A DNA stretch of 64,000 nucleotides from positions 124,001-188,000 of IMG/VR virus record IMGVR_UViG_3300024999_000029; one strand, given 5' to 3'. Below are positions 1 to 64,000 of the stretch, piece after piece. Made by a program: the position numbers and the translations under genes. How positions within the stretch are numbered: the first letter of the stretch is position 1; each line of letters opens with the position of its first letter. The notes below the pieces were generated by a model that saw nothing but the letters and a program-made list of their open reading frames with translations, ran no database searches and was not told where the DNA came from.

Positions 1-22
1 CCTACATAAGCGTGACCGAACA

Positions 23-2089
23 ATGGTGTATAACCTTTATGATATAATAAATCCAGTATATACAGAAGTTTATGGAGGTATCAATACTCTAAATTTTAGT
101 ATTCCTTTTGTTTGTTCTGATTTTTTAACACACGAAACGATTGATAATCCAGTGGTTAGTCTAATTAAACCTTTTTATTTAGTAAAATATGATGGCGAAT
201 GGTTCATCATAGATAAGGTTGATAAGATATCAGATGATAAAAGTGTTCTTAATATAAGAACTTATTCTTTAGGATATGAACTAAAAAATAAAAACATTAG
301 AGCTTTTAAAACTGGCGTTGTTGGCAATCCAGTAAAAAACTTAACAGACACAATGAATTTATTATTAGTCAATACGAACTGGATAGTAGACCACGTAGAT
401 ACTTCTTTAGATTTACTATACAGAGCGATTGAGATATCTGATAAATCAGTATTAGATGCAATAATTAACGATGTATGTATTAAATGGGATTGTGTTCCTA
501 AATTTTCGACAGAAACTAGAAAGATATCATTTGTTGATTATAAAACCGATGGTGTCGATTTAGGATTATATATATCTGAAAATAAGTATCTGAAAAATAT
601 TCAGTTTGAGATGGAAGAAGATTCAATTTGTACTAAGCTTAAAGTTTTCGGGAAAAATAATATAAGTATAAATCAAGTGAATCCAAGTGGTCAAAATTAT
701 ATTAGTGATTTCAGTTATTTTAAGCAAGATGGGTATATGACTTCGGGTTTGAAAACTGCTCTCAATAATTATGAAACAGCCATAAGTAATAACCAAACAG
801 CGTTTCAGAATTATGTTTCTCAAAAAACAATTTTACAAACTCAACTTCTAGATAAAGAGCATGAATTAGATGTTTATAAAACAGATTCAACATTAGGACT
901 TAACGCAATACAACAAGCCAAAGATATTGCAATTAGTAATGGTCAAGATATAAACGCTACTCAAACTACAATTGAGAGTGGATTATTACAATCAGCTACT
1001 TCAAATACTGCTGTATTAAGCACTAATACATTGAGTGATAGAAATGATTATTATAATAATTGCAGTATAACCATTACTTCTGGAACTGGAGTAGGACAAA
1101 CTAAAACTATTACCGATTATGTGGCAAGTAGTAATACTATAACGGTAAATACTATTTGGGCTACAATACCTGACAATACTTCAATGTATAATATCACTAA
1201 TTCTTCTATTTTAGCTGAAGAAACTAGAAGGCAGAATATAGTTAACACAATTCAATCTGAAGTTGATTCACTTGAATCACAAATTGATGATATTAATGAT
1301 AATATTTTAATACTTAGAAATTCTATTGATATTTCAACCTATTTAACTTCCAATCAATTAAAGGAATTAAATGATTGGACTGTTGAAAAAGTTTATACAG
1401 ATAATAGTATTACAGAACAAGGGGATTCATTAGATGTTTTGCAGCAACTATTAACCGAAGCTCAAAAGCAATTATCATTACAAAATCAACCTAGATTTAA
1501 TGCTAGTATTGATTTGGTGGATTTTTGTCAGGCAGTAAATGTTGATATTTCTGAAAAAGATAGATTGAAAATTGGCAGTATAGTATTGGTTAGACATTCA
1601 AAATTGAATATAGATTTAGTTTGTAAGATTATAGAAATAGAACGTGATTATTTTAACTATAAGATTACAATAAAGATTGCTAATGAGAAAAGTATTAAGA
1701 ACGGGTTCACTCTCATAAAAGATATATTGAAAAATGTTTCTACCACCAGTGCTTTTTTATCATTAAATTCTGATTCTTGGTCTAATGGCGGTGCAGCTAA
1801 TGATTTAATATCAGATTATTTGAATAATAGTATGGATGCTACTAAGCACATGATAACTGCTGGAGTTAATAATGAAGTTCAAATTAACAACAGAGGTATA
1901 ACTATTATTGATCCTACTGAGCCTCAGTATGTACAGAGATTCGTATGTGGCTCTTGGGGTCTCAGCGAGGATTTTGGGAACTCATTCTCCGTTGGCGCTA
2001 GTAAGGGCGTCATCCACGGAGAAGTAGTTTCTGGAAAAATTTACCTAAAATCCAAGGGTAAATTTTCATCAATTAAATATAAAATATAA
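23..2089 (+). CDS. Phage minor tail (endopeptidase-like/baseplate hub) protein, N-terminal fragment of a split gene; frame is open to the left window edge
   Basis: 688-aa ORF with a typical Firmicutes prophage tail-protein architecture: N-terminal beta-rich region, central coiled coil, C-terminal NNEVQINNRGITI...GEVVSGKI. In-frame codons continue upstream of 23 (LHKRDRT). Confidence 0.75.
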   Translation: MVYNLYDIINPVYTEVYGGINTLNFSIPFVCSDFLTHETIDNPVVSLIKPFYLVKYDGEWFIIDKVDKISDDKSVLNIRTYSLGYELKNKNIRAFKTGVVGNPVKNLTDTMNLLLVNTNWIVDHVDTSLDLLYRAIEISDKSVLDAIINDVCIKWDCVPKFSTETRKISFVDYKTDGVDLGLYISENKYLKNIQFEMEEDSICTKLKVFGKNNISINQVNPSGQNYISDFSYFKQDGYMTSGLKTALNNYETAISNNQTAFQNYVSQKTILQTQLLDKEHELDVYKTDSTLGLNAIQQAKDIAISNGQDINATQTTIESGLLQSATSNTAVLSTNTLSDRNDYYNNCSITITSGTGVGQTKTITDYVASSNTITVNTIWATIPDNTSMYNITNSSILAEETRRQNIVNTIQSEVDSLESQIDDINDNILILRNSIDISTYLTSNQLKELNDWTVEKVYTDNSITEQGDSLDVLQQLLTEAQKQLSLQNQPRFNASIDLVDFCQAVNVDISEKDRLKIGSIVLVRHSKLNIDLVCKIIEIERDYFNYKITIKIANEKSIKNGFTLIKDILKNVSTTSAFLSLNSDSWSNGGAANDLISDYLNNSMDATKHMITAGVNNEVQINNRGITIIDPTEPQYVQRFVCGSWGLSEDFGNSFSVGASKGVIHGEVVSGKIYLKSKGKFSSIKYKI

Positions 2090-2106
2090 AATATAAAAAT
2101 TTTAAA

Positions 2107-2216
2107 GAGATAGATTGAGCGTAATTAACTCAATTGATAAGAGTGGGACTCCCTGTGCCTACTCTTCTTTTTATGTTTAAAAACAGGGTGAAAACACTAA
2201 CAGGGAGGAAATCTAA
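2107..2216 (+). promoter_or_regulatory. Structured 5' leader of the homing endonuclease gene (two hairpins; loop CTCCCTGT can pair with ACAGGGAG covering the SD)
   Basis: Stems attgag/ctcaat and aagagtggg/cctactctt. The loop sequence ctccctgt is complementary to acagggag at about 2200-2207, which overlaps the RBS. Confidence 0.5.
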
Positions 2217-3386
2217 ATGGGAAAATACTTTACATATACTGAAGTAAAAAACTTTATTGAAATAGAAAGCCAATCAAATTGTAAATTAATTAGTAAGGAA
2301 TATATAAAATCATCCAAAAAGATAATTATTGAATGTGCTTGTGGCGAACAATTTGAAACAACTTTAGATAGTTTTAAACGAGCAAATAAAAGACAATGTA
2401 ACAAATGTTCTAGATCGTTAATAAGTGAAAGATATAGATTAAAATATGATGATGTTAAAAACTATATTGAAATAGAAAGCAACTCTATGTGTAAATTATT
2501 GTCTGAAGAGTATATAAATTCTGGAAGACATTTAAAATTATTATGTAGGTGTGGGAATATATTTTCTAAAAGCCTAAGTAACTTTAAAAAGGGGCAATAT
2601 GTTTGTAATAAATGTAGTAAAAAAGAACAAATTAAAACATTCTTATACCCTTATGAAGATATAAGAAACTTCATAGAATTTTACAGTAATAGCGACTGTG
2701 TATTATTAACTGAAGAAAAAGATTACGTTAACACTAATAATAAAATAAAAATTAGATGTAAATGTGGGAATGTTTTTGAAACTAAATTCCAATCATTTTT
2801 ACATAAAACTAAACGCCAATGTAATGAATGTGGTGATATTTTAAGAGCAGATGGTTCAAGACTGCCATATGATTTCGTTAAAAACTTTATAGAAAATATA
2901 AAAGGATATAAATTATTATCAGATACATACATAAATTCTGGAACTAAATTAGAGGTTCAATGCGACAAAGGACACATATATGAAGTAATTTGGGAGGACA
3001 TTCAGAAAGGAAACAGATGCCCATTTTGTAAAGAAACCCGTGGCGAAAAAAGAATTGAAGAATATTTATCTTTAAATAATGTTCAGCTTAAAATAGAAAA
3101 AATATTTTTAGATTGTAGATATATTCAACCGTTACGTTTTGATTTTTATTTACCAGAACATAATGTTTTAATAGAATATCAGGGTAAACAACATTATTTT
3201 CCTGTTGATTTTGCAGGGAAAGGAGAAGAGTGGGCTAACGAACAGTTTAAAATAAACCAAATTAAAGATCAAATTAAGAGAGACTATTGTAATAACAATA
3301 ATATAAAATTGTTAGAAATACCGTATTGGGATTTTGATAATATAGAAGACATACTATCAAGCAACTTATTAAAGGAGGTGGGCTAG
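2217..3386 (+). CDS. Putative homing endonuclease: repeated Cys zinc-ribbon DNA-binding units plus C-terminal PD-(D/E)xK (Vsr/DUF559-like) nuclease
   Basis: Four CxCG..F......F......CxxC-type repeats; C-terminal LRFDFYLPEHNVLIEYQGKQHY motif; sits between two halves of a tail gene. Confidence 0.8.
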   Translation: MGKYFTYTEVKNFIEIESQSNCKLISKEYIKSSKKIIIECACGEQFETTLDSFKRANKRQCNKCSRSLISERYRLKYDDVKNYIEIESNSMCKLLSEEYINSGRHLKLLCRCGNIFSKSLSNFKKGQYVCNKCSKKEQIKTFLYPYEDIRNFIEFYSNSDCVLLTEEKDYVNTNNKIKIRCKCGNVFETKFQSFLHKTKRQCNECGDILRADGSRLPYDFVKNFIENIKGYKLLSDTYINSGTKLEVQCDKGHIYEVIWEDIQKGNRCPFCKETRGEKRIEEYLSLNNVQLKIEKIFLDCRYIQPLRFDFYLPEHNVLIEYQGKQHYFPVDFAGKGEEWANEQFKINQIKDQIKRDYCNNNNIKLLEIPYWDFDNIEDILSSNLLKEVG

Positions 3387-4946
3387 ATGAGCTTATATGT
3401 TTATAATTACACCAAAGACTTTGCCATTATCGGTGCAGATACAAGACTCTGCGGTTTAAAAGATAATTCATATTATAAAATTCATGATAATGCTTGTAAG
3501 ATTATTAGTAAACACAATAAAGTATTTACTTTTGGTGGAGATTATTTTGCTACAAATATTCTTATTGGCTTGATTAATAAAGCTGATTATGACTATGCTG
3601 AATTATATAATATCTGTAATCAGCTGGATAACGAGTATAATGTTGATAAAGATAATTATTTTATAGAGTTGTCATGGCTTGCTTATGAGAATAATAGTTA
3701 TGTCTTATATAATATTGCCACATACAATAAATATAAAATAATTAGAAGTATTCCAGAAGACAATTATATGTCTAATTTCTTTGGGGGCATTGAAACAGAA
3801 AAGGCAATTGATTATTATAATAAAAATATTAATAATTCAAACCTTATAGATTTATATAAGGATATATACAATTTTTGCTCAAATGAATATATAGGTGGAG
3901 ATTTAATATTATATGTACTCAGAGATGGCAAGTCTATTAAATCATATAAATATAGTATTTCAGAAAAATGTTACAAAATTGTTGGAAATTCAGGAAAATT
4001 CAATAAAATCGAAATGTACAATCCTACTACGAATTTACTTGATGTAGAAGTAGGTAACTATATTGGGCAGGACTCTACTAACAAACGAGGCATTCGGATT
4101 TCCAACGGATCCTTGGAAATTGTCGGAGGCTTACAATCCTCTCAACTTTCATCTGGCTTATCTACTAGCATTACTAATGCAGTGCAACTAGGTCAAGTGT
4201 ATAATAACTTGAAGTTCGATAGCGTAGATGGTATTACTGTAACAAGAAATGATAATAAATTCAAAGGAACATTTAATGCAACCGATTTAAAATTTGAAAC
4301 AAGTTCAGATAATGGAAGTACGTGGACGAAGAGATTTTACTATGATTCTACGGCTCAAAAACTTGTTATTAATGGGATAATAGATGCTCAAGATTTCAAA
4401 ATAAATGGAACAAGTATCTTGGGTGATAATAAAATTTTATCTAATTATATAGAAACCTTAGTGGTAGGTAGTAATGTAATTATGGGTGCAAATGCAACAA
4501 TATCGTGGTCGCAAGTGACAAGCAAACCAACTATTCCAACATTGCCAAATTATATTACATCAACAAAGATAACATCTACTACCATTGAAAGCCCTAGTAT
4601 TACAGGTGGAGTCATTACAGGTGGAATATTACAGACTGGAGCAACTGGAGCAAGGTTAGTTATAGGTGATAGTGACAACAATAATTCTTTAGACTTTATG
4701 AATGGAGATACTTCTTTGGGATGGATTTATTTAGATAGTTTGAATACAATGAACTACCATAATAATTATGATGTAAATTTCCATTCTGGTGGAAATATTG
4801 ATATACAAACAACACATCTATCTGATGGTACTGGTGGAGGGAATATTACAATATGGGCTACTGCTACAGGGAAAAAAGTAATTTTCAATGGAACGGTGGA
4901 TTTTTCAGGAGCCACCGTTCAGGGAGTTTATGCTAAATTTGCTTAA
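3387..4946 (+). CDS. Fusion protein: N-terminal proteasome-beta-like Ntn hydrolase domain (about aa 1-195) plus C-terminal fragment of the minor tail protein
   Basis: After Met removal the N-terminus reads S1...IIGAD17TR19, then CKII, FGGD, FFGG and NEYIGGDLILY, matching proteasome beta/HslV motif order. The C-terminal two-thirds are G/T/S-rich beta-stranded tail sequence (TKITSTTIESPSITGGVITGG). Confidence 0.7.
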   Translation: MSLYVYNYTKDFAIIGADTRLCGLKDNSYYKIHDNACKIISKHNKVFTFGGDYFATNILIGLINKADYDYAELYNICNQLDNEYNVDKDNYFIELSWLAYENNSYVLYNIATYNKYKIIRSIPEDNYMSNFFGGIETEKAIDYYNKNINNSNLIDLYKDIYNFCSNEYIGGDLILYVLRDGKSIKSYKYSISEKCYKIVGNSGKFNKIEMYNPTTNLLDVEVGNYIGQDSTNKRGIRISNGSLEIVGGLQSSQLSSGLSTSITNAVQLGQVYNNLKFDSVDGITVTRNDNKFKGTFNATDLKFETSSDNGSTWTKRFYYDSTAQKLVINGIIDAQDFKINGTSILGDNKILSNYIETLVVGSNVIMGANATISWSQVTSKPTIPTLPNYITSTKITSTTIESPSITGGVITGGILQTGATGARLVIGDSDNNNSLDFMNGDTSLGWIYLDSLNTMNYHNNYDVNFHSGGNIDIQTTHLSDGTGGGNITIWATATGKKVIFNGTVDFSGATVQGVYAKFA

Positions 4947-5560
4947 TTTTTATCTTTTAAACTTGGTATAAATATATTTTTAAAATATTTATATTCAAAA
5001 ACTAATTTTCTCTCAATTTTAATTAGTTGAGATTTATCGAATATTACTTCTTCGTTTGTTCCTTTGTAAAATAATCCTTCGCTAAATCTTGATGGATCTA
5101 CAGTTTGTTTATTGTATTTTGACACCCTCGCATATCTATTAATATCAATAGGTGTAATGTATGTTTTGTCTTCATATTCAATAAGCTCAAATGGATTTCC
5201 GTTGATTTCATACATTACATAAGTAACTTTTGGTAAATTGTTTTTATTGACGGATGGTGGGGTGTTGTATACATCACCACTGACAGTAGTATTGTCATTT
5301 GCACCCTGAGTTACAGAGGTAATCTCGATCTGACTATCTGTTTCATTAAATACAACTTTTAGTCCTGCTTTTTTAAAATCTGCAAGTTTTAAATAAGTAA
5401 ATCCATCAATATTATATCCACTAACCGCCGCTGTTTGTCCATTAATAAGTACAGGATATGGGTTTGATTTAATATTTAATTCATTAGCAGCAAATACTGC
5501 TCCAGAAAATAACATTGCTCCAGTCACTAATCCTAAGATAAATTGTTTATATTTCTTCAT
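4943..5560 (-). CDS. Secreted protein with copper-amine-oxidase-like N-terminal (stalk) domain; moron
   Basis: Signal peptide MKKYKQFILGLVTGAMLFSGAVFA; YPVLINGQ...YNIDGFTYLKLAD motif; opposite strand to the tail operon. Confidence 0.65.
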   Translation of the reverse strand: MKKYKQFILGLVTGAMLFSGAVFAANELNIKSNPYPVLINGQTAAVSGYNIDGFTYLKLADFKKAGLKVVFNETDSQIEITSVTQGANDNTTVSGDVYNTPPSVNKNNLPKVTYVMYEINGNPFELIEYEDKTYITPIDINRYARVSKYNKQTVDPSRFSEGLFYKGTNEEVIFDKSQLIKIERKLVFEYKYFKNIFIPSLKDKN

Positions 5561-5678
5561 TATAATTCCTCCAAAATTGTATGGTTATAGTTTAACCTAT
5601 TTCTAATTACATTATACTCTTTTTGGTGGAATTTGTAAACACATAAAACTAAAATATAATATGAAAGGAAGTGATAGT

Positions 5679-5819
5679 ATGGAAGAAAATAAAATAGATA
5701 AAAATGAATCAGTATATGACGCTCCTTATATGAGAGAATTTTTCAATAAAGTTTTTAAGTCTTTTGAGAAAGTTAAAGAATTAGAAGAAAGAATCACAGA
5801 ATTAGAAAAGAGGGGTTAA
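5679..5819 (+). CDS. Small hypothetical protein (46 aa, MEENKID...)
   Basis: Read by hand; SD gaaaggaagtga upstream; C-terminal coiled coil. Confidence 0.55.
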   Translation: MEENKIDKNESVYDAPYMREFFNKVFKSFEKVKELEERITELEKRG

Positions 5820-5998
5820 ATTCCCTCTTCTGATTTTCTTTTTTCGTATTCTTGAATCATATCGCAAAAAATTGAAACAGATTGTTTTGCAGATTCTTTT
5901 TGCGTATTTGCCATAATTTTATCAGAGTCTTGCCATCCTGTTTTAATTTGACTCAATGCTTTATTTTCCATGTCAGTTTTAAATTTTTTAAAATCCAT
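5816..5998 (-). CDS. Hypothetical protein (60 aa; start probably MDFKKFK)
   Basis: ORF track 5816..6046; SD aaaggagg precedes the ATG at 5998. Confidence 0.6.
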   Translation of the reverse strand: MDFKKFKTDMENKALSQIKTGWQDSDKIMANTQKESAKQSVSIFCDMIQEYEKRKSEEGI

Positions 5999-6099
5999 TG
6001 GTTCGCCTCCTTTTGTAAGATTAATCCCGATGGTTAATTGTACCACAATTTCAATAATAGGTAAATAAAAATATATAAAAAAGAAAGGATGATGATTTC

Positions 6100-6201
6100 A
6101 TGGAAGAAAATAAAATAAAGGTTGTCCAAAATGATGAACAACCCGAAGTAATATTTATAGAACAGCCTATTGAGATTACAAAACATAAGATTATTTTTTA
6201 A
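6100..6201 (+). CDS. Small hypothetical protein (33 aa, MEENKIK...)
   Basis: Read by hand; SD gaaaggatga; same first six residues as 5679..5819. Confidence 0.45.
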   Translation: MEENKIKVVQNDEQPEVIFIEQPIEITKHKIIF

Positions 6202-6317
6202 ATAACATAATGTGTATCAATAACTTTAGTTCACCATAACAAACTAAACCAAATAACTTGTATATATTGTTATAAAATGATATTATCGGAAAAACAACAT
6301 CAATAAGGAGGAAAAAT

Positions 6318-6536
6318 ATGAAATTATCACTAAATTTTGCAGATGGTACAAACTTTACTCAAGATTTAACTGAATTTCAAGAACTATTGAAAATTCAAGA
6401 ATCTGGTTCAAATGTGCTAGGGTATATTTTAGCGGGAAAAGAGAAGAATTCGACCATTACATTGAACGATACCAGTAATGGTAAGACAATTATCAAGAAA
6501 TATGATGACTTGAAATCTTTAGAAATTATGTTTTAG
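6318..6536 (+). CDS. Hypothetical moron protein (72 aa)
   Basis: SD aaggagga; own upstream promoter-like sequence; followed by a terminator. Confidence 0.65.
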   Translation: MKLSLNFADGTNFTQDLTEFQELLKIQESGSNVLGYILAGKEKNSTITLNDTSNGKTIIKKYDDLKSLEIMF

Positions 6537-6541
6537 AACTT

Positions 6542-6570
6542 AGACCTCTACTAAAAGGGGTCTTTTTTTT
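6542..6570 (+). terminator. Intrinsic terminator
   Basis: agacctct-actaaa-aggggtct followed by a T tract. Confidence 0.75.
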
Positions 6571-6616
6571 ATTTATTAATAATTTAAATATTTATTAATC
6601 ATATTAATATTTCCTC

Positions 6617-6710
6617 TTGACATATATTAGTTTTATTGATATTATCAATATAGAAAGAAATTTTATATTGATAATTTTTGTGATATAATCAAAATAAAAA
6701 TATTGATGAG
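6617..6710 (+). promoter_or_regulatory. Promoter/operator region of the XRE gene with TATTGATA/TATCAATA boxes
   Basis: ttgaca at 6617; palindrome tattgata-t-tatcaata at 6634-6650; further tattgat boxes at 6666 and 6701. Confidence 0.5.
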
Positions 6711-6718
6711 GAAACATT

Positions 6719-6940
6719 ATGCAAATTATTGTTAAAAATAAAATAGAAGAACAAGTTAAAAATTATCAGGCACGGACGGGAGCGACAAAAACTTGGATTG
6801 CAAAACAATTAAGCATGAGTAATCAAAATTTGCATAATGTTTTTCGTGCAATTAATCCTACTATTGAAACATTGATAAAGTTCTCATTATTATTAGAATG
6901 CGATGTGAAAGAATTATATACTTTCACATTGGAAAAATAA
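6719..6940 (+). CDS. XRE/Cro-like helix-turn-helix transcriptional regulator
   Basis: TKTWIAKQLSMSNQNLHNVF...PTIETLIKFSLLLECDVKEL is an HTH_XRE pattern. Confidence 0.8.
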   Translation: MQIIVKNKIEEQVKNYQARTGATKTWIAKQLSMSNQNLHNVFRAINPTIETLIKFSLLLECDVKELYTFTLEK

Positions 6941-7054
6941 TTAAAATAAATTTGTTTTATATCAATATTATATTGACAATTTGATAAAGCCATCATATAC
7001 TATGGATGCGAGGTAAATTTTACCTTACAAAAATAATGTATAGGAGGTCTTGTA

Positions 7055-7366
7055 ATGTCTAGAGAAATAAAAGAAATAAGCAATAATGAGTTTGAAAATG
7101 AATTTAAAAAGTTGAAGGGTAAATCTGTTTGTGTGGACATCTTAGGAGATGTAACTTTTTTAAAACTGATTGATAGTTTTGATATTCGACAATGTGGAGA
7201 TAAAATTACATTATGCGATTGTGAGGATGAAAGTAATATCAGTATTAAAAAATCTGCAATAGATTGTATTGTTCAAGATAAAAGAATATCCAACCTTAAA
7301 GATACACATATATTCCTGAAGAATGGATTAGAAATAAATCTACAGGGGGACGTTGAAAATGAATAA
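7055..7366 (+). CDS. Hypothetical protein
   Basis: SD aggagg; coupled to the antirepressor gene. Confidence 0.65.
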   Translation: MSREIKEISNNEFENEFKKLKGKSVCVDILGDVTFLKLIDSFDIRQCGDKITLCDCEDESNISIKKSAIDCIVQDKRISNLKDTHIFLKNGLEINLQGDVENE

Positions 7367-8165
7367 TTTAATAATAAAAGAAGTAAATTTTAACGGTGAT
7401 AATTTATTAGCAGTTAAAAACAACGATAATAAAATATATGTTGGCGTAAGTTATATTTGTAATGGTATAGGGTTATCTGAAGGACAAATGAAGAATGAAA
7501 GAAAGAAAATACAAGAAGACTTAGTTCTTTCTAAAGGGGGACGAAATTTGATCCTCCCTACAAATGGTGGCAATCAAGAAGTTTTAGGTATAGAATTAGA
7601 TTTTCTTCCATTATGGTTGGCTAAAATTTCTATCACTCCAAAGATGATAAAAGATAATCCAGCAGTGGTAAACAAACTTGTTGATTATCAGTTGAAAGCA
7701 AAAGATGTATTAGCAAATGCATTTATACATGGACAATATAACTTACCAACTACATACAAAGAAGCACTAATACAATTACTTACAGTGGTTGAGGAAAAAG
7801 AAAAGATAGAGGAACAAAATAAAGTACTTATTCCTAAAGCTGAAGGATATGATGATTTTCTGAGTGCTAAAAATGCTCAGACGATGAACGAGTGTGCCAA
7901 GGTGCTAAAAATTGGACGCAACAAATTATTCAAATTTTTGAGACAGAACGATGTATTAATGTCCAATAATTTACCATATCAAAGATTTTGTGATAGCAAG
8001 TATTTTACAGTTAGAGAAGTTCATTTTATCCGTGGAAATTATGAGTATAATGGATGCCAATGTTTGGTCGCTGCTAAAGGATTAGATTTCATACAGAAAT
8101 TGCTAAAAGAAAAAGGCTTCTGCGGAAACAGTTTAGCCCTCAATAAAAATAATGTAGCTATATAA
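7353..8165 (+). CDS. Phage antirepressor (P22_AR N-terminal domain plus KilAC/ANT C-terminal domain)
   Basis: N-terminal EVNFNGDNLLAV...LDFLPLWLAKI; C-terminal PKAEGYDDF...AKVLKIGRNKLFKFLR...PYQRF. Confidence 0.85.
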   Translation: MKMNNLIIKEVNFNGDNLLAVKNNDNKIYVGVSYICNGIGLSEGQMKNERKKIQEDLVLSKGGRNLILPTNGGNQEVLGIELDFLPLWLAKISITPKMIKDNPAVVNKLVDYQLKAKDVLANAFIHGQYNLPTTYKEALIQLLTVVEEKEKIEEQNKVLIPKAEGYDDFLSAKNAQTMNECAKVLKIGRNKLFKFLRQNDVLMSNNLPYQRFCDSKYFTVREVHFIRGNYEYNGCQCLVAAKGLDFIQKLLKEKGFCGNSLALNKNNVAI

Positions 8166-8283
8166 TAATATATATTACTTAAAATTACAACTATGACACA
8201 AATTTTTATAGAGGTAGAAGTTATTACTACCTCTTCCCAATAAAACTTTTATTTTGTATTGACAAATGTTTAAAAATAATGTA

Positions 8284-8311
8284 TTGACATTGTATTAACA
8301 AGTGATATACT
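8284..8311 (+). promoter_or_regulatory. SigA-type promoter (for the putative antitoxin RNA)
   Basis: TTGACA (8284-8289), 16-nt spacer, TG-n-TATACT (8306-8311). Confidence 0.65.
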
Positions 8312-8317
8312 TATTTC

Positions 8318-8403
8318 AGGTTAAGAAACGCAACAAAATAAAAAGACTAGGGGAAACCCTAGTCGGCAGGTTAAGAACGCTTGTGCAGGGCGTTCTTTAT
8401 CTT
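8318..8403 (+). ncRNA. Putative type I antitoxin sRNA
   Basis: Promoter upstream; hairpins gactaggg/ccctagtc and aagaacgc/gcgttctt plus T tract; overlaps the 3' end of a convergent hydrophobic peptide ORF. Confidence 0.6.
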
Positions 8404-8469
8404 TATGTACTTCTCTACTATACACTCAGCATAGTAGATGATACACAAGACAGTTATAATAACCGTCAT
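8371..8469 (-). CDS. Putative type I toxin, 32-aa membrane peptide MTVIITVLCIIYYAECIVEKYIKIKNALHKRS
   Basis: Translated by hand; SD agagaggt; hydrophobic N-terminus and basic tail; own terminator at 8335-8364. Confidence 0.65.
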   Translation of the reverse strand: MTVIITVLCIIYYAECIVEKYIKIKNALHKRS

Positions 8470-8718
8470 AATTATTACCTCTCTTTTCTCTTGTATTAGG
8501 CATGAAGCCCATCTCCAAAGACTTTCCCAATACATTTGAATTAAGATGCACTAGTACAACCTACTTTCATTATATTACAATATTTAAGATATTTTTACAA
8601 CAATTGTTTTGTAAGTTGTTTTAAAGGTAGTCGATAATCGACTAGGTTACTTATTTCTTAAAACCTCCCACAATCCTCCAAAATATGTTATAATGTGAGA
8701 AATGTTTAATGAGGAGGT

Positions 8719-9777
8719 ATGGTTTTGGATATTAAAAATCTAATAAACAGTATAGAAGAACATAATAAATCAAAGGTTATTTGCTATCTTACGAATGACA
8801 ATTCTAATTTTTCTGCAAGAATTGAAAGTGATATTTATTTATATTTTCAAGAAATATTATTAAATATCGGTGAGCAAGAAAGAATTGATTTATTTTTATT
8901 CAGTATGGGTGGAAATACTTTAGTGCCTTGGAAGTTAGTTAATATGATAAGGCAGTATGCTAAGAAGTTTACGGTATTAATACCTTATCACGCAAATAGT
9001 GCTGCAACCTTGATTTCTCTGGGCGCAGATAAAATAATTATGGGTAAGATGGGTGATATAAGTCCTATAGATCCAACAATAACTACTCCATTTAATCCTT
9101 CTATACCAGGGCAAGAAAATGATTTAAGGGCAAGAATAGGATTAAGTGTAGAAGATGTGATGAGTTATTACGAATTAGCCAAAAGTACAATGAACCTTAA
9201 AGAAGAGTCGAGTTTATTAAAAGCTTTTGAATTATTATCGACCAATATAAATCCACTAGCCTTAGGTGCGGTACATAGATCTTATAACCAAATAAGAACA
9301 TTAGCACTAAAGTTATTAAAACTACACCTAAACCAGAAGGATGATTATTTATTAATAAATGAAATCATTGATAGTCTTACTCAAAAATTATATAATCATG
9401 GTCATCTCATAAATCGTAACGAAGCCTTGGAGATATTGAGTGAGAAAATTATAGAAATTCCAGATAATGAACTGGAAAATTTTATATGGCAATTATTTAA
9501 TGAATATAAAAATAATATGAAAATTAGTGAATATTTAGACTTGAGTTTAAAATGTAAAAATTTCAAGCCATTCTATTCACAAAATGATATGAATAGTGAT
9601 AAAATAGATGTAGAAGGTATTATTGCAACAATACAAAGTGCCGATATAAAATATGAATACAAAAAGACAATCACTCTTGAGCCTGCTTTAGAAATGATAT
9701 CTACGCAACAAGGCAATGTTTATAAAAACATTGGTATTCGCAGGAATGATTTTGATCAAGGGTGGATAAAATGTTAG
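8719..9777 (+). CDS. ClpP/crotonase-fold serine peptidase of the SDH (serine dehydrogenase proteinase) family
   Basis: DLFLFSMGG...IPYHANSAATLISLGADKIIMG...ISPIDP, and a later YNHGHLI motif. Confidence 0.8.
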   Translation: MVLDIKNLINSIEEHNKSKVICYLTNDNSNFSARIESDIYLYFQEILLNIGEQERIDLFLFSMGGNTLVPWKLVNMIRQYAKKFTVLIPYHANSAATLISLGADKIIMGKMGDISPIDPTITTPFNPSIPGQENDLRARIGLSVEDVMSYYELAKSTMNLKEESSLLKAFELLSTNINPLALGAVHRSYNQIRTLALKLLKLHLNQKDDYLLINEIIDSLTQKLYNHGHLINRNEALEILSEKIIEIPDNELENFIWQLFNEYKNNMKISEYLDLSLKCKNFKPFYSQNDMNSDKIDVEGIIATIQSADIKYEYKKTITLEPALEMISTQQGNVYKNIGIRRNDFDQGWIKC

Positions 9778-9805
9778 TAGAATAGTAAAATGGAGGTGAA
9801 TTCAA

Positions 9806-9997
9806 TTGTCAAATACTATTTATAATAGTTCATTGAACATTGATAATACTGTTTATTTACAACAATATTTGGGTTATTCATCTGGTAATAGTGCAGTTGA
9901 AACAAATACAAAAATTATACGTGGAGACTTAATTAAAACAAATGAAATTATAATAAAAAACGGGGATACATTAAAAGTTAAATTAAACATATTATAA
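9806..9997 (+). CDS. Small hypothetical protein co-transcribed with the SDH peptidase
   Basis: SD ggaggtga, TTG start, shared terminator. Confidence 0.55.
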   Translation: MSNTIYNSSLNIDNTVYLQQYLGYSSGNSAVETNTKIIRGDLIKTNEIIIKNGDTLKVKLNIL

Positions 9998-10006
9998 TTT
10001 TTGCTG

Positions 10007-10036
10007 AAAAGACCTCTGGCTAGAGAGGTCTTTTTG
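10007..10036 (+). terminator. Intrinsic terminator
   Basis: aaaagacctct-ggctag-agaggtctttt. Confidence 0.8.
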
Positions 10037-10344
10037 CATATCAAATGGTACTTTTATTGAAATTATTATCTTCAAAATATTCCACAATCCACTATAATAT
10101 GATATAGTATTAGTATTATATTTTACTTTATTTTAAATGGGACATTAATGTCCCTATTTTTCACTTCAAGATGTTTCACATAATGCCGATGAATATAATG
10201 AAGATTTAATACATCATATAATATTAATTTATTAGATATAATATATAACGTTTATGCACACTATACATATACTATAATAAAAGTTTTAACTGTTGACTTT
10301 ACAAATATATAATTGTAAAATAAAAAGGCAAAGGATGGTATTAT

Positions 10345-10599
10345 ATGATAAAACTTGAAAAAGAGTTCAATTATTTTATCAATAACTTAAAAGAATTGGT
10401 AAAAAAATACGAGGGCAAGTATATCGTAATCAAAAACGATATTGTATTGGGTGCTTATAATACTATAGAAGAAGCCATTTCTGAAACTAATAAAACAGAA
10501 GAAATGGGTACTTTTCTTGTTCAAAAATGTGAATTGAATGAAGAAAATTATACGCAAACTTATCACTCAAGGGTTGTATTTGAACATCCGATAAAATAA
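10345..10599 (+). CDS. DUF5678-like small protein
   Basis: EFNYF..NLKELVKKYEGKYIVIKNDIVLGAY pattern; directly upstream of a retropepsin gene. Confidence 0.65.
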   Translation: MIKLEKEFNYFINNLKELVKKYEGKYIVIKNDIVLGAYNTIEEAISETNKTEEMGTFLVQKCELNEENYTQTYHSRVVFEHPIK

Positions 10600-10625
10600 C
10601 TTAAATAAATTCGAGGTAAATGTAG

Positions 10626-11177
10626 ATGAATGGGGTTGCAGTTAGTTGTTTTACCACTACAAATAACGGAATGGCAAATGTGCTAAAAAATGAAATCTTG
10701 ATTTCTAATTCTATAATCGCAAAATCAAATGTTTTAACTAATAAATATGAAGGAATATGGGATACTGGGGCTACTGCAAGTTGTATTACAAATAAAATAG
10801 TAAAAGAATGTAATCTTTTGCCTATAGGTATTCAAAAAGTTATTGCTGCCAATGGTGAATATCTCACGAATCAATATATTGTAGATTTGTGGTTGCCTAA
10901 TAAAATTGTTATTAAAAATTTAAGAGTTACAGAAGGCTCATTTAGTGGAGCAGACTTGTTAATAGGAATGGATGTTATGAACAAGGGAGATTTTGCTGTT
11001 TCTAATTATAATGGGAAAACTATTTTTTCTTTTAGAATGCCTTCTGTGTCTGAAACTAATTATGTTAAATTATATAATTCTACAATCCCATCAAAAAAAG
11101 CACCCAAAATAGGAGCAAATGAACTTTGCCCGTGTGGTACTGGGAAAAAATATAAGAAATGTTGTGGTAAAAAATAG
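10626..11177 (+). CDS. Retropepsin-like aspartic protease with C-terminal SEC-C zinc-binding motif
   Basis: GIWDTGATAS catalytic motif, DLLIGMDVM, C-terminal KIGANELCPCGTGKKYKKCCGK. Confidence 0.85.
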   Translation: MNGVAVSCFTTTNNGMANVLKNEILISNSIIAKSNVLTNKYEGIWDTGATASCITNKIVKECNLLPIGIQKVIAANGEYLTNQYIVDLWLPNKIVIKNLRVTEGSFSGADLLIGMDVMNKGDFAVSNYNGKTIFSFRMPSVSETNYVKLYNSTIPSKKAPKIGANELCPCGTGKKYKKCCGKK

Positions 11178-11192
11178 TATGTTTTAATATTT

Positions 11193-11219
11193 AAGACCTC
11201 TGGTTAGAGAGGTCTTTTT
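11193..11219 (+). terminator. Intrinsic terminator, near-identical to 10009-10035
   Basis: aagacctctggttagagaggtcttttt (26/27 nt identical to the upstream copy). Confidence 0.8.
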
Positions 11220-11315
11220 GTTTGCACGAAAGGAGTGTTTTATTTGAAAATGGACATTCGGAAGAGTGTCTTTTTTGTTTTGAATTTTAAGATTGATATA
11301 TATGGAGGTGAAAAC

Positions 11316-11420
11316 ATGAGTTGTGAAAAATGCAATAATCCCAAATATAAACTACCTAACCTGACACATGAAACACATTTAGTATATGAATGTGAAAAAT
11401 GCAAATTGAATATTAAGTAA
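11316..11420 (+). CDS. 34-aa CxxC...CxxC mini zinc-binding protein
   Basis: SD ggaggtga before ATG 11316; MSCEKC...YECEKC. Confidence 0.5.
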   Translation: MSCEKCNNPKYKLPNLTHETHLVYECEKCKLNIK

Positions 11421-11506
11421 CTAAAAATAGATTAAATATTATTTGAGACTTCCTAATCGGAGGTCTTTTTATTTTGCACACAATGGGAAATAGAGGTGAA
11501 TTATTA

Positions 11507-12649
11507 ATGGCAACCATAGAAATTTTTAGAATAGCAGATACTTATATTGATTTATATATCGATGGTTTAGAGAATCCAGAAAATCAATATGATAATTTTG
11601 GTTTTGTACATATAGATGATCCTATTTATGATGATGGTTTGATTCATGTAATAAATGTGGGAACAGATAGTAGTTATACATCTCCACTATATCGCTATTC
11701 TAATTTAAGCAAAGGAATAACATACACATTTGAAGCTTGGGCAAAATGGAATGGAATTTGGTATAGGGCGGATACCAGAAGCATTAGTACCTCTTCAGCT
11801 ACAGCTTATGTTAGACCTATCAGCATATATGAAACAACATTAGTTGCAGATATCGCTAATTTATCTAATCCACAAAATCAATATGAAGCATTTAGATTTA
11901 GTCGAGAGGGGTGGGGATATTACTATCCAATTTCTGTTGATTCTGGATACACTGGTTATGATAGCCCCAATTGTACTTACGGAAGTTTAACTGGAAGTAC
12001 TGACTATACTTTAACAGGAGAAGTTCAATATGATGGAATATTATATGTAGTTAAGCCAGCTTATGTAACAACCGATTATAGAGAATATACTGGTACTTTT
12101 ACATACTGGTATCCTTATAACGGGCAATTAAATCTTGGGCAAACATTTCAATTAACAGTAAAAGCTAATTATGATGATGGTTCTCAAGTAGATGTAACAA
12201 CTAATGGTGCTACTTATTCTTCAGGAAATACTTCTATAGCCACAGTATCTGCTACGGGGTTAATATCAGCAGTAGGAGTTGGCACAACTAATATATGGAT
12301 ATATTATAGCGGAGGAAGTGGGTATTTCTCTCTAACAGTTAGTGATAGACCACCTAGTTTTAATTGGAGTTCTGGTGTTTATTCGGGAGCTACTTTTAAT
12401 ATGCCCGCTACTGAATGGAATAATTTTTTACAAAACATTAGAGATGTTTATAGTTTTAAGGGATGGAGTCTTTCAGGATTCCCTTTAACGAATGTTGTAT
12501 CTGGATTATTTTATGCCACTAGATTTAATGAAGCTAAAAATGCTATAGGGAGCAAGAATGCTACAGGGATTTTAGATAAAAACACAGGAGATACTTTATA
12601 CGCAAGTGATTTTACAATATTAACAAGCAGGTTAAATTCAATTACTTAA
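11507..12649 (+). CDS. Virion structural protein with Ig-like (Big_2) domain
   Basis: Internal repeat DGLENPENQY/ANLSNPQNQY; QLTVKANYDDGSQVDVT...YSSGNTSIATVSATGLISAVGVGTTNI is a Big_2 pattern; start from SD gaggtga. Confidence 0.7.
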   Translation: MATIEIFRIADTYIDLYIDGLENPENQYDNFGFVHIDDPIYDDGLIHVINVGTDSSYTSPLYRYSNLSKGITYTFEAWAKWNGIWYRADTRSISTSSATAYVRPISIYETTLVADIANLSNPQNQYEAFRFSREGWGYYYPISVDSGYTGYDSPNCTYGSLTGSTDYTLTGEVQYDGILYVVKPAYVTTDYREYTGTFTYWYPYNGQLNLGQTFQLTVKANYDDGSQVDVTTNGATYSSGNTSIATVSATGLISAVGVGTTNIWIYYSGGSGYFSLTVSDRPPSFNWSSGVYSGATFNMPATEWNNFLQNIRDVYSFKGWSLSGFPLTNVVSGLFYATRFNEAKNAIGSKNATGILDKNTGDTLYASDFTILTSRLNSIT

Positions 12650-12667
12650 ATTAGAAAGGGTGTATAT

Positions 12668-13015
12668 ATGTTAAAATTAAAATTCGCAAATGGTGAGGAA
12701 ATTGAAATTGCTGATGCACAAGAAAATATTTATAATAATGGAGATTTAGTTAGATATAATCTTAATATTATTATAAATAATTGTAATTTAACTTCTCAAG
12801 AATTACAAGGAAAATTTTTACAAGAAAATAATTTAAATCCTATGATTATCAATAAAATTAACACTGAAACGCAGTCTATAGCAAATACCACAACTGGAGA
12901 GATTATAGAGCCTAATGGTGATATAGAATTATTAAATTCAAATGTTTATACTTTTCAATCAATAGCAAGAAGTTATTCGACTGATATGATAACAGTTAAT
13001 TTAGTTAAGAATTAA
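12668..13015 (+). CDS. Hypothetical tail-region protein
   Basis: Same strand, SD gaaagggtg. Confidence 0.65.
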   Translation: MLKLKFANGEEIEIADAQENIYNNGDLVRYNLNIIINNCNLTSQELQGKFLQENNLNPMIINKINTETQSIANTTTGEIIEPNGDIELLNSNVYTFQSIARSYSTDMITVNLVKN

Positions 13016-13039
13016 AATATAAAATAAAAGGAGGATTTT

Positions 13040-13192
13040 ATGGAATTTAAATATACTCAAGAACAAGTTCAGAACATACTAGACTTATTGAATACGATTG
13101 AAATTAAAGGGATTGGCAATATGAATAGTATTTTGGGCATAGTTCAGATAATTAATAATCCTATTAAAAACCAAAATATAAAAGAAGATTAA
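13040..13192 (+). CDS. Small hypothetical tail-region protein (50 aa)
   Basis: Read by hand: MEFKYTQEQVQNILDLLNTIEIKG...; SD aaggagga. Confidence 0.55.
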   Translation: MEFKYTQEQVQNILDLLNTIEIKGIGNMNSILGIVQIINNPIKNQNIKED

Positions 13193-13261
13193 TAGTTTAA
13201 CATAAAAATACGAGAGAGGTAAATATACCTCTCTTTTTTATATCAAAAAAGGAGGTTTATT

Positions 13262-16200
13262 ATGTCTTACTTACCTAACAATAGAGAATTTAGAGATCCA
13301 ACAGTATTTGATGTTAGAGATTTTGCCGTTCAAAGAACAGATATAAATAAAAAAATAATAAACAATAGAATCCCTTTGGAAGAAAAGCCAGATATTATAC
13401 ATCATGTTCAAATTAGTGGATATACTGAGATATTTGATAATAGCGTACCCACGGAAAATCAATTTAAATGTGATTATACTAATGATTATCTAACTTTTAA
13501 TCCACTAAAAGAAGGAGTAGTAATACCAAGTATTAGCTATTGGGGACTTGGGAATATATTGATAAGTGCAGATAAAGTATATTTGCATAATGATAATCCA
13601 GATGCAACTATAACCTTACAAGATATGATTGACGACGGAGAGCAAGCACTTGTGGCTATGGGCGGATTAGAGAGCGTAATATCTTCTGCTACATTGCATG
13701 AAGCCAGTTTAGAGGCAGATATCGTTACAGCTACAAGCAAAGAATCAAGTTTAGAAGCAGATATTGCCACAGCTACGACGAAAAAAAGCGACCTTGATGG
13801 TTCTATATCTACAGCTACCACAACTAAGGCTAATTTAGATGGAAGTAACACAACTGCATTGGTAACTAAATCAGCTTTAGATGCATCTAATACTACTGCC
13901 AATACCACGAAAACTAATTTAGATAATAGTAATACTACTGCACTAGCAACAAAAACAGCACTAGATTTATCTAATACAACGGCTAACAATACTAAGACAA
14001 ATCTAGATAGTAGTATACTTGCAGGAGATGCATCAAAAACAAATTTAGATGCGAGTGTTATTTTAGGTAATACAAGTAAGTCTAATTTGGATTTAAGCAT
14101 TTCTACGTCTATAACTAAGAAAGCAGATTTGGATTCTAGCATATCAACAGCAACAACCAAAAAGAGTGATTTAGATGCTAGTATTTCTAACGCTAATAAT
14201 AGCAAGACTGCTTTAGATATTAGCAAAGCAAATGCTGATAATAGTAAAACCGCTTTAGATTTAAGTATAGGAACTGGAAATGCTTTAAAAACAAACTTAG
14301 ATTCAAATATTTCCACAGGAACTACTCTTAATACCAATTTAGGAAATTCTATATCTGGTGGCAATACTACTAAAACAAATTTAGATGGTTCTATTTCTAC
14401 AGCTACAACACTCAACGGCACATTAGATGGAACAATTGTTACAGCAAATACTTCAATAAGTGAACTAAATACTACAAATGACAGTTTTATTGTTTGGGAA
14501 GCGTATAATTCTACTCATACATATTATCCATTAAATAAGGTTTCATGGAATGGTAGTAGCTATATTTGTCTATCTACTTGTACTAATATACTTCCCTCAA
14601 ATAATAGTTATTTCATGTTGATTTGTGCAAAAGGAGTAGATGGAACTGGTGCAGTAATGAATATTAATTCAACTAATAGCGATATTGCTGTAGGGAATCC
14701 TACTGGAGAAGTTTTATTAACATTAAATTCAGGTACTGGTGCTTATCAGATAGTTAAATTAGATAGTAATGGGAAAATACCTTTGGCAGTTATCCCAGAT
14801 ATAGCTAAACAACAAACTTATGTTGTTACAGATTTAACAGCAAGGAATGCTCTTACAGGATTAGTAAGTGGTGATACTTGTTATTTAACAAGTAATGGAG
14901 ATTCATATATTTACAATGGTTCTACATGGGTATTAATGGCTGATGCGGATTGGGCTAATATAAGCCTCGATTGGACTAATATAGTTGGCAGACCAACTTC
15001 AAGCGTAGCTAATATTGACGATGCAGTAACTAAGAAACATAGTCATGTAAATCAAACAATATTAGATAATACAACCGCTAGTTTTTTAACAGCAGATGAA
15101 ACTAAATTAGACGGTATATCAACTGGAGCGAATAAAACTGAATCAAGCTCTACTAATGGAAATATCAAAGTAGATGGAATAGAGAAAACTGTTTATACTC
15201 ATCCGTCAACTCATAGTGCAGATATTATAGTAGATGGAACTACTAATAAAACATATACGGCAACAGAAAAGACTAAACTAAATAGTATAGTTATAGCAAC
15301 TCAAGAAGAAGCAGAATCTAGCACATCAAACACAACATTCATGACTCCGTTGCGTACAACACAATTAATAGAAAATCCAATCTACACAGCAGAAGCAACA
15401 ACAACACAACAAGTAACCTCTCTGCCATCCACCGCAATGAAATCACCTTTCGCCGCGGCAGAGTTAGAAGGTAACACTAATACTAATATAGTCACAAATA
15501 GTAATTTTGCTGACGGTACTACTGGGTGGACACCACAATTTTCAACTCTTTCGACAATAAACAATATATTATCTGTAACGGGTAATGGTATCAATTCAGC
15601 AGCTTCGACTTACCAAAATACAAACATAGATTGCGTAGAAGGTAAAAAAGTTTTCGCTAGAGTTAAATTAAGTGTTACAAACAGCAATTCAACTTTAATA
15701 GACTTACGTTTATTGGGGAGTTTAGGCGGTACTATTCAAATCGCACAGCAAACCACGCCAACAATTAATCAGGTTTATGAATTATTTGGAATAGCAACTT
15801 TAACAAGCTTTAATCTTGGCAAGGTGCAAATACGACCAGTACAGTTTTACGCAGATGCCACAACAGCAACTGGAAAAGTTATGGAAGTACAAGAAGTATT
15901 AGCAATAGATATGGGTGCAGATAGCACCAATCCACTTTACAATCTTACAGCAGACCAGATGAACGCACGGTTCGCTAACTGGTTTGATAGCACTAAAAGC
16001 GTTGGAATGCAGAGAGTAAAGAGTGTTGGGAAGAATTTGTTTGACGTAAATAGTTATAATACAAAATCGTCAACAGGTATAAAAGTTATAACTGTTGACG
16101 AAATAGCATTTACCACAACAGGTAATGCATCTGGTAGTCTATATTTTAAAATATATTCAGGATTGAGTGATTATAATACTGTTGTTAGTACAAGTGATTA

Positions 16201-19200
16201 TTATTCATCTGCTGGAAACAAAACAGTAACAACTACTACTACAAACGAAACTTTTTACAGACTTGTATTTGGTATAAATGGGAATGCACAAGATGCTAAA
16301 CTTTATTATAGGCTGAAATTAAAACCTAATACAACATATAAAGCTACTTTAAATATATCTAGTTTTTCAGCGAACTCTATAATTGTTGATAATACTATTC
16401 AAATCGAAGAAAGCTCAACGGTAACTTATGCTACTAGAGTTTACGAACCCTACACAGAATCCACAGCGTACACAACACCAGAGTTACGTAGAGTAGGCAC
16501 AGTAGCAGATACGGTGGATTTGCTTAGTGGGAGGCATACTAAATATATTAGTGATTGGCATAGTTTACAGGCAAGTGATATAACTACGCTTGGAACAACA
16601 AGAACGAACGTAGATACGCTTATAGTAGCGTTACCACTTGCTAAAGCAGCAATTACAGGGGCTACGCAAAATGTTTTTAAAGTGCCAAATTTTAATGCCT
16701 CTACTTTGTCAACTATAATAGATGACATTCAATATATAGGTCAATATGTTTATAGTGCAAGCATAAACGCAAATTTAGTTTTAGTAATTGCAAAAGGTAC
16801 GTACGCAAGCCTAGCAGCAGCACAAACAGCACTTGCAGGGACACAAATACTGTATCAACTAGCAACACCAACTACGACAAATTACCTCCCTAGTACTTTA
16901 ATAAGCGAACCAAACGGAACAATATACACAGAACCTAGCATAACTGATGTAGGTTATTACGGTACAAATATTGCTGTTGCTGACACGGATTATCCTATAA
17001 GCAGTTTAGATTGGATTAATAAAATTGATGTTGATACTGGAGCGTTTATACCTGTGGATATTGCAACATGTACCGTTGCGAGTGGTGGATTGAGTTTTAC
17101 AATTTCGACAGCTACGGTCGATGAGTGTTACGAGTATGCATATAACTACAGTACGGCATTAAGCGTAATACCTAGTTTGGCTTATAGCTATAGCACTAAC
17201 TTAAAAGCACAGGTGAATGAGACGGTTAGTGCGGTGGAGAGGTTGGACAGAAAGATAGAAGAAAAGTCGGCTAATTTAAAAATAGCTACAGAAGCAGAAG
17301 CAGAAGCTGGAACGTCAAATACTGTATTCATGACTCCACTTAGAACAACACAATTAATCGAAAACGCCACATACACAGCAGAAGCAACAACAACACAACA
17401 AGTAACCTCTCTACCATCCACAGCAATGAAATCACCTTTTGCATCAGCAGAGTTAGAAGGTAATACTAATACTAATATAGTCACAAATAGTAATTTTACA
17501 AGTACTGCTGGGTGGACACTAACCGTAGGTGCTACAGTAAGTGCAGCAAATAATGTACTGAACCTTACAGGCAGTGGCAGCAGTAGCTCTCCTCAAACCT
17601 ATCAACAGTCAATTATTCCAGTAGTAACTGGCAAAAAAATGTACATCACAGGGAGAGCTAGGGTTACAAACGCAAATTGCCAATATTTATACATAAAAAT
17701 ATCTGATGGCACTGGAACTACTATAACAGGTTCTCCTGCGGTTGTAGCTGCTCCAGTGCCAAATACGTGGTATACATTTTCGGCAATAGCAACTTGTCAA
17801 GCGTCACTGAGCGGAAATTTTAGAGTGTATTTAATGCATACCTACGTAGACGCCGCCACAGCAAGCGGAAAAGTAATGGAAGTCAAAGAAGTAATGGCAA
17901 TCGATATGGGCGTAGACAGCACCAATCCACTTTACAATCTTACAGCAGACCAGATGAACGCACGTTTTGCTAACTGGTTTGATACTACTAAATCCATTGC
18001 ACCGCAGAGAGTTAAGAGTGTTGGGAAGAATTTGTTTGATAAAAACGATATATTAATTTATGGCAAACGCTTATCTGGAACTGCAAATGGTGCAACAACA
18101 ACAGATGTGACGTATAACGTAACTGGCTATATGCGGGTAAATCCATCTAGTACTTATTGCAAGACGAATTTTGCTAGTACAGTAGCGTTTTATGATAAAA
18201 GCAAAATATTCATATCCGAAGTGTATACAAATCCTTTTACAGTTCCTGCAAATGCGATATATGCTATATCATCCGTACTGGTTGCTAATTTAGATACCGC
18301 ACAACTCGAACTCGGCTCATCCGCAACAACATACGAACCCTACACAGAATCCACAGCGTACACAACACCAGAGTTACGTAGAGTAGGCACAGTAGCAGAT
18401 ACAGTGGATTTGCTGACGGGGAAGTATGCTAAGAATATTAGTGATTGGTATAGTTTACAGGCAAGTGATATAACAGCGCTAATTACAACAGGAGTAAATG
18501 CTGATTATATTCAAACTAACGTTAGTTTTTTACCTTTGGCTAAACCATCTAATGGAACTGTGCAAAATATAATAAAAGTAGGTAATTATCCAGAAACAAC
18601 TATTGCTCTTTTTGACAGTGCAGACTCACATTGGAAATTCGTATACTCTGAAACCGAAAGAATCGTTATTATATTTCCTAAAGGCACATACGCAAGCCTA
18701 GCGGCAGCACAAGCAGCACTAGCAGGGACACAAATACTTTACCAACTAGCAGTACCAACCACCGCAAATTATCTACCTAGCAACCTAACAAGCAAGCCAA
18801 GTGGTACATTATATTTAGAGCCTAGCATAACAGATGTAGGTTACTATGGTGCTAATATTGCTATTGCAGATACGGATTATCCAATTGCAACATTAGATTT
18901 TATGAATAAAATTGATGTCGGTAATGGTACTTTTACGCTTGTAGATATTACAGCTTGTACAGTGGCTAGTGGTGGATTGAGTTTTACTATTAGCGGGGCA
19001 ACGGCTGGTGAGTATTACGAGTACGGTTATAACTATAGCACAGAGTTGAGCGTAATACCTAGTTTGAGTTATAGTTATAGTACTAATTTAAAAGCACAGG
19101 TGAATGAGACGGTTAGTGCGGTGGAGAGGTTGGAGGAAGCGTTAGACGAACTTTTTACGTCTGCCAGTAATGGGAAAACCGCTATTGCATCGGCTATTGC

Positions 19201-20194
19201 TGGCATGGGACAATCTGCAAGTGGAAGCGATACTTTTTTACAACTAGCAACCAAGATAGCTGATATATCAGATGATGCAAATGCTGTAGCATCTCATGTA
19301 TTAGCTGGGGAGACATTCTATCAGGGCGGCAGTAAAAAAACAGGCAATATGATAAGTAAGATTGGTAGTGCAACCGTGATTACTCCATCCACGGTAGACC
19401 AAGCTATAGCACAAGGATATTATGGGGGTTTGGCAGCAGATGGAAAAGTGCTGGGCGATGTAGATTTAGTAACAGGAAATATTAGAGCGGGAGTTAATAT
19501 TTTCGGGGTGGCAGGAAAATCCAGTGTGGTGGAAACTTCTGATGGAGATGCAGTAGCATCAAATATATTAAATGGTAAGAAAGCTTATGTTAATGGAAGT
19601 TTAATTACTGGTAACGTACCTTCAAAAACAGGGGATACTGGATCATTGCCTAGCTCAAATATTGGAGGAGCTTGGGATGGAGCATTGGTATTAGGTACAC
19701 CAAATGGTTTATATAATGGGGAGTGGCACATTCAAATTATAGATAACCTATGGGCTTCTAATATTAAAGCTGGAGTAAAAGTAGGAAATGTTGCAGGATT
19801 AGGTATTGTAGGAACATGTGAGCCTAAAGAGGTTACCGCTGGCGATATAACAATGTTTAGTTATGCGCCTAGTAATACCGCATATGGCACTTCATATTCT
19901 AGGGTAAGGGGGGCTACAGTTCACATAAAAGGTAGCTATAGGGTTAAGTTCGACCTATCTAGTCAAAATGCAGGAGCTACCGCCTACGGCAGAATATATA
20001 TAAATAACACACCAGTGGGTACAGAAAGGTCGACAACATCAACTGACTACACTAATTATGTAGAAGACATTATAAATGTAAACCCCGGAGATATCATAGG
20101 TATATGGGGCAGAGTTGTAGGCAGTACTGGTGCAAGAGTACAGAATTTTGTTTTAGCCGCTGCTCAAAGTATTGTTCCTGTATATACAAATTAG
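13262..20194 (+). CDS. Large modular tail fibre / receptor-binding protein (2310 aa)
   Basis: Upstream of holin/lysin; 14-aa coiled-coil repeats; CBM5/12-like WEAYN...YYPLNKVSWNGSSYIC; two tandem modules of about 630-650 aa; fibre-type C-terminus. Confidence 0.85.
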   Translation: MSYLPNNREFRDPTVFDVRDFAVQRTDINKKIINNRIPLEEKPDIIHHVQISGYTEIFDNSVPTENQFKCDYTNDYLTFNPLKEGVVIPSISYWGLGNILISADKVYLHNDNPDATITLQDMIDDGEQALVAMGGLESVISSATLHEASLEADIVTATSKESSLEADIATATTKKSDLDGSISTATTTKANLDGSNTTALVTKSALDASNTTANTTKTNLDNSNTTALATKTALDLSNTTANNTKTNLDSSILAGDASKTNLDASVILGNTSKSNLDLSISTSITKKADLDSSISTATTKKSDLDASISNANNSKTALDISKANADNSKTALDLSIGTGNALKTNLDSNISTGTTLNTNLGNSISGGNTTKTNLDGSISTATTLNGTLDGTIVTANTSISELNTTNDSFIVWEAYNSTHTYYPLNKVSWNGSSYICLSTCTNILPSNNSYFMLICAKGVDGTGAVMNINSTNSDIAVGNPTGEVLLTLNSGTGAYQIVKLDSNGKIPLAVIPDIAKQQTYVVTDLTARNALTGLVSGDTCYLTSNGDSYIYNGSTWVLMADADWANISLDWTNIVGRPTSSVANIDDAVTKKHSHVNQTILDNTTASFLTADETKLDGISTGANKTESSSTNGNIKVDGIEKTVYTHPSTHSADIIVDGTTNKTYTATEKTKLNSIVIATQEEAESSTSNTTFMTPLRTTQLIENPIYTAEATTTQQVTSLPSTAMKSPFAAAELEGNTNTNIVTNSNFADGTTGWTPQFSTLSTINNILSVTGNGINSAASTYQNTNIDCVEGKKVFARVKLSVTNSNSTLIDLRLLGSLGGTIQIAQQTTPTINQVYELFGIATLTSFNLGKVQIRPVQFYADATTATGKVMEVQEVLAIDMGADSTNPLYNLTADQMNARFANWFDSTKSVGMQRVKSVGKNLFDVNSYNTKSSTGIKVITVDEIAFTTTGNASGSLYFKIYSGLSDYNTVVSTSDYYSSAGNKTVTTTTTNETFYRLVFGINGNAQDAKLYYRLKLKPNTTYKATLNISSFSANSIIVDNTIQIEESSTVTYATRVYEPYTESTAYTTPELRRVGTVADTVDLLSGRHTKYISDWHSLQASDITTLGTTRTNVDTLIVALPLAKAAITGATQNVFKVPNFNASTLSTIIDDIQYIGQYVYSASINANLVLVIAKGTYASLAAAQTALAGTQILYQLATPTTTNYLPSTLISEPNGTIYTEPSITDVGYYGTNIAVADTDYPISSLDWINKIDVDTGAFIPVDIATCTVASGGLSFTISTATVDECYEYAYNYSTALSVIPSLAYSYSTNLKAQVNETVSAVERLDRKIEEKSANLKIATEAEAEAGTSNTVFMTPLRTTQLIENATYTAEATTTQQVTSLPSTAMKSPFASAELEGNTNTNIVTNSNFTSTAGWTLTVGATVSAANNVLNLTGSGSSSSPQTYQQSIIPVVTGKKMYITGRARVTNANCQYLYIKISDGTGTTITGSPAVVAAPVPNTWYTFSAIATCQASLSGNFRVYLMHTYVDAATASGKVMEVKEVMAIDMGVDSTNPLYNLTADQMNARFANWFDTTKSIAPQRVKSVGKNLFDKNDILIYGKRLSGTANGATTTDVTYNVTGYMRVNPSSTYCKTNFASTVAFYDKSKIFISEVYTNPFTVPANAIYAISSVLVANLDTAQLELGSSATTYEPYTESTAYTTPELRRVGTVADTVDLLTGKYAKNISDWYSLQASDITALITTGVNADYIQTNVSFLPLAKPSNGTVQNIIKVGNYPETTIALFDSADSHWKFVYSETERIVIIFPKGTYASLAAAQAALAGTQILYQLAVPTTANYLPSNLTSKPSGTLYLEPSITDVGYYGANIAIADTDYPIATLDFMNKIDVGNGTFTLVDITACTVASGGLSFTISGATAGEYYEYGYNYSTELSVIPSLSYSYSTNLKAQVNETVSAVERLEEALDELFTSASNGKTAIASAIAGMGQSASGSDTFLQLATKIADISDDANAVASHVLAGETFYQGGSKKTGNMISKIGSATVITPSTVDQAIAQGYYGGLAADGKVLGDVDLVTGNIRAGVNIFGVAGKSSVVETSDGDAVASNILNGKKAYVNGSLITGNVPSKTGDTGSLPSSNIGGAWDGALVLGTPNGLYNGEWHIQIIDNLWASNIKAGVKVGNVAGLGIVGTCEPKEVTAGDITMFSYAPSNTAYGTSYSRVRGATVHIKGSYRVKFDLSSQNAGATAYGRIYINNTPVGTERSTTSTDYTNYVEDIINVNPGDIIGIWGRVVGSTGARVQNFVLAAAQSIVPVYTN
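13664..14470 (+). repeat. About 19 degenerate 14-aa (42-bp) tandem repeats
   Basis: xLDxSxxTAxxxKx units, for example DLDGSISTATTTKA, NLDGSNTTALVTKS, DLDSSISTATTKKS. Confidence 0.9.
15293..19134 (+). repeat. Tandem duplication of an approximately 1.9-kb module inside the tail fibre gene (15293-17247 and 17282-19134)
   Basis: Identical blocks include 16442-16512 = 18332-18402 (71 bp) and 17201-17247 = 19088-19134 (47 bp), separated by unrelated variable segments. Confidence 0.92.
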
Positions 20195-20205
20195 GAGGGA
20201 AAACC

Positions 20206-20457
20206 ATGTCAAGAAAAGTATACTATACCGATGAAAATAGACAAGAATTGATTGACGAAGCCACAGTAAATGGGGAGTTTTTAGTAGAGGATGCTATAAC
20301 TTTAAATGACGGTAATTATTTAGTATTTGATGATGCCCCAATAGAACCAGAGCAGGCACCTGAGGAACGTATAGCAGAGCTGGAAGTCCAATTAAGTAAT
20401 GCGACCAGTTTGTTAAACGATGCCACAAGTCTATTGATAGAAGCGGAGGTGCTGTAA
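20206..20457 (+). CDS. Tail fibre-associated small protein (chaperone-like)
   Basis: SD aggaggg; start MSRKVYY; position directly after the fibre gene. Confidence 0.6.
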   Translation: MSRKVYYTDENRQELIDEATVNGEFLVEDAITLNDGNYLVFDDAPIEPEQAPEERIAELEVQLSNATSLLNDATSLLIEAEVL

Positions 20458-20458
20458 T

Positions 20459-20566
20459 TTGAATATTGATGAAAGAAAGTTAAGATTATATAGATTTTTA
20501 ATTGATATTGGTCGGATTACGATATATGAAGTCCCAGAATTATATAGGATGGAATTGAGTAAGTAA
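20459..20566 (+). CDS. 35-aa XkdX/CD1375-like small protein
   Basis: Read by hand: MNIDERKLRLYRFLIDIGRITIYEVPELYRMELSK; typical position after a fibre chaperone. Confidence 0.5.
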   Translation: MNIDERKLRLYRFLIDIGRITIYEVPELYRMELSK

Positions 20567-20800
20567 TATAAAACAAAACTTTTAATCAAAAATATAAAAT
20601 GATTTCCCATTTTTACTTGATGAAACCATTATTTTAATTGAAAAGACGAATAAGGATTGGTTAGTTGGGGTATTCTCAAAATAGAGGTTATTACCTCTTT
20701 CTTTTTAAAATTACTTGTGAGAGCAAGTTAATATAGAGGTTAGAGACATTCAGTTATGAGTGTCTCTTTTTTATTATTCAAATTTCAAGGGGGAAATAAA

Positions 20801-21331
20801 ATGAGCGAGGTGATTAGTCATTTACTAGGATTCTTAAAAATCTTAAAAAATGAAATGGTTTGGTTGGTCAGTTTGATATTGACTACGTTTTTAAGTGCAA
20901 TAGGATATCCAAAAGAAATAATCGTTTTTATTTTTGTTTTAGTAATTGCTGACGTAATCAGCAGAATGATGGCAGAAGTTTATAAAAAATATAAAACTAT
21001 AAGCTTATATTATTTTGTAATTTCATGGAAGGGAGAAGACAAAACCCTATCAAGCAAGAAACTTAAATATGGTCTATTTGCAAAAATATTCTTTTATGGA
21101 GTTTTCTTATATGTTGCTAATCAAACTAGCATTATTCCAGAAGTTATTTGTGGTCAAGCAATCAGCACATTTTTGTATAGTATGATTGTTGTAATCGAAT
21201 TTTCTTCAATTCTTGAAAACTCTATAGACCTTGGGTTTAAACGGTTTAAGCCTATATTGCAATTCTTCAATAAGAAAAGAGATGAATTAGTGGGTGAGAA
21301 TATTGAAAGAAATGATACTCCTGTTGAATAA
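20801..21331 (+). CDS. Phage holin (holin family 4-like)
   Basis: Several TM segments, FVLVIADVISR...IEFSSILENSIDLG motif; directly before the endolysin. Confidence 0.75.
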   Translation: MSEVISHLLGFLKILKNEMVWLVSLILTTFLSAIGYPKEIIVFIFVLVIADVISRMMAEVYKKYKTISLYYFVISWKGEDKTLSSKKLKYGLFAKIFFYGVFLYVANQTSIIPEVICGQAISTFLYSMIVVIEFSSILENSIDLGFKRFKPILQFFNKKRDELVGENIERNDTPVE

Positions 21332-21361
21332 AAAATATAAAAGAATGGAAGGTGATTACTT

Positions 21362-21961
21362 ATGATAGATTTAAATAAGTTAAATCCATATGTAAAAATT
21401 CTTACTGAAAAGTTTTTAGCTGAGTGTAAAAAACAAAATATTAATGTAACTATTACACAAGGTTTACGAACAATAGCAGAACAAAACGCATTGTATGCTC
21501 AAGGAAGAACTACTTCTGGAAATATTGTGACTCAAGCCAAAGGTGGTAACTCAATGCACAACTACGGTCTGGCTGTTGACTTTGCTCCAATAGTTAATGG
21601 TAAAATTGATTGGAATGATATTGCATTATTTAAAAAAATCGGGAAAATTGGTCTTTCTGTTGGATTTGATAGTTATGGAGGTGATTGGACTAGTTTTAAG
21701 GACTATCCGCACCTTCAGTGGACTGGCGGATTAAGTTTATCCGATTTGAAATCGGGAAAAGTTCCTACTATTCCAAAAGAAGGAGATGATAACGTGGAAC
21801 ATAATACTATGAAGCTTTTTTATTCTGATGGAACTCCAGTAAAGGTTGATAATTATAAGATTGATGGTAGCACATATGTGAATCTTAGAGATATATTATC
21901 TGCCAGAGTTAAGTCAATTAAAGTGGTTCAGGGGGATAAAATTTACCTAATCAAACAATAA
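21362..21961 (+). CDS. Endolysin, M15 family L-Ala-D-Glu peptidase
   Basis: GLRTIAEQNALYAQGRT, SMHNYGLAVDF and DYPHLQ zinc-ligand motifs. Confidence 0.9.
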   Translation: MIDLNKLNPYVKILTEKFLAECKKQNINVTITQGLRTIAEQNALYAQGRTTSGNIVTQAKGGNSMHNYGLAVDFAPIVNGKIDWNDIALFKKIGKIGLSVGFDSYGGDWTSFKDYPHLQWTGGLSLSDLKSGKVPTIPKEGDDNVEHNTMKLFYSDGTPVKVDNYKIDGSTYVNLRDILSARVKSIKVVQGDKIYLIKQ

Positions 21962-21974
21962 GGAGGTATTATTT

Positions 21975-22304
21975 ATGGATTACATATTTTATATATTATT
22001 CGCAATCACATCTATATTAGCAGTTCTAGAAATTATTAAACTTGTGAAATCTAGTGATGGAAAGTTCACAGAAGATGGTTGGAATAAAATATCAAAAATT
22101 GGTTATGAAACTATTGATGAGTTAATAAAATTATACAATTCTAAAAAAGATAGAACGTTATTTATAATAGAAATAATTGATATTATCATGCTTAAAGTTA
22201 ATAATTTACCAGAAGATGTTAGAGAATTTTTTACTAGAGAGCGAATTGAAATATTTTTTAAACCAGCAATTGGGAGGTTGATTGATAAGTTAGAAAAGAA
22301 ATAG
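21975..22304 (+). CDS. Hypothetical membrane-anchored protein (lysis region)
   Basis: N-terminal TM helix; SD aggagg. Confidence 0.65.
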   Translation: MDYIFYILFAITSILAVLEIIKLVKSSDGKFTEDGWNKISKIGYETIDELIKLYNSKKDRTLFIIEIIDIIMLKVNNLPEDVREFFTRERIEIFFKPAIGRLIDKLEKK

Positions 22305-22317
22305 ATGAATACTTTTA

Positions 22318-22360
22318 GGGGAAGATGTGACTTCGGTTACCTCTTCCCCACTATTTTTTT
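22318..22360 (+). terminator. Intrinsic terminator ending the late operon
   Basis: ggggaaga...cttcgg...tcttcccc hairpin followed by a T tract. Confidence 0.8.
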
Positions 22361-22443
22361 GCCTATTTTTGTTGTACCCCATTGATTGTATAAAAGGTTG
22401 ATTTTATTGGGTTTTTAGCCCTACTCTCGCAATGGTTACGGGG

Positions 22444-22785
22444 TCAGTTTGTTGTACCCCAAGACAATTTTGTGTCAGAAATGAATGTAGGCTTGAAATT
22501 CGGGTCTTTATAGTTAATTGTGTATGATCCGTCGGAATTTATTATTACCTCGCTAATTAGCTCTCTCATGAACTTATTATCTTTAATAAATTGAGTATTT
22601 GATATATTACATTGTTTTAAAACTACTGAAGCTAATTCTTCTTCGTTTATGAAGCTTTTATTTATACATGCTTGTGTGCCATTTTTTAAACGGTTGTTGC
22701 AGCGATAATTTATTTGATTACGTTCTTTCCTACCTTTATATGTGTGGTTGCAATTTTGACAATGGATTAGTGAACTGAATAACAT
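22444..22785 (-). CDS. Stand-alone recombinase zinc-beta-ribbon domain protein
   Basis: LFSSLIHCQNCNHTY...YRCNNR...C...FINEEEL pattern; directly downstream of the serine recombinase. Confidence 0.75.
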   Translation of the reverse strand: MLFSSLIHCQNCNHTYKGRKERNQINYRCNNRLKNGTQACINKSFINEEELASVVLKQCNISNTQFIKDNKFMRELISEVIINSDGSYTINYKDPNFKPTFISDTKLSWGTTN

Positions 22786-22845
22786 TGATTACCTCCAAAA
22801 AATAAAAGCATACTTATAATATGCTTTATTCTATAATATTATTGG

Positions 22846-24588
22846 TTAAGAAGCAAGTTCAAATTGTAAATCTATAATGTAATTAACCTCTACAGGATGT
22901 GTATCTCTAGCGTTTTTCTTTCTAAAAAATTTAAACATGCGTTTGTTATCTTCTATATGTGTGATAAACATCAAATGCATATCTCTTATGAAGTAAACTG
23001 GTATTTCACCCAGACCCGCTTTTAATACAACATTAATGCATATTTCATTTTTTTCTTTCCCTTTTGATACTTCAATTTTTTCCAAAAATTTATCCATTGT
23101 TTCTTCGTCTAGTTCACTGTTAATATCAAAATCAAAATTAAAGAATTCTTTTAATGATTTTACTTGTGATGCTACATCATACTTTGCATCGTTTAATTTT
23201 TCATAATTTTTTATTCGTTTTTCATAACCCTCAATTTCATCATTTAAATCTTTAATTTGTTCTTGATAATCGTTGTCCGCTACATTTCCTCCCGCATATA
23301 ACCGTAAAAGATTTTTCTTTAATACTTTATTTTCATTTATATTGTTCATCAACTCTTTAATATCTTTGTCATAATTAACTTCTTTTAAATATTTAGAATG
23401 TAGTTCAGTTAATTCTTTGCTAAAAACGTTTTTATACTTAGAATACATATGTAGTACGTGTTTCATAATATCATCCAACTCATTTTTATACATCATTGGA
23501 CTATCGCAAAATTTTTTACCTTTTTTTCTATAAATTTTACATTGCCATACTTCTTTTGATTCTATAGTGTCGTATTTATAAAAATTTCTCCAATATGATG
23601 TTTTGTGTTCTGAGCAAATTATTTTTCCAGAATATAAGAATTTATTTTGATACGATGTCTTATCTTCGGATGTCATTTTTTCACTTCTTTGTTTTAAGAT
23701 ATTGTTTGCCTTTTCCCATATTTCCTCGGAAACAATTGGTGGAACGCTTTCATAATCTTTATATGTTATCCATTTATCTGAATTAAAAAACTCTCGCTCT
23801 TTTGTAATAAAATCTATTGTTGTTGATTTTTTACCACAATAATATCCCTTATATTTTGGATTAGTAATAATAGATTTTATAGTATTAAACGTAATGGGGT
23901 TTCCGTTTCTATTTACAATTTCTTTTTGAGACAGCATATCGGATACTGTCCTTATTCCTTTATTTTGATTTGCATATAAATCGAAGATTTGACATACAAT
24001 TTCAGCTTCTTCTTTCTCTATTACTAGTTTGCCATTTTCTTTATTATATCCCCATATTTTATTATTCCCCAACACTTTTCCCGAATCGATTGAACGTTTA
24101 TGCCCCCATTTAACTCTATCTGATATCTTTCTACTTTCTTCTTGAGCTAAACTAGACATTATGGCAAGTTTAACCTCCGAATCTGGCATCAAGGTATTTA
24201 TTCCATCATTTTGAAATAGCACTCCTATACCGTATTTTAATAATTCTCTAGTATAAAACAAGCTATCAATTGTATTTCTAGCAAATCTACTTACTTCTTT
24301 AGTTATAACTAAATCAAATTTCTTATTTCTTCCGTCTTCAATCATTTGGTTAAATGCTTCTCTTTTATTGATTGATGTGCCTGTAATACCTTCATCGATG
24401 TATCCTTCTACGAGAGTCCAATTATTACAACTTTTAATATGTTCTTCAAAATAATTAATTTGATTCTTGAGAGAGTTTAATTGATCTAAGGTAGAAGTTG
24501 ATACCCTAGTATAATATGTAACTCTTAACTGTAAGTCGTAGATAGATTTGCCTAGATTCAAAGTATTTCTAATTGTATATAAGTCCAT
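22846..24588 (-). CDS. Large serine recombinase (integrase)
   Basis: YYTRVSTS catalytic motif, YIDEGITGT, KEVSRFARN, recombinase domain, Zn ribbon (SGKIICSEH) and coiled coil. Confidence 0.95.
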   Translation of the reverse strand: MDLYTIRNTLNLGKSIYDLQLRVTYYTRVSTSTLDQLNSLKNQINYFEEHIKSCNNWTLVEGYIDEGITGTSINKREAFNQMIEDGRNKKFDLVITKEVSRFARNTIDSLFYTRELLKYGIGVLFQNDGINTLMPDSEVKLAIMSSLAQEESRKISDRVKWGHKRSIDSGKVLGNNKIWGYNKENGKLVIEKEEAEIVCQIFDLYANQNKGIRTVSDMLSQKEIVNRNGNPITFNTIKSIITNPKYKGYYCGKKSTTIDFITKEREFFNSDKWITYKDYESVPPIVSEEIWEKANNILKQRSEKMTSEDKTSYQNKFLYSGKIICSEHKTSYWRNFYKYDTIESKEVWQCKIYRKKGKKFCDSPMMYKNELDDIMKHVLHMYSKYKNVFSKELTELHSKYLKEVNYDKDIKELMNNINENKVLKKNLLRLYAGGNVADNDYQEQIKDLNDEIEGYEKRIKNYEKLNDAKYDVASQVKSLKEFFNFDFDINSELDEETMDKFLEKIEVSKGKEKNEICINVVLKAGLGEIPVYFIRDMHLMFITHIEDNKRMFKFFRKKNARDTHPVEVNYIIDLQFELAS

Positions 24589-24689
24589 TCTTCACCTCTG
24601 TTACCATATGTATAATATGAGTTTGATAGTTATAATAATATACTATTAATACATGTTGCGTCAATATTTAGATATTATAAAAAAGAAAG

Positions 24690-24875
24690 TTAAAGCTTTT
24701 CAATATCAGCTTTAACTTTTTGATATACATCGTTACTTACTAATCCTGCCTCAAATGCTCTTCTGCTCATAATTAAAAACAACTCTTTTTTAATTTCATT
24801 AGGGAAAGGTGGCAGAGATTGATCTTTTTTATCTATTTTGTCTTTAGTGTGTTTTTTAATAATAGGTTCTACCAT
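24690..24875 (-). CDS. Small hypothetical protein upstream of the recombinase
   Basis: ORF track; same strand. Confidence 0.55.
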   Translation of the reverse strand: MVEPIIKKHTKDKIDKKDQSLPPFPNEIKKELFLIMSRRAFEAGLVSNDVYQKVKADIEKL

Positions 24876-24923
24876 AAATTATAACCCTTTCACGTTTCAT
24901 TATTATGTATATTTAAAACAAGC

Positions 24924-25397
24924 TTAAATAATTACTTTTTTTACTTCTTTTTGAACCATGTGCCATCCAATGCAAATAGCATCCGCCTCATCTTCAGAAG
25001 CATCTATATCAAATTGTTCTTTGACAAAATTTTGAGCATTGGCTTTTTGATCCACTCTTTTTTTTCCTTTAACTCCACATGTAGACTTCCATTTTGAAGG
25101 TTCTATGATAAAGTACAGCAGCTCTTGTTCATATAGATTGTTTTTCATAACTCCTAATAGTTCTGCTAGAGGCTTATACCCCTGTAAATTACCTTGATAT
25201 TGTATTTGTTCTATTGCTACAATTTCAGCTTTTTGATTTTTAATTAGGTTGTTAGCTTCAGTTTTTAGTTTAAATATTCTCTCATCTGAATTTTCGATCT
25301 CACTAAAATCTAAAACTCCGTGATTAATTAAATTCTCATTATCGAATACCGAATATCCTGTTTTGTTGGTTGACTGGTCGAACGAAATTACTCTCAT
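24924..25397 (-). CDS. ruvC: RuvC-like Holliday junction resolvase
   Basis: ISFDQSTNKTGY, VAIEQIQ, PSKWK and DEADAICIG acidic motifs. Confidence 0.85.
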   Translation of the reverse strand: MRVISFDQSTNKTGYSVFDNENLINHGVLDFSEIENSDERIFKLKTEANNLIKNQKAEIVAIEQIQYQGNLQGYKPLAELLGVMKNNLYEQELLYFIIEPSKWKSTCGVKGKKRVDQKANAQNFVKEQFDIDASEDEADAICIGWHMVQKEVKKVII

Positions 25398-25425
25398 TTT
25401 TACCTCACTATTTTATATTTTAGAT

Positions 25426-25833
25426 TTATTCTTTTTCATTATTGAACCAGATTGCGTAGTCTACTTTAAATATATCTCTTAGATAAATATAAATGTGGCA
25501 ACCGTATTCATCTTCATATTTATAGAGTCTTTTACCATATTTACTTTGGTTATATAAATATTTTTTCGTGAACTTAACATTCCTTTTTATATTTTCCTTA
25601 ACACTTTCCAATGTTAAGTTCCAATTACCCTGTTCAACGATTTCTTGCCAACAACAAAGTTCATCTCCATTGCAACAATAAAAATTTTCGGTCATGCCAT
25701 AGTTGGTAAACTTTTTTAATAAGCTAGGTAGAACATTTTTATTAAACACTTCTGGTTTTAAAAGCATATCTTTCTCTCTATAAAAACTCAATTGTCTTTC
25801 AAGCAATTTTTTATCTATCATATTGCAATACAC
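25426..25833 (-). CDS. Hypothetical protein
   Basis: Packed minus-strand ORF with SD. Confidence 0.6.
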   Translation of the reverse strand: MYCNMIDKKLLERQLSFYREKDMLLKPEVFNKNVLPSLLKKFTNYGMTENFYCCNGDELCCWQEIVEQGNWNLTLESVKENIKRNVKFTKKYLYNQSKYGKRLYKYEDEYGCHIYIYLRDIFKVDYAIWFNNEKE

Positions 25834-25855
25834 TCCTCTCCTTTTATATTTTAAA

Positions 25856-26173
25856 TTATTGTTGTTTCAATTCTTCTTCCGTTTCTTCTACCCATATATC
25901 CCATTCTTGTTTAGATTCTTTTAAAGATTTTTTAGGTAATTTACCCCGTCTCATTAATTGCATTTCTTTTAAAGATTCTTCCAACGATTCTGCTACGGTA
26001 CAATATCTCTCATTTAAATATTTATCTTTATACAAATACTGGACTACTTCCTCCATATTGCCACATGAATTACAAATGTAAGTTATAATTACCGCATTGG
26101 TTCCTCTTTTTGTACAACTAAATATGCCTGTGTTACAACTGCCGCAATTACATTGTAATTCGAAACTCTCCAT
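25856..26173 (-). CDS. Hypothetical Cys-containing protein
   Basis: CNCGSC and CNSC motifs. Confidence 0.6.
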   Translation of the reverse strand: MESFELQCNCGSCNTGIFSCTKRGTNAVIITYICNSCGNMEEVVQYLYKDKYLNERYCTVAESLEESLKEMQLMRRGKLPKKSLKESKQEWDIWVEETEEELKQQ

Positions 26174-26492
26174 GTTTTTCTCCTATCTCTATAAATTTGT
26201 ATTTTAATTGATTAATCACATTATAAATTGAATAAATTTTTATTAATTCCATTAAATATTCTATATTTTTATCTACTTTATCAACTACAATATTTGCGTC
26301 ACAATCTTCATCAACATCAATGATATCAATTCTTTTAATATACCATTTTATTAGCTCTTCAAAAGATATACTGTGACAATAATCTCTACTGTAAAATGTA
26401 ACGCTATCTTCATCAATAAAATTACAATCCTTACCATAGATTTCTACATCTAAATACTCGCATATCTCTCTAATCCTATCATAATTAATCAT
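26148..26492 (-). CDS. Hypothetical protein
   Basis: Packed minus-strand ORF. Confidence 0.6.
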   Translation of the reverse strand: MINYDRIREICEYLDVEIYGKDCNFIDEDSVTFYSRDYCHSISFEELIKWYIKRIDIIDVDEDCDANIVVDKVDKNIEYLMELIKIYSIYNVINQLKYKFIEIGEKHGEFRITM

Positions 26493-26520
26493 ACATTTAT
26501 CCTTTAAATTTATATTTTAG

Positions 26521-26865
26521 TTAAAGTAGCCTGAATCTTTTTACGTATGGGTGTGCTTCTTCTCTTGACATTATAGGAAATCCTAATACAGTTTTAGATT
26601 GTGGCGGTACCTCTGTATGTCCATTATCTATAATTAGTTTAGCATTCGGCAATTTTTCATATACTTTAATTATTTCATTTTCATTTGCTTTAAGTACTAC
26701 TTTTTTAATCGCTATTTTTAGCCATTGTTTAAACTTTTCTTCATGTTGGTCACGTAACGCAATTAACATAGCTGCATGACTTACTTGTGCTGCAATTTTT
26801 CCTGCCGACATATTTAAGTCTTTATTAACTATAAAATATTGTATCAGCTCATTATTATCGTTCAT
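26521..26865 (-). CDS. pth2: Peptidyl-tRNA hydrolase type 2 (Pth2), copy 1
   Basis: YFIVNKDLNMSAGKIAAQVSHA, KKVVLK, IIDNGHTEV...KTVLG, ending RLL. Confidence 0.88.
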   Translation of the reverse strand: MNDNNELIQYFIVNKDLNMSAGKIAAQVSHAAMLIALRDQHEEKFKQWLKIAIKKVVLKANENEIIKVYEKLPNAKLIIDNGHTEVPPQSKTVLGFPIMSREEAHPYVKRFRLL

Positions 26866-26921
26866 ATTATCCCTTTCTTATTTTATATTTTGTTTAACTG
26901 TCTGCTAAATCTTTCATCTTT

Positions 26922-27497
26922 TTATTGCCATTCATATTCTTTTATTTCTTTTAAACAATTTCTATAATAACTCGTTGCATTTTTATTCCCATCACTAGTA
27001 TTTTTAATATCGTTACAACATAAGCATCTATAATACCCCATTTCTTCTTCAACTTCTTTTTCTGATAACTCTATTATCATATCAGAAGTATAAAGTTTGC
27101 CACAGGTACAACAACACCTAAGTTCATCTTCCTTTATTCCTAGTTGTTGCTCAATTACTTTTGATATATCACCTAATATTAAATGTTTCTCGATGAGTAT
27201 TTCTGCTAATTCTCCATCAAAAATATCTGAATCATACCAAGGAAGAGTTTTCCAATAATTATATAATTCTTTACTGTTTGTGATAATACATGCTTTTCCA
27301 AAGGCTGCATACCAACCACTTGTACTCGTATTCATCGGAATACCATCCTCAGCAAATGTGTCTATGCTCCAGTACTCATGAATACGAATAAGTTGATTTC
27401 TAAATTCCTTTAAAAAATCATATGTAATTAACTGTTTAATGTTTTTTGGTATTTGATATTCAACATGAATATCATCACTATTTCCTAAGATTGGCAT
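26922..27497 (-). CDS. Hypothetical protein
   Basis: 191-aa ORF with CCCTCG and CLCC motifs. Confidence 0.65.
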   Translation of the reverse strand: MPILGNSDDIHVEYQIPKNIKQLITYDFLKEFRNQLIRIHEYWSIDTFAEDGIPMNTSTSGWYAAFGKACIITNSKELYNYWKTLPWYDSDIFDGELAEILIEKHLILGDISKVIEQQLGIKEDELRCCCTCGKLYTSDMIIELSEKEVEEEMGYYRCLCCNDIKNTSDGNKNATSYYRNCLKEIKEYEWQ

Positions 27498-27704
27498 ACT
27501 GTTTTATTCTCCTTTTATATTTTCCTTCTCTATATTTTTATCATGGTTACTTATACAATTATCTTTACATATATCTTCATTCCAATCATATTGATGTTTA
27601 CATACTCCCCAATCATCTAATTCAAAATGAGAACATTGCTTTTGTTGTTTTAATTGATTCTTATTCATGTAACTTCTCCCCTTAAATCAAGACTATAATC
27701 ATCT

Positions 27705-28073
27705 TTATAATAATTGTAGTCTTTTAATATACTGTTGCGTTTCTGACTTCCGCATTACTCCTAACCCGACACATGTTAAACTTCCAGTAGGTATTTCAGT
27801 CAATCCTAAATCTTCAATATAGTAAAATCCCTCTTCTTTAAGTTTTAATAAATCTTTAGTCTTACCTCTTAATATAATTTTCTTTTGGTTGTGGTTTGTA
27901 TACCACTCTATAAATGTTTTCTTTCTTTCCACCCATAGTTTATTTTCTTGAAAGCACAAACTATCAAGTGAAATAATGGTCGCAACATGAGCCACTTGAC
28001 CAGCTATTTTACCGACAGACATATTTAATTCTGAATTTATTATGTAATATTGAACTAATTCGTCTCTATCCAT
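27705..28073 (-). CDS. pth2: Peptidyl-tRNA hydrolase type 2 (Pth2), copy 2
   Basis: YYIINSELNMSVGKIAGQVAHV, QKKIILR, IEDLGLTEI...LTCVG, ending QLL. Confidence 0.88.
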   Translation of the reverse strand: MDRDELVQYYIINSELNMSVGKIAGQVAHVATIISLDSLCFQENKLWVERKKTFIEWYTNHNQKKIILRGKTKDLLKLKEEGFYYIEDLGLTEIPTGSLTCVGLGVMRKSETQQYIKRLQLL

Positions 28074-28095
28074 TGCTATTATCCTTTCTCATAGT

Positions 28096-29289
28096 TTATA
28101 TTTTGATTAAAAGTGATTTTTTATTGAAACTTTGTTGTATTTCCCAATCTTTTTTATACATCCATTTATATCCACCAGACTGTTTATATTCGCCTTTACA
28201 AACTTCCGAAATATGATATGCTCCAGTTTCACTTTTTGCTTTTCCAACACTGTCATACTTATTAATTATTTCACCTGTATTTATATTTAATTGTACTACT
28301 GGGTTTGATTGTTGATCGAATTTTTTATATTTACACCAATCTAATTCATCACCTTGTTTTAAATATTTAGTAATAGTTTTTCTACTTAATTTTATTTCTT
28401 TGCTAATATCTAAAGTATTATTCATACCACTATTCCATAAATCACAGACCGATTTCACTAACGAATTACAAGCAAATTCATGACACCTTATCCAATCAAT
28501 TCTTGATAAATCAAATATATTTATTATTTCACTATCTAATATATTAGTTTTTATGTATTGTAAATTAGGCGACTGTGCATCAATAATTATATAATTTGTA
28601 ATTCCGTTTATTTTGGCAATACATTCTTTTATTTCATCATTTTCTCGTTCTTCTTTTAGAGTCCTTAATGAATTAGGAAAACTTTTTTCATAATGTTGGT
28701 TGCCGTGTACCTCAATTATAATATTTTTATTTTCAATATAAAAATCGTATATCTTAGTACCATTAAGCTTTGTATTTGTATGTTCAATGTTTTTACTCCA
28801 GCTAAAAACATGTTCTGTTGTGAATTCAATACCTAACTGAATTAAAACATTATACATAAATTTCTGGGCATAACTCACCCCGTCAGAACACTTAGGGCAA
28901 GACAAACCTCGTTTACTAATATTATTTATTGATTTGTTTATTATTATATTTTCGCATTTGTCGCATTTCCAATTCACAAATACACTACTTGCTTGAGTAT
29001 ATTTAAACCCATCATTTTTATCATGCAGCAAATTAGCTAAACTAGGATTAGTTGTCCACATATCATTAATTCCTATTTTAACTTTTTTGTTAGAGCATAT
29101 AGGACATTTACGATTGGCTTTTAAATGATATTCATCCATTTTCCCTATATATTTACATTGCAAACATTCATATTTATAGCCTTTAATAGTATGTTTCCCA
29201 TGGTTAATCCTAATTAGGTTTAATATTTTTATATTACCATTGATTACATCATTAATATTATACTTGTATTTATGTGTTATGTTTTCCAA
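28096..29289 (-). CDS. Putative homing endonuclease (zinc ribbons, PD-(D/E)xK nuclease, C-terminal NUMOD1)
   Basis: CPICSNKKV...NPSLA treble-clef pattern; YDFYIENKNIIIEVHGNQHY; PVVQLN...INKYDSVGKA...CKG.YKQSGGYKW. Confidence 0.8.
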   Translation of the reverse strand: MENITHKYKYNINDVINGNIKILNLIRINHGKHTIKGYKYECLQCKYIGKMDEYHLKANRKCPICSNKKVKIGINDMWTTNPSLANLLHDKNDGFKYTQASSVFVNWKCDKCENIIINKSINNISKRGLSCPKCSDGVSYAQKFMYNVLIQLGIEFTTEHVFSWSKNIEHTNTKLNGTKIYDFYIENKNIIIEVHGNQHYEKSFPNSLRTLKEERENDEIKECIAKINGITNYIIIDAQSPNLQYIKTNILDSEIINIFDLSRIDWIRCHEFACNSLVKSVCDLWNSGMNNTLDISKEIKLSRKTITKYLKQGDELDWCKYKKFDQQSNPVVQLNINTGEIINKYDSVGKAKSETGAYHISEVCKGEYKQSGGYKWMYKKDWEIQQSFNKKSLLIKI

Positions 29290-29362
29290 TTATATCCTCC
29301 CCGTCAGGAGGGTAGCTACCATTAATTACACGTGTACTCCATTTGTTTTATATTTTAGATTA

Positions 29363-29986
29363 TTATAATTGATTTAAATTTTCAGCTTCTTTTAACCACT
29401 GCTTTATTTTTATAAGCTTTTCTTCTGAGAAGAAATCTTTGGATCTAAGCCAAGCTTCTATATCTAACTGTCTTTTACTACTATTACACCCTTTACATGA
29501 TGGAACGCAATTATTTATTGTATTAACTCCATTGTGTATTACATGTTCTTTATGTAATTGTTGTCTATATTTTTCTTTGTGGTCTTGTTCGCTAGTTCCA
29601 CAATAAGCACATTCATGATTAAAATAATCTAAGCAATATTTCCATTCTTTATTATTTATTTTATGATTTTTGTTTCTTCTTTTTTTACTATATTCATTAA
29701 CTTTATCACGATGTTGTTTTTGATACTCTTTGGTATATTCTAAGATGTGTTTTTTATTATTTTTTCTCCACAATTCATCTTTAGTTGATTCTCTTTCTTT
29801 ATTTCTTTGTTTCCATTGTCTTTGAGATTCTCTTGATTTATCTAAATTTTTCTCTCTATATATTTTTTGGTATTCATCCCTACAATGCTTACATGGTTGC
29901 CCCAGTTTTCCATTTACTTTGTAAAAATATTCCTCTGTTGCAGGTTTGTATTCTCTGCATTTAGTACATTGTTTTAATTCTTCCAA
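29363..29986 (-). CDS. HNH endonuclease (putative homing)
   Basis: CAYCG...LHKEHVIHNG...NCVPSCKGCNSSK. Confidence 0.85.
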   Translation of the reverse strand: MEELKQCTKCREYKPATEEYFYKVNGKLGQPCKHCRDEYQKIYREKNLDKSRESQRQWKQRNKERESTKDELWRKNNKKHILEYTKEYQKQHRDKVNEYSKKRRNKNHKINNKEWKYCLDYFNHECAYCGTSEQDHKEKYRQQLHKEHVIHNGVNTINNCVPSCKGCNSSKRQLDIEAWLRSKDFFSEEKLIKIKQWLKEAENLNQL

Positions 29987-30232
29987 TTCTTCACCTCCTA
30001 AATTACAATAGAATCACTCTTTTATCGTAAAATACGTTTCTACAGCCCTACTCTCCCAAGGGTTTCAAAAATGGAGAGTCTTGAAAATCATAAAATCTTG
30101 CCAAAATTAGGTTTTCCTCATTATTTAAGCATTTGGAACTCAAAACCTAATATTAGTCCGACTGTAAAGCATAATAAAAGCAAAATAACGTATTTTAAGT
30201 AATTACTCATGTTTTTCTCCTTATTTTATATT

Positions 30233-30793
30233 TTAGATTAAATAATTTCTAACTGATTGCCAATTCGATATTCTTAAACCTTCCCATTGTTCGTTCCATG
30301 CTTTTACTCCACCAAAACACATTTTTAATGTAGCATCTGAAGAATCAAGGTTGCTTTTAACGTCATCAATAAAAATTGCTCCCTTACCCATCTTTACTAT
30401 TTCTTTTGTCATTTGAACTCCATCATTGACAAGCAAAACCGAGTTCTTTATAAATGGTAACTTTTCCTTTATAAATAAAGATTTTCTGAAGATATTTGAA
30501 TATGTACCAATCGAGGCTATTATTATTTTATATTTCTCATTCAATTCCTGCAGCACTTCATAGGCATCTGGCATAAACTCAAGCACATGGAAGAATTCAA
30601 ATGAAGCAAACATATCATCAATTCTATCAATTGCTAGTGGACATTCTTCTCCAAAATTCCAGAGCTTATTGTTTAGATAATTAGCTGGCTTAAAACCATC
30701 TACTCTTTGATATCTCATATTATAAGCGTCACAATATGCTTTGGATGACTGGGTGATTGTATCGTCGAAATCGACAAACAAATTATATTTCAT
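30233..30793 (-). CDS. 5'(3')-deoxyribonucleotidase (NT5C-like HAD)
   Basis: FVDFDDTI, MPDAYEVLQEL and IFIDD motifs. Confidence 0.75.
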   Translation of the reverse strand: MKYNLFVDFDDTITQSSKAYCDAYNMRYQRVDGFKPANYLNNKLWNFGEECPLAIDRIDDMFASFEFFHVLEFMPDAYEVLQELNEKYKIIIASIGTYSNIFRKSLFIKEKLPFIKNSVLLVNDGVQMTKEIVKMGKGAIFIDDVKSNLDSSDATLKMCFGGVKAWNEQWEGLRISNWQSVRNYLI

Positions 30794-30794
30794 A

Positions 30795-31406
30795 TTATAA
30801 ATCCTCCAAAATCAATTCTTTAAATCGTGGCAGCCCTTCTACCCAATCACAAAAATAATGCCACTCTTCAAGTTTATGGTTTTTGCGTTGGTCATAAATA
30901 GTCTTTAGTTGCAAATAGTTGGTCGTGATTCTTTTAGTTAAATTTAAACCTTCTGGAGTATTTGATATAATCCATTGAAAAAGCTCTTGTTTTCTATCAT
31001 TGTCTTGGCATGTATTATAGTGATCTATATAAAAACGTAAAATATCTTTGATTTGTTTGCTTACATATTTATTGCATTGCTTATCTAAATCCATTTTTGT
31101 AATTCTATGCATTGTAGATTGGCTGCTTATGACATCATGAAAATGATACCTATCCCATTGCAACCAAAAGTATTGAGGCATTTCTACATCTGCTTGGACT
31201 ACAACTCCTTTAAATGCACAATTATGCCCCGAGCCTGCCTTAGCATGACCTAATATTTTAGCTCTTTTTAAGTCTTTTTCTGTAAACACTTCATTGTTTT
31301 CGCCAGTAAATATATCGTTAAAATCTTTGACCTCAATCGACATTGGATAACCACTTGCTATTATTGATTCTTCTAACCCGTAAACTTTTACATTAAATAT
31401 ATTCAT
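30795..31406 (-). CDS. Divergent ThyX-like (flavin-dependent thymidylate synthase-related) protein
   Basis: SGH...QWDRYHF..VISSQSTMHR...TTNYLQLKTIYDQRKNHKLEEWHYFC resembles phage ThyX-like proteins; located in a nucleotide metabolism cluster. Confidence 0.5.
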   Translation of the reverse strand: MNIFNVKVYGLEESIIASGYPMSIEVKDFNDIFTGENNEVFTEKDLKRAKILGHAKAGSGHNCAFKGVVVQADVEMPQYFWLQWDRYHFHDVISSQSTMHRITKMDLDKQCNKYVSKQIKDILRFYIDHYNTCQDNDRKQELFQWIISNTPEGLNLTKRITTNYLQLKTIYDQRKNHKLEEWHYFCDWVEGLPRFKELILEDL

Positions 31407-31823
31407 TATATATCCTCCATGATTATAATTGCCTCAGCTTCACATTTACAAAGTTCTACGTTTTTTATTTGATATAATGCATTATTTAGACTTTGTATAA
31501 AAACTTCTTCATCTCTTGCTCTAATGATTCAAGACACATGTCTACTATGGAATCAAGGTGTTTTTGTGTTGGCTGCCTTTTACACCTTTTAAAATACCAC
31601 TTCTTACATTCTTGGATGATATCTTCTTTATTGTTCATTTTATCACCTCAATTTTATATTTTATTTATATGTATTTAATCCTAAAACTATTTTATTTGCT
31701 AATTCTTCAGTTAAAATTTTATCTGCAACCATGCAGCCATATTTATCTCTAATACAATAAGTTAATGCTGTGCTGTTTGGAAACATTTTATATCCTTCTA
31801 CTTTATACATAATTTACTCTCCT

Positions 31824-32267
31824 TTATTCAGATGCTTTAGGCAATAGACTCCATAATTCAATATCATTATTATTTTTATAATCAATAAATCCGATTACAT
31901 ACCAATCTTCAACATCACAACTATGAACAGGATTCTTGTAATTATCAATATAATTTCCATCTTCATCTAGCCATCCCCATCCAATTTCATCTTTAAATTC
32001 TTCTACGTCTGTTTCTGATCCTATCCATATATAAGGTTTCATAATTTTAAATTCAGCAAAATTATTAAATCTTTTATCAATAATCATGCAAAGAAACCAT
32101 TTTTCAGAATTATAAATTGCTTCTTCTTTTAAATCTTTAGTTGTGCATTCTTCTGTTGGAAAATCAGTACTTAGAAAATTATAAATATCTTTAAAGTTTT
32201 GTATTGGCATTTTTGTACCCTTTCTATAATCCCTCAATTTTAATCTCACTTTTCTTAAAAATATCAT
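31824..32267 (-). CDS. Hypothetical protein
   Basis: Packed minus-strand ORF. Confidence 0.6.
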   Translation of the reverse strand: MIFLRKVRLKLRDYRKGTKMPIQNFKDIYNFLSTDFPTEECTTKDLKEEAIYNSEKWFLCMIIDKRFNNFAEFKIMKPYIWIGSETDVEEFKDEIGWGWLDEDGNYIDNYKNPVHSCDVEDWYVIGFIDYKNNNDIELWSLLPKASE

Positions 32268-32293
32268 TATAGCCTTAGATTCAATTTAATATT

Positions 32294-32725
32294 TTACCAA
32301 ATTTCATTTTGCAAGTTAAAAACTCTTCTGTAACTATTACCTCTTAAGCTAAATTCATTGTTTTTCCTAACTTGCTTATTACTCCACTTTTTATAGAATC
32401 TCTTTGTATTAGTAGAAAACCATGCTCTAATTAAATAATAAGGCTTTTCTTCTAAATATTTATTCTTTTCCCATACAGTCCAATACACAGAATTTTTAAG
32501 TTTTTGAAGTTTATATTTGCCATATAGTTTATTTTTATAATAATTATCTTTGTTTTTAAATTGTTTTTTGTGGTTTTTAAGTTTATTACAATGATAATCA
32601 TTATCTTCTAAAATATTAATACATTCATCTATTCGCCATTGATCCATTTTCCAATATACATCTTCGCTTGTATCAGAATCATCATAAACCCATTCTCCAT
32701 CAAAACAAAAAGGCTCTTTTTGCAA
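32294..32725 (-). CDS. Hypothetical protein
   Basis: Packed minus-strand ORF; basic C-terminal half. Confidence 0.6.
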   Translation of the reverse strand: MQKEPFCFDGEWVYDDSDTSEDVYWKMDQWRIDECINILEDNDYHCNKLKNHKKQFKNKDNYYKNKLYGKYKLQKLKNSVYWTVWEKNKYLEEKPYYLIRAWFSTNTKRFYKKWSNKQVRKNNEFSLRGNSYRRVFNLQNEIW

Positions 32726-32828
32726 ATTTCGATATGCTTCTAATTCATTCCAGTCAGTATATAATTCTATTAATTCTGTTTGTCTATTTATAAAATCACC
32801 TACTTTTATATTTATTAGGGACTTTGTT

Positions 32829-33038
32829 TTAATTGAGCATTACTACATCTAAGTTATCAGATGCTTTATATAATTCTTCTAATGAATATATAAGAATCTC
32901 TGATTTCTTATAATCAAAATCATCCTTGCAGCAATCATATATCTTTTGTTGCGCATCTTTTTTATTCTCTGCTCTCACCAAAAAACTATAACCATAGTTG
33001 AGACAAGGAACATTTATTTCAGCCATATAATATTTCAT
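32829..33038 (-). CDS. Hypothetical protein
   Basis: SD aggaga. Confidence 0.6.
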   Translation of the reverse strand: MKYYMAEINVPCLNYGYSFLVRAENKKDAQQKIYDCCKDDFDYKKSEILIYSLEELYKASDNLDVVMLN

Positions 33039-33076
33039 TACTGATCTCCTTCTTATATTTCATTCAAAATAAATTT

Positions 33077-33550
33077 TTATTTGGCTATTCGCTTTCTCCA
33101 TTTATTATTTTTTTTTCGTAAGTTTTGAGAATACTCGGTTAAATAATTTTTTAGTGGTTTTATTTCTTTTAATGATGTAAAGTTTAAAGTTTTTATTTCA
33201 GTTGCACCAAGCCTATCCCAACTTTCTTCTCTATGCCATGATGCTAATATCGGGTATTCGTCAGCAGAAGGTACTAATGTGTTTTCATTGACGTTATTCA
33301 ATAAAAATTCTTCTAACTCGGATACATTTTTTATTAAATAGTTTTCTTCGTCACAACTTTCATTCTCATAATCTTCATATCTAACGTCTAAATCATTTAA
33401 TATATCATATAAAGTTTCAAACATTGGGATATCTCCACCACAATAATTTTCTGCACCGTGTTTTAGAAACCATTTCAATAGCTTAGTAAATTCAGAATGA
33501 TTGTTGATTATGCATTGGTTTGTGCTATGTGTATAATCTTTTAATGCCAT
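33077..33550 (-). CDS. Hypothetical protein
   Basis: Coupled to the upstream ORF. Confidence 0.6.
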   Translation of the reverse strand: MALKDYTHSTNQCIINNHSEFTKLLKWFLKHGAENYCGGDIPMFETLYDILNDLDVRYEDYENESCDEENYLIKNVSELEEFLLNNVNENTLVPSADEYPILASWHREESWDRLGATEIKTLNFTSLKEIKPLKNYLTEYSQNLRKKNNKWRKRIAK

Positions 33551-34050
33551 TATTTTTTATCCTCCAAACACTCATTTATAACATTAGCTACGGCTAGTGA
33601 CATTTTAGATTTAAACACTGCGTCTTGCTTTAACTCATTGCTAACCTTGTCAAATAATCCATCATTATTGTTTATAATTGTTTTAGCAATTTTATGTGAA
33701 AATCCAGTCTTGATAGCAGCTTTAAAATCATCCAGTTTAATAACATCGTTAAAACTATCTGCTATAATTTTCTTTAATTCTGCTGAATTCTCATTTATTA
33801 CACTCGTGACAATTTTAACTAAAGGACTATCATATTTTGTAAGTGATTCTTGAATAGCCTTTTGAATAGATGCTTGTGCCGTTGATAAAATATCTTGCTC
33901 AAGAGTAATAGGCATATGTTTTTGATTTACTTTAGTATTAATTTCATCGATAGTTTTAGTTAATTTTTCTACCAACAATCTATTCTCTGTTTTAATATCT
34001 GAAACAGTTTTATATAATTGGTCTATTGTTTTTTGCTCTGCGTTTGTCAT
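33550..34050 (-). CDS. Hypothetical protein (helical)
   Basis: SD aaggaga. Confidence 0.65.
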   Translation of the reverse strand: MTNAEQKTIDQLYKTVSDIKTENRLLVEKLTKTIDEINTKVNQKHMPITLEQDILSTAQASIQKAIQESLTKYDSPLVKIVTSVINENSAELKKIIADSFNDVIKLDDFKAAIKTGFSHKIAKTIINNNDGLFDKVSNELKQDAVFKSKMSLAVANVINECLEDKK

Positions 34051-34658
34051 AATTTTATATCTCCTTTATTAAAATAGAACTTTATTCTAAACTAGTTTCT
34101 ATATCATATATAAATTGTTTCGATTCTAAATATTTATATCTATTGTGCATTAAATTATCTATTGCCTTTAGTATCTTTTTGCTTTCTCAAAATTTCCATA
34201 TATACATTCAACATAATGCCATTCAAGTAGCCTAGTGAGTGTATCAGAATAGGTAATATGCATCACGACCTCCTAAATTAATAATTTGAATAGTCCTATG
34301 AGTAAAGCTGCTGGTAATAACATCCACGCAATCATAGATAATATTATACTTGTCCATATAACTACTATAACTAAACAACCAGCCCAATAAACAATTTGAT
34401 TCAATAATTTCAATAACCATATTTTAATTTTTGTAACCATGTTTCTCCTTTCTCATTTACTGAATAAATCTTTGACTTTTGCATATAATAAATTGGCAAC
34501 TAAAGTTTCTGCAAGATTATCTTTTTATTGCAGGATAGAAGAGAAATCTTCTATCCTTTTACTCAAACTTACCCTTTGAATAAAACCCGAATTTCATCAA
34601 AATTTATCCATTCTGACAGCCCCATAGAGCGATTATTTTAGGGAGGGTAATATACTTA

Positions 34659-34889
34659 CTACCCTCTAAAAAGTGCAACGTCAATTAATTTTTGCCACCA
34701 AGTTCTTTTCTCTATAAAATTTGCATCTCTGCTTTCTAAAATCGAAATTACAAACTCTATTCCATTAATAAATGAATCATTCCAATCTGACGACTTAGAT
34801 TCATCAACCAATGTTTCATAAACTGTTTTAATGTCAGCCATTTTTTCTTCATAAGTTAATTCACTTAAAGGTTTATTCATTGAATTCAC
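34659..34889 (-). CDS. Hypothetical protein
   Basis: Packed minus-strand ORF. Confidence 0.55.
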   Translation of the reverse strand: MNSMNKPLSELTYEEKMADIKTVYETLVDESKSSDWNDSFINGIEFVISILESRDANFIEKRTWWQKLIDVALFRG

Positions 34890-34915
34890 TCACCAGTCTT
34901 TTATATTTTGCTTAA

Positions 34916-35206
34916 TTAACGTATTCCTATAAACTTCCCATAAAAACTTTCGTATTCTTGTTCCATAATTTCTCTTTTAGCTTTAGTGATTTTATCTTGT
35001 AGCTCTGGATATTTTTCTTGCAATCTTCTTCTTGTTCGAGATATGCTCTCAAAACTTTGTTGATACTTGATAAAGTTTTCTTTTGTGAATTGTGCATCTA
35101 GGATTTTCTCCATAAAGTATGTATATAGTAAATGATCATTGCTTTGTGTTTCTGGGTAATTGATTAATAGTGCGTGTACTCCTTGTTCAACATATTTAAA
35201 ATTCAT
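34916..35206 (-). CDS. Hypothetical protein
   Basis: SD aaggagg; FESISRTRRRLQEKYPEL motif. Confidence 0.6.
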   Translation of the reverse strand: MNFKYVEQGVHALLINYPETQSNDHLLYTYFMEKILDAQFTKENFIKYQQSFESISRTRRRLQEKYPELQDKITKAKREIMEQEYESFYGKFIGIR

Positions 35207-35217
35207 AATAGCCTCCT

Positions 35218-35721
35218 TTAATTCGTACTTCCGAATCCTCCAGTTCTTTCTCCAGTTGCATTATCATTATCTACGGTTAAAAACTTTTGGAATACTCCTT
35301 GCCCAATTCTATCTCCTTTTTTTATTTCAACGTCATATGGGAAGAAGTTATAAAATCCAAACATTATTTCACCTTCGTTGCTTTCGTTGTCAAAATAATC
35401 ACTCTCAATGCAGCCTACTCCATTACTTAAAACCAATCCTAGCTTGAATGGATTGCTTGATCTATTGTACATGAATAACCCTTCATCTTCTGGGAAATAT
35501 GCTTTAATTCCTGTGTGTATTAATGTTGGCTTAATAGGATTAAAGTCTTCTAATCCCTTAAAAAAATTAATTAGATTATCAGTCATCTGTTTCCATATAG
35601 AAGGTATTTTTATGTCCTCGGCACTTTCGAAATCATAGCCAACCGAATGAGCAGTTGAACGTTTTGGTAAATTAATATTCATGTCTTTATATTTAGAAAC
35701 TACATCGAAATATCTAGTCAT
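35218..35721 (-). CDS. dut: Trimeric dUTPase
   Basis: SVGYDF, RSS, GCIESDY, GDRIGQG and C-terminal RTGGFGST motifs. Confidence 0.92.
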   Translation of the reverse strand: MTRYFDVVSKYKDMNINLPKRSTAHSVGYDFESAEDIKIPSIWKQMTDNLINFFKGLEDFNPIKPTLIHTGIKAYFPEDEGLFMYNRSSNPFKLGLVLSNGVGCIESDYFDNESNEGEIMFGFYNFFPYDVEIKKGDRIGQGVFQKFLTVDNDNATGERTGGFGSTN

Positions 35722-35902
35722 TGTTTTCCTCCGCTTTTATAAATAATTGGCATATACATTCCTGTGTTTCTCTGAAATCCAAGCAAGGGCATAATGAATT
35801 ATCATCAGCTAATAGCCTACAAGGACAATGATTCAAGTTTAATTTTAATTTCTCTCTTATTTGTTTAACCTTTTCTTTGTCTGGATTTAATATAACTTTC
35901 AT
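35714..35902 (-). CDS. Ferredoxin-thioredoxin reductase catalytic-subunit-like protein
   Basis: HCPCRL...CPCLDF...CICQLF six-cysteine pattern. Confidence 0.75.
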   Translation of the reverse strand: MKVILNPDKEKVKQIREKLKLNLNHCPCRLLADDNSLCPCLDFRETQECICQLFIKAEENND

Positions 35903-36354
35903 TAAAACTCCCCTTTTATGTATATTTTTTGATTGCTTGTAGCCAGTTTAATTCCATATTGTATATTGTTTTCTGTTTTTAAATCTTCTTTGTACTCCCC
36001 GCACTTTATATAATCACAAAGATTTTTTATTCCTGTTGGTATTTGCTGTATTTCATATCTAGTCCATAGCCATATATTTTTATTAGCTATTTTTAGTCCT
36101 CTAATGAGAGATATTACTTCATCATGATTTTGATTTAAAGGTTCTCCTCCTAATATCCAAACGTGTTTTATTAAAGTATCAAACCTTTTTATTTTTTTTA
36201 TTATATCCTCTAAAACTAAGGGGGAGAGGGGGACTCCTAGTGAGAAGTCCTTTAACTCTGGATTATGACAACCTTTACACTTTCCATTACAACCTGATAA
36301 ATATATTTCAAAACTTTCGGTATCTAAACTATACTGAGTTGATGCCATATTCAT
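35902..36354 (-). CDS. nrdG: Anaerobic ribonucleotide reductase activase (radical SAM)
   Basis: GCNGKCKGCHNP, LGGEPL and ATSNQ motifs; adjacent to nrdD. Confidence 0.88.
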   Translation of the reverse strand: MNMASTQYSLDTESFEIYLSGCNGKCKGCHNPELKDFSLGVPLSPLVLEDIIKKIKRFDTLIKHVWILGGEPLNQNHDEVISLIRGLKIANKNIWLWTRYEIQQIPTGIKNLCDYIKCGEYKEDLKTENNIQYGIKLATSNQKIYIKGEF

Positions 36355-38252
36355 TATACTTCACCATACCATTGACGATTTGGATAATCTTCTTCTCGTC
36401 TAGTTTTATGCCAGTTTTTTACATTAGTTAAGAATCCAACCACTCTAGTATAATTATTTACTATTTCCTTCCCACAAACTTCACATAAATCTTTTTTACC
36501 AACACTCATATGACCTTCTTCGCATTCTTGTAGATTATAATTTATGGCGTGATATACAATTCCCATCTTAGCAGAAGTCCTAATTAATTCTTTTATTTTA
36601 TTTTCGTCTTGTATTGGCATATCAACATTAATATGACATATAGCTCCTCCACTGAAATGTTTATCAAACATCCCTTGAAGTGATATTCTGTCTAATAAGT
36701 CGGCGTTTGTAACAAGCGGTATAAATTGATTACTATAAATATTATAAGTACTTTGATATCCTAATAATTCATCTTTTTGCGCTAACTTAATACTTAAATT
36801 TTCGGCTGGAACTTGTTCACAGTTGTGAGGAGAGTCATATTGCTTTTCAAATTTTTTATTTGCAGTATTAATGGCGTCTAATATGTCTAAAACAAATTGC
36901 TGACCTAATTCATTTAATACATCCATTCCCATGATTTCGACACATTCGTTCATTCCATTTACACCAACAGTTGAATATTGTTTTGATAGCTCCATATATC
37001 CAAGTGTATATAATGGTAAATTTCCGTTTTCAATTCTTTTTTTAACTATATGTCTTTTAGCGTTGTTGATTTTTGCACAAATTTCTATATATTTCTTTAA
37101 ATTTTCAAAAAAGACATCTCTATTGCCATTAGCCTTAATAGCAAGTCTTGGAAAATTAATTGAACAAACTCCAAGAGATCCTATTTTACTACTACCGCTT
37201 CCAAAACTATTAAAATACTCAGATTTTTTTTCGCTACGGAGTCTACAGCAAGAAGATAATGTTGAGCTGTCTCCACAATATATATTTATAAATCCAAATT
37301 CTTTATTTTGATTTGCAACAAACCCTAGAAATTTTTCATCTTTAATATTATTCTCTTTGTCTATGCTAAAACATGCAGTAGTAACTGGAAAAGTAATAGG
37401 AGTTCTCTTCATTTCTTCATTCATAATTGTCAAAAATAATGTCTGTAGTTTCCCTATGATATTAATATCTGGATAATTTCCATCTGGAAACAAATAATCC
37501 TCACATATCTTTTCTAAAAAATATTTATCATATATGCTAATATTGGTAAATGGACTTTGATTTGCTCTCATTGGTTGATTAACGGTATATATAAAAGATA
37601 TTAAATTTTCTTTAATATATATCCAGCAATCTTCTTCGGAAGCAAACTTAAAATGGGAATCTCCACAATTATCTAATATTTTCTTAGCATAATATGAGAG
37701 TATAACTAACATGTCGGCTAGTCCTGTAGCTCCCAATGTTGAATTAGAGGCTATCGTTGTGAACTGTTCAAGCTGAGATTTAAATGACAACAAATGTTTT
37801 GGAGATACAGATTTTATTTTTTTAACCATTGGAAGTCCATTTGTCATTACGTCATATGTTGAATAATTAAAACAGTAAGGCAATCCCGCCGCTATACCAT
37901 GAAAATCATGAATATAAATATCTCCGCTTAATTGCATTTCAATAATCTCATTTGCCAATCCTAGTCCATACAGTCTCTTTAATTCTTTCCATAGAATATA
38001 ATAACTGTTCAGTTTAAAAAATGGTTTTGGCATCTCGGTATTGTAAGCGATTACATCAACGCTATCAACATTCGCATTTGCGTCTATTGAAGCATCTGCT
38101 GTTGTTTTTGAAGAAAAGAATTTTTTACTAAACTTAGACATATCAGTTTGTTCGCCGATTCCTTCTAAGTCAAATAGTTTTTGATTATATTTACCTTTTA
38201 AATACATCATTAAATCGTCAAATTCTTGTTCATATGTAACTTTTAAATACAT
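36354..38252 (-). CDS. nrdD: Class III anaerobic ribonucleoside-triphosphate reductase
   Basis: IYIHD, SSCCRL, EQVPAEN, FSGGAI, CEEGH..CEVCG and TRVVGFL glycyl-radical motif. Confidence 0.93.
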   Translation of the reverse strand: MYLKVTYEQEFDDLMMYLKGKYNQKLFDLEGIGEQTDMSKFSKKFFSSKTTADASIDANANVDSVDVIAYNTEMPKPFFKLNSYYILWKELKRLYGLGLANEIIEMQLSGDIYIHDFHGIAAGLPYCFNYSTYDVMTNGLPMVKKIKSVSPKHLLSFKSQLEQFTTIASNSTLGATGLADMLVILSYYAKKILDNCGDSHFKFASEEDCWIYIKENLISFIYTVNQPMRANQSPFTNISIYDKYFLEKICEDYLFPDGNYPDINIIGKLQTLFLTIMNEEMKRTPITFPVTTACFSIDKENNIKDEKFLGFVANQNKEFGFINIYCGDSSTLSSCCRLRSEKKSEYFNSFGSGSSKIGSLGVCSINFPRLAIKANGNRDVFFENLKKYIEICAKINNAKRHIVKKRIENGNLPLYTLGYMELSKQYSTVGVNGMNECVEIMGMDVLNELGQQFVLDILDAINTANKKFEKQYDSPHNCEQVPAENLSIKLAQKDELLGYQSTYNIYSNQFIPLVTNADLLDRISLQGMFDKHFSGGAICHINVDMPIQDENKIKELIRTSAKMGIVYHAINYNLQECEEGHMSVGKKDLCEVCGKEIVNNYTRVVGFLTNVKNWHKTRREEDYPNRQWYGEV

Positions 38253-38467
38253 TAAATAACCTCCTTGATGTCTATAATCTCATTATTTTTAAATATTAAT
38301 GGCATATTTATTTGATTTGCTTTTGTTGCCTTTTTAACTATTTCATTAGATTCTTCACTACTCAGTGATTCTAAAAGTTTATATTCAAAATCTATATTTT
38401 TGCTAGTTAACATATTTTTAATCACAGTGCATCTACTACAACCTTTTCTGCCAATTATTAGATACAT
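38252..38467 (-). CDS. Glutaredoxin-like protein (NrdH-like)
   Basis: GCSRC redox motif, NMPLI; coupled to nrdD. Confidence 0.8.
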   Translation of the reverse strand: MYLIIGRKGCSRCTVIKNMLTSKNIDFEYKLLESLSSEESNEIVKKATKANQINMPLIFKNNEIIDIKEVI

Positions 38468-38662
38468 TAATTGTCTCCTAAGTTTATTTTAATTTTTCTT
38501 TTAATCCCTCTTTAAAATCTTTTAATAACATCATTACTTCAATTCCAATGTCTTTGTTATCTAATCTTTCATTAATAAATTCAAGATAATATTCGTCTAC
38601 AATTTCTAATTTTATAGCTTTGGCAACACTAAACATATAGTCCTCCTGTTTTATATTTTAGT

Positions 38663-38884
38663 TTAATGAATTTCTTTAGAAGAATTAGTTTTTGTATTGC
38701 TCATCAATTGCAACATCTCTAAACCACGAATAGAATCTAATACTAACTCTCCAGAAGAATAAACTAATCCGCCAATATCATTTAATGTTTTTTCCGTGGC
38801 ATCCTGCAATAGATAATTATAAATTTTTGTCAATCTTGTGTTTACCATCTTCAAATCTTCCAATACGGCATTTCTAATACTCAT
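38663..38884 (-). CDS. Hypothetical protein
   Basis: Follows promoter-like TTGACT-N16-TATAAT on the minus strand (about 38909-38936). Confidence 0.55.
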   Translation of the reverse strand: MSIRNAVLEDLKMVNTRLTKIYNYLLQDATEKTLNDIGGLVYSSGELVLDSIRGLEMLQLMSNTKTNSSKEIH

Positions 38885-39173
38885 AAACTTATCTCCTCTT
38901 CGTATTAAATTATATACTATTTATCAGTAAAGTCAATAACTATTTTATATTTTAGTTTATTGACTTTTGAATGAAAACAGAGTTTAATCGAAATCTTCTT
39001 CTGAAAAACTTACGCCAGCGTCTTCAAGTTCACCTTCAAGGTAATTTATATATGCTTTCATTTCCCTTTTATTAGACTCTAACTTTTTAACTTCACGTTC
39101 TATGTTGTCTATCACATTTTTAAGGTCATTAAAATTAGTTACCCATTCTCGCAATTGCATAATGTTCTCCTCT

Positions 39174-39476
39174 CTACATTTCTAAACATTTTAAAATTTC
39201 AGTAAGATTATCCTCAATTACTTTGGCAATTTTACTTAACTCATCTAATTCATTGACATATAAATTTCCTTGAAATAGCTCCGCATCAAACTTTACTATA
39301 TATTCTTCTTTTGATTCTTTTAAATTTTCTGTATATATCTTTTCTTTGCTAATTGATATTGGCACTTTTCTTTCCCAAATATTAAATACTATTTCTTTCT
39401 CATAAATAATTATTTCTAGATCTGCATATTTTGGATCTCCAATAATTTTTCTTATCTGTTGAATTATGTTTATCAT
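39174..39476 (-). CDS. Hypothetical protein
   Basis: SD aaggaga. Confidence 0.6.
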   Translation of the reverse strand: MINIIQQIRKIIGDPKYADLEIIIYEKEIVFNIWERKVPISISKEKIYTENLKESKEEYIVKFDAELFQGNLYVNELDELSKIAKVIEDNLTEILKCLEM

Positions 39477-39535
39477 AGCTTCTCCTTTTAATTATGGCTA
39501 ATTTACCATATTTAAACCTCTCGAATTCGATAGGT

Positions 39536-39745
39536 TTAAATCATATTTTTCATGTCGTAATTGTCTCTTATGTAGTCTACTAGCTCGTTCATTTTGGAAA
39601 TTACATGCTCATCATTTTTGATACAAGGGTGCAAGTGCAGCATACAGGAATTTTCTTTACCCTTAGTTCTAAAATATTGATAGTTGAAGTTTATAAATAG
39701 TAAAGGAATTTCTGTAAGATTTTTAGTAAATAGTCTTTTAAGCAT
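39536..39745 (-). CDS. Hypothetical protein
   Basis: SD aaaggaga before the internal Met. Confidence 0.6.
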   Translation of the reverse strand: MLKRLFTKNLTEIPLLFINFNYQYFRTKGKENSCMLHLHPCIKNDEHVISKMNELVDYIRDNYDMKNMI

Positions 39746-39799
39746 GGCTTCTCCTTTCATTTAAATGATTATATTTTAATTTAGATAAATTATTTTTTA

Positions 39800-40069
39800 C
39801 TACAAAATTAAGACAGATTGTTTTTTTAGTGTACTTAAATACTGCTTTCCTTTTTCAGTTATAAAAATGTAGTCATTGTCAATCTCTAGCCTTCCAATAA
39901 GAACATTTGTCTCGATTAAGTCATCCAAACTCACATTAGCATTAAAGAAAAAAGTGCTGGCATATTTAGTGTTTAAATTATCAATCAATGCCCCAATCGT
40001 TATTCCACCTGATGAACTAATAATATCGAACACACCGCATGTTTTTTCTTCTAGCATTGTTACACACAT
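39800..40069 (-). CDS. Hypothetical protein (possibly winged helix)
   Basis: C-terminal IFITEKGKQYL wing-like motif. Confidence 0.5.
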   Translation of the reverse strand: MCVTMLEEKTCGVFDIISSSGGITIGALIDNLNTKYASTFFFNANVSLDDLIETNVLIGRLEIDNDYIFITEKGKQYLSTLKKQSVLIL

Positions 40070-40124
40070 ATTATACCTCCTTATATTTAAACGATTATAT
40101 TTTCATTAAATTGATTATTTCGCC

Positions 40125-40409
40125 TTAATTTAGTTGATTTCCTATATTCTTTATCTCATCTCTAACTTCTTTTAATATTTCTTTAAATTCCTTCAATGTA
40201 ACTAATCCTTCTTTATCTACCTTTTCAGCTACAAATAGCTTAGATAGCTTTTCAAGCAAGTTATCCCAATTGCCAAAATACCCTTCAGATGTCCATACTA
40301 CCGTTTTCTCTTTTGTGGTTTTATTTACACTAATGCCTCTTCTTTGTAGTGTGAATTGCTTATCCTCTACATCTACTCTGTAATCGTCTGTAAGTGTTAC
40401 TGCTCCCAT
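40125..40409 (-). CDS. Hypothetical protein
   Basis: SD aaggaga before MGAVTL. Confidence 0.6.
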   Translation of the reverse strand: MGAVTLTDDYRVDVEDKQFTLQRRGISVNKTTKEKTVVWTSEGYFGNWDNLLEKLSKLFVAEKVDKEGLVTLKEFKEILKEVRDEIKNIGNQLN

Positions 40410-40633
40410 AATTTGCTCTCCTTTTATATTTTTATTTAATCTAAATCTCTTTTGTCGCATTGTTTTTCTTCATCCCACCATCCTCCAGCTTGTTCTTGAG
40501 GTGAGCATGGGTTATCTTTTCTTTCTTCAAGTATATCTAAATAACAGTCTGATTGTGATTTTCCATTATATAAACTTTTTCTATAAGCTTCGCTCCAACA
40601 TTTTTCACACATCAGTATTTTCTCCTATCTTTA

Positions 40634-40750
40634 TTGACTTTTGACTAATATATGCTATAATAATATTACCTTGACTCCCTACAGGGGTTCAAAGTACATT
40701 TAAGATTTATGATTGGAGTGTGGAAGTATATCACACTCCAATTGTAGTTT
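40634..40750 (+). ncRNA. Candidate counter-oriented small RNA with SigA promoter
   Basis: TTGACT (40634), N16, TG-n-TATAAT (40656); about 85 nt ending in the 11-bp hairpin attggagtgtg/cacactccaat. Confidence 0.45.
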
Positions 40751-40771
40751 TGTATAAAATTAGGATTTGGT

Positions 40772-41056
40772 TTAATCTATAATTTTAATGTTTTTCCTTC
40801 TATCCATTTCTTCTGCTCTTTTATATGCGTCATCTAAATTATTATATAAACTCTTTGAATCATCTATAAAACAATAATTATTGTAATCTATTCTATAATT
40901 CCATATATTTGTAAAAGAAATAGACGATATTTTAGTTTTCACAATCCTGATTTTCCCAAATCTTTTATAAACATAATACACTGTTTGAAATGTATAAAAT
41001 TTAGGAGTATATACCTTTTCTTCTCCATCGTTTTCTATAACTAGCTTTATATTCAT
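40772..41056 (-). CDS. Hypothetical protein
   Basis: SD gagggga before MNIKLV. Confidence 0.6.
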   Translation of the reverse strand: MNIKLVIENDGEEKVYTPKFYTFQTVYYVYKRFGKIRIVKTKISSISFTNIWNYRIDYNNYCFIDDSKSLYNNLDDAYKRAEEMDRRKNIKIID

Positions 41057-41099
41057 ATTTTCTCCCCTCTTTTTATTTTTATAAAATTCTGTTTTTATC

Positions 41100-41396
41100 T
41101 TATTCTTCAGACTCAAAATATGATAAATCTTCGCCAACAAATGAGTCTAATATATTACATATATTTTTAATAAAGATGTTTGAGTATGACTTTATAAAAT
41201 CATCTAAGTTGCAAATTTCTTCATTGTCCCAATTTATACTACACTCATCTGTCGCAAGAGACATTCCGCCCATATCTTTATTCCCCAATAACTTTGTTTC
41301 TTCAACTATTTCTAAAATAACTTCATCTAAATCCCAACCTTCTTGTTGTTGTAGAAAATCTTTAACTGCCATTAGTGTTTTTTTATTTGCTCTCAT
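41100..41396 (-). CDS. Hypothetical protein
   Basis: SD aaggaga. Confidence 0.6.
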   Translation of the reverse strand: MRANKKTLMAVKDFLQQQEGWDLDEVILEIVEETKLLGNKDMGGMSLATDECSINWDNEEICNLDDFIKSYSNIFIKNICNILDSFVGEDLSYFESEE

Positions 41397-41432
41397 GATT
41401 CTTCTCCTTTTTGTTAAAATTTTGGATTTATC

Positions 41433-42461
41433 TTATTTTATATTTTGTTTATTTAAGTAGCTTAATATATGTACAATTACATCTACTGTCCAACCATTAC
41501 CTATACATTTATAAGCTTCAGATATTGGAATACAATTTGTATATCCTTCTGGCAGCGTTTGCAATCTCTCACATTCTAATCTTGTTAATTTTCTTATATT
41601 TTTTTTAATAAATTCATCATTATCATAATTAACAAGTATGTCACTTTCATTTTCTCCAACGTAATATAGCCCCGTTTTTGCACCTCTGCCGCCGCCATTA
41701 GCCGACAAACACACTGATTTACCACTAACCGAATAAATTCTATCTCCTTGACCTCCTGTATTAAAATGCCCTAATCTGATAGGCTTACTTCTTAATACAA
41801 AATTGTCTACTTTCTTTTGTAACCAATGCTCAAAGCCCTTAACGGTCAAACCTTGTTTTCCACTAACGGTCAAACCTTGTTTTCCACTAACGGTCAAACA
41901 ATAAGCTTTATTAGATAAAGCTAACCCGTCTTCTAAAATATCTTGCAATATTATATTTTTATCATCTGGTTGTTCTATTTTCCCAATATTAGTCCAATAA
42001 CATCTCAACCTTTGTTGTGCTGATACTAGCGAAGAATTTATTAGAACTGGTGACACGCCTAAATCATTGGTAATAACGTCCTCCCATTCCTTTTTCATTC
42101 TCACATTTTCTAACATGAATGACACATTTGGATTATTATTTTGTTGTACCCATTTTAGTATTCTACTATATTCATAATATAGTCCACTTTTACCGTCAAA
42201 TCCAGTCCTCAGACCAGCGTTACTAAATGTCTGGCAGGGACTGCCTCCAATAAGTATATCTATCTTAGGTAAATTTGATAGTATCGTATTATCAATTAAA
42301 GTAATATCTCCTAATTGAATGATATCTGGATAATTATTTATAGCTACTTTTATTGGATTTTGTTCAATTTCACTGGAGTAATATTTATCAACTTTTATTC
42401 CCATTCTATCGAATGCTACTCTTCCACACTCAATTCCCCCAAACAGACTTAATACATTCAT
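41433..42461 (-). CDS. C5-cytosine DNA methyltransferase
   Basis: LSLFGGIECG, GGSPCQ, ENV, QQRLRCYW and CERLQTLP...IGNGW motifs. Confidence 0.92.
   Translation of the reverse strand: MNVLSLFGGIECGRVAFDRMGIKVDKYYSSEIEQNPIKVAINNYPDIIQLGDITLIDNTILSNLPKIDILIGGSPCQTFSNAGLRTGFDGKSGLYYEYSRILKWVQQNNNPNVSFMLENVRMKKEWEDVITNDLGVSPVLINSSLVSAQQRLRCYWTNIGKIEQPDDKNIILQDILEDGLALSNKAYCLTVSGKQGLTVSGKQGLTVKGFEHWLQKKVDNFVLRSKPIRLGHFNTGGQGDRIYSVSGKSVCLSANGGGRGAKTGLYYVGENESDILVNYDNDEFIKKNIRKLTRLECERLQTLPEGYTNCIPISEAYKCIGNGWTVDVIVHILSYLNKQNIK
41841..41899. repeat. 24-bp tandem repeat (about 2.5 copies) in the MTase variable region
   Basis: aacggtcaaaccttgttttccact x2 plus a partial copy; encodes LTVSGKQG repeats. 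Confidence 0.95.
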
Positions 42462-42814
42462 TGATGTACCTCTCTTTTATATTTTATTTCATTAAAATTT
42501 CAGTTTTATTCTATATATTTTAGTTTCTCAAATGTGTCTAAATCAGGGTTTGCGGTCAACAATATCTCCCATAATGCCGATACGTAGTCTGAATTATCAT
42601 CAAAATATAGGACATTATTTGCAATTCTATAAACTTCATCTAACTTTTCTTTGATATCTAGCATATTTACCTCCATAATTATTCTCTACAGGCTCTAACA
42701 ATCATTGCAATGGCTGCACCTAAGCCTAACAGTGGGATCCATCCAAAGAACATAAATAGTTGTAAAGTAGTGGCTGTATTATTGTCCATTGTTTACTCCT
42801 TTCAATGAAAATCA

Positions 42815-43453
42815 TCATTTATTTATATCTTCTTCACATTTCAGACATATGTGTTCACACAATTGAGGCGGTATAACACCTCTATCTTTTGCATTTTTTA
42901 ATCCTTGCGTGCCAGTTCTTGATCCTCTTGGCGCAGCTTCATGGCAAGGATCTCCATTCTTGCACATTGGTTTGAAATTTGGTTCGTTAACATTAGTCCA
43001 TATATCTGTTGGCTTCATTCTTGTGTCGCCATACTGACAATATGTAACTGTATATCTTAGTAACTCTTGCATAAACGGCATCTTTCTTAACATGCCCCTC
43101 GGATTCTCAATAAAATAATATTTAGGATTTAATTCTCTAATTAGGTTTATAGTATGTATTACTATTCTTTTCGCAAGTTCTGCTTCTTCGTTTTTAGAAA
43201 TTACATTATTACCATCTTTAATCCAATTTCTGCCTATTGAAGCTACACTAAATTTTGTACAAGGTGGGCTTGCCCAAATAACATCTGGTCTACCAAATTT
43301 CTCAATTATCATTTCAGCAGTCAAATCCATTACATTAATACACAAATCTGGATTCATTGATTCTTCTAAATCAACTGTATATGCATCGTGACCTCTAGCA
43401 TTAAAAACTTTAGTAATACTTTTTGTCCCACAAAATAACTCTAATAATTTCAT
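42815..43453 (-). CDS. Short C5-type DNA methyltransferase
   Basis: LELFCGTKS, WASPPCT, IENP and KPTDIW motifs. Confidence 0.8.
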   Translation of the reverse strand: MKLLELFCGTKSITKVFNARGHDAYTVDLEESMNPDLCINVMDLTAEMIIEKFGRPDVIWASPPCTKFSVASIGRNWIKDGNNVISKNEEAELAKRIVIHTINLIRELNPKYYFIENPRGMLRKMPFMQELLRYTVTYCQYGDTRMKPTDIWTNVNEPNFKPMCKNGDPCHEAAPRGSRTGTQGLKNAKDRGVIPPQLCEHICLKCEEDINK

Positions 43454-43686
43454 TTATTCCTCACTCTTTTATATTTTAGTTTATTACAATAAAACTTTAC
43501 TTTTAATTAAATTCTTAGCTACTTATCCTAAGGCTTTCTCTACTTCTTCCATATATTTTTCAGTATTTTCGTTTATTTTTTCTCTCAACAAACTATTGAT
43601 TGATTGAGAGAAAGTTTCATTTCTACACATTGCCCGAAATAATATGTAATCATTTATTTCTTTTTCAATCTTAATTATTTTTAACA

Positions 43687-43872
43687 TTACATCCTGCTTT
43701 CTATAGTCTTTATTTTATTAGAATTTCCAAAAGTACTTACAGGCTTAATTTCTTCCACGCCACAATCAATAGCCATTTTTTCAAATTCTTCAATAGTTAA
43801 ATTATTAAAGAATTCGTCAATCATTTTTATTCTTTCATTATGATCATGTAACTTATCCAATTCTTTAGTCAT
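43687..43872 (-). CDS. Hypothetical protein
   Basis: Packed minus-strand ORF. Confidence 0.5.
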   Translation of the reverse strand: MTKELDKLHDHNERIKMIDEFFNNLTIEEFEKMAIDCGVEEIKPVSTFGNSNKIKTIESRM

Positions 43873-43900
43873 ATTTCCCTTTCCCAATAAAAGTTAGCTT

Positions 43901-44548
43901 TTATATTGTTTGTAGACTTCTATGATAATCTATCCATTCTTGACTTTCTAAATTTTCTGCTACGACAATATCAAAATATTCTTTCCTCATATCTTGCAAT
44001 GTAAACTTTTCAATCTTTCTCTTTTTAAAGTTCTTATTAACTTTCTGAATTATAGTTGCATTGTTCATCGGATAAAGCTTAGTCAATCTTTCTTTTTCCG
44101 CTATAGCTTCTTTTTCTAGCCTAATTAATTCAGCTTCAGCCCTCTTTTTCAATTCTTCCTCTTCATCAATAACATTTTCCAAATCAATCTCTAAAGTAAT
44201 CCATTTATTTTCGGCATGAGCGGGAATAATCTCTTCAGGTATCAAAATTTCTTTAATTTCATAAAATTCATAAGGATCTTTGTCATAATTATAATCTGTA
44301 AAATATGAACCACTTCTTGATACACCACGAGATACCCCAAAATTAAACGACTGTATTTCTTTATATTTTTCATCTATTTCTATTAATTGACCTTCTTCGT
44401 TTTTATACTGATACTTACCTTGATCGTCCCATGAATCATCTCCAACTTCTTTGAACATATAAGTCTTGCCATCATGCTCATACATAAAATCATCTAGATC
44501 TAATTTGCCTAATTCTTTAACTATTTTTGAAAACAATTTAATATCCAT
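43901..44548 (-). CDS. Hypothetical protein
   Basis: 215-aa acidic ORF; SD aaggaga. Confidence 0.65.
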   Translation of the reverse strand: MDIKLFSKIVKELGKLDLDDFMYEHDGKTYMFKEVGDDSWDDQGKYQYKNEEGQLIEIDEKYKEIQSFNFGVSRGVSRSGSYFTDYNYDKDPYEFYEIKEILIPEEIIPAHAENKWITLEIDLENVIDEEEELKKRAEAELIRLEKEAIAEKERLTKLYPMNNATIIQKVNKNFKKRKIEKFTLQDMRKEYFDIVVAENLESQEWIDYHRSLQTI

Positions 44549-44566
44549 CTTATTTCTCCTTTAATT

Positions 44567-44821
44567 TTAATTATCGTATTTACATATGAATCCAGAAATG
44601 TTTTGTGGGAAATTACCTTCATATTCAGTCTTTAAAACGTCTTCATAATTCAAAGATATCTCTTTCATATCCTCTAATTTGAAATTATACATTTTTGACA
44701 GTTTAATGAAGTGTTGAATTCTACTATAACCTTGGTTTAAAGTATGACCTTCTTGAACCAATTCTCCGTTAACATACAATCCTTCCCAATCGTCTGATTT
44801 TAATAATATTGCTTTATTCAT
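44567..44821 (-). CDS. Hypothetical protein
   Basis: DDWEGLYVNGELVQEGH motif typical of small phage proteins. Confidence 0.6.
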   Translation of the reverse strand: MNKAILLKSDDWEGLYVNGELVQEGHTLNQGYSRIQHFIKLSKMYNFKLEDMKEISLNYEDVLKTEYEGNFPQNISGFICKYDN

Positions 44822-45029
44822 TTTCACCCTCCTCATCTTTATAATAACTTTCTATATCTGGTATCCCAGTACATTTAGTACAATTACAAGAAGGCTTATA
44901 AATTTCATCTATTCGTTTAGCATACCATTTATAATTCATTTCATCTGCCGTTTTACTAGCTCCATATGGGTCTTCCATTGCGTAAGCAAAATCCTTTAAC
45001 ACTTCAATAACCCTATCTTTATCAGCCAT
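44814..45029 (-). CDS. Hypothetical protein
   Basis: Overlapping coupled ORF. Confidence 0.55.
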   Translation of the reverse strand: MADKDRVIEVLKDFAYAMEDPYGASKTADEMNYKWYAKRIDEIYKPSCNCTKCTGIPDIESYYKDEEGENE

Positions 45030-45528
45030 ATAATCCCCCTTTTAATATTTCTAATGCTTTATTTTTTACATCTTCTGTCAGTCCAGTTTTCCAACGAGTT
45101 TTAGCTAATTTTGTACCCACAAATTCGCCCATATCATAAGAATCATCATCTAACACTAAAAAGTTATCTATACCCAACTCTTTATTATCTTCTAACCACT
45201 TTTTAATTTGATTGCACCTTAAATCATGTATATTTGTAGTAACTCCTATAACCCTTTCATCTAACCCATATTCTTTTAAATTGCTTATGAGTTTCAACCA
45301 ATGTCTGCTATCTGGATATCCCAATCTCCACGTAGATGAAACAACTATCTTGGCATCTGATTTCTCTACAATTTCTTTAAGATTATTCATATATTCTTCA
45401 GGGAAAATTGCAGTAAAGTCTTCATGTGGTACACCTTCACCGTTTTCTTTTACAAAAGCTTCATAATGTCTAACTATTGATTCTTCACTATTTAAAACTC
45501 CATCTACATCTAAAAATATAATCTTCAT
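45022..45528 (-). CDS. HAD-domain protein (HAD_SAK_2, RNA-repair-associated type)
   Basis: IFLDVDGVLNS, IVVSSTWR and LVLDD motifs. Confidence 0.75.
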   Translation of the reverse strand: MKIIFLDVDGVLNSEESIVRHYEAFVKENGEGVPHEDFTAIFPEEYMNNLKEIVEKSDAKIVVSSTWRLGYPDSRHWLKLISNLKEYGLDERVIGVTTNIHDLRCNQIKKWLEDNKELGIDNFLVLDDDSYDMGEFVGTKLAKTRWKTGLTEDVKNKALEILKGGLYG

Positions 45529-45540
45529 ATAATCCCCCCT

Positions 45541-45879
45541 TCAATAATCAAATTTAGAAAACTCTATAAAATTTACTGCCTTATCATCAATATAAATATC
45601 AGCACATACCTTTCGTGAAGCAAATCCTTTGAAATTTGGTATAGGATATTCATTAACAAAATCAACAGGAATTTTATTTTTCTTACACCATTCAACTGCT
45701 TCGGTAAGATATTTTCTTTCTTCTAAATCTTCTCTACATGTCCATAGTATAATATTTGCTCCTTTGTTTTTAACTTTTCTAACATAATCAATTACTTTTT
45801 GATGTTCTTCCTCTATTTCCCCAATTTCGGGAAATCTATGATCACATAAAGTACCATCAAAGTCCACAGCAATTACCAT
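45541..45879 (-). CDS. Minimal HAD phosphatase-like protein
   Basis: IAVDFDGTL, ILWTCR and YIDDKA motifs. Confidence 0.75.
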   Translation of the reverse strand: MVIAVDFDGTLCDHRFPEIGEIEEEHQKVIDYVRKVKNKGANIILWTCREDLEERKYLTEAVEWCKKNKIPVDFVNEYPIPNFKGFASRKVCADIYIDDKAVNFIEFSKFDY

Positions 45880-45912
45880 TTTAATAACCTCACTTTCAAT
45901 AAAACCTGATTT

Positions 45913-46260
45913 TTATTCTTCTTTATTTTGTAAATCAACCAATGCCTCATCTGCGTCTGATTTATTAGTAGATATAATTACTTCTTTTTCATATAGAAAA
46001 TAATCACTTTCAAAACTATCAGATTCTGTCTCTAAATATTGATTATTAGAAAAAATATACATTAATCCATCCTCGTCATAAGTTATACCTTTTAGATAAA
46101 CCTCGTTTAATTGCCATCTATCTTCCCAAATAGGCTTGGTCTGATATTCTTCGTAATTTAATTCTTTCATTATATAAAGCTTTTCTTCTCCCACAGAAAC
46201 TAATTTTTTCGTCAAAATCCATAAGTGTTGTCCAATTTCATAAGGTATATCAATTTTCAT
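45913..46260 (-). CDS. Hypothetical protein
   Basis: SD gggagga. Confidence 0.6.
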   Translation of the reverse strand: MKIDIPYEIGQHLWILTKKLVSVGEEKLYIMKELNYEEYQTKPIWEDRWQLNEVYLKGITYDEDGLMYIFSNNQYLETESDSFESDYFLYEKEVIISTNKSDADEALVDLQNKEE

Positions 46261-46408
46261 TCTAATTCCTCCCTTTCTATAAAACTAGCACTTTATTGAG
46301 TTTATTCCTCTACGGGCAATAGCATTTCAGCCACCGCTTTTTCAAAAATTATGTCTGACCATTGTTCATAAGTGTTTTTCATTGATTTTATCCTATTTTA
46401 TATTTTAT

Positions 46409-46870
46409 TTAACTAAACTCTCTAGGAAATTGATATTCAATTGGACAATTTACCAATAAATCTAAAAATTCACATGCAGTAAACTCATCGCCATATTCAT
46501 TTATAACAACTTTTTCTTTACAGTTTTCTGTTAGTTTTAAAAGTTCACTTTTATGTTTCATTAATGTCCAAGTAAAAGAGCTACAACTACTTACTCCAGT
46601 TCTATTCAACCCTTGTTTATTAAATCCTAACTCAAGACCCATACTGCTACTTTCCAAAGATTCTTCTATCCTCTCTTTTCCACATGATGGACATTTTGAA
46701 TACCAATTAGATTCAGAATAGTGAATACTTCTTTCGCCATCCTTACATAAAGTTGTTCCACAATCCCAACAATATAACCCTGCTGCTGATCTTTTTCCTA
46801 TATGAACTTGAATATCGCCATTGTATTCATCATCTTTATATTTATCTTTCCAATAATAATTTGTTCCCAT
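46409..46870 (-). CDS. Hypothetical protein (MGTNYY...HIGKRS family, zinc-binding)
   Basis: CWDC and CPSC motifs. Confidence 0.65.
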   Translation of the reverse strand: MGTNYYWKDKYKDDEYNGDIQVHIGKRSAAGLYCWDCGTTLCKDGERSIHYSESNWYSKCPSCGKERIEESLESSSMGLELGFNKQGLNRTGVSSCSSFTWTLMKHKSELLKLTENCKEKVVINEYGDEFTACEFLDLLVNCPIEYQFPREFS

Positions 46871-47118
46871 TAACTACATACCTCCGCAACTAATTCATCT
46901 AAACTTTTATATTCTTTTTCAACGCCACATCCTAAGTATTCTTGTTTTTTCATATTATCATTTTCCTCGTATGTTACAAACTTATGAAAAATTGCAATCC
47001 CATCAACAAATATAATAATAATATTTATCAAATCTCCTACACTATTACAATCCGAATAAGCAAAATATTCTGTCCCTGCTGAATGTAATATTGATATAAA
47101 TTTCTCTAAATCAGTCAT
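46870..47118 (-). CDS. Hypothetical protein
   Basis: Coupled ORF. Confidence 0.5.
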   Translation of the reverse strand: MTDLEKFISILHSAGTEYFAYSDCNSVGDLINIIIIFVDGIAIFHKFVTYEENDNMKKQEYLGCGVEKEYKSLDELVAEVCS

Positions 47119-47215
47119 GTTTATATCCTCTCCTTTTAATATTTGATTTGATTTTAATGCAATTCTAAAATGTCATTTTATATTTTACTTTATTGTAATG
47201 AAATCAAGTTTTTGT

Positions 47216-47551
47216 TTACTTCCAAAATTCTTTTTTATACTTTCCAAACATATTTTTCTTTGCCATTATTGGTTTATCATTCTTATACAATGGTATAAAG
47301 TCTTTACAATTAACATCATATATAGCTTTGTCCGTTCCATTATTAAGTGTTATAAAAACAACATCATCAGTAATTAAACTTATATATGAGTAATTAAATA
47401 TTCCCTTCTCTCTGTATACACAAAGTTGACCTTCTATAAATTCTAATCCTTCATCTTCTTTTAGTTCATTTTCATCAAAACTAACTCGATGAATTGTTCC
47501 GTCATTCATAGTCATTGTAACCCCATAATTAACTGTATCTTTTTCTCCCAT
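47216..47551 (-). CDS. Hypothetical protein
   Basis: SD gaggga. Confidence 0.6.
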   Translation of the reverse strand: MGEKDTVNYGVTMTMNDGTIHRVSFDENELKEDEGLEFIEGQLCVYREKGIFNYSYISLITDDVVFITLNNGTDKAIYDVNCKDFIPLYKNDKPIMAKKNMFGKYKKEFWK

Positions 47552-47552
47552 A

Positions 47553-47840
47553 TTAATCTCCCTCTATAAAATCTGTACTAACTCCGCATTCTTTACATCT
47601 ATCCCATAACAAACTATCTTCATTACTATCTGTGTAGCCTAAATATTCACAACGGCATACTTTAACCCTACATGAAGTAGATGGCGTAGTCCAGCATTTA
47701 TCCTTATCTTTACAATCATTATTAGGGCAATTTATATTATATCTATTAAGCTCAATAACCTTAATAAACTTCCACCACTTGCAGTCATAACAATATATTG
47801 TATTTTTAGGTATCCACTTTTTCATTGCTCTTTTCTTCAT
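47553..47840 (-). CDS. Hypothetical Cys-rich protein
   Basis: Nine cysteines; LLWDRCKECG. Confidence 0.6.
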   Translation of the reverse strand: MKKRAMKKWIPKNTIYCYDCKWWKFIKVIELNRYNINCPNNDCKDKDKCWTTPSTSCRVKVCRCEYLGYTDSNEDSLLWDRCKECGVSTDFIEGD

Positions 47841-47878
47841 AATAACCTCATAAAACGAAAATTTTATTTTATTTTATT

Positions 47879-48067
47879 TTATTTTATTTTTTCATTATGA
47901 AAATAAAATTGCAATAGCCAAATTCCTAAAATTAATAATTCCATTTGAATAAGAGTATCCTTAGAAAACATGGGGTCTTTTAAACTTATATTGCTTGAAA
48001 ATATCATAAATCCAGTAAAACAAAATGTTGAAATAAACAATGCTAAAAATTTTAAAATAATTTTCAT
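47879..48067 (-). CDS. Small membrane protein
   Basis: Two hydrophobic segments. Confidence 0.55.
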   Translation of the reverse strand: MKIILKFLALFISTFCFTGFMIFSSNISLKDPMFSKDTLIQMELLILGIWLLQFYFHNEKIK

Positions 48068-48106
48068 ATTAACTCCTTTTATATTTTTATTAAAACAAGA
48101 ATTTAA

Positions 48107-48448
48107 TCATTTTTCTATAAACCATTTTCCATCGTCTACATCATTTAAACTAATTAAATTTGAATTTCCATTATTTTTTTGGTATATCCAAACTTTATTT
48201 CTAGGACTAATAAATTTTATTATTTTACCATCATTCCAAGCTTTATAAGCTTCTATAAAATCAACTGGATCTCGAATTATTTCCCATTCTGTATTAAAAT
48301 TACAGTTAATATAATAAGAAGATTCACTTTTGAGCCATCCATTGTCAGCACATACTGTATTACAATGCCCACTTTCCGACTTGCATTCAAATCTCAATTT
48401 TGGATTTTCAGTTAAATTCTTAATCATTTCCCAAGTTTTCATATTCAT
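48107..48448 (-). CDS. Hypothetical protein
   Basis: Packed ORF. Confidence 0.6.
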   Translation of the reverse strand: MNMKTWEMIKNLTENPKLRFECKSESGHCNTVCADNGWLKSESSYYINCNFNTEWEIIRDPVDFIEAYKAWNDGKIIKFISPRNKVWIYQKNNGNSNLISLNDVDDGKWFIEK

Positions 48449-48488
48449 ACCTCATTTATATTTTACTTAATGAAATTAAACTTTTAAC

Positions 48489-48722
48489 TTAATCTAATAA
48501 ACTTAATCCAATTCCTAACGGAAATATTGCACATATCCAACCTATCAATGAAGCAAATATTATTTTAACTACTCCAAATGCTATAGACATTGCTTCAAGT
48601 GGTGACAATGCATTGATTATCTGTACAATTCCACCTATAAACATTACCCATAAACCAAAATAAACTCCTAAAGCTATTCCTGTAAGTATTAACGCCATTC
48701 CTAAAATCTTTTTCATAATCAT
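48489..48722 (-). CDS. Small membrane protein
   Basis: Two TM segments. Confidence 0.65.
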   Translation of the reverse strand: MIMKKILGMALILTGIALGVYFGLWVMFIGGIVQIINALSPLEAMSIAFGVVKIIFASLIGWICAIFPLGIGLSLLD

Positions 48723-48756
48723 TCTCCTTTATATTTTATTTAATGAAATTGAAGTT

Positions 48757-49038
48757 TTAAATTAATAATTTAATCTCTTCCCAAAGTGCATCGGCTAATT
48801 CTTCCCTATAGGTATGGTCTGTGTCCCACATATATTCTTCAGAATAATAATCACACAATCTCTCAAATATTATGTTTGGCTTATAACTTATTAATATTTC
48901 AATCATTTTGCCTATAGTAAACTTTTTATGATGTACGTGAGTATAATCTTTTGGCTTTCCTATGTCTTCTCCTAATAATTTACATACTTGCTCTTCAGCA
49001 ATTTTCGCACATTGTTTTGGAGTTATATGCTGTTTCAT
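48757..49038 (-). CDS. Hypothetical protein
   Basis: MKQHITPKQ...TIGKMIEIL...ELADALWE pattern. Confidence 0.6.
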   Translation of the reverse strand: MKQHITPKQCAKIAEEQVCKLLGEDIGKPKDYTHVHHKKFTIGKMIEILISYKPNIIFERLCDYYSEEYMWDTDHTYREELADALWEEIKLLI

Positions 49039-49281
49039 ATTTCACCTCTCTATAAAATCTGTGTTTCATTGTAATTCTGCGTTTTTATCATAAATTAGCT
49101 CTAAGTGGCTCATATCAGGCTTTTCATCATAGATTATTGCATCTATGATATATCCTATTTCGGAACCGTTGACATCACTGAAGTCCACGATGACTTCCAT
49201 CCATTTTCCATTATCCATTTTTTTAAAGTAGTGTTGTAGCATAACGCCTCTCTTTCATTTCAATAAAACCGCAATTTTAAT

Positions 49282-49575
49282 TTAATCTCTTGTGGTTTCA
49301 AAAGCCATTACATATCCTTCCAAACTAACAAAATCAATAAGTCCATAATTATCGCAATTGGTGCATTCCCAAGGCATAATGCCTCCAAAACTACAAGTAG
49401 GATTCATAAAAAAGTTATCTCTATATTTTTGTAATTCAGGAACTTTTCTAGCATCATCTCCTAGTCCATTAGGATACCATTGACCGTAAAATTGAACTGC
49501 TCCTTTGTGCCTACATTTTATACATCTAACATTTTTATTAATTTCATATAATCTAATTTTAGAGTAATTTTTCAT
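49282..49575 (-). CDS. Hypothetical zinc-binding protein
   Basis: CIKC...CTNC. Confidence 0.6.
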   Translation of the reverse strand: MKNYSKIRLYEINKNVRCIKCRHKGAVQFYGQWYPNGLGDDARKVPELQKYRDNFFMNPTCSFGGIMPWECTNCDNYGLIDFVSLEGYVMAFETTRD

Positions 49576-49604
49576 AGTAACTCCTTTTAAATAAATTTTG
49601 TAAT

Positions 49605-49820
49605 TTATTGAAATTCAACCATATAAAATCTACCTTCAATGAAGGCTTCACTTGGTTCTCCTATAGTTACAATATCATTTTCTTTTAACTCTAAATTGTA
49701 ATGTTCATCAAATTTTATAGGAACAGAATTAACATAAATCTTACCCATGCATACTAATCTTCTAAATTCCGAACGTCCATTTAATGCACCATTTTTATGT
49801 AAAAACCAGAATAAATTCAT
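49605..49820 (-). CDS. S4-like RNA-binding domain protein
   Basis: GRSEFRRLVCMGKIYVN...LKENDIVTIG matches the S4 pattern (SRSEARRLIxxGxVxVN...LxxGDxIxIG). Confidence 0.6.
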   Translation of the reverse strand: MNLFWFLHKNGALNGRSEFRRLVCMGKIYVNSVPIKFDEHYNLELKENDIVTIGEPSEAFIEGRFYMVEFQ

Positions 49821-49821
49821 A

Positions 49822-50283
49822 TCAATCCCACCACTCTCTTATATGTTCTTTTAAAAAATCAAATAACTCATCATAATCTTTATCCCTTAATTTTTCTTCT
49901 TCATCAAAACATTGATGCATTAATTCTTTTTGCTGTAGAGTATCGTGATTAACCATTCTGCCAAATCCATTTTCATCTTTTTCAAATTTGAAATCCCATT
50001 TATAATCTGGGTATTTTTTATCAAATGGCTTCAATGCCTCATCTAAATAATCATCTTTTACCATTCTATCTAATAAATTTATTGCACATCTCATATTATC
50101 CGCTTCTTTTTGTGAATCAGCACCCCACGCCTTGTCACTTCTAAATGCTTTTTCCATAAGCTCTAATTTCTTTTTTAAAACTACTAAAATATAATGATGA
50201 TCCCAATTATAATCATTCCATATTATAGGAAACCACCTTATCAAGTTTTTAATTCCTTGTTTAATATTGTAAAAGAAATTCAT
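49822..50283 (-). CDS. Hypothetical protein
   Basis: KNLIRWFPIIWND..WD...WWD conserved-looking phage family. Confidence 0.65.
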   Translation of the reverse strand: MNFFYNIKQGIKNLIRWFPIIWNDYNWDHHYILVVLKKKLELMEKAFRSDKAWGADSQKEADNMRCAINLLDRMVKDDYLDEALKPFDKKYPDYKWDFKFEKDENGFGRMVNHDTLQQKELMHQCFDEEEKLRDKDYDELFDFLKEHIREWWD

Positions 50284-50398
50284 TATAGCTCCTTTTATAT
50301 TTTATTTTAATAAATCAACGGTTTTATCGTAATTCTATGTCTATATGTAGTGGTATATCAGTATAATATGCTATATATAGTATGTTAATTTTTATGTT

Positions 50399-50737
50399 TT
50401 ATTTTAAAATGTTCAATAATTGTTCTCTATATAGCATAATGAATTCACAGGTATCATTTAAGTCATATATACTTGAATTATCATTAATAAATTGTTTTAG
50501 TTTATTTCCTACGTCTTTTTCGTCATCTATAAATTCATATTCTAATATTTTTTGTGGAATTAAGCCGCCCTGAACATGTTTTCCACTGAAATATACTATT
50601 CTAGAATTTTCAAAATTCAATAATTGTATAATCTCGGCTTTAGTAGAAACTATAGAATCCGCAAGTTCTTTGTTTTTAAATATTGATATATCTTTTAAAT
50701 CTGTTCCGTCTACCATGATAATATTTATTTTCAACAT
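50399..50737 (-). CDS. Hypothetical protein
   Basis: Packed ORF. Confidence 0.6.
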   Translation of the reverse strand: MLKINIIMVDGTDLKDISIFKNKELADSIVSTKAEIIQLLNFENSRIVYFSGKHVQGGLIPQKILEYEFIDDEKDVGNKLKQFINDNSSIYDLNDTCEFIMLYREQLLNILK

Positions 50738-50836
50738 GTTTACATCCTTCCCACTTTCAATAAAAAATACCTTTTAACGCAATTTTGTATCTATATATTG
50801 TATATCTATCTATTATTTTACTACATATTGTACTTT

Positions 50837-51055
50837 TTATTCTATTTCCCATTTTATAATTTTCTTAATGTCGCAATTCATTGTTTGATGATCTATAAAA
50901 AATATTTCTTTACTTATTGTTCCTTCGTTCCCACAATAAGGGCATATTAGGTGTTTATAATTTTCATAATTCTTCGATATCATTACTGAAGGAGTAGCAA
51001 ATATTTGATTACATTTATTGCATCTTAAAACTGCCCAATCACTTGATTTATTCAT
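50837..51055 (-). CDS. Hypothetical zinc-ribbon protein
   Basis: CNKC...CPYC. Confidence 0.6.
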   Translation of the reverse strand: MNKSSDWAVLRCNKCNQIFATPSVMISKNYENYKHLICPYCGNEGTISKEIFFIDHQTMNCDIKKIIKWEIE

Positions 51056-51466
51056 AAATCCTCCTATAAAATATACTTTTGATTTTATTCTTCGTCTTCA
51101 GCTTGATACATTTCCATAGCATCATCATATCCTGACCAATTATCAACTCCACATCCTAAGAGACATTCTAATTTCCATTGGTCATCCAATAAATTTTTAT
51201 ATTCTTTTTCCGAAATAGTTACCATAGGTTCTTTCATAATTTAATTCTCCTTTATTTTATATTTTATTTGATAAAAGCCAAATTTTATTGAGCTATACAA
51301 ACGCTGCAAGCACAACCAAAACATTCCTTTTCTCCATTAGATTTTTCACATTCGTCCATATCACATTTCATTTGTTTTGTAAGCCTTTTAACTATATAGC
51401 CATTATCTATAAGTATTTCAATTGCTTCTTTAATTTTATCTTCCATATTTTTATATTCTCCTTTAA

Positions 51467-51937
51467 CTAATGATCAATAGTTATTTTACCTTGTTCTTGA
51501 CAATGCTCACATCTACAAATTCTCCATCTCCAGCTATCTTCTGCTCCCATGAAACAATGAAATGGGTTTTTATTTTCACAATCATATTCAGTTTCGCCAT
51601 GCCCATTCTTTCGGTTTGACTCTTTTTTTCTGTCTATGAAATTGTAAAAACTACGCCTAACATCAGAATCGTTATCAAATTGATTATAAGTTGTGTGATT
51701 AAACCAATGTAAACACCAAGACTCATGTTCGATATATTTATAACCGATATCTATGAATTCCGTCATATCATATTTTTCTATTAAATGCTTTTTAAATTCA
51801 TTATGTAATTTTTCTATTAACTCTTTTTCTGATGGATCTTCTTTAAACATTATATCTACACTGGAATAATCGTTCTTGCCATCTTTTCTAACCCATTTAG
51901 CATAGAACTTATATATTGCAAATTTTTTATCTTTCAT
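51467..51937 (-). CDS. Hypothetical protein
   Basis: CFMGAEDSWRW..CRCEHC motif. Confidence 0.65.
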   Translation of the reverse strand: MKDKKFAIYKFYAKWVRKDGKNDYSSVDIMFKEDPSEKELIEKLHNEFKKHLIEKYDMTEFIDIGYKYIEHESWCLHWFNHTTYNQFDNDSDVRRSFYNFIDRKKESNRKNGHGETEYDCENKNPFHCFMGAEDSWRWRICRCEHCQEQGKITIDH

Positions 51938-51962
51938 ATCTCTATCCTCTCATTTTATATTT

Positions 51963-52298
51963 TTAATTCCACGTTCTATGTTTTTCACGAATATATTCTC
52001 CTACATCACAGTCATAGGTTTTTATAGTCCACTCAACGCCATCTGGTATTTCTACAATTTTACATATTCTATCTTCATTTTCATATTTATCTCTACCAAC
52101 TACAAAATTTCTTTCTATCATTACTTGATGAAGTTTTTCATCTACTCTTAGATTATTTATTTCATCATGATTTCGTATAAATAAATCCATCCAATAATAT
52201 TTTTCCTCACTATGACCATAAACTTCTCCAAGAATGGTTGCAAAATCTTCTTCCGAATAATGTAGCTCACAATTTACGCCAATTAATATTTTCTGCAT
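51963..52298 (-). CDS. Hypothetical protein
   Basis: KIVEIPDGVEWTI...EYIREKHRTW phage family pattern. Confidence 0.65.
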   Translation of the reverse strand: MQKILIGVNCELHYSEEDFATILGEVYGHSEEKYYWMDLFIRNHDEINNLRVDEKLHQVMIERNFVVGRDKYENEDRICKIVEIPDGVEWTIKTYDCDVGEYIREKHRTWN

Positions 52299-52469
52299 TT
52301 CTACCTCCTATTATCTCTTGTTTTCTCACTCTAGTTTCAATTTGCTAATGCATAATTTAAATCAAATACCATTTTTATTGAAATAATTATCCAAAGTTTT
52401 CCTTCCTCATTAAATATACCACTGCTGTTTTTATTTGTCAACTATTTTATATTTTACTTTATTAAATGT

Positions 52470-54791
52470 TTAATAATTCATTATTTTGATTTCATCTGCC
52501 CAAATATATTTTGATTTAAGGGTTGTTCTATGCTTTATAATCTGTATAAAGTCACCTTTTTTAAATCCATTTTTCTTATACACATCTTTTTTCATTTTAA
52601 TTTCTACCATATTACCCGTAGCTATACCATATAGTTTAATTTTAGGATCAGGATAAGTTTCATCTATGTTTATAACATAACCTTGACCTCTGGGTACTGG
52701 ATAAATAGAAACCATTTTTCCTAAATACTCATTTTCAAATTCTATTTGCTCTTTAATAGATAAAATTTTATCTTCTGTTTGCTTCTCAAATTCTTTAAGA
52801 TACTCTAATCGTTGTAATCTTGTCTTTTCTTTATGAGCTTTACTATACTTCAATTTTCCATCTTTAAATTCTCTATATACTGTAAGTAATTTTTCGTTTC
52901 CTCCAAATTGTTTAAAGTAATTAAGTTTGATAAATATTTCCACTTGTTTAGTATTAGCTAAAGAATTATCAGTAATATAAACTAGTAAATCAATAAAGTC
53001 ATTGTAATTTTCTAAGCACAACTCTATGATATTATCTTTTATATCAGCATTTACAAATTTTATATCACTAGACATAATTTTTGATTTTTTTAATGGTCTA
53101 CTATCCAAGAAATCATTAAGTCTTTTTTGTGCGGTGTCTAAGTAATATTGTTTATCTAATGAATTTGGAACTTTTATACCTATTACACTTTCATTATAAA
53201 TAAAACATTTATCTGGTGTATTTGCTAGTTTTTCAATTTTATCTTCACCTTTAACTTTAAATACTCCCTTTGCATTTTCATCTTTAGAGGCAAATACTCT
53301 CAATACTTTTTCTTTAATTTTTTCTTCACCATGTAAAGCATACTTATATAATCTCGATATTTTAACTACTTTTTGAAAATCTCTTAATTCATCACACTCA
53401 TTTATAGTGTCTTCTATAGGTTTGTTTTTTACAAAATAATTTATCAATGCTTTATTTACAATAGGTAAATCGTAATCTATATTACTTAGTTTCTTAACAT
53501 ATGCTCCTTTTGACTTGTATTCACCTTTATCATTTATAATAATATAGTTATTAACATCTTTTTGATAAATTTTATTATAAATATCCCACTCTAAATCTAG
53601 TCTAGTACGTTTTTCCCACTCTTTTGCTACTGATTTTATTTTTTCTATTTTATCTAAATTATCAATTTTAATAAACAAACCATCTGTATTCGATTGTATT
53701 AATTCTCCATATGGTTCTATTTTCTCAATCAAATCCAACAATAATAATTGTCCCGCCACACAAATATTATTTGCCATGAGTGGATCATACAGAGGATTAT
53801 ATTGATCTTTCATTGCACCATATGTAGCATTAACTACTATTTTTAAAGGAACATGCATTGGATTTTTTTCTGCTTTTAATTTTAATCTTAAATCTCTTAT
53901 TTCTCTATATTTTTCTTGTTCAGTTACATTCCTACTCATATAACCATATTCAATGATAATAGAAGGATATAGACTGGCTACATCGCAACACAGAATAATT
54001 CCTTCTCCCATGTAATTATCATTTGAACCATGAATGCCTCCCCATGCAAATGTATGTGGAATTCCTGCAACTTCTGCATGTAATTCCTTATTATACTTCT
54101 TATTATCATCATTTTTATACCAATCAACTATGTATTTATATTTATCTGATATTCTTAAAGTATCAGGTATAGAAATATCAAATTCATCATCTCGACTTTC
54201 TCCTCTAATTGCTCCCAAAACATACGCAGACAACTGAGCTTTAGTCTTATTAAACATTGTCATTGATAAATCAAATGCTTTCAATAAGGACAATTGACTA
54301 TCAAATTCCTCTTTTCTATTATCAAAAACTTTTATAGTTTCTTCCACATCATGTGTACAATATTCTACAACTTCTTGAATCTCTTCCTCGGTAAGTTTTC
54401 TATCTAAATCAAAAGGAACATCTGATTCTTTAATTTTAGAACCCATAAACGCTTCTAACTGTTTTAAACTATGAAATCCAGTCGAAACATCGAAATTATT
54501 TAAAGGGAATAGTTCAGCTTTTCTAACAATCTGATATCCTTTTTTATCTTCGTTTATTAGTTGGTTACTAACTTTATATGGTTCCATATCTTTCAATATA
54601 GCTTTCAATATAAACTGATCATATTGTCTACTGTTGTATCCACAAAAGATACTATTCATATTTTCATTGTAGAATTTTTTTAATTCCACTGAATTATTGA
54701 TAATAACTTTTTTTTCATTTGTTTCATGTTCAATAAATACAACTAACCATAGATACTTAAAAACTTCAAAGTCAAAAAATACTAATTTCAT
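52470..54791 (-). CDS. Family B DNA polymerase with a C-terminal DnaE-like (HhH/OB) extension
   Basis: Exonuclease FFDFEV, GYNSRQYD, YCTHDV; polymerase DVASLYPS, KIVVNATYG, SNTDG, KSKG; about 210 extra aa IKFVNA...FIDLL...LNYFKQFG...EYLG. Confidence 0.88.
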   Translation of the reverse strand: MKLVFFDFEVFKYLWLVVFIEHETNEKKVIINNSVELKKFYNENMNSIFCGYNSRQYDQFILKAILKDMEPYKVSNQLINEDKKGYQIVRKAELFPLNNFDVSTGFHSLKQLEAFMGSKIKESDVPFDLDRKLTEEEIQEVVEYCTHDVEETIKVFDNRKEEFDSQLSLLKAFDLSMTMFNKTKAQLSAYVLGAIRGESRDDEFDISIPDTLRISDKYKYIVDWYKNDDNKKYNKELHAEVAGIPHTFAWGGIHGSNDNYMGEGIILCCDVASLYPSIIIEYGYMSRNVTEQEKYREIRDLRLKLKAEKNPMHVPLKIVVNATYGAMKDQYNPLYDPLMANNICVAGQLLLLDLIEKIEPYGELIQSNTDGLFIKIDNLDKIEKIKSVAKEWEKRTRLDLEWDIYNKIYQKDVNNYIIINDKGEYKSKGAYVKKLSNIDYDLPIVNKALINYFVKNKPIEDTINECDELRDFQKVVKISRLYKYALHGEEKIKEKVLRVFASKDENAKGVFKVKGEDKIEKLANTPDKCFIYNESVIGIKVPNSLDKQYYLDTAQKRLNDFLDSRPLKKSKIMSSDIKFVNADIKDNIIELCLENYNDFIDLLVYITDNSLANTKQVEIFIKLNYFKQFGGNEKLLTVYREFKDGKLKYSKAHKEKTRLQRLEYLKEFEKQTEDKILSIKEQIEFENEYLGKMVSIYPVPRGQGYVINIDETYPDPKIKLYGIATGNMVEIKMKKDVYKKNGFKKGDFIQIIKHRTTLKSKYIWADEIKIMNY

Positions 54792-54793
54792 AG

Positions 54794-55657
54794 TTATTCT
54801 CCTATATATCTTTCACTGTATTGGCAATTTCTATTTTGACCGCAAACCCATGAACACCAGAACTCGGAAGCTTCTTCACCTTTTAACCATTTAACTTCAT
54901 TATAAATATTAGCGATAGTATTAATTACCCAGTTTTTACTTCTTTCAAAATCATCCTTATTAAACTCAAACTTATACCAATCTTTAATTTTAAACATATT
55001 AAAATTCAGATATTTGGGATATTCTCCATATTTTTCATAAAAAGGTATGCAATACAAATAAAGTTGAATCACCATACTAAAAGGAAGGAATCTTCCATCT
55101 GTTAATTCTACGAAATCTTCTTTGTTTTCTCCTTTTTTTATTGCATTATTTACTTGTCTTTGTGTTTTATCTTGTTCACTTTTAGATTTATGGTCAACAA
55201 TTTCAAACCACCCATTTTTATTTTTTAGTTCTAAGTCAACAACACCTGTAAAATCGTATTTATCTATTTTATAATCATATTTATGTTCTACATCTAATAC
55301 TTCATAACAATCATCTAATCCATTAAAATCACTAAAATATTCTTTTCCTTGTTCAAAATACTTAGCTGCTAAATCAACATATTTATTAGGTGGAAAATAT
55401 GCTGTAACTTTAGAGGTAAATTCATCAACATATTTATCTTTTAGTTCAAAACTACATAATTTATTTTTAAAATAATCCTCTAACAATTCATGTCCAAATG
55501 AGCCATATTGTCCAAACGCCCCATCTGTTGATTTTTTCTTCAAAATATATGTAAGATAAAAACATTGTGGACATCTTTCACATGTTTCTAATCTTGAGTA
55601 TGAAAAAATCATCTGATCCAAAATGAAATCATATTCTCCCAACTTAATTACCTCCAA
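54794..55657 (-). CDS. PD-(D/E)xK exonuclease (Cas4/RecB-like)
   Basis: FSYSRLETCERCP, GSFGH, GVVDL...IVDHKS, QLYLY and C-terminal CSWVC...C. Confidence 0.85.
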   Translation of the reverse strand: MEVIKLGEYDFILDQMIFSYSRLETCERCPQCFYLTYILKKKSTDGAFGQYGSFGHELLEDYFKNKLCSFELKDKYVDEFTSKVTAYFPPNKYVDLAAKYFEQGKEYFSDFNGLDDCYEVLDVEHKYDYKIDKYDFTGVVDLELKNKNGWFEIVDHKSKSEQDKTQRQVNNAIKKGENKEDFVELTDGRFLPFSMVIQLYLYCIPFYEKYGEYPKYLNFNMFKIKDWYKFEFNKDDFERSKNWVINTIANIYNEVKWLKGEEASEFWCSWVCGQNRNCQYSERYIGE

Positions 55658-56639
55658 GTTTTATTTTTTTGTTGTATAATTCATTCCATACAGTTAGTCC
55701 TCTATCTACAGGTGCATCTTTATATTTTAATAATCCTTGTTCATCATAAATAACATTTATAGCTGTAAACTTTAATAATTTGGCGCAATTTTCTTTTATA
55801 TTTTCTATTATTACGTTTTTATCTAAAGCAATTGTAATTTCACACTTTAATTCTAGTAGTAATCTTAATTGATATTCGTTAATATGACTGGTAGCTAATG
55901 CCACGACGTTATTTATTCCCCACCCCTCTAGTTTCCAAACAGATTTTTCCGACTCAACAACTATTACTTCTTTTTTCTCTTTTATAAATTCAATGTTATT
56001 ATTTAATCCAAATAAAAAATCATTAGTTCCAAGTTTGTAATAATATAAATATTTTTTAATACCTAGTTCTTTAAACTTTTCATATAATGACCGTCCTTTT
56101 ATATTTATTATTTTTCCTTCTTTATTAATTATTGGAAATACTGCTCTATTACTTCTAGAATCATATCTCACTTGATATTTATCCATTATTTCTGGCAATA
56201 TTCCTTCTTCCAACCATTCATATATAGGCTGATTATCATACTTATTCATAATATTATCAGGTAAAATTTCATGCACAACTTTAGTTGTATTTTTTTTATT
56301 AAATTTTCTTAATATTTTTATGCTTTCAAATTCTTCTTTAAATTGAGATATATCTGTACCTGTATAATTAATTAAATATTCTACTGCTTGTGGAAAATTT
56401 AATTTATGATATTTCATTATAAAATCAATAATTGTAGAAGTCGCTCCACATCCAAAACAAAAAAACATTCGTTTGTCTAAAGATACAGAAAATGAAGCAG
56501 TATTTTCGTCATGAAAAGGACACATGCCAAAATAATCCCTTCCATGACGAGTTAATTGAACATATTGGCTTATATAATCAACTATATTTACTTTTTCTAT
56601 CAACTCTTGTAATAAATCTTGACCATATTCTTTATACAT
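55644..56639 (-). CDS. dnaG: DNA primase (CHC2 zinc finger plus Toprim)
   Basis: CPFHDENTASF...CFGCG; VVESEKS; IALDK. Confidence 0.9.
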   Translation of the reverse strand: MYKEYGQDLLQELIEKVNIVDYISQYVQLTRHGRDYFGMCPFHDENTASFSVSLDKRMFFCFGCGATSTIIDFIMKYHKLNFPQAVEYLINYTGTDISQFKEEFESIKILRKFNKKNTTKVVHEILPDNIMNKYDNQPIYEWLEEGILPEIMDKYQVRYDSRSNRAVFPIINKEGKIINIKGRSLYEKFKELGIKKYLYYYKLGTNDFLFGLNNNIEFIKEKKEVIVVESEKSVWKLEGWGINNVVALATSHINEYQLRLLLELKCEITIALDKNVIIENIKENCAKLLKFTAINVIYDEQGLLKYKDAPVDRGLTVWNELYNKKIKLGGN

Positions 56640-56656
56640 ATAAGACCAATCCTTAA

Positions 56657-58012
56657 TTATAATGGGAACTCTTGTACAGTATGTTGAGTTACAACTTGTT
56701 CTATAGTGGCTAAATTACCATTAAATGATAAATCAATATATTCTTCGTCTGTATTAGTCATTTGCTCACCATTTCTATTCAATTTAACAAATAATTTATA
56801 ATTACCACACTGTTGTCCATCTCTAATAATTTCTTCAGGTAATTTAGGTATTAAGTTTATTATAGAACTAGCATATTGCTCAATCTTATAACTATCTGCA
56901 ATCTCATTACCTCTGTTTAATTGACCTCCCGCAAGTACTGCCATGTTTAATCCTCCAGCAATATCATTTTTCAAGAAGTTTGTTTTATTTCCAAGATCAT
57001 TATATTGTCCTGTACTATCTCCAGCATTACTTTTCAAATAGTCATACACTACAAATTGTAGTCCCATTTTATATTGAAGTATTTTACATGTTGTATATAT
57101 TTTATCATTTGTCCATGATGGGCTATACATATGTACAAATGGAGCAGATTTAATAAAAGTTAATGCATCTTGTATTATAAGTTCTTCTGTATGTGTATAA
57201 CTTCCAGTTTTAATCTTAAATACTGGTATTTGAGTCAAATGAGCAAGCATTCTTTCCATGAAGTTTCTGCTAGACATTTCAGTATCTATATAAAGAGTCG
57301 GTACTTTATTTTTTAGTTTATGTACTGACTCATTCATCATAAACATTGATTTACCAGTTTTACGAGGGGCAGCAACGATGATGAGTTCTCCTCTATCGTA
57401 TGGACAATATTTATTTTGTAATTCATATTTAGAAGGTATACCATATAGTTCTTTCCCATGTTGTCTTTTCATTGTTTCTTGCCACAGGTTATCAACTTTT
57501 TCACCAAACAATTCAATATCGTTAGTAATTACATATTCTTCTGCAAGTTTATTTAAACCATTATAAACAAAAGTATTAAGCTCACCTAAATCGTAGTTAT
57601 CATCAAAACAACTCTTTTGAAATTCTTGTAATTTTTTATATAAATCACGCTTAAAAGCTAAAGTTACAACTTTTTGAACTACTATTGTATATTCTTCAAT
57701 ACTATCTCTAGCTACATGTTGCGATAAATCAACTAATTCTTGTATGGAATTAATGTTAAAGTTTTCAATAGTTTTTTTTACTCCTTCGTTACTATTAAGC
57801 ATAGTAGTCAAATTGAAAACATCTATATTTTCTACTCCAGATTTATATAATTCATCAATTGCCCAATATATACAAGCGTTTTCTTTATTATAAAAATGTT
57901 TAGCTTTTAAATATTCACTATGTAATATAAAGTCTGGATGATATATTAACGTACTAATTACTCCTGATTCAGATTGACTGTCCTTTATTTCTGATATTTT
58001 CAAATACATCAC
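56657..58012 (-). CDS. DnaB-like replicative helicase
   Basis: AAPRKTGKS Walker A, YIDTEM, VYDYLK, QLNR and VKLNRNG motifs. Confidence 0.9.
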   Translation of the reverse strand: MMYLKISEIKDSQSESGVISTLIYHPDFILHSEYLKAKHFYNKENACIYWAIDELYKSGVENIDVFNLTTMLNSNEGVKKTIENFNINSIQELVDLSQHVARDSIEEYTIVVQKVVTLAFKRDLYKKLQEFQKSCFDDNYDLGELNTFVYNGLNKLAEEYVITNDIELFGEKVDNLWQETMKRQHGKELYGIPSKYELQNKYCPYDRGELIIVAAPRKTGKSMFMMNESVHKLKNKVPTLYIDTEMSSRNFMERMLAHLTQIPVFKIKTGSYTHTEELIIQDALTFIKSAPFVHMYSPSWTNDKIYTTCKILQYKMGLQFVVYDYLKSNAGDSTGQYNDLGNKTNFLKNDIAGGLNMAVLAGGQLNRGNEIADSYKIEQYASSIINLIPKLPEEIIRDGQQCGNYKLFVKLNRNGEQMTNTDEEYIDLSFNGNLATIEQVVTQHTVQEFPL

Positions 58013-58476
58013 CCCTTAAAAAGTTTATTCCAACTATTGTTTTCAACATTAGAATTGAATGTTATTTCATCTTGAAATTTTATATTTTCAATTGTAGTGT
58101 TTTTAGTTTGTTTCATTAACTCATTTGCTTTTGTTTTATAATATTCTTCTTTCATTTTTGTGTTGTTAATTATATAGTGCAATCCAGATGCGTGATTTAA
58201 TGGTAATTTATTGCGTATTACATACTTTATTGCAAATAATAATAAATCACTTGCTACGTTTTTTTCATCAATAATCATATTTATTGTTTTATTTAAACTA
58301 GATGCAACTTCCGTCTTGTTGATATGTTCAAAAAATAATTGTCTAACTTCATTTTTATTAGTTGCTTCTTGTAAACACTCTACATGATAATACCTATTTT
58401 TGTGTTTAACAGCTATTTCTTCACTTACTTCATTATTAAATTTACATTGATTATAAGCACATTTAAATACTTTCAT
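58009..58476 (-). CDS. Hypothetical replication protein (possible helicase loader)
   Basis: N-terminal CxxxxC..RYYHVEC; coupled to the helicase. Confidence 0.55.
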   Translation of the reverse strand: MKVFKCAYNQCKFNNEVSEEIAVKHKNRYYHVECLQEATNKNEVRQLFFEHINKTEVASSLNKTINMIIDEKNVASDLLLFAIKYVIRNKLPLNHASGLHYIINNTKMKEEYYKTKANELMKQTKNTTIENIKFQDEITFNSNVENNSWNKLFKG

Positions 58477-58524
58477 AGGATTTCTAGGGGAGAGATTAAT
58501 CTCCCCATCCTCCTTAAATTTTGA

Positions 58525-58941
58525 TTAGAATGGTAATTCATCGTCATTGACTACGGTGAAAAAATTGTCATCGTTACTATTGTTTGTAGATTGAGATTTA
58601 ACCTGCCCATTTTCATCTTTTTTAGAATCTCCGAAATAAACTTCATCTGCAACTACTTCTGTAGCATAGTGTTTTTTATTGTCATTATCTTCCCAAGAAC
58701 GAGTTTGAAGTCTACCAACTACTACTGCCATTCTTCCCTTGCTAAAATACTTACTTACAAATTCACCTGTTTTATTCCAAGCAACTATAGGAATAAAATC
58801 AGCCTGTTTTTCTTCGCCTTGTTTTGCAAACTTATCTACAGCCAAAGTAAAACTACAAACTGGTATATTATTGGAACTTGTGTATCTTAGCTCTGGATCT
58901 TTCGTAAGTCTTCCCATTAAAATTACCTTGTTTAAATTCAT
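58525..58941 (-). CDS. ssb: Single-stranded DNA-binding protein
   Basis: NKVILMGRLTKDPELRYT...GRLQTRSWE...DDELPF tail. Confidence 0.95.
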   Translation of the reverse strand: MNLNKVILMGRLTKDPELRYTSSNNIPVCSFTLAVDKFAKQGEEKQADFIPIVAWNKTGEFVSKYFSKGRMAVVVGRLQTRSWEDNDNKKHYATEVVADEVYFGDSKKDENGQVKSQSTNNSNDDNFFTVVNDDELPF

Positions 58942-58970
58942 AAATTAATTCCTCCACTTTTATATTTTAT

Positions 58971-59993
58971 TTATTTTTTAATTTTATTTAACTCAGAATA
59001 CATTTCTTTTGCTACATTTAAATCTTTTATATTGTTTGGATTTCCTTTGTAATCTTTAAGTGCATCTAATACAGCATCTCGATTAATTTGTGCTTTTTCC
59101 TTTGCTATATTTAATAATTCAGCTTTTAATTGATCAAGTGTAAAACCTTCAATATCCTTTAACTCTTTATTTTCTATTTCTTTCACTTCTTCTTTAACCT
59201 TATTGGACACTTCTTTTAGTTCATTCTCTTCATTGGCTTTCATATCATCTTTTATTTTTTGTCTCTCTTTTATTATTGAATCCATTTGATTCTTACCATC
59301 CCCCAATGCCCATTTGCAAAGTTTTTCACCATGTTTTTCATCTAATACTAGTGCTTCTCCCTCAAACAAATGTGTATTATCTTTTGCCGTAGTAGCTATA
59401 TGAGTATCTAAATCAAGAATAAATGAAGTAATAAATAAATACTCTGTATTTTTTCTTTGGTCGTAACCTAGCGGAATTTTTCTCACTACTTGCTTACCAT
59501 TAATCTCTTCTTGCACATACTTATCATCGCCTCTAACTGTAGCAAAAATATGTATATTACTATCTAAAATTTTATCCATAAATGCTTCATGTCTAGGTGT
59601 AACAGTTCTCCATGCTGTATAAGAATTTCCAGGGATTTTAGCATGAATTTCTAAACAACCACCTTTACCACTCCACTCATGAGTAATACTATCTATAATT
59701 AAAATTTTATATCCAGCAGCAACCGCTTCATCTATAGCAGCTATGTATTTTTCTGGAGTATAAGGTGCAGTAATATCCATTATGTCGTAATCATATTCGT
59801 TAGCGTATAATTTACCTCTATTGGGTTCTGAGTTTATAAAAGCGATTCTCTCATTTTTACCTGTTTGTTTTGATAGTTCTTTAGCGAATCCAGAAGCTAA
59901 TTTGAGAGATGTATATGATTTACCTCCTCCAGAACTCGCAATTTGTAAACCTTTAAACCACATATAATCTCTAGTTGCTTTAACGAATGCCAT
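58971..59993 (-). CDS. AAA-family ATPase (Sak4-like recombination/annealing protein)
   Basis: SSGGGKSYTS Walker A; IIDSITHEW; HIFATVRG. Confidence 0.8.
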   Translation of the reverse strand: MAFVKATRDYMWFKGLQIASSGGGKSYTSLKLASGFAKELSKQTGKNERIAFINSEPNRGKLYANEYDYDIMDITAPYTPEKYIAAIDEAVAAGYKILIIDSITHEWSGKGGCLEIHAKIPGNSYTAWRTVTPRHEAFMDKILDSNIHIFATVRGDDKYVQEEINGKQVVRKIPLGYDQRKNTEYLFITSFILDLDTHIATTAKDNTHLFEGEALVLDEKHGEKLCKWALGDGKNQMDSIIKERQKIKDDMKANEENELKEVSNKVKEEVKEIENKELKDIEGFTLDQLKAELLNIAKEKAQINRDAVLDALKDYKGNPNNIKDLNVAKEMYSELNKIKK

Positions 59994-60019
59994 AAATAAT
60001 TTTCCTCCTGTTTTATATT

Positions 60020-60616
60020 TTATTTTATTACTTTTTCAAGTAAATAACTTGATTCATAATCAGCAGTATGTAAGGCAATTATTGCGGGATATTTTTCTGC
60101 TGCCTTATTATAAGCTTGTTTCATTTCATATTCTTCAGGTACTCCCATGTGAAATAATATTGCCATTACTTCAAACTCTGATAGCGGGATAAATTTTTGA
60201 AGAATTATAACTGATTTTGCTCCATGCCCTAAAGGTAACTGGTCGTCGATCTCCCATACCTCTTTTTCTATCCAATTATCAACTTCTTTACCATATCCAT
60301 TGATTTTTTTACCGTCTTTAACGTTTTTAATCCCTTTTTTGTAGAATAAATTTTTGCATAAATCATGACATATTCCACAAATAGTTATTGTATCTTGCGT
60401 CAATCCTAGTCCAAATCTTTCATTTTTCTCGCTAAAAAGTTCTCGTACTAACCATGAATGATCATATAATCCTCCATCATAATTAGAGTGATATTTACTA
60501 GATGCTGGAGCCGTAAAGTAATCTGTTTTGTTTTCAAGATAATCAATTAATTTATCAATTCCTTCTCTTTTAACAGACTTTAACGCATCAAGTATTTTTT
60601 CTTTGTATTCGCTCAT
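60020..60616 (-). CDS. HD-domain phosphohydrolase
   Basis: FTAPASSKYH...GLYDHS...CHDLCK...GHGAKS...HMG...HTAD. Confidence 0.88.
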   Translation of the reverse strand: MSEYKEKILDALKSVKREGIDKLIDYLENKTDYFTAPASSKYHSNYDGGLYDHSWLVRELFSEKNERFGLGLTQDTITICGICHDLCKNLFYKKGIKNVKDGKKINGYGKEVDNWIEKEVWEIDDQLPLGHGAKSVIILQKFIPLSEFEVMAILFHMGVPEEYEMKQAYNKAAEKYPAIIALHTADYESSYLLEKVIK

Positions 60617-60757
60617 CCTTACTCCTTTCATTCTTTTTTATATTTAAACCCTTGCGGGATTACCTAAAGTAAATATATTTAAATTGTAAAAACATTAAGC
60701 AATCTATATTAACCCTCCATCCTCCGCTCCTACCTCCACAATAAATGTCCTTTCAGG

Positions 60758-60979
60758 TTATATTTTTGCTTCCTCTTCAACTTTTTCTTCGGGTTCCTTT
60801 TTTACTTCTTCAATCTTATCCACTATATATTTAGCGTTTTCATGCTTGCCATCTTTGTTGAATTTAGTTACACCCATTAAAATTCTAACTGCTGATAGTT
60901 CATTTAATGCTTCGACCAAAGTTGTTCTAGTCATTGGGTTATATCTAGTCTTTTCTGTGTAAGTGATATTAAATTTCAT
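60758..60979 (-). CDS. Hypothetical protein
   Basis: SD aaaggaga. Confidence 0.6.
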   Translation of the reverse strand: MKFNITYTEKTRYNPMTRTTLVEALNELSAVRILMGVTKFNKDGKHENAKYIVDKIEEVKKEPEEKVEEEAKI

Positions 60980-61029
60980 ATTTTTCTCCTTTAAGTTTTA
61001 TATTTTTGTTTTAACATGAAAAATTATTT

Positions 61030-61230
61030 GCCCCTGTATATGATTCCGCATATACTTTAACGGTCTGGCAGACCGAACCTTTTGTCTCACCTGAGTTATC
61101 CACAAGCTATTACAAGTGGAACAATATCATTTGGCATCGATCCAAACTCCCTTCACACCAGTCCTCGGTCAGCGAGCAAGATTTGAACTTACCTCCTGGT
61201 ATAATAAAGGGCATTAACCCGTATTACCTT
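61030..61230 (-). ncRNA. Candidate structured ncRNA with a tRNA-like T-arm
   Basis: GC-rich intergenic island; on the minus strand GTAAG-TTCAAAT-CTTGC plus hairpins tttgg/ccaaa, ccac/gtgg, cggtct/agaccg and gtatatg/catatac. Confidence 0.45.
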
Positions 61231-61242
61231 AAAATGAAAATT

Positions 61243-62040
61243 TTATTGAAATATTGATTTCTGCAAGCTTACAGTCGCAAGGGTTTCAATTTTATTAATT
61301 CTTCCCAGTATGCGATTTTGAGCTATTTCGTAGTAATTTTTATCTAATTCAAACCCTATGTAATTTCTATTAGTATTTATAGCTGCAACTGCAGTTGTTC
61401 CTGAACCAATACAGTTATCTAGGACTATTTCTCCTTCGTTTGTATATGTGTTAATTAGCCATTCACACAACTCTACTGGCTTTTGAGTAGGGTGCAAAGA
61501 TATTGATGGATGAGGTTTTGAAAACTCTAATATAGATGTTGGAAATTTCATATCCCCTTTAGTTTCAACACATTTAAAATCTCCATAATTATTATTTTGC
61601 AAAACAGCATCATTCATTTTTCCTACAACACTACCTTTTTTATGACACGGATTGCCTTTAACCTTTTGTGGATTGTATATTGGTTGCTTTTTATAAAATA
61701 TCATTATGTCTTCATGTTCTCTTAATGGTTGTCTATTAGCATTTAAAAATCCACTTGATAAAACTTTCTTCCATATTAAATTATATCTATGTATTTTTTT
61801 ATTCGATAATATTGTCTCTGCAGTAAATTTATCTTGACCAAATAAAATTATCGCTCCATTATCTTTGATAATCCTTTCATACTGCTCCCATAGTAGTTGA
61901 TAAGAAATTATTGTATCCCACTTATTTTTTGTAGTTACTCCATAAGGTAAGTCACAAAGAATCATATCTATTGATTTATCGTCTATAAGCTTCATGCCTT
62001 CTAAACAATCTTGGTTATATATCTTGTTTAACTCAATCAT
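61243..62040 (-). CDS. N6-adenine/N4-cytosine DNA methyltransferase (beta class)
   Basis: DLPYG, HPTQKP and LDNCIGSGTT motifs. Confidence 0.92.
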   Translation of the reverse strand: MIELNKIYNQDCLEGMKLIDDKSIDMILCDLPYGVTTKNKWDTIISYQLLWEQYERIIKDNGAIILFGQDKFTAETILSNKKIHRYNLIWKKVLSSGFLNANRQPLREHEDIMIFYKKQPIYNPQKVKGNPCHKKGSVVGKMNDAVLQNNNYGDFKCVETKGDMKFPTSILEFSKPHPSISLHPTQKPVELCEWLINTYTNEGEIVLDNCIGSGTTAVAAINTNRNYIGFELDKNYYEIAQNRILGRINKIETLATVSLQKSIFQ

Positions 62041-62277
62041 TTATACCTCGTTATTTTATATTTTATTTAATTAAGACAGAACGAGAATTTGATATTAATT
62101 TAAACTATAATGCATAAAACTCATTGCTGAAATTAAAAACGCAACTCCCATTTCAACTTTGTTAGGACAATATCCAAAGAACAACGATACAAATAAAATT
62201 AAATAGTATAAACAAAATAGTATATTTAAAACCTTACCCATAGTTTTCTCCTTTCCATAAAAATCCGATTTTATTAA

Positions 62278-62649
62278 TTATATTATTGATGGAAAATAAA
62301 GCTCATTTGCTAATACGCTTTCTAATACTTTAAGATAAACTCCTAATTCACTATCTGAATGAAAATAGTATTCTTTAATCCACCTATCTAATTCTTTGTC
62401 ATAGTTTTTAATTATTCCTTGGTACTTTTTATTTTTTGACGGACAAATATCTTTAAGGCTGCCTTTGCATGATTGATAACAATTATATCCTTCTTTACTT
62501 TCACATTTATTTATTTCTAATCTTCTTGTATCTGACCTAAGTAATGTATAAACCATTGTCTTAATATCTTCTTCTACTTGCTTTTTAACCGCTTTTTGCT
62601 TATAAACTCTTGCTTGATAATAATAATCCTTATTGTCTGTTCCTATCAT
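62278..62649 (-). CDS. Hypothetical protein
   Basis: SD aaggagg. Confidence 0.6.
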   Translation of the reverse strand: MIGTDNKDYYYQARVYKQKAVKKQVEEDIKTMVYTLLRSDTRRLEINKCESKEGYNCYQSCKGSLKDICPSKNKKYQGIIKNYDKELDRWIKEYYFHSDSELGVYLKVLESVLANELYFPSII

Positions 62650-62873
62650 GATATCCTCCTTATTTTATATTTTAATTAAAAGTCTTATTTTATTTATATT
62701 CCCAATTTGCAATATATGGCTGTCTCATTGCCTGTTTTAACCATTCCTGAAAATCTGATTCAATTATGTTTTCTGGAGTTTGTTCAACATAATCCATTTC
62801 TTTTTCGACACAACAACATTTAAAAATAATTTTCATAATAAACTCCTTTTATATTTTGAATCAAAATCATATT

Positions 62874-63284
62874 TTAAAGCATAGACTCAATTTCATTAAG
62901 CTCAAGTTCAACCTTTTTACCATCGGATAATAGCTTTAAAAGTTTATCTTCCATCAATTTAAGATTATTTTCTTCTGCTTTTCGTGAAAGAATTGCAATT
63001 CTAGATTTAATATCGGTGATCCAATCTTCTACCTTATATCCACTAATCACATATTCGTCCAATACACCTAAATCTTTTGCGGAAAGCACATAGGAGTTTA
63101 GTTTAATCATAATTGAAATCAAATCTGGTCTTGCCAAAACCTGAATATTATATCTTACAGCATCTACCTCTAGAGAACAATTTGTAACTGGCGAAAACCT
63201 TGTTGATTTACTCAATTGGGCTTTTTTACTTTCTATTTGCTTCTTTAAAAGCATAATCCTTTGGTCATTTGTTTCATTATTCAT
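62874..63284 (-). CDS. Hypothetical coiled-coil protein
   Basis: Coupled to the upstream ORF. Confidence 0.65.
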   Translation of the reverse strand: MNNETNDQRIMLLKKQIESKKAQLSKSTRFSPVTNCSLEVDAVRYNIQVLARPDLISIMIKLNSYVLSAKDLGVLDEYVISGYKVEDWITDIKSRIAILSRKAEENNLKLMEDKLLKLLSDGKKVELELNEIESML

Positions 63285-63286
63285 AA

Positions 63287-64000
63287 TTAACTTTTATCCT
63301 TTCTATATAATTTATTGTTTTTTAAATATTGACACTTCAATGATGGTTTAAAATTATTATAAATTTCTTCTATAGTCCCACTAAATAAAGGCTCTACGAA
63401 AATAGACTTTCTATTACTTCTCCAATAATCACCTTCATAAGTATAATCATTTTGATTTTTAGGACGAACATAAAATCCATTTTTATTTTTGAGTTCTGTG
63501 TCATTTAGTCTGCTATATTTTTTAACTTCAAACTTTTCATATTGCCCATTTATATTTCCATAAAAAATACGATACTGCCAATAAGAATTTTCATCCTTAT
63601 ATTGCAATTCAAAATCTTCTAATGACCTTAATTCAAAAGTATCTTTACTTACATCATAAGGAGAATAATAAGAATTGCATTCTAACTTATCAAATATTTC
63701 TGAATAATTACTTACACATCTATCATCAATACAAGAAATTAATTTCCCGCCAATGCTTTTATGTTCTATAAAACTAATATCCTTATCTTGTTTACAAAAC
63801 CAAAAACGTAATCCTTCATTTTCTCCATAATAGCCATAACTATCAAATCTACCCATATAAATAATTTCTTCATTTTTATTTGTCAGGTATGTTGCTCCAA
63901 TAATTAAATCTTTTGTCTTAATGTAATTTTTAGAATAAATTAATTTATTAAATTCAATAAGTTCTTTATAATCTGGAGAATCTGTTGGAATTAAAATTAA
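63287..64000 (-). CDS. Hypothetical protein, 5' end outside the window
   Basis: Frame of ORF 63287..63856 stays open to the edge (LILIPTDSPDY...IGATYLTNKNEEIIYMGRF). Confidence 0.7.
   Translation of the reverse strand, partial: LILIPTDSPDYKELIEFNKLIYSKNYIKTKDLIIGATYLTNKNEEIIYMGRFDSYGYYGENEGLRFWFCKQDKDISFIEHKSIGGKLISCIDDRCVSNYSEIFDKLECNSYYSPYDVSKDTFELRSLEDFELQYKDENSYWQYRIFYGNINGQYEKFEVKKYSRLNDTELKNKNGFYVRPKNQNDYTYEGDYWRSNRKSIFVEPLFSGTIEEIYNNFKPSLKCQYLKNNKLYRKDKS

What the first reader, a model, noticed from the sequence alone, without database searches (positions are those of the whole stretch)
1950..4946. Tail gene split by a homing endonuclease, with a proteasome/Connectase-like Ntn domain fused to the downstream half: candidate protein-ligation rescue system
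Seen in sequence: the tail ORF ends ...GEVVSGKIYLKSKGKFSSIKYKI* (2089). A zinc-ribbon/PD-(D/E)xK endonuclease gene follows. The next ORF starts at the base immediately after the endonuclease stop. Its first ~195 aa are not tail-like, then tail sequence resumes at ...YKIVGNSGKFNKIEMY (about 3975). The two junction peptides resemble each other (KIYLKSKGKF vs KIVGNSGKF). After Met removal the extra domain reads S1-LYVYNYTKDFAIIGA-D17-T-R19, followed by CKII, FGGD, FFGG and NEYIGG. Established knowledge: that order and the D17/R19 spacing match proteasome beta/HslV Ntn hydrolases, which use the N-terminal Thr/Ser as nucleophile. The archaeal proteasome homologue Connectase is a transpeptidase/ligase. 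Homing endonucleases normally avoid destroying their target by sitting in introns or inteins. Inference: this element neutralises its own insertion post-translationally. The Ntn domain would cleave the upstream fragment near its C-terminal tag and transfer it onto itself or onto the downstream half, rebuilding one tail polypeptide. That would be a splicing-like route that is neither intron nor intein. No intron core or intein C1/HN motifs are visible, and coding sequence fills the space up to the downstream exon.
Basis: partly seen in the sequence, partly recalled or inferred. Interest (0 to 1): 0.95.

Follow-up and report, generated by a model that had tools for sequence, protein, structure and literature searches.

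The report
Fractured tail-fibre gene with proteasome-like domain
A phage tail-tip/fibre gene that is one piece in relatives is here in two pieces with a selfish endonuclease gene in the gap. The second piece starts with an apparently active proteasome-like enzyme domain that may join the pieces, but whether that joint is covalent is untested.

Summary
Tal (23..2089), a nuclease gene (2217..3386) and ORF3 (3387..4946) lie as described. Uninterrupted relatives (P0104, P0105, P0103, P0004) place the break between Tal residue 673 and ORF3 residue 198. ORF3 residues 1-197 model with high confidence as a 20S proteasome beta fold. Ser1, Asp17, the Lys33 and Gly47 equivalents and a GG pair are invariant in 76 relatives, and the domain always sits at the extreme N-terminus. 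It is probably the 'FC4' proteasome homologue noted once in 2021, with no known function.

This endonuclease did not make the split. L001, L002 and L049 have the same split, the same Tal tail peptide and the same Ntn domain, but carry an HTH/Bro-ANT cassette in the gap. The HEG is a recent arrival, flanked by a co-conversion-like tract.

The layout Tal | nuclease | Ntn-fibre recurs in about 30 loci, including cultured Psychrobacillus phage Perkons. This makes it a widespread variant of 'fractured genes', with an Ntn domain where split inteins would sit.

Covalent, Connectase-like joining is plausible but unproven. Against it, some relatives lack Ntn at the same split, have a stand-alone Ntn, or encode Ntn-fibres far from Tal.

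The parts
1..2089 (+). Upstream half of the fractured gene: Tal (tail-tip, YomG-like) protein. The ORF is called from 23 and the true start lies upstream of the window.
   Evidence: YOMG_N and phrog_6211 positions 36-631 of 1168. It is 46-53% identical to the N-terminal two thirds of the single-ORF homologues P0104 and P0103. dN/dS against L001 is 0.076.
2042..2086 (+). 15-residue C-terminal tail of Tal, lying beyond the break point (after ...SGKI).
   Evidence: It overlaps the same residues of P0104/P0105 that ORF3 198-212 matches. It is conserved in L001 and L049, which lack the HEG. Against L001 it shows 4 synonymous and 1 non-synonymous change, dN/dS 0.046.
2090..2146 (.). Spacer after the Tal stop, shared with relatives that lack the HEG.
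   Evidence: Homology to L001 and L049 runs to window 2146 and then stops.
2147..3368 (+). HEG cassette, an insert relative to L001 and L049. It holds the nuclease ORF 2217..3386, with four Zn-ribbon repeats and a PD-(D/E)xK-type core. The last 18 nt of the ORF overlap the shared ribosome-binding site of ORF3.
   Evidence: In L001 and L049 this interval is replaced by a 1.6-kb HTH/103-aa/Bro-ANT cassette.
3369..3386 (+). Ribosome-binding site (AAAGGAGGTG) of ORF3, conserved with and without the HEG.
3387..3977 (+). Proteasome-beta-type Ntn domain, ORF3 residues 1-197. Catalytic set: Ser1 after Met removal, Asp17, Lys37 (equivalent to Lys33), Gly50 (equivalent to Gly47), Glu166, Gly169-Gly170.
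   Evidence: AF2 model pLDDT 92.9. The Foldseek top 50 are all 20S beta subunits, E about 1e-8. The family profile hits proteasome beta6 of 8adn at E=2.4e-4. Invariant columns are listed. dN/dS is 0.06.
3381..3584 (+). Divergent tract next to the HEG, resembling a co-conversion tract. The crossover lies at 3585-3623.
   Evidence: All 24 mismatches between the window and L049 over 3369-8241 fall in this tract. The next 4657 nt are identical.
3978..4946 (+). Downstream half of the fractured gene: distal fibre, ORF3 residues 198-519.
   Evidence: ORF3 198-411 aligns to P0104 602-792 and ORF3 273-420 aligns to P0004 648-799 at 50% identity.

Best explanation
SHOWN:
- This is a 'fractured' central tail-fibre gene of a Firmicute siphophage or prophage. 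Relatives encode Tal plus distal fibre as one protein of 857-945 aa. Here Tal stops 15 residues past the break, and ORF3 residues 198-519 continue the fibre from the same point.
- ORF3 residues 1-197 are a proteasome-beta-type Ntn domain with an intact catalytic set.
- The domain belongs to a family that always occupies the extreme N-terminus of tail-fibre-like proteins. This is probably the 'FC4' proteasome homologue.
- The gap between the two pieces is a slot for selfish DNA. It holds a Zn-ribbon/PD-(D/E)xK homing endonuclease here, an HTH/Bro-ANT cassette in the nearest relatives, and a DUF7487-DUF559 (Vsr-like) nuclease in 29 other loci.
- In this lineage the split, the Tal tail and the Ntn domain all predate the HEG. 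The HEG arrived recently, next to a sharp recombination joint inside the Ntn gene.

INFERRED:
- The Ntn domain is an active enzyme that works at the Tal-fibre joint of an exchangeable fibre module.
- Most likely it takes Tal's constrained C-terminal tail into its substrate groove. Ser1 then cleaves the tail and retains Tal on its own N-terminus, like the amide-linked intermediate of Connectase. This would restore in protein the link that was lost in the gene.
- The nucleases exploit and reshuffle this joint. They are not part of the chemistry.
For: - Junction mapping on single-ORF homologues that share the synteny TMP-Dit-[Tal-fibre]-(minus-strand secreted protein).
- Fold and active site. Six family members also hit phrog_1040 'peptidase HslV family', and one hits Pfam Proteasome.
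- The domain starts at residue 1 in essentially all 82 clusters, and every N-terminus reads M-S. A catalytic free N-terminus would require this.
- The Tal tail and the Ntn domain are both under purifying selection (dN/dS 0.046 and 0.06).
- The HEG-less relatives L001, L002 and L049 carry an identical split.
- Mosaic joint: 24 mismatches in 3381-3584, then 4657 identical nt.
- The Tal | nuclease | Ntn-fibre layout recurs: L003, L007, L012-L014, L017, L021, Perkons, and 20 of 26 metagenome loci. The genes often overlap by ATGA.
- Chemical precedent: Connectase, which uses Ser1 or Thr1, forms an amide between its own N-terminal amine and the N-terminal fragment of its substrate (PMC7980362).
Against: - No direct evidence of any cleavage or ligation.
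- L033/L047 have the same Tal|fibre split with no Ntn domain on the adjacent fibre gene. The halves can therefore probably assemble without it.
- L040 and several proteins of about 200 aa (P0026, P0094) have the Ntn domain as a separate ORF. That does not fit self-anchoring.
- Ntn-fibre genes also sit next to helicase, primase or terminase genes, far from any Tal (L004, L009, L018, L020).
- Tal tails after the break vary from 2 to 15 residues and are poorly conserved across the family.
- The Connectase-specific features are absent.
- Isolated proteasome subunits are reported to be inactive outside the assembled ring (PMC8665760).
Confidence: 0.5

Rival explanations
1. HEG and Ntn domain form one mobile element that invaded a continuous Tal-fibre gene. 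The element cancels its own damage by Ntn-catalysed protein ligation, rebuilding one polypeptide. It would be an intein analogue encoded as separate ORFs.
For: - A nuclease gene abuts or overlaps the Ntn start in the window and in 29 other loci.
- Single-ORF homologues have one copy of the junction motif where split loci have an overlap on both halves.
- The group C nucleases are Vsr/DUF559-like. That is the superfamily found in half of the split-intein 'fractured genes' (PMC2677866).
- The window's HEG cassette brought its own diverged copy of the Ntn ribosome-binding site, start codon and first ~200 nt. Its donor therefore also had an Ntn gene immediately downstream.
Against: - L001, L002 and L049 keep the split, the tail and the Ntn domain without any HEG.
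- Two apparently unrelated nuclease families occupy the slot (hhalign probability 2%).
- Nuclease and Ntn identities are poorly correlated (r=0.20). L028 and L029 share 93% identical Ntn but only 30% identical nuclease.
- Ntn-fibres occur without a nuclease and far from Tal.
- L040 shows the nuclease decaying while the Ntn domain persists.
Confidence: 0.15
2. Non-covalent assembly. The Tal tail and the Ntn domain act only as protein-interaction modules that dock the fibre on Tal. This would resemble the element-derived tails of the mobE-split NrdA of phage Aeh1.
For: - Direct precedent: tails created by the HEG insertion are essential for assembly of split NrdA, with no splicing (PMC3045599).
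- The L033-type split works with no Ntn domain at all.
- Most phage fibres attach non-covalently (general knowledge).
- The constrained Tal tail fits a docking peptide equally well.
Against: - Ser1, Asp17, the Lys33 and Gly47 equivalents and the GG pair are invariant across 76 sequences that share only 22-36% identity.
- The domain is strictly placed at residue 1.
- Neither feature is expected of a pure docking domain. Inactive proteasome alpha-type subunits lose these residues.
Confidence: 0.25
3. The Ntn domain is a protease that does not join the halves. It could be a virion-borne hydrolase acting on the host envelope. Alternatively it could be a maturation or leader protease that trims the fibre, or itself, during assembly.
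For: - The hydrolase-type active site is intact.
- Stand-alone Ntn ORFs exist, so the domain can act in trans.
- Ntn-fibres are encoded far from Tal.
- Tail-tip proteins of Gram-positive phages often carry lytic domains; for example, the L003 tape measure protein has M23 and glucosaminidase domains.
- Self-cleaving chaperone domains (Peptidase_S74) are known in fibres, and one family member carries one.
Against: - Relatives with a continuous Tal-fibre gene have no such domain, although their synteny is the same.
- In Tal-adjacent loci the domain sits exactly at the joint, not at the distal, host-facing end.
- Isolated proteasome-type subunits are usually inactive.
Confidence: 0.2
4. The pieces are joined by a conventional route: a group I or group II intron in the RNA, or a (split) intein in the protein.
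For: A HEG sits between two halves of a gene, which is the classical setting for both.
Against: - No Rfam intron hit at E<=10 in 1500-5500.
- The interval is filled by two long ORFs under purifying selection.
- ORF3 has its own strong ribosome-binding site, which is conserved in relatives.
- No Hint or intein Pfam hit.
- The domain folds as a proteasome beta subunit, not as a HINT domain.
- The junction residues (Y after GKI; YK before IVG) do not fit intein termini.
Confidence: 0.02

Closest known systems
'Fractured genes' (Dassa et al. 2009, PMC2677866)
   Same: [quoted passage not shown] The nucleases in half of those loci are Vsr-related. The DUF7487-DUF559/MTES_1575 nucleases of 29 loci here belong to that broad class. 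The endonuclease brings its own control elements.
   Different: There, the flanks carry split-intein halves that trans-splice. Here there is no intein. The upstream half ends in a short tail, and the downstream half begins with a proteasome-like Ntn domain. The target is a structural tail gene, not a DNA-metabolism enzyme.
Genes-in-pieces nrdA of Aeromonas phage Aeh1, split by mobE (Crona et al. 2011, PMC3045599)
   Same: A free-standing HEG insertion splits a gene. Unique tails at the new C- and N-termini are essential for reassembling function.
   Different: Those tails are short and non-catalytic, and the assembly is non-covalent. Here the N-terminal 'tail' is a 197-aa enzyme domain with a conserved active site, and the same slot holds different cassettes in close relatives.
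FC4 and other Firmicute-cluster proteasome homologues (Fuchs, Alva, Lupas 2021, PMC8665760)
   Same: A proteasome-like N-terminal domain followed by C-terminal domains similar to phage tail proteins. Found in Firmicutes. No propeptide. The catalytic triad and Gly47 are conserved.
   Different: That paper gives one sentence, no reliable model, no genomic context and no function. The position at a Tal|fibre break and the link to nuclease genes are not described.
Connectase (Fuchs et al. 2021, PMC7980362)
   Same: A proteasome-fold enzyme with a Ser1 or Thr1 nucleophile. It cleaves a recognition peptide and holds the N-terminal fragment as an amide on its own N-terminus. It recombines two proteins that carry the same motif. 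This is the chemical model for a covalent joint.
   Different: Connectase lacks helices H1/H2 and has a two-helix S3/S4 insertion. It recognises KDPGA in MtrA and is confined to methanogens. The domain here keeps H1-H4, has no such insertion and has no KDPGA motif. No ligase activity is shown.
Free-standing phage HEGs with co-conversion of flanking markers (T4 seg and mob genes; reviewed in PMC2988022)
   Same: An intergenic HEG that is present or absent among near-identical genomes, with a short divergent tract beside the insertion and identical sequence beyond it.
   Different: Here the slot lies inside what is a single gene in relatives, and it adjoins an exchangeable fibre module.

Membership tests
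Proteasome-beta-type Ntn hydrolase superfamily | Alpha-beta-beta-alpha sandwich with strand and helix order S1-S6, H1-H2, S7-S10, H3-H4, S11-S12 | tested here: met
   AF2 model pLDDT 92.9, pTM 0.89, with that element order. The Foldseek PDB top 50 are all 20S beta subunits, E 2e-8 to 5e-7, TM 0.57-0.67.
Proteasome-beta-type Ntn hydrolase superfamily | Nucleophile Thr/Ser at position 1 of the mature chain, plus Asp17, Lys33 and Gly47 | tested here: met
   S2, D18, K38 and G51 (numbering that counts Met1) are invariant in 76 sequences. All N-termini read M-S. The profile aligns GADSR and the K-I-F region to proteasome beta6. The Ser129 and Ser169 equivalents are Gly.
Proteasome-beta-type Ntn hydrolase superfamily | Amide-bond hydrolase or transferase activity | not testable with these tools
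Purifying selection (dN/dS 0.06) is only indirect support.
Connectase | Loss of helices H1/H2 and a two-helix insertion between S3 and S4 that covers the active site | tested here: not met
   The model has H1 (53-65) and H2 (70-84). There are only about 4 extra residues between Asp17 and the Lys.
Connectase | KDPGA-type recognition motif in the substrate; found in methanogenic archaea | tested here: not met
   No KDPGA in the Tal tail or in ORF3. The family is found in Firmicute phages and prophages: Paenibacillus and Psychrobacillus phage Perkons.
FC4 proteasome homologue cluster (PMC8665760) | Firmicute proteasome-like domain with C-terminal phage-tail-like domains | tested here: met
   Family members hit tail-fibre and minor-tail PHROGs (phrog_6211 in 12 members, others fewer) in their C-terminal parts. 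Hosts are Firmicutes where known.
FC4 proteasome homologue cluster (PMC8665760) | Sequence clustering with the representative WP_076223917.1 | not testable with these tools
   The representative could not be fetched. The ten cluster members looked up carry no accessions.
Fractured genes (split intein + free-standing HEG) | A conserved gene broken in two with an endonuclease gene between the halves | tested here: met
   The layout recurs in 29 other loci.
Fractured genes (split intein + free-standing HEG) | Split-intein halves (Hint fold; Cys/Ser1 ... HN+Cys/Ser/Thr) at the two new termini | tested here: not met
   No Hint or intein Pfam hit. The fold is a proteasome beta subunit. The junction residues do not fit intein termini.
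Group I / group II intron | Conserved catalytic RNA core flanking the HEG | tested here: not met
   Only chance-level snoRNA and miRNA hits at E<=10 in 1500-5500.
Free-standing homing endonuclease | Nuclease ORF with DNA-binding repeats, present or absent among close relatives, with a recombination tract at the insertion | tested here: met
   PHROG homing-endonuclease hits. Absent from L001 and L049 at the same site. The mismatch tract 3381-3584 is followed by 4657 identical nt. Cleavage activity was not tested.
Vsr/DUF559-like PD-(D/E)xK nucleases | Significant profile match of the window's nuclease domain | tested here: inconclusive
   The group C nucleases hit DUF559 and MTES_1575. The window's HEG shares the D...IEY(D/Q)G..H layout in alignment. 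Its hhalign probability is only 2%, E=0.024, and it has no Pfam DUF559 hit.

The most novel reading that the evidence does not exclude
The N-terminal proteasome-like domain is a Connectase-like transpeptidase that covalently joins the two halves of the fractured tail gene.

Two routes are possible:
- It captures Tal on its own Ser1 amine after clipping off Tal's short tail.
- It exchanges the junction motif that both halves carry, giving a scarless Tal-fibre chain.

Either route would be a third route of protein 'splicing', distinct from inteins. It would be widespread in Firmicute phages, would allow fibre modules to be swapped and grafted, and would provide a new family of protein ligases.
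Probability: 0.25. Interest if true: 0.95.

Novelty: new variant of a known kind. Interest (0 to 1): 0.8.

Why it matters
Gene fragmentation by selfish endonucleases is known to be repaired in three ways: by introns, by (split) inteins, or by non-covalent tails. Here the place of the split intein is taken by a proteasome-type enzyme domain with an apparently intact active site. This holds in about 30 independent phage loci, one of them a cultured phage.

If the domain ligates, it is a new protein-joining chemistry in viruses and a source of sequence-specific ligases. If it only docks or trims, it still gives the first functional context for an orphan proteasome homologue family (FC4-like). It also identifies the Tal|fibre joint as a hotspot where nucleases and fibre modules are exchanged, which bears on how phage host-recognition modules evolve.

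Tried and rejected
- **Intron or intein:** rejected.
- **Close DNA or protein relatives in GenBank phages:** none for the window region or ORF3. Only P0003 reached Perkons.
- **Word-based search of the Ntn region alone:** found only two near-identical proteins. The exhaustive search was needed.
- **Structure prediction with the 1645-column alignment A1:** failed. It succeeded with the trimmed alignment A2.
- **Full-length ORF3 model:** uninformative (pLDDT 49.7). I could not see whether the linker lies in the active-site groove.
- **The search for related loci:** rejected A1 and A4 because no stretch of columns was conserved enough to search with.
- **Cluster look-up:** gave no accessions, so FC4 identity is unverified.
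- **Homology between the two nuclease families:** not established.
- **PDB sequence search of the HEG:** empty.
- **Junction motif in split Tal proteins:** a motif HMM finds one strong copy at the junction of every fused homologue. It finds only weak, truncated copies at the ends of split Tal proteins. 'Duplication' is better described as a 10-15-residue overlap of the two halves.
- **Perkons paper:** contains no virion proteomics for ORF185-187.
- **Terminator scan:** found nothing in 1800-5700.

Full report
**1. What is in the sequence**

- A Tal-type tail-tip gene at 23..2089. It hits YOMG_N and phrog_6211 'minor tail protein' at profile positions 36-631 of 1168.
- A 389-aa nuclease gene at 2217..3386.
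- A 519-aa ORF3 at 3387..4946, whose ATG follows the nuclease stop codon directly.

The nuclease has four Zn-ribbon repeats of about 68 aa and a C-terminal D...IEYQGKQH core. It hits PHROG families annotated as homing or intron-encoded endonucleases, the best at E=1e-90.

Rfam finds no intron in 1500-5500. Pfam finds no Hint domain.

**2. The gene really is in pieces**

Three longer homologues of Tal were found: P0104 (857 aa), P0105 (945 aa) and P0103 (909 aa).
- Tal 394-685 aligns to P0104 323-613, and ORF3 198-411 aligns to P0104 602-792.
- P0105 and P0004 behave the same way.
- P0104 reads ...AEVISGNL-IVGNTGKF... where the window has Tal ...GEVVSGKI, followed by 15 more residues and a stop, and ORF3 ...CYK-IVGNSGKF....

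The P0104 locus has the same synteny as the window: tape measure, Dit, the single Tal-fibre gene, then a minus-strand secreted-protein gene.

The break is therefore mapped to Tal residue 673 and ORF3 residue 198 (nt 3978).

Tal's 15-residue tail overlaps the stretch of P0104 that ORF3 198-212 also matches.
- In this window the tail-to-fibre similarity is weak by itself (p=0.13).
- The equivalent overlap is significant in L014, L012 and L007 and clear in Perkons.
- A motif HMM finds one strong copy at the junction in each fused protein. It finds only truncated copies at the ends of split Tal proteins.

**3. The extra domain**

An exhaustive search with ORF3 1-196 found 82 clusters at 50% identity. 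The domain starts at residue 1 in essentially all of them, in proteins of 196-889 aa. Every N-terminus begins M-S.

Across 76 aligned members (22-36% identity to the query, apart from one 93% relative) the invariant columns are S2, D18, K38, G51, G170 and G171. These correspond to Ser1, Asp17, Lys33, Gly47 and the GG of the proteasome D166-x-x-S-G-G segment. Here that segment reads E-x-I-G-G.

Supporting results:
- The family profile hits a proteasome beta6 chain at E=2.4e-4.
- An AlphaFold2 model built on a 14-sequence alignment has pLDDT 92.9.
- Its 50 best PDB matches are all 20S beta subunits.
- Six members hit the PHROG 'peptidase HslV family', and one hits Pfam Proteasome.
- The C-terminal parts of members hit tail-fibre and minor-tail PHROGs.

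The literature has one prior mention. [quoted passage not shown] They give no trusted model and no function. I could not fetch its representative to confirm identity with this family.

The domain is not a Connectase by that family's own hallmarks. It keeps helices H1/H2, it has no S3/S4 insertion, and no KDPGA motif is present.

**4. The HEG did not make this split**

L001/L002 have a fibre 84% identical to ORF3 and a Tal 90% identical to the window's. They have the same Tal stop and the same tail peptide, with one conservative change. They also have the same 57-nt spacer, the same ribosome-binding site and the same Ntn domain. Between them lies a 1.6-kb HTH/103-aa/Bro-ANT cassette, a paralogue of window 6587-8190. 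The HEG cassette is window 2147-3368.

L049 has a fibre 99% identical to ORF3 and carries the same HTH/Bro-ANT cassette.
- All 24 window-versus-L049 mismatches over 3369-8241 fall in 3381-3584. The next 4657 nt are identical.
- L049 equals L001 up to position 3623.

That sharp joint beside the HEG looks like a recent recombination with a co-conversion tract. It also shows that the HEG's donor had an Ntn gene immediately downstream.

The tail peptide is not junk. Against L001 it shows 4 synonymous changes and 1 non-synonymous change (dN/dS 0.046). Tal as a whole gives 0.076 and the Ntn domain 0.06.

**5. The arrangement is widespread**

In a second subgroup of the family, a DUF7487 plus DUF559/MTES_1575 (Vsr-like) nuclease gene lies between Tal and the Ntn-fibre gene. 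This holds in:
- L003, L007/L008, L012, L013, L014, L017 and L021;
- the cultured Psychrobacillus phage Perkons (ORF187, ORF186, ORF185);
- 20 of 26 further metagenome loci.

The three genes often overlap by ATGA.

Exceptions are informative.
- L040 keeps only the last ~60 codons of the nuclease. It has the Ntn domain as a separate 209-aa ORF followed by a separate fibre ORF.
- L033/L047/L010 have a fibre gene that starts at the junction motif 10 nt after the Tal stop, with no Ntn domain. A second, Ntn-bearing fibre gene follows it.
- L004, L009, L018 and L020 have Ntn-fibre genes beside helicase, primase or terminase genes. The Paenibacillus loci L015/L016 also have them away from any Tal.

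Modules are exchanged at the joint. L028 and L029 share 93% identical Ntn regions but only 49% identical Tal and 30% identical nuclease. Across loci the nuclease-to-Ntn identity correlation is 0.20.

**6. How it probably works**

The architecture above is shown. The mechanism is inference.

Three facts argue for a working enzyme placed at the Tal-fibre joint:
- the catalytic set is invariant;
- the domain always has a free N-terminus;
- it sits exactly where relatives have a peptide bond.

Connectase shows that a proteasome-fold enzyme with Ser1 can cleave a recognition peptide and hold the upstream fragment as a stable amide on its own N-terminus. It can also recombine two proteins that carry the same motif. 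On that basis I favour capture of Tal's constrained tail by the Ntn domain, possibly covalent. I rate covalent joining at about 0.25.

The main rivals are these:
- Pure docking, as with the element-derived tails of mobE-split NrdA.
- A protease role unrelated to joining.

The Ntn-less split, the stand-alone Ntn ORFs and the Tal-distant Ntn-fibres all weigh against an obligatory self-ligation.

**7. Comparison and verdict**

The closest known systems are the 'fractured genes' of Dassa et al., which have split inteins, and the Aeh1 nrdA genes-in-pieces, which have short non-catalytic tails. This case is a new variant of that kind, with a proteasome-like enzyme domain at the break.

The ligation idea remains open and can be tested directly in Perkons or by co-expression.

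Noticed in passing
window 6587-8190; L001 6349-7982; L049 263-1896: An HTH / 103-aa / Bro-N-ANT cassette lies downstream of the fibre in the window. A diverged second copy of it (70-86% nt identity) fills the Tal|Ntn slot in L001 and L049. That copy has its own promoter-like TTGACA...TATAAT and a hairpin terminator. The cassette behaves as a mobile moron.
   Followed up: partly
window 4943-5560 (-): A 205-aa protein with a signal-peptide-like N-terminus is encoded on the opposite strand and overlaps the ORF3 stop by 4 nt. A gene in this position, flagged weakly as Cu_amine_oxidN1, follows the fibre gene in L001, L009, L019, L020 and L021. The window copy has no Pfam hit.
   Followed up: partly
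window 28096-29289 (-): A second 397-aa ORF whose C-terminus resembles the HEG nuclease core (26% identity over 95 aa). It also hits the PADLOC 'HEase' model. It is probably another free-standing homing endonuclease in the same genome.
   Followed up: partly
window 13262-20194 (+): A very large ORF of 2310 aa lies downstream of the tail module. Relatives carry YomF_N-type giant proteins (L002, L021) in a similar position. It was not analysed.
   Followed up: no
L033 118-5625 (also L047, L010): Tal is followed 10 nt later by a 302-aa fibre gene that starts (GTG) right at the junction motif and has no Ntn domain. A second, Ntn-bearing fibre follows, whose residues 203-504 are 49% identical to the first fibre. 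The two alternative fibres may compete for one Tal.
   Followed up: partly
L040 1218-3441: A decayed nuclease (only the last ~60 codons are readable) lies upstream of a stand-alone 209-aa Ntn ORF. That ORF overlaps a separate fibre ORF in another frame. This is either a three-piece arrangement or a frameshift.
   Followed up: partly
L020 1-17827: An Ntn-fibre gene sits in a 21.8-kb element with Toprim, AEP primase, an RdRP-like 1026-aa protein, NYN, an HNH endonuclease and an integrase. No tail genes are in view. It could be a satellite-like element that carries its own fibre.
   Followed up: no
L028 about 5000 and L029 about 4555: The Ntn ORFs appear to start with a non-canonical codon: they read I-S-C-A directly after the nuclease stop. 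The two loci share 93% identical Ntn regions although their Tal proteins are 49% identical.
   Followed up: partly
L022 (Psychrobacillus phage Perkons, MT325768, ORF185-187): A cultured 137-kb temperate siphophage has the full Tal | DUF7487 nuclease | Ntn-fibre arrangement, annotated only as tail protein, hypothetical protein and putative tail fiber protein. According to its 2026 paper, its terminase also carries an intein/HEG domain.
   Followed up: partly

What the first reader, a model, noticed from the sequence alone, without database searches (positions are those of the whole stretch)
15293..19134. Tail fibre built from two tandem ~1.9-kb modules with near-identical scaffold blocks around unrelated variable inserts
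Seen in sequence: module 1 (15293-17247) and module 2 (17282-19134) share identical DNA blocks (71 bp at 16442/18332, 47 bp at 17201/19088, about 45 bp near 15925/17919). These alternate with three segments that differ almost completely: after NIVTNSNF, after KSVGKNLFD and after LQASDIT. Inference: the conserved blocks act as recombination handles for swapping, deleting or amplifying receptor-binding domains, giving host-range variation without an invertase or DGR. The identical blocks imply recent duplication or ongoing gene conversion.
Basis: partly seen in the sequence, partly recalled or inferred. Interest (0 to 1): 0.6.

Follow-up and report, generated by a model that had tools for sequence, protein, structure and literature searches.

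The report
Two-module mosaic phage tail fibre
One giant tail-fibre gene of a 349-kb groundwater phage holds two in-frame copies of a roughly 630-residue sugar-binding unit whose frame is nearly the same but whose binding cores differ; this is the familiar mix-and-match evolution of phage host-recognition proteins, with no sign that it acts as a live switch.

Summary
Window 15293-19162 lies inside one ORF (13262-20194, 2310 aa) and contains two in-frame tandem modules. Four scaffold blocks are 80-86% identical in protein, with exact DNA runs of 71, 47, 47 and 41 bp. They alternate with three segments only 20-34% identical.

Each module is a copy of a family that normally occurs as a single-module tail protein of 560-1120 aa. 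It starts with a CBM4/9/16/22-like jelly roll, whose core is variable segment 1.

The scaffold blocks are the motifs conserved across the whole family. Synonymous divergence is patchy: dS is 0.18-0.63 in most scaffold blocks, but about 1.2 (saturated) in block C4b and in all variable segments. The same mosaic appears in two unrelated pairs of single-module proteins and in two other two-module proteins.

My reading is an old tandem duplication shaped by recombination, meaning gene conversion of the scaffold, cassette replacement, or both.

I found no evidence of ongoing switching. Three assemblies of the phage are clonal, with 0-1 mismatch in 18 kb. The public runs offer only contigs, and these show no one-module or three-module joint. 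The genome has no reverse transcriptase and no invertible segment.

Verdict: a new member of a known kind, of moderate interest.

The parts
13262..20194 (+). Whole tail-fibre gene, 2310 aa (P0001)
   Evidence: Single open frame. It lies downstream of a minor tail protein and upstream of the holin and endolysin.
13262..15292 (+). N-terminal part (aa 1-677): attachment region, a periodic Ser/Thr/Asp-rich repeat region (aa about 127-400), then a short CBM5/12-like motif (aa about 409-458)
   Evidence: PHROG hits phrog_11315, phrog_28838 and phrog_7946, all of unknown function. An 84-nt tandem array lies at 13830-14019. The single-module relative P0002 shares this layout. The CBM_5_12 hit is weak, E 0.23.
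15293..17281 (+). Module 1 (aa 678-1340)
   Evidence: HMM match at aa 680-1337, E 1.7e-209. AlphaFold model m653571914348.
15293..15526 (+). Scaffold block C1 of module 1: linker, fibre motif and first strands of the jelly roll. Its partner is 17282-17512.
   Evidence: 85% protein identity; 84% DNA identity; dS 0.50; exact runs of 41 and 33 bp.
15527..15868 (+). Variable segment V1 of module 1: core of the CBM-like jelly roll
   Evidence: 34% identical to V1 of module 2. The best hits are other phages' proteins: P0016 49%, P0004 45%. Fold match Z 14.7 to CBM22 1h6x.
15869..16045 (+). Scaffold block C2 of module 1: last jelly-roll strand, a helix and a linker. Its partner is 17864-18040.
   Evidence: 86% protein identity; dS 0.43; exact 47-bp run at 15923-15969. 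This is the best-conserved block family-wide.
16046..16438 (+). Variable segment V2 of module 1 (131 aa), an orphan
   Evidence: No BLASTP match to V2 of module 2 and one weak hit in the family. pLDDT is below 31. The Atlas gave no lead.
16439..16588 (+). Scaffold block C3 of module 1. Its partner is 18329-18478.
   Evidence: 86-88% protein identity; 90% DNA identity; dS 0.18; exact 71-bp run at 16442-16512.
16589..16795 (+). Variable segment V3 of module 1
   Evidence: 27% identical to V3 of module 2 and no BLASTP hit in the family.
16796..17245 (+). Scaffold block C4 of module 1: C-terminal beta-rich domain and closing helix. Its partner is 18683-19132.
   Evidence: 80% protein identity. dS is 0.63 in C4a, 1.22 in C4b and 0.20 in C4c. 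Exact 47-bp run at 17201-17247.
17282..19162 (+). Module 2 (aa 1341-1967)
   Evidence: HMM match at aa 1343-1967, E 4.8e-224. AlphaFold model mc5c5ea31a1b2, mean pLDDT 85.
17513..17863 (+). Variable segment V1 of module 2: core of the CBM-like jelly roll
   Evidence: Best hits are L031 42% and L027 44%. Fold match Z 14.6 to 8hhv and 13.6 to CBM16 2zew.
18041..18328 (+). Variable segment V2 of module 2 (96 aa): a small beta domain of the type common in the family
   Evidence: 44% identical to the single-module ORF of L004. Beta strands are predicted with pLDDT 70-93, apart from a low-confidence loop.
18479..18682 (+). Variable segment V3 of module 2
   Evidence: No BLASTP hit in the family.
19163..20194 (+). 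C-terminal part (aa 1968-2310): short Gly-rich repeats and a terminal domain of unknown kind
   Evidence: The only lead is a weak BclA_C hit, E 0.016, below the cut-off. This part was not studied further.

Best explanation
The region is an old, in-frame tandem duplication of a complete receptor-binding module inside the tail-fibre gene of a 349-kb phage. The host is probably a Bacillota bacterium.

Each module is a three-part unit:
- D1 is a CBM4/9/16/22-like jelly roll. Its first and last strands lie in scaffold blocks C1 and C2, and its core is V1.
- D2 is a small beta domain whose core is V2.
- D3 is a C-terminal beta-rich domain made of C3 and C4, with V3 inserted. It ends in a helix that leads into the next module.

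The scaffold blocks are the parts under structural constraint in the whole family. The variable segments are the exposed cores that presumably contact the host's cell-wall glycans. The fibre would therefore carry two different sets of binding surfaces in series.

The present pattern was made by homologous recombination over evolutionary time. Short gene-conversion tracts between the two copies keep patches of scaffold nearly identical, and/or variable cores were replaced by alleles from other phages through crossovers in the scaffold.

Shown: the anatomy, the D1 fold, the patchy synonymous divergence, the family-wide mosaic, and the absence of a DGR or an invertible segment.

Inferred: glycan binding, trimeric fibre assembly, which of the two recombination routes acted, and the host.
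For: Anatomy and exact repeats.

The module is a family unit:
- 27 relatives of 394-1121 aa were found; those scanned mostly hold one module. P0002 has the same N-terminal layout as this fibre but only one module.
- P0029 and P0030 hold two modules each.

D1 fold:
- Z 14.7 and 14.6 to CBM22 and an arabinanase CBM; Z 13.1-13.6 to CBM16.
- Phage baseplate matches: phi812 Z 13, Tuc2009 BppA Z 10-11.
- 8 of 20 D1 relatives hit Pfam CBM_4_9.

Different histories of scaffold and cores:
- Identical codons at identical residues are 77-90% in C1, C2, C3 and C4c, 61-62% in C4a and C4b, and 52-55% in V1-V3. Chance is 40-49%.
- Fisher tests give p=6e-5 (C3+C4c against C4a+b) and p=3e-6 (C1+C2+C3+C4c, without C4a/b, against variable).
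- NG86 dS is 0.18-0.63 against 1.1-1.7.
- The longest identical run is 71 nt against 31 expected, P=5e-5.

Incongruence:
- In the scaffold, the two modules are each other's best hit (81-89% against 71% or less for anything else).
- In V1 each module is nearer to other phages' proteins, and V2 of module 2 matches L004 at 44%.
- In the V1 tree, module 1 joins P0004 with support 97/86.

Same mosaic elsewhere:
- P0008 with P0015, P0011 with P0012, and the two modules of P0030 all show it.
- In both allelic pairs dS is lower in most scaffold blocks and saturated in the cores.

In the scaffold tree the modules of each two-module protein are sisters: 98, 100 and 98.

Other mechanisms are absent:
- No RVT_1 in the genome and no further module copy.
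- No meaningful inverted repeats.
- The nearby recombinase is a 580-aa large serine recombinase.
Against: - The AU test does not reject a module 1 + module 2 clade in V1 (p=0.19). Cassette import into V1 is therefore suggested, not proven.
- dS in the variable segments rests on poor alignments and would look saturated for that reason alone.
- Only block C4b gives a well-aligned high dS, and it is 85 codons.
- Low dS in short, highly conserved blocks could partly reflect codon-level constraint.
- No close relative with a different insert or a different module number was found. The only near relatives are clonal.
- Binding function and trimer state are untested.
Confidence: 0.6

Rival explanations
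1. Duplication and selection only. An old tandem duplication was followed by purifying selection on the scaffold and fast diversifying selection on the binding cores, with no recombination.
For: - The conserved blocks are the motifs conserved in relatives that share only about 30% identity.
- Short stretches of these blocks keep 80-89% DNA identity even in distant phages, as expected from identical residues alone.
- The AU test does not reject common origin of the two V1 segments.
Against: - Synonymous sites should diverge alike everywhere, yet identical-codon fractions differ strongly between blocks.
- The 71-nt identical run is far longer than randomly placed differences would give.
- The two V2 segments differ in length (131 against 96 aa) and find no BLASTP match to each other, while V2 of module 2 is 44% identical to a protein of another phage.
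Confidence: 0.2
2. The identical blocks act now as recombination handles, so the phage population keeps producing one-, two- and three-module fibres or swapped cores at a useful rate.
For: - Direct repeats of 41-71 bp lie in register, with offsets that are multiples of three, so any crossover in them would give an in-frame chimera.
- Minor contigs in the same groundwater runs (depth 3-6 against 17-66) match blocks C1, C3 or C4 at 90% or more and then run into unlike, G+C-richer DNA. One of them is followed by a linker like the one between modules 1 and 2.
Against: - Three assemblies carry the same two modules, with 0-1 mismatch in 18 kb.
- No joint with exact module-1 sequence on one side and exact module-2 sequence on the other was seen. 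The one in-register joint carries 9 other letters and 18 unmatched letters, so it comes from a third, diverged copy.
- The runs are kept only as contigs, which drop rare variants, so this absence is weak evidence.
Confidence: 0.12
3. Assembly artefact. Two alleles of a single-module gene from two strains were joined in tandem by the assembler.
For: Logan contigs break exactly at the identical blocks, which shows that the repeats are hard for short-read assemblers.
Against: - The frame stays open across 6.9 kb.
- Three assemblies give the same join.
- Mean word depth is alike over the unique parts of both modules in each run (about 55-66 in X1, 16-22 in X2).
- The junction bin 17215-17375 is covered, and a contig in X4 spans 17201-17476.
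- Other proteins from unrelated samples also have two modules.
Confidence: 0.03

Closest known systems
Gp38 adhesins and the distal tail-fibre locus of T-even phages (Tetart et al. 1998, cited in PMC12032242)
   Same: Conserved motifs alternate with hypervariable segments that set host specificity. The conserved motifs have been proposed as recombination hot spots for modular shuffling.
   Different: There is no sequence or fold relation. Gp38 is a small monomeric adhesin with glycine-rich motifs of a few residues. Here the conserved blocks are 50-150 residues of beta-domain frame in a 2310-aa fibre, and the whole unit is duplicated in tandem.
[quoted passage not shown]
   Same: A jelly-roll CBM is inserted in a tail protein, sometimes twice in one protein. 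D1 matches the Tuc2009 tripod chain 5e7t_B at Z 10.2-11.3. One relative (P0020) is named BppU family by its source.
   Different: The repeated unit here is a three-domain module of about 630 aa, not a single CBM. The protein has no Dit or Tal N-terminal domain, and it belongs to a 349-kb phage.
VR1/VR2 variable islands in the host-specificity protein of Streptococcus thermophilus phages (Duplessis and Moineau 2001, as described in PMC7533335)
   Same: Islands of variable sequence lie within an otherwise conserved tail protein, and exchanging the gene changes host specificity.
   Different: That contrast is between alleles of different phages. Here the same contrast is also seen between two copies within one gene. 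No homology was tested or found.
BACON domain tandem repeats in crAss-like phage tail proteins (PMC6949934)
   Same: Tandem repeats of a carbohydrate-binding-type domain occur in a phage structural protein (title and abstract).
   Different: Those repeats are single small domains in variable number. Here there are two copies of a large composite module. I did not read that paper beyond its abstract.

Membership tests
CBM4/9/16/22-type beta-jelly-roll carbohydrate-binding modules (domain D1) | Jelly-roll beta-sandwich fold of about 140-160 residues | tested here: met
   Module 1: Z 14.7, rmsd 2.5, 142 residues aligned to 1h6x. Module 2: Z 14.6 to 8hhv and 13.6 to 2zew and 1h6x. Foldseek E 4e-6 to CBM16. 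pLDDT is mostly 84-97 over the domain.
CBM4/9/16/22-type beta-jelly-roll carbohydrate-binding modules (domain D1) | Sequence match to Pfam CBM_4_9 (PF02018) | tested here: inconclusive
   Neither copy in the window matches, even at E up to 1. Of 20 aligned D1 relatives, 8 match, with best E 4.9e-6.
CBM4/9/16/22-type beta-jelly-roll carbohydrate-binding modules (domain D1) | Binds a carbohydrate | not testable with these tools
   This needs binding assays with the purified domain.
In-frame intragenic tandem duplication | Two adjacent, collinear, homologous units in one reading frame, each other's nearest relatives | tested here: met
   In the scaffold trees the two modules are sisters with support 100 and 98.
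Diversity-generating retroelement target (Mtd-like) | A reverse transcriptase and a template repeat that matches the variable region | tested here: not met
   No RVT_1 match in the 349-kb record, while the controls matched. No further DNA or protein copy of the modules exists in the genome.
Invertible tail-fibre switch (Gin/Cin/Min type) | A small serine invertase next to alternative fibre ends in opposite orientation, flanked by inverted repeats | tested here: not met
   The modules are direct repeats in one frame. The best inverted repeats are 15-33 nt at 70-88% complementarity and do not flank fibre segments. The nearby recombinase is a 580-aa large serine recombinase with Recombinase and Zn-ribbon domains.
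T-even Gp38-type adhesin | Homology to Gp38, with glycine-rich motifs framing the hypervariable segments | tested here: not met
   No Pfam or PHROG match of that kind, and the fold matches are CBM jelly rolls. The resemblance is one of evolutionary logic only.
Evolved Dit / Tal of siphophages | An N-terminal Dit (Sipho_tail) or Tal (gp27-like / Prophage_tail) domain | tested here: not met
   No such Pfam hit in P0001. In prophage relatives the module protein is a separate gene that lies between Dit and a Tal-like gene.

The most novel reading that the evidence does not exclude
The scaffold blocks are kept alike at the DNA level because in-register recombination between modules, and with fibres of co-resident phages, is itself useful. 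On this reading the family is a cassette system: phage populations keep generating fibres with new combinations and numbers of binding cores, without any dedicated enzyme. Two findings leave this open. Each of the three two-module proteins has scaffold modules that are sisters to each other. Minor contigs in the same aquifer share single blocks at 90-96% identity within unlike DNA.
Probability: 0.12. Interest if true: 0.6.

Novelty: new member of a known kind. Interest (0 to 1): 0.35.

Why it matters
The finding gives a clean natural example of how a very large phage builds a long fibre by repeating a whole receptor-binding unit and then varying only the exposed cores.

It also defines a module family of about 630 residues, largely without database annotation, that is found in phages and prophages of anaerobic Bacillota and in many metagenomes.

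The fixed frame with replaceable cores marks natural junction points that could guide host-range studies of such phages. If length or core variants were found in raw reads, the locus would become a tractable case of enzyme-free host-range variation.

Tried and rejected
- Searches of the INPHARED phage collection by DNA and by protein found nothing.
- Pfam gave nothing credible on the whole protein or on its eight pieces.
- PHROG hits cover only the N-terminus and have no known function.
- An exact 29-mer from the 71-bp block occurs in IMG/VR only in this phage's own records.
- Two 30-mers from the loose ends of the minor contigs are absent from IMG/VR, so the minor relatives could not be recovered.
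It was repeated with a 3-sequence alignment.
- Profile searches of D2 and D3 against PDB sequences gave no true relative. The leucine-rich-repeat hits rest on a single LxSLPNGVxD-like motif and are spurious.
- A profile-profile comparison of D1 with D2 matched only the columns the two alignments share.
- The Atlas search with D2 of module 1 gave scores of 0.81-0.83, which are not informative.
- The AU test for V1 was not significant.
- Fold searches of whole modules were dominated by D1, so the folds of D2 and D3 remain unnamed.
- I did not run the large representative search, on grounds of cost and because relatives were already in hand.
- DGR, invertible-switch and assembly-artefact readings were considered and rejected.
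Full report
**What is there**

The window is bases 124001-188000 of a 349,050-bp virus record that is estimated 99% complete. Its G+C content is 29%. The finding lies wholly inside one open reading frame, 13262-20194 on the + strand, encoding 2310 residues.

A self-comparison and a global alignment show two collinear units: residues 678-1340 and residues 1341 to about 1967. They are 55% identical over 668 columns. A profile built from the family matches residues 680-1337 and 1343-1967, with E-values of 1e-209 and 1e-224.

A codon-aware alignment gives the exact identical DNA runs:
- 71 bp at 16442/18332
- 47 bp at 17201/19088
- 47 bp at 15923/17918
- 41 bp at 15383/17372
- 33 bp at 15476/17465

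Shuffled sequence gives exact repeats of 12 bp on average and 15 at most. The offsets between copies (1989, 1995, 1890, 1887) are all multiples of three.

**Layout of a module**

By protein identity, each module divides into four scaffold blocks and three variable segments:

| Part | Identity between modules |
|---|---|
| C1 | 85% |
| V1 | 34% |
| C2 | 86% |
| V2 | 20% |
| C3 | 86% |
| V3 | 27% |
| C4 | 80% |

**What the gene is**

Upstream lies a minor tail protein (phrog_6211, with a YomG N-terminal domain). Downstream lie a holin (Phage_holin_4_1) and an M15/VanY-type endolysin. This order is typical of phages of Gram-positive bacteria.

Pfam finds nothing in the fibre itself. No phage in the INPHARED collection resembles it.

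A word-indexed search with module 1 found 27 relatives of 394-1121 residues at 26-49% identity, nearly all unnamed. Two come from genome records, a Syntrophomonas hypothetical protein and a Trichococcus protein that its source names 'BppU family phage baseplate upper protein'.

In two prophage-like loci, the single-module gene sits after the tape-measure and Dit genes, before a large Tal-like gene and the holin. P0002 (1121 aa) shares the N-terminal layout of this fibre but holds only one module.

A second search among long proteins found two further proteins with two tandem modules, P0029 and P0030. It also found proteins in which the module has extra insertions. In P0020 and in loci L034, L035, L039 and L048, only the first domain is repeated, two or three times.

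The module is thus a family unit that is usually single and is sometimes repeated, in whole or in part.

**Structure**

The AlphaFold models have mean pLDDT of 72 (module 1) and 85 (module 2).

In both models, module residues of about 55-245 form a jelly roll that matches carbohydrate-binding modules:
- CBM22 (1h6x): Z 14.7 and 13.6
- An arabinanase CBM (8hhv): Z 14.7 and 14.6
- CBM16 (2zew): Z 13.1 and 13.6
- Phage baseplate or fibre proteins: phi812 at Z 13, Pa193 at Z 12, Tuc2009 BppA at Z 10.2-11.3

Eight of 20 aligned relatives of this domain hit Pfam CBM_4_9.

The first strands of the jelly roll lie in C1 and the last strand lies in C2. V1 is the remainder of the sandwich. V1 is therefore not an unrelated insert but the diverged core of one fold.

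V2 of module 2 is a small beta domain of the type common in the family. V2 of module 1 is 35 residues longer, has no relatives and folds without confidence.

C3, V3 and C4 form a confident beta-rich C-terminal part that ends in a long helix. I could not name its fold, and it has no solved relative by sequence. BFVD matches are uncharacterised tail proteins, evolved Dit proteins and tail fibres of phages of Gram-positive hosts.

**History**

The scaffold blocks are the motifs conserved throughout the family, even at about 30% overall identity. Protein-level conservation therefore needs no special explanation.

The synonymous sites tell more:

| Block | Identical codon at identical residue | NG86 dS |
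|---|---|---|
| C1 | 77% | 0.50 |
| C2 | 79% | 0.43 |
| C3 | 90% | 0.18 |
| C4a | 62% | 0.63 |
| C4b | 61% | 1.22 |
| C4c | 89% | 0.20 |
| V1-V3 | 52-55% | 1.1-1.7 |

Chance identity is 40-49%.

- The contrasts are significant. Fisher's test gives p=6e-5 for C3+C4c against C4a+b, and p=3e-6 for C1+C2+C3+C4c (without C4a/b) against the variable segments.
- Within the scaffold, random placement of the 163 differences gives a longest identical run of 31 nt, with a 95th percentile of 43. The observed run is 71 nt, P=5e-5.
- C4b is well aligned (73% protein identity) and yet saturated at silent sites. The duplication is therefore old, and only patches of scaffold are young.

Segment-wise searches show incongruence:
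- In every scaffold block the two modules are each other's best hit (81-89% against 71% or less).
- V1 of module 1 is nearest to P0016 and P0004 (49% and 45%).
- V1 of module 2 is nearest to L031 and L027 (42% and 44%).
- V2 of module 2 is nearest to the L004 protein (44%).

A careful tree of V1 joins module 1 with P0004 (support 97/86). However, the AU test does not reject a clade of the two modules (p=0.19). This point is suggestive only.

**The same pattern elsewhere**

- Two pairs of single-module proteins from unrelated samples show the mosaic. P0008 with P0015 has 68-91% identity in the scaffold and 18-23% in the cores. P0011 with P0012 has 56-84% and 13-33%.
- In both pairs dS is 0.5-0.9 in most scaffold blocks (one block, C3 of P0011/P0012, reaches 1.4) and saturated in the cores.
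- The two modules of P0030 show 74-88% against 19-25%. Those of P0029 show it more weakly.
- In a scaffold tree, the two modules of each two-module protein are sisters (98, 100 and 98). This means either three independent duplications or concerted evolution within each gene.

A frame with replaceable cores is thus a property of the family, both between alleles and between tandem copies.

**Is it active now?**

- Two other IMG/VR records carry the same locus, with 0 and 1 mismatch over 18 kb.
- Four public runs hold the stretch. All are from one groundwater study and three samples, and all are kept only as Logan contigs.
- The contigs break at the identical blocks, as a 31-mer graph must. Depth is alike over both modules, and the junction between the modules is covered.
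- No clean one-module or three-module joint appears. The single in-register joint (17104 to 19010, with 18 letters between and 9 other letters) is a third, diverged copy at about a tenth of the depth.
- Other minor contigs match C1, C3 or C4 at 90-96% and then continue into unlike, G+C-richer DNA. This suggests relatives in the same community that share single blocks. I could not recover them.
- Contigs drop rare variants, so the absence of variants is weak evidence.

**Other mechanisms**

- The genome has no reverse transcriptase and no further copy of the modules.
- There are no inverted repeats that could flank an invertible segment.
- The recombinase 2.6 kb downstream is a 580-aa large serine recombinase of the integrase type.

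**Verdict**

The feature is real. Its best reading (confidence 0.6) is an old in-frame duplication of a three-domain receptor-binding module. Its frame is held by structural constraint and is partly homogenised by gene conversion. Its binding cores have diverged beyond recognition or were replaced by recombination.

The functional consequence, inferred and not tested, is a fibre with two different sets of glycan-binding surfaces.

The evolutionary logic is that long known for T-even gp37/gp38 and for Streptococcus thermophilus phages. The domain type is that of the CBM-decorated adhesion proteins of phages of Gram-positive bacteria.

It is therefore a new member of a known kind.

No genetic code other than table 11 was used.

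Noticed in passing
window 22846-24588 (-), 22444-22785 (-), 24924-25397 (-): A 580-aa large serine recombinase (Resolvase + Recombinase + Zn_ribbon_recom) lies 2.6 kb downstream of the fibre gene. Next to it are a 113-aa ORF holding only a recombinase zinc-ribbon domain and a RuvC-like resolvase. A second Resolvase-domain gene lies at G000:C1:322354-322803. An integrase-type enzyme in a 349-kb phage hints at a temperate or plasmid-like life style.
   Followed up: partly
window 14800-19600, runs X1-X4: Minor Logan contigs (depth 3-6 against 17-66) match scaffold blocks C1 (17355-17516, about 96%), C3 and C4. They then run into unlike, G+C-richer DNA. One is followed by a linker resembling the one between modules 1 and 2. 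These are probably other phages of the aquifer that share single blocks. They are not in IMG/VR.
   Followed up: partly
window 13640-14460 (array 13830-14019): The N-terminal third of the fibre is a long, imperfect periodic region rich in Ser, Thr, Asp, Asn and Leu, with a DNA period of 84 nt. The 294-aa antisense ORF at 13537-14421 is probably a by-product of this repeat.
   Followed up: no
window 20104-20457 (+): A 117-aa ORF overlaps the last 91 nt of the fibre gene in another frame and has no family match. It might be a fibre assembly factor, or it might not be a gene.
   Followed up: no
window 2217-3386 (+): An HNH/homing-type endonuclease gene (phrog_559) sits directly after the minor tail protein gene, among structural genes.
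   Followed up: no
L034, L035 (three copies each), L039, L048 (two copies each); P0020: In other metagenomic tail proteins only the CBM-like domain D1 is repeated in tandem, two or three times. Repetition in this family therefore occurs at both the domain level and the module level.
   Followed up: partly
window 15293-15376 and 17282-17365; L009-L014: Each module opens with a motif of about 25 residues (A-T-x-x-E-A-E ... M-T-P-L-R). This motif alone matches tail proteins of several unrelated viral contigs at 56-73% identity. It is a widespread fibre motif whose role I did not study.
   Followed up: no
window 19183: The only difference between this record and IMG/VR record 3300025011_000018 over 18 kb is T>A at 19183. 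It lies in the fibre gene just after module 2, at a third codon position.
   Followed up: no

What the first reader, a model, noticed from the sequence alone, without database searches (positions are those of the whole stretch)
20569..62876. Recurring TAAAA-N6-TTTTA palindrome at accessory gene ends, often starting with the stop codon (cassette boundary or operator network)
Seen in sequence: perfect copies begin at 20569, 22391, 28108, 41082, 42493, 43490, 43888, 45900, 47851, 49264, 50761, 51272, 61230, 62258 and 62677. One-mismatch copies (TGAAA/TCAAA arms and similar) begin at 33064, 34581, 46280, 48471, 48744, 49053 and 52362. The 6-bp spacer differs in every copy. Nearly all lie at the 3' end of a gene, just before the next RBS. 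In several, one arm supplies the stop codon (genes ending at 33077, 43901, 45913, 48757, 61243, 62874). Rough expectation at about 36% A and 36% T is only 2-3 perfect copies per window, randomly placed; coding regions were not scanned exhaustively. Established knowledge: two inverted arms around a 6-8 bp spacer is the geometry of tyrosine-recombinase core sites (dif/pdif), and integron attC sites overlap cassette stop codons. SPbeta-type phages encode tyrosine-recombinase-fold proteins, including the repressor MrpR. Inference: either a phage cassette-shuffling system that builds the array of small accessory genes, or many operators for one dimeric phage protein. The cognate protein is not identified in this window.
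Basis: partly seen in the sequence, partly recalled or inferred. Interest (0 to 1): 0.8.

Follow-up and report, generated by a model that had tools for sequence, protein, structure and literature searches.

The report
Palindromic gene-cassette junction sites in SPbeta-type phages
A short DNA palindrome (TAAAA, six variable bases, TTTTA) marks the borders between small genes in this phage and in Bacillus phage SPbeta and its distant relatives, and related phages swap genes exactly at these marks, so it probably works as a docking and crossover site for shuffling gene cassettes.

Summary
TAAAA-N6-TTTTA occurs 18 times against 2.3 expected, only with a 6-base spacer, and almost only in the 11% of non-coding DNA between minus-strand genes.

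The window is a very distant SPbeta-type phage. An MrpR homologue lies about 27 kb beyond the window's end. The same palindrome is the top dyad in SPbeta (34 copies) and Geobacillus virus E3, and second in Staphylococcus phage SPbeta-like. It is absent from phi105 and from about 1 Mb of other AT-rich viral DNA.

It is the core of a longer dyad, tYt-nnW-TAAAA-N6-TTTTA-Wnn-ARA, with 11-6-11 geometry like a dif site. Mirrored positions do not covary and the RNA hairpin is unstable, so it is most likely read as duplex DNA.

Homology between SPbeta, phi3T and SPR starts or stops within 0-3 bases of palindrome edges. Gaps with a palindrome carry breakpoints 42/63 times, against 32/119 without. Palindromes with the same 6-base centre sit in the same order while flanking genes differ. 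The window phage and a relative show the same pattern.

Best reading: protein-bound cassette junction and crossover sites. The enzyme is not identified. It is not the MrpR operator (SPBRE). I found no published description.

The parts
20569..20584 (.). Perfect palindrome in the gap between plus-strand genes 20104-20457 and 20756-21331 (holin).
22391..22406 (.). Perfect palindrome between convergent genes 21975-22304 (+) and 22444-22785 (-), next to the serine integrase module.
28108..28123 (.). Perfect palindrome in the last codons of the HNH ORF 28096-29289 (-). Motif A and the SD of 27705-28073 follow it.
30009..30024 (.). One-mismatch copy, 22 nt upstream of the start of the YoqL-like HNH gene 29363-29986 (-).
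33064..33079 (.). One-mismatch copy. Its arm supplies the stop codon of 33077-33550 (-). It lies 25 nt before the next start.
34581..34596 (.). One-mismatch copy in the long gap after 34659-34880 (-).
41082..41097 (.). Perfect palindrome after 41100-41396 (-), 25 nt before the next start.
41415..41430 (.). One-mismatch copy after the methyltransferase gene 41433-42461 (-), 18 nt before the next start.
42493..42508 (.). Perfect palindrome. Its arm is the stop codon of 42506-42664 (-). Motif A and an SD follow.
43490..43505 (.). Perfect palindrome after 43523-43687 (-). Motif A and an SD follow.
43888..43903 (.). Perfect palindrome. Its arm is the stop codon of 43901-44548 (-). It lies 15 nt before the next start.
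45900..45915 (.). Perfect palindrome. Its arm is the stop codon of 45913-46260 (-).
46280..46295 (.). One-mismatch copy, 19 nt before the start of 45913-46260 (-).
47851..47866 (.). Perfect palindrome after 47879-48067 (-). A (TAAAA)5 run precedes it in coding sense.
48091..48106 (.). One-mismatch copy after 48107-48442 (-). Motif A follows.
48471..48486 (.). One-mismatch copy after 48489-48716 (-). Motif A follows.
48744..48759 (.). One-mismatch copy. Its arm is the stop codon of 48757-49038 (-). Motif A follows.
49053..49068 (.). One-mismatch copy. Its arm is the stop codon of 49066-49242 (-).
49264..49279 (.). Perfect palindrome after 49282-49575 (-).
50311..50326 (.). One-mismatch copy, 27 nt before the start of 49822-50283 (-). 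Motif A follows.
50761..50776 (.). Perfect palindrome, 23 nt before the start of 50399-50737 (-).
51067..51082 (.). One-mismatch copy after 51085-51237 (-).
51272..51287 (.). Perfect palindrome. Its arm is the stop codon of 51285-51446 (-). Motif A follows.
52362..52377 (.). One-mismatch copy in the 171-nt gap after the DNA polymerase gene 52470-54791 (-).
61230..61245 (.). Perfect palindrome. Its arm is the stop codon of the methyltransferase gene 61243-62040 (-). Homology to relative L125 ends at its edge.
62258..62273 (.). Perfect palindrome with centre TCGGAT. The same centre occurs in relative L125 with non-homologous flanks (an island).
62677..62692 (.). Perfect palindrome with centre TAAGAC. 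Its arm is the stop codon of the 48-aa ORF 62690-62836. It is shared with L125 as an island, with different genes on both sides.
62861..62876 (.). One-mismatch copy. Its arm is the stop codon of 62874-63284 (-). Together with ORF 62690-62836 it forms an extra cassette that relative L125 lacks.
13025..13040 (.). Perfect match whose spacer is the GGAGG ribosome-binding site of a plus-strand gene. Probably coincidental.
35903..35918 (.). Perfect match that spans a stop/start overlap, with GGGGAG in the spacer. Probably coincidental.
46538..46553 (.). Perfect match inside ORF 46409-46870 (-). Status unclear.

Best explanation
TAAAA-N6-TTTTA is the invariant core of a roughly 28-bp dyad-symmetric DNA site. 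Its consensus in SPbeta and in this phage's lineage is tYt-nnW-TAAAA-N6-TTTTA-Wnn-ARA, that is 11-6-11. The site sits at the border between gene modules of SPbeta-type phages.

How it is read (inferred): two copies of a sequence-specific protein bind it as duplex DNA. It is not a hairpin.

What it does (shown by comparison of genomes): it is the place where modules are exchanged between related phages. Each site has its own 6-bp centre. Sites with the same centre lie in the same order in related genomes, while the genes between them are replaced, inserted or lost.

Most likely mechanism (inferred): conservative site-specific recombination of the tyrosine-recombinase (Xer-like) kind between same-centre sites of two co-resident phages or prophages. 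That would swap the cassette between two sites while keeping gene order. Insertion of a new cassette would add a new site.

Side effect (shown from sequence): the left arm often doubles as the TAA stop of the upstream gene.

The protein is not identified. The candidate in SPbeta, Geobacillus virus E3 and Staphylococcus phage SPbeta-like is the Xer-like YopP family. In this phage it is unknown.
For: 1. The motif is real, N6-specific and confined to gene borders.

2. It is conserved across very distant SPbeta-type phages that share no DNA similarity.
- SPbeta has 34 copies against 0-4 at other spacers, and phi3T has 30.
- Geobacillus virus E3 has 14 copies in 41 kb and Staphylococcus phage SPbeta-like has 6 in 31 kb.
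- Several IMG/VR contigs carry it as well.
- It is absent from phi105 and shows no N6 excess in about 1 Mb of other AT-rich viral loci.

3. The flanks extend the dyad to 11-6-11. A at +21 occurs in 26/27 (SPbeta), 21/25 (window lineage) and 21/24 (other contigs).

4. It is not a nucleic-acid structure. Mirrored positions do not covary (-5/+20, Fisher p = 0.22). The forced RNA hairpin averages +1.3 kcal/mol. Arm mismatches are not compensated.

5. Junctions in SPbeta, phi3T and SPR coincide with the sites.
- Gaps with a palindrome carry a homology breakpoint 42/63 times against 32/119 without one (odds ratio 5.4, p = 3e-7).
- 15 of 79 left ends of homology blocks lie within 3 nt of a palindrome start.
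- In gaps without a palindrome the breakpoints are scattered.

6. Same-centre palindromes form islands. Of 44 same-centre pairs between genomes, only 6 have both flanks homologous and 21 have neither; about 6 of these are expected by chance. The order of centres is collinear in SPbeta, phi3T and SPR.

7. The window lineage behaves the same way. Homology blocks end at 66806, 62873 and 61232. The centres TAAGAC-TCGGAT-TTTTCA lie in the same order as in relative L125, with different genes between them. A 48-aa ORF plus a palindrome is an extra cassette.

8. The inner arms resemble those of single-recombinase Xer sites: difSL TTTCCGAAAA / TTTTCTTGAAA, and difH GAAAA-N6-TTTTC (PMC5357621).

9. The YopP family has the Xer-like domain pair and R..HxxK..H..Y.
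Against: - No recombinase was shown to act on the sites. No YopP-like gene was found in the sampled roughly 110 kb of this phage or on its contig.
- In YopP the second catalytic arginine is a lysine.
- The invariant arm is only 5 bp. The outer arm is weak in E3 (7/14) and absent in Staphylococcus phage SPbeta-like (1/6).
- One junction (SPbeta 87603) joins one left arm to different centres. A strict requirement for identical spacers does not predict this.
- Any conserved border motif will attract BLAST block ends. It can also serve as microhomology for the phage's Sak4-type annealing protein, so general recombination plus selection could give the same pattern.
- The junction statistics use related genomes, so the events are not independent.
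- A laboratory phi3T x SPbeta hybrid was uninformative: its crossover interval is 13 kb of identity.
Confidence: 0.55

Rival explanations
1. Operator network. The dyad binds a dimeric phage DNA-binding protein that regulates or insulates transcription of each small gene module. The coincidence with mosaic junctions is secondary: conserved border sequence, microhomology and selection for intact modules.
For: - The 5-N6-5 geometry with half-sites one helical turn apart suits a helix-turn-helix dimer.
- The sites lie 5-35 nt upstream of ribosome-binding sites. More often than not they travel with the downstream gene: 15 left ends of homology blocks lie at a site start, against 6 right ends at a site end.
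- Some SPbeta sites sit next to SPBRE promoters, for example upstream of aimR and yorE.
Against: - Most sites have no sigmaA-like promoter nearby.
- Sites also occur after terminators and between convergent genes.
- Junctions concentrate at the site edges rather than across the whole gap.
- 16-19-nt islands with both flanks replaced are hard to get without crossovers at the site itself.
- No candidate regulator is shared by all lineages.
Confidence: 0.25
2. The same junction function, but the sites are used by the host's own Xer recombinases (CodV/RipX type), as in Xer-exploiting mobile elements and pdif modules. No phage enzyme is involved.
For: - The inner arms are invariant across phages whose core proteins are only 25-35% identical. 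That fits a slowly evolving host factor.
- The geometry is 28 bp, 11-6-11, as in Bacillus dif. The dif sequence was confirmed in the literature (PMC5357621).
- No phage recombinase was found in this phage.
Against: - The match to Bacillus subtilis dif is weak, by my own comparison: inner arms TAGAA/TTATG against TAAAA/TTTTA, with different outer arms.
- Phi105, from the same host, has no such sites.
- The host of the window phage is unknown.
Confidence: 0.1
3. RNA-level element. A small AU hairpin at the stop codon acts in translational coupling, mRNA processing or termination within polycistronic early transcripts.
For: The sites overlap stop codons and precede ribosome-binding sites in co-directional gene arrays.
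Against: - The forced 5-bp hairpin averages +1.3 kcal/mol. The MFE of the 16-mers is about 0.
- There is no compensatory change or covariation.
- Sites occur between convergent genes, and between terminators and promoters.
- There is no Rfam match.
Confidence: 0.05
4. Compositional by-product: a TAA stop followed by A-rich sequence, then T-rich sequence before the next gene, in AT-rich DNA.
For: The genome is 28-30% GC. Two or three of the perfect matches are explained by an SD sequence in the spacer.
Against: - The N6 specificity is strict in the window, SPbeta and E3.
- There is no N6 excess in about 1 Mb of other AT-rich viral DNA, nor in AT-rich NrdD-bearing phage contigs such as L140.
Confidence: 0.01

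Closest known systems
Xer/dif core sites, including the single-recombinase difSL/XerS and difH/XerH, and plasmid pdif modules bounded by Xer sites (pdif from my own knowledge)
   Same: - 11-6-11 dyad of about 28 bp.
- AT-rich inner arms. difSL and difH have GAAAA...TTTTC; here TAAAA...TTTTA. The difSL right arm TTTTCTTGAAA is close to the frequent window form TTTTATTGAAA.
- In pdif modules, genes bounded by such sites move as units.
   Different: - Dozens of sites per genome, each with a different centre, instead of one dif.
- The invariant arm is only 5 bp.
- No recombinase is demonstrated.
- The match to Bacillus dif is poor.
- The sites overlap stop codons.
Integron cassettes (attC sites at cassette 3' ends, IntI tyrosine recombinase)
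   Same: - Arrays of small, mostly promoterless genes, each followed by an imperfect palindromic site that overlaps or abuts the stop codon.
- Homology between arrays breaks at the sites.
- Single-cassette insertions occur.
   Different: - The site is 16-28 bp of duplex-type dyad, not 57-141 bp folded single strand.
- No intI, attI or Pc platform was seen.
- The order of sites is conserved between genomes, which suggests replacement in place rather than insertion at one end.
T4-type PeSL mobile regulatory cassettes and lambdoid 'boundary sequences' (my own knowledge of Arbiol et al. 2010 and Juhala et al. 2000; not checked here)
   Same: Short conserved intergenic motifs flank variable small ORFs in phage hyperplastic regions and coincide with mosaic junctions.
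   Different: PeSLs are an early promoter plus a stem-loop and work by homologous recombination. Here there is no promoter and no stable stem, and the geometry is a strict dyad with a unique centre at each position.
SPBRE, the MrpR operator of SPbeta (PMC10516654)
   Same: A repeated dyad in the same phage group, bound by a protein with a tyrosine-recombinase fold.
   Different: SPBRE is ATACA-N7-TGTAT embedded between the -35 and -10 of about 11 sigmaA promoters. The palindrome here has different arms and spacing, has 34 copies in SPbeta, and did not appear among the 10 MrpR ChAP-seq peaks.
CRP-type operators (TGTGA-N6-TCACA; my own knowledge)
   Same: 5-N6-5 inverted repeat.
   Different: Different arms, no linked promoter architecture, and extra outer half-site elements.

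Membership tests
Tyrosine-recombinase (Xer/dif-type) core site | Two inverted arms of about 11-13 bp around a 6-8 bp central region | tested here: met
   The consensus is tYt-nnW-TAAAA-N6-TTTTA-Wnn-ARA over 103 distinct sites. The outer arm is weaker in E3 and absent in Staphylococcus phage SPbeta-like.
Tyrosine-recombinase (Xer/dif-type) core site | A cognate catalytically competent tyrosine recombinase is available | tested here: inconclusive
   - The Xer-like YopP family is present in SPbeta, E3 and Staphylococcus phage SPbeta-like, with R..HxxK..H..Y.
- None was found in the window, in its sampled extensions or on its contig.
- MrpR homologues lack the first catalytic Arg.
- A host Xer enzyme is possible but was not tested.
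Tyrosine-recombinase (Xer/dif-type) core site | Strand cleavage and exchange at the borders of the central region; identical centres in the two partners | not testable with these tools
   - Indirect support: same-centre islands and collinear centres.
- One junction has different centres.
Tyrosine-recombinase (Xer/dif-type) core site | Sequence match to the host dif site (needed only if host Xer is used) | tested here: not met
   The Bacillus subtilis dif sequence was confirmed in the literature. By my own comparison its inner arms are TAGAA/TTATG against TAAAA/TTTTA, and its outer arms differ.
Integron (attC cassette array) | intI gene with attI and a Pc promoter at the head of the array | tested here: not met
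   No tyrosine recombinase was found in or near the array.
Integron (attC cassette array) | attC of 57-141 nt that folds as a single strand with extrahelical bases | tested here: not met
   The site is 16-28 bp with no stable fold and no covariation.
Integron (attC cassette array) | A site at the end of each cassette; homology between arrays breaks at the site | tested here: met
SPBRE / MrpR operator | The 15-bp motif found in the MrpR ChAP-seq peaks, located in early promoters | tested here: not met
   I derived SPBRE from the 10 bound promoters as ATACA-N7-TGTAT within a -35/-10 pair. The palindrome differs in sequence, spacing, copy number and position.
Intrinsic terminator or structured RNA element | A stable stem kept by compensatory changes, and for a terminator a G+C-rich stem plus a U run | tested here: not met
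Regulator operator (dimeric DNA-binding protein) | A dyad with half-sites one helical turn apart, a cognate regulator, and an effect on transcription | tested here: inconclusive
   The geometry is met. No regulator was identified and no expression data were available.

The most novel reading that the evidence does not exclude
SPbeta-type phages carry dozens of heterospecific, Xer-like recombination sites. The invariant arms recruit one recombinase, either the phage's YopP-type enzyme or a hijacked host Xer. The unique 6-bp centre of each site acts as an address. Co-resident phages can then swap single gene cassettes position for position without scrambling gene order. This would be a natural counterpart of recombinase-mediated cassette exchange, and a phage analogue of integrons.
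Probability: 0.3. Interest if true: 0.9.

Novelty: new variant of a known kind. Interest (0 to 1): 0.8.

Why it matters
Phage genomes are mosaics, but the molecular basis of clean gene-by-gene exchange is mostly put down to rare illegitimate recombination followed by selection. Here a defined, strictly spaced DNA site marks the exchange points. It does so in a large and widespread phage group that includes SPbeta of Bacillus subtilis, one of the best-studied temperate phages, where I found no description of it in the papers searched.

If a site-specific enzyme is involved, three things follow:
- It would explain how these phages turn over their many small accessory, defence and counter-defence genes.
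- It would give a direct handle for predicting module borders in uncultivated relatives.
- It would offer a set of natural heterospecific sites for engineering.

The question can be tested directly in B. subtilis with existing strains.

Tried and rejected
- **Near-DNA search.** A search of 40000-52000 against the phage collection found no match.
- **DNA polymerase as bait.** In viral contigs it recovered only the source contig. In genome contigs it found nothing. Its protein relatives are small unrelated phages.
- **Composite pattern scan of viral contigs.** The scan (palindrome plus motif A) was mostly noise, but it surfaced a few true relatives.
- **Motif A or the palindrome as a sigmaA promoter.** Rejected. 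Motif A abuts the SD, and there is no -35 at the right distance.
- **YonO RNA polymerase promoter or terminator.** YonO transcribes one late operon from one start, so this is not relevant (PMC5467207).
- **MrpR/SPBRE identity.** Rejected.
- **RNA structure.** Rejected. There were no Rfam or tRNA hits.
- **Gene co-occurrence.** Comparing loci with and without the motif was uninformative, because the loci are partial.
- **Laboratory phi3T x SPbeta hybrid.** The crossover interval is 13 kb of identity, so it is uninformative.
- **Population variants of one cassette gene.** All contexts were the same.
- **NrdD relatives.** More distant motif-bearing contigs share no centres with the window.
- **Broken toxin or effector genes.** None was met.

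Full report
**1.

- The pattern TAAAA-N6-TTTTA has 18 exact matches in the window. Dinucleotide-preserving shuffles give 2.31 +/- 1.59 (largest 6).
- The excess is confined to a 6-base spacer. Spacers 0-14 other than 6 give 0-5 matches. Arm orders other than TAAAA...TTTTA are at background.
- In a scan of every 5-mer dyad at spacers 2-10, TAAAA-N6 is the strongest dyad in the window.
- GC skew and the ORF table show that every gene from 22444 to the window's end lies on the minus strand.
- In the array 24600-63856 only 11.3% of bases are non-coding. They hold 12 of 15 perfect and 15 of 20 one-mismatch copies. At 10 sites the arm itself is the TAA stop of the upstream gene.
- In coding sense the order in a gap is: stop, palindrome, sometimes a second motif, Shine-Dalgarno, start.

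**2. What the window is**

- The window equals positions 124001-188000 of IMG/VR contig 3300024999_000029.
- Its genes have an SPbeta-like layout:
  - a 2310-aa tail protein and lysis genes;
  - a large serine integrase;
  - a long one-directional array of small genes mixed with DNA polymerase, primase, DnaB helicase, SSB, a Sak4-like annealing protein, NrdD, methyltransferases and HNH endonucleases.
- Walking upstream along the same contig reached an MrpR homologue with both Pfam MrpR domains. It sits next to a divergent HTH/S24 repressor and a DndB-like YopQ homologue, as in SPbeta.
- Protein identity to SPbeta is only 25-43% for the few detectable homologues.
- There is no DNA-level match in the phage collection.

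**3. The palindrome is a hallmark of the whole phage group**

- SPbeta itself (NC_001884) has 34 copies, with 0-4 at any other spacer. The architecture is the same: the arm starts at or just after the stop of yoqG, yoqS, yoqY, yorT, mtbP, yorZ, yosC, yosF, yosR and others, 5-25 nt before the next ribosome-binding site.
- Phi3T has 30 copies.
- Among phages found through their MrpR homologues, TAAAA-N6 is the top dyad in Geobacillus virus E3 (14 in 41 kb). It is second in Staphylococcus phage SPbeta-like (6 in 31 kb).
- Several uncultivated contigs carry it too.
- Controls lack it:
  - phi105, from the same host as SPbeta, has none;
  - about 1 Mb of unrelated AT-rich viral loci show 37 N6 copies against 38-58 at other spacers;
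  - AT-rich NrdD-bearing contigs such as L140 have one.
- The motif is therefore lineage-specific. It is not a property of AT-rich DNA or of Firmicute gene ends.

**4. Anatomy of the site**

- Over 103 distinct sites the flanks add information. Position -1 and position +16 are A or T, almost never G or C. The first spacer base prefers G/T and the last prefers A/C.
- Three bases further out there is ARA downstream. A at +21 occurs in 26/27 SPbeta sites, 21/25 window-lineage sites and 21/24 sites in other contigs. Upstream there is a weaker mirrored TYT, which lies inside the preceding ORF.
- The full element is thus an 11-6-11 dyad of 28 bp.
- The outer element is weaker in E3 (7/14) and not seen in the Staphylococcus phage (1/6).
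- Mirrored positions do not covary: Watson-Crick counts match independence, and -5/+20 gives Fisher p = 0.22.
- One-mismatch variants are not compensated.
- The 5-bp hairpin forced on RNA averages +1.3 kcal/mol.
- The site is therefore most likely read by sequence, as two half-sites on duplex DNA.

**5. It is not the MrpR operator**

- The MrpR paper reports ten ChAP-seq peaks at SPBRE-containing promoters (PMC10516654).
- From those ten promoters I derived SPBRE as ATACA-N7-TGTAT, lying between a -35 and a -10. It also appears as a separate dyad in the unbiased scan.
- The MrpR homologues of SPbeta, this phage, E3 and the Staphylococcus phage all lack the first catalytic arginine (residue list from PMC10516654).

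**6. The sites are mosaic junctions**

- I compared the early regions of SPbeta, phi3T and SPR with local BLAST. Homology blocks begin or end within 0-2 nt of a palindrome edge at SPbeta 86899, 87603, 92392, 92747/92768, 99498, 113654/113662, 118486, 128075 and 131142.
- One palindrome (SPbeta 92753) is the left border of homology with phi3T and the right border with SPR.
- Over the three genomes, gaps of at least 15 nt with a palindrome carry a breakpoint in 42 of 63 cases, against 32 of 119 without one (odds ratio 5.4, p = 3e-7).
- 15 of 79 left block ends fall within 3 nt of a site start. 6 of 81 right block ends fall within 3 nt of a site end.
- In gaps without a palindrome the breakpoints are scattered over the gap.
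- These counts come from related genomes, so they are not independent events.

**7. Ordered islands**

- There are 44 between-genome pairs of palindromes with the same 6-base centre:

| Flank homology | Pairs |
|---|---|
| Both flanks homologous | 6 |
| Left flank only | 9 |
| Right flank only | 8 |
| Neither flank | 21 |

- About 6 identical centres are expected by chance over all 8796 pairs. Most of the 'neither' pairs lie within the SPbeta group, where my estimate of the chance expectation is about 1-2.
- The conserved island is the palindrome plus 1-3 nt. One example is a 19-nt stretch around centre AGACTG. It is present in SPbeta, phi3T and SPR with different sequence on both sides in all three.
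- The centres occur in the same order in the three phages, while the genes between them differ:

| Phage | Order of centres |
|---|---|
| SPbeta | GATGCA, GTAAAA, TTGAAG, AGACTG, GATAGT, TATTTA ... TTTGTC, TATTCC, TTCAAT, GTTTTA, GGATGA |
| SPR | GATGCA, GTAAAA, AGACTG, GATAGT, TATTTA ... TTTGTC, TATTCC, TTCAAT, GTTTTA, GGATGA |
| phi3T | GATGCA, AGACTG, GATAGT, TATTTA ... TTTGTC, TATTCC, TTCAAT, GTTTTA |

- Between GATGCA and GTAAAA, for instance, SPbeta has the antirepressor gene yoqD and SPR has an unrelated small gene.
- The yoqH-yoqI segment of SPbeta is bounded by two palindromes and is missing in phi3T.

**8. The window's own lineage does the same**

- The comparison is with a relative about 85% identical where alignable (contig 3300025030_000046, L125).
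- Homology blocks end in palindromes at window 66806, 62873 and 61232.
- The centres TAAGAC, TCGGAT and TTTTCA lie in the same order in both phages, with different genes between them.
- The 48-aa ORF 62690-62836, together with the one-mismatch palindrome at 62861, is an extra cassette in the window phage.

**9. Mechanism**

- Shown: a lineage-specific, strictly spaced dyad at module borders, with module exchange at its edges.
- Inferred: a protein reads the dyad, and crossovers happen in it.
- The 11-6-11 geometry is that of Xer core sites. The inner arms resemble those of the single-recombinase sites difSL and difH, as quoted in PMC5357621.
- SPbeta, E3 and the Staphylococcus phage encode a conserved Xer-like protein of unknown function, YopP. 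It sits next to yopQ-mrpR and has the SAM-like and catalytic domains and R..HxxK..H..Y.
- I could not find a YopP homologue in the roughly 110 kb sampled from this phage or on its contig.
- Alternative enzymes are host Xer recombinases. Bacillus dif, confirmed, matches poorly.
- Another alternative is the phage's general recombination proteins (Sak4-like annealing protein, SSB, RuvC-like resolvase) acting on the short conserved sequence.
- A pure operator function cannot be excluded either.

**10. Novelty**

- The closest known systems are integron attC arrays, Xer-site-bounded pdif modules, and the PeSL and boundary sequences of T4-type and lambdoid phages.
- This one differs in three ways: a short duplex-type dyad, many sites each with its own centre, and conserved site order.
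- I found no mention of it in the SPbeta review, the Spbetavirus comparative genomics preprint, the MrpR paper or a literal motif search. The original 1999 SPbeta genome paper is not in the library.

Noticed in passing
window 25411-62856 (minus strand, 37 copies) and 2081-21341 (plus strand, 8 copies): A second, oriented motif, AAAATATAAA(A), lies on the coding strand 0-8 nt upstream of many Shine-Dalgarno sequences. It sits downstream of the palindrome when both are present. AAATATAAA occurs 61 times against 12 expected. It is also present in the close relative L125 but not enriched in SPbeta (4+3). It lies too close to the SD to be a -10 element for the gene that follows. Function unknown.
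   Followed up: partly
window 38884-38984 and 52298-52470 (minus strand): In two longer gaps, motif A is followed directly by a canonical sigmaA-like promoter (TTGACT or TTGACA, about 17 nt, then TATAAT-like). These are likely internal early promoters of the array.
   Followed up: no
window about 47866-47890; 2075-2097: Short tandem runs built from the same half-site: (TAAAA)5 next to the palindrome at 47851, and (TATAAAA)3 at the end of the gene ending at 2089.
   Followed up: no
window about 61246-61295, 30025-30070, 22407-22450 (minus-strand sense): A roughly 25-nt repeated element (GAAACCCTTG-S-GA..GTA-R-G) lies just upstream of three palindromes in unusually long gaps. It is conserved in relative L125. 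There is no significant RNA fold and no Rfam match.
   Followed up: partly
window 22444-22785 (-) and 22846-24588 (-): A 113-aa ORF that consists of a recombinase zinc-ribbon domain lies just downstream of the 580-aa large serine integrase. It may be a fragment or a split second recombinase gene.
   Followed up: no
window 29393-29974; L124 8753-9397 (about window 64460-65104); L129 2566-3189; L130 15640-16275: This phage has four paralogues of the YoqL-type HNH endonuclease. YoqL is the protein best conserved with SPbeta (35-43% identity). Whether the enzyme has any link to the palindromes is unknown.
   Followed up: partly
L129 1-511 and L130 10660-12941 (same phage, about 27 kb beyond the window's right end): An MrpR homologue (317 aa), a DndB-like YopQ homologue and a divergent HTH/S24 repressor form the lysogeny module. 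No YopP-like gene lies next to them, unlike in SPbeta, E3 and the Staphylococcus phage.
   Followed up: partly
SPbeta 39886 (L119) and hybrid PP526179: The border between diverged (about 90% identity) and identical sequence of SPbeta and phi3T lies 5 nt to the left of a palindrome. The identical sequence then runs for 13 kb. The laboratory hybrid's right crossover lies somewhere in that identical stretch.
   Followed up: yes
all 103 sites (spacer positions 5 and 10): The first and last spacer bases form a Watson-Crick pair less often than expected from their frequencies (20 against 33). This would keep the centre asymmetric. The signal is weak after correction for multiple tests.
   Followed up: no
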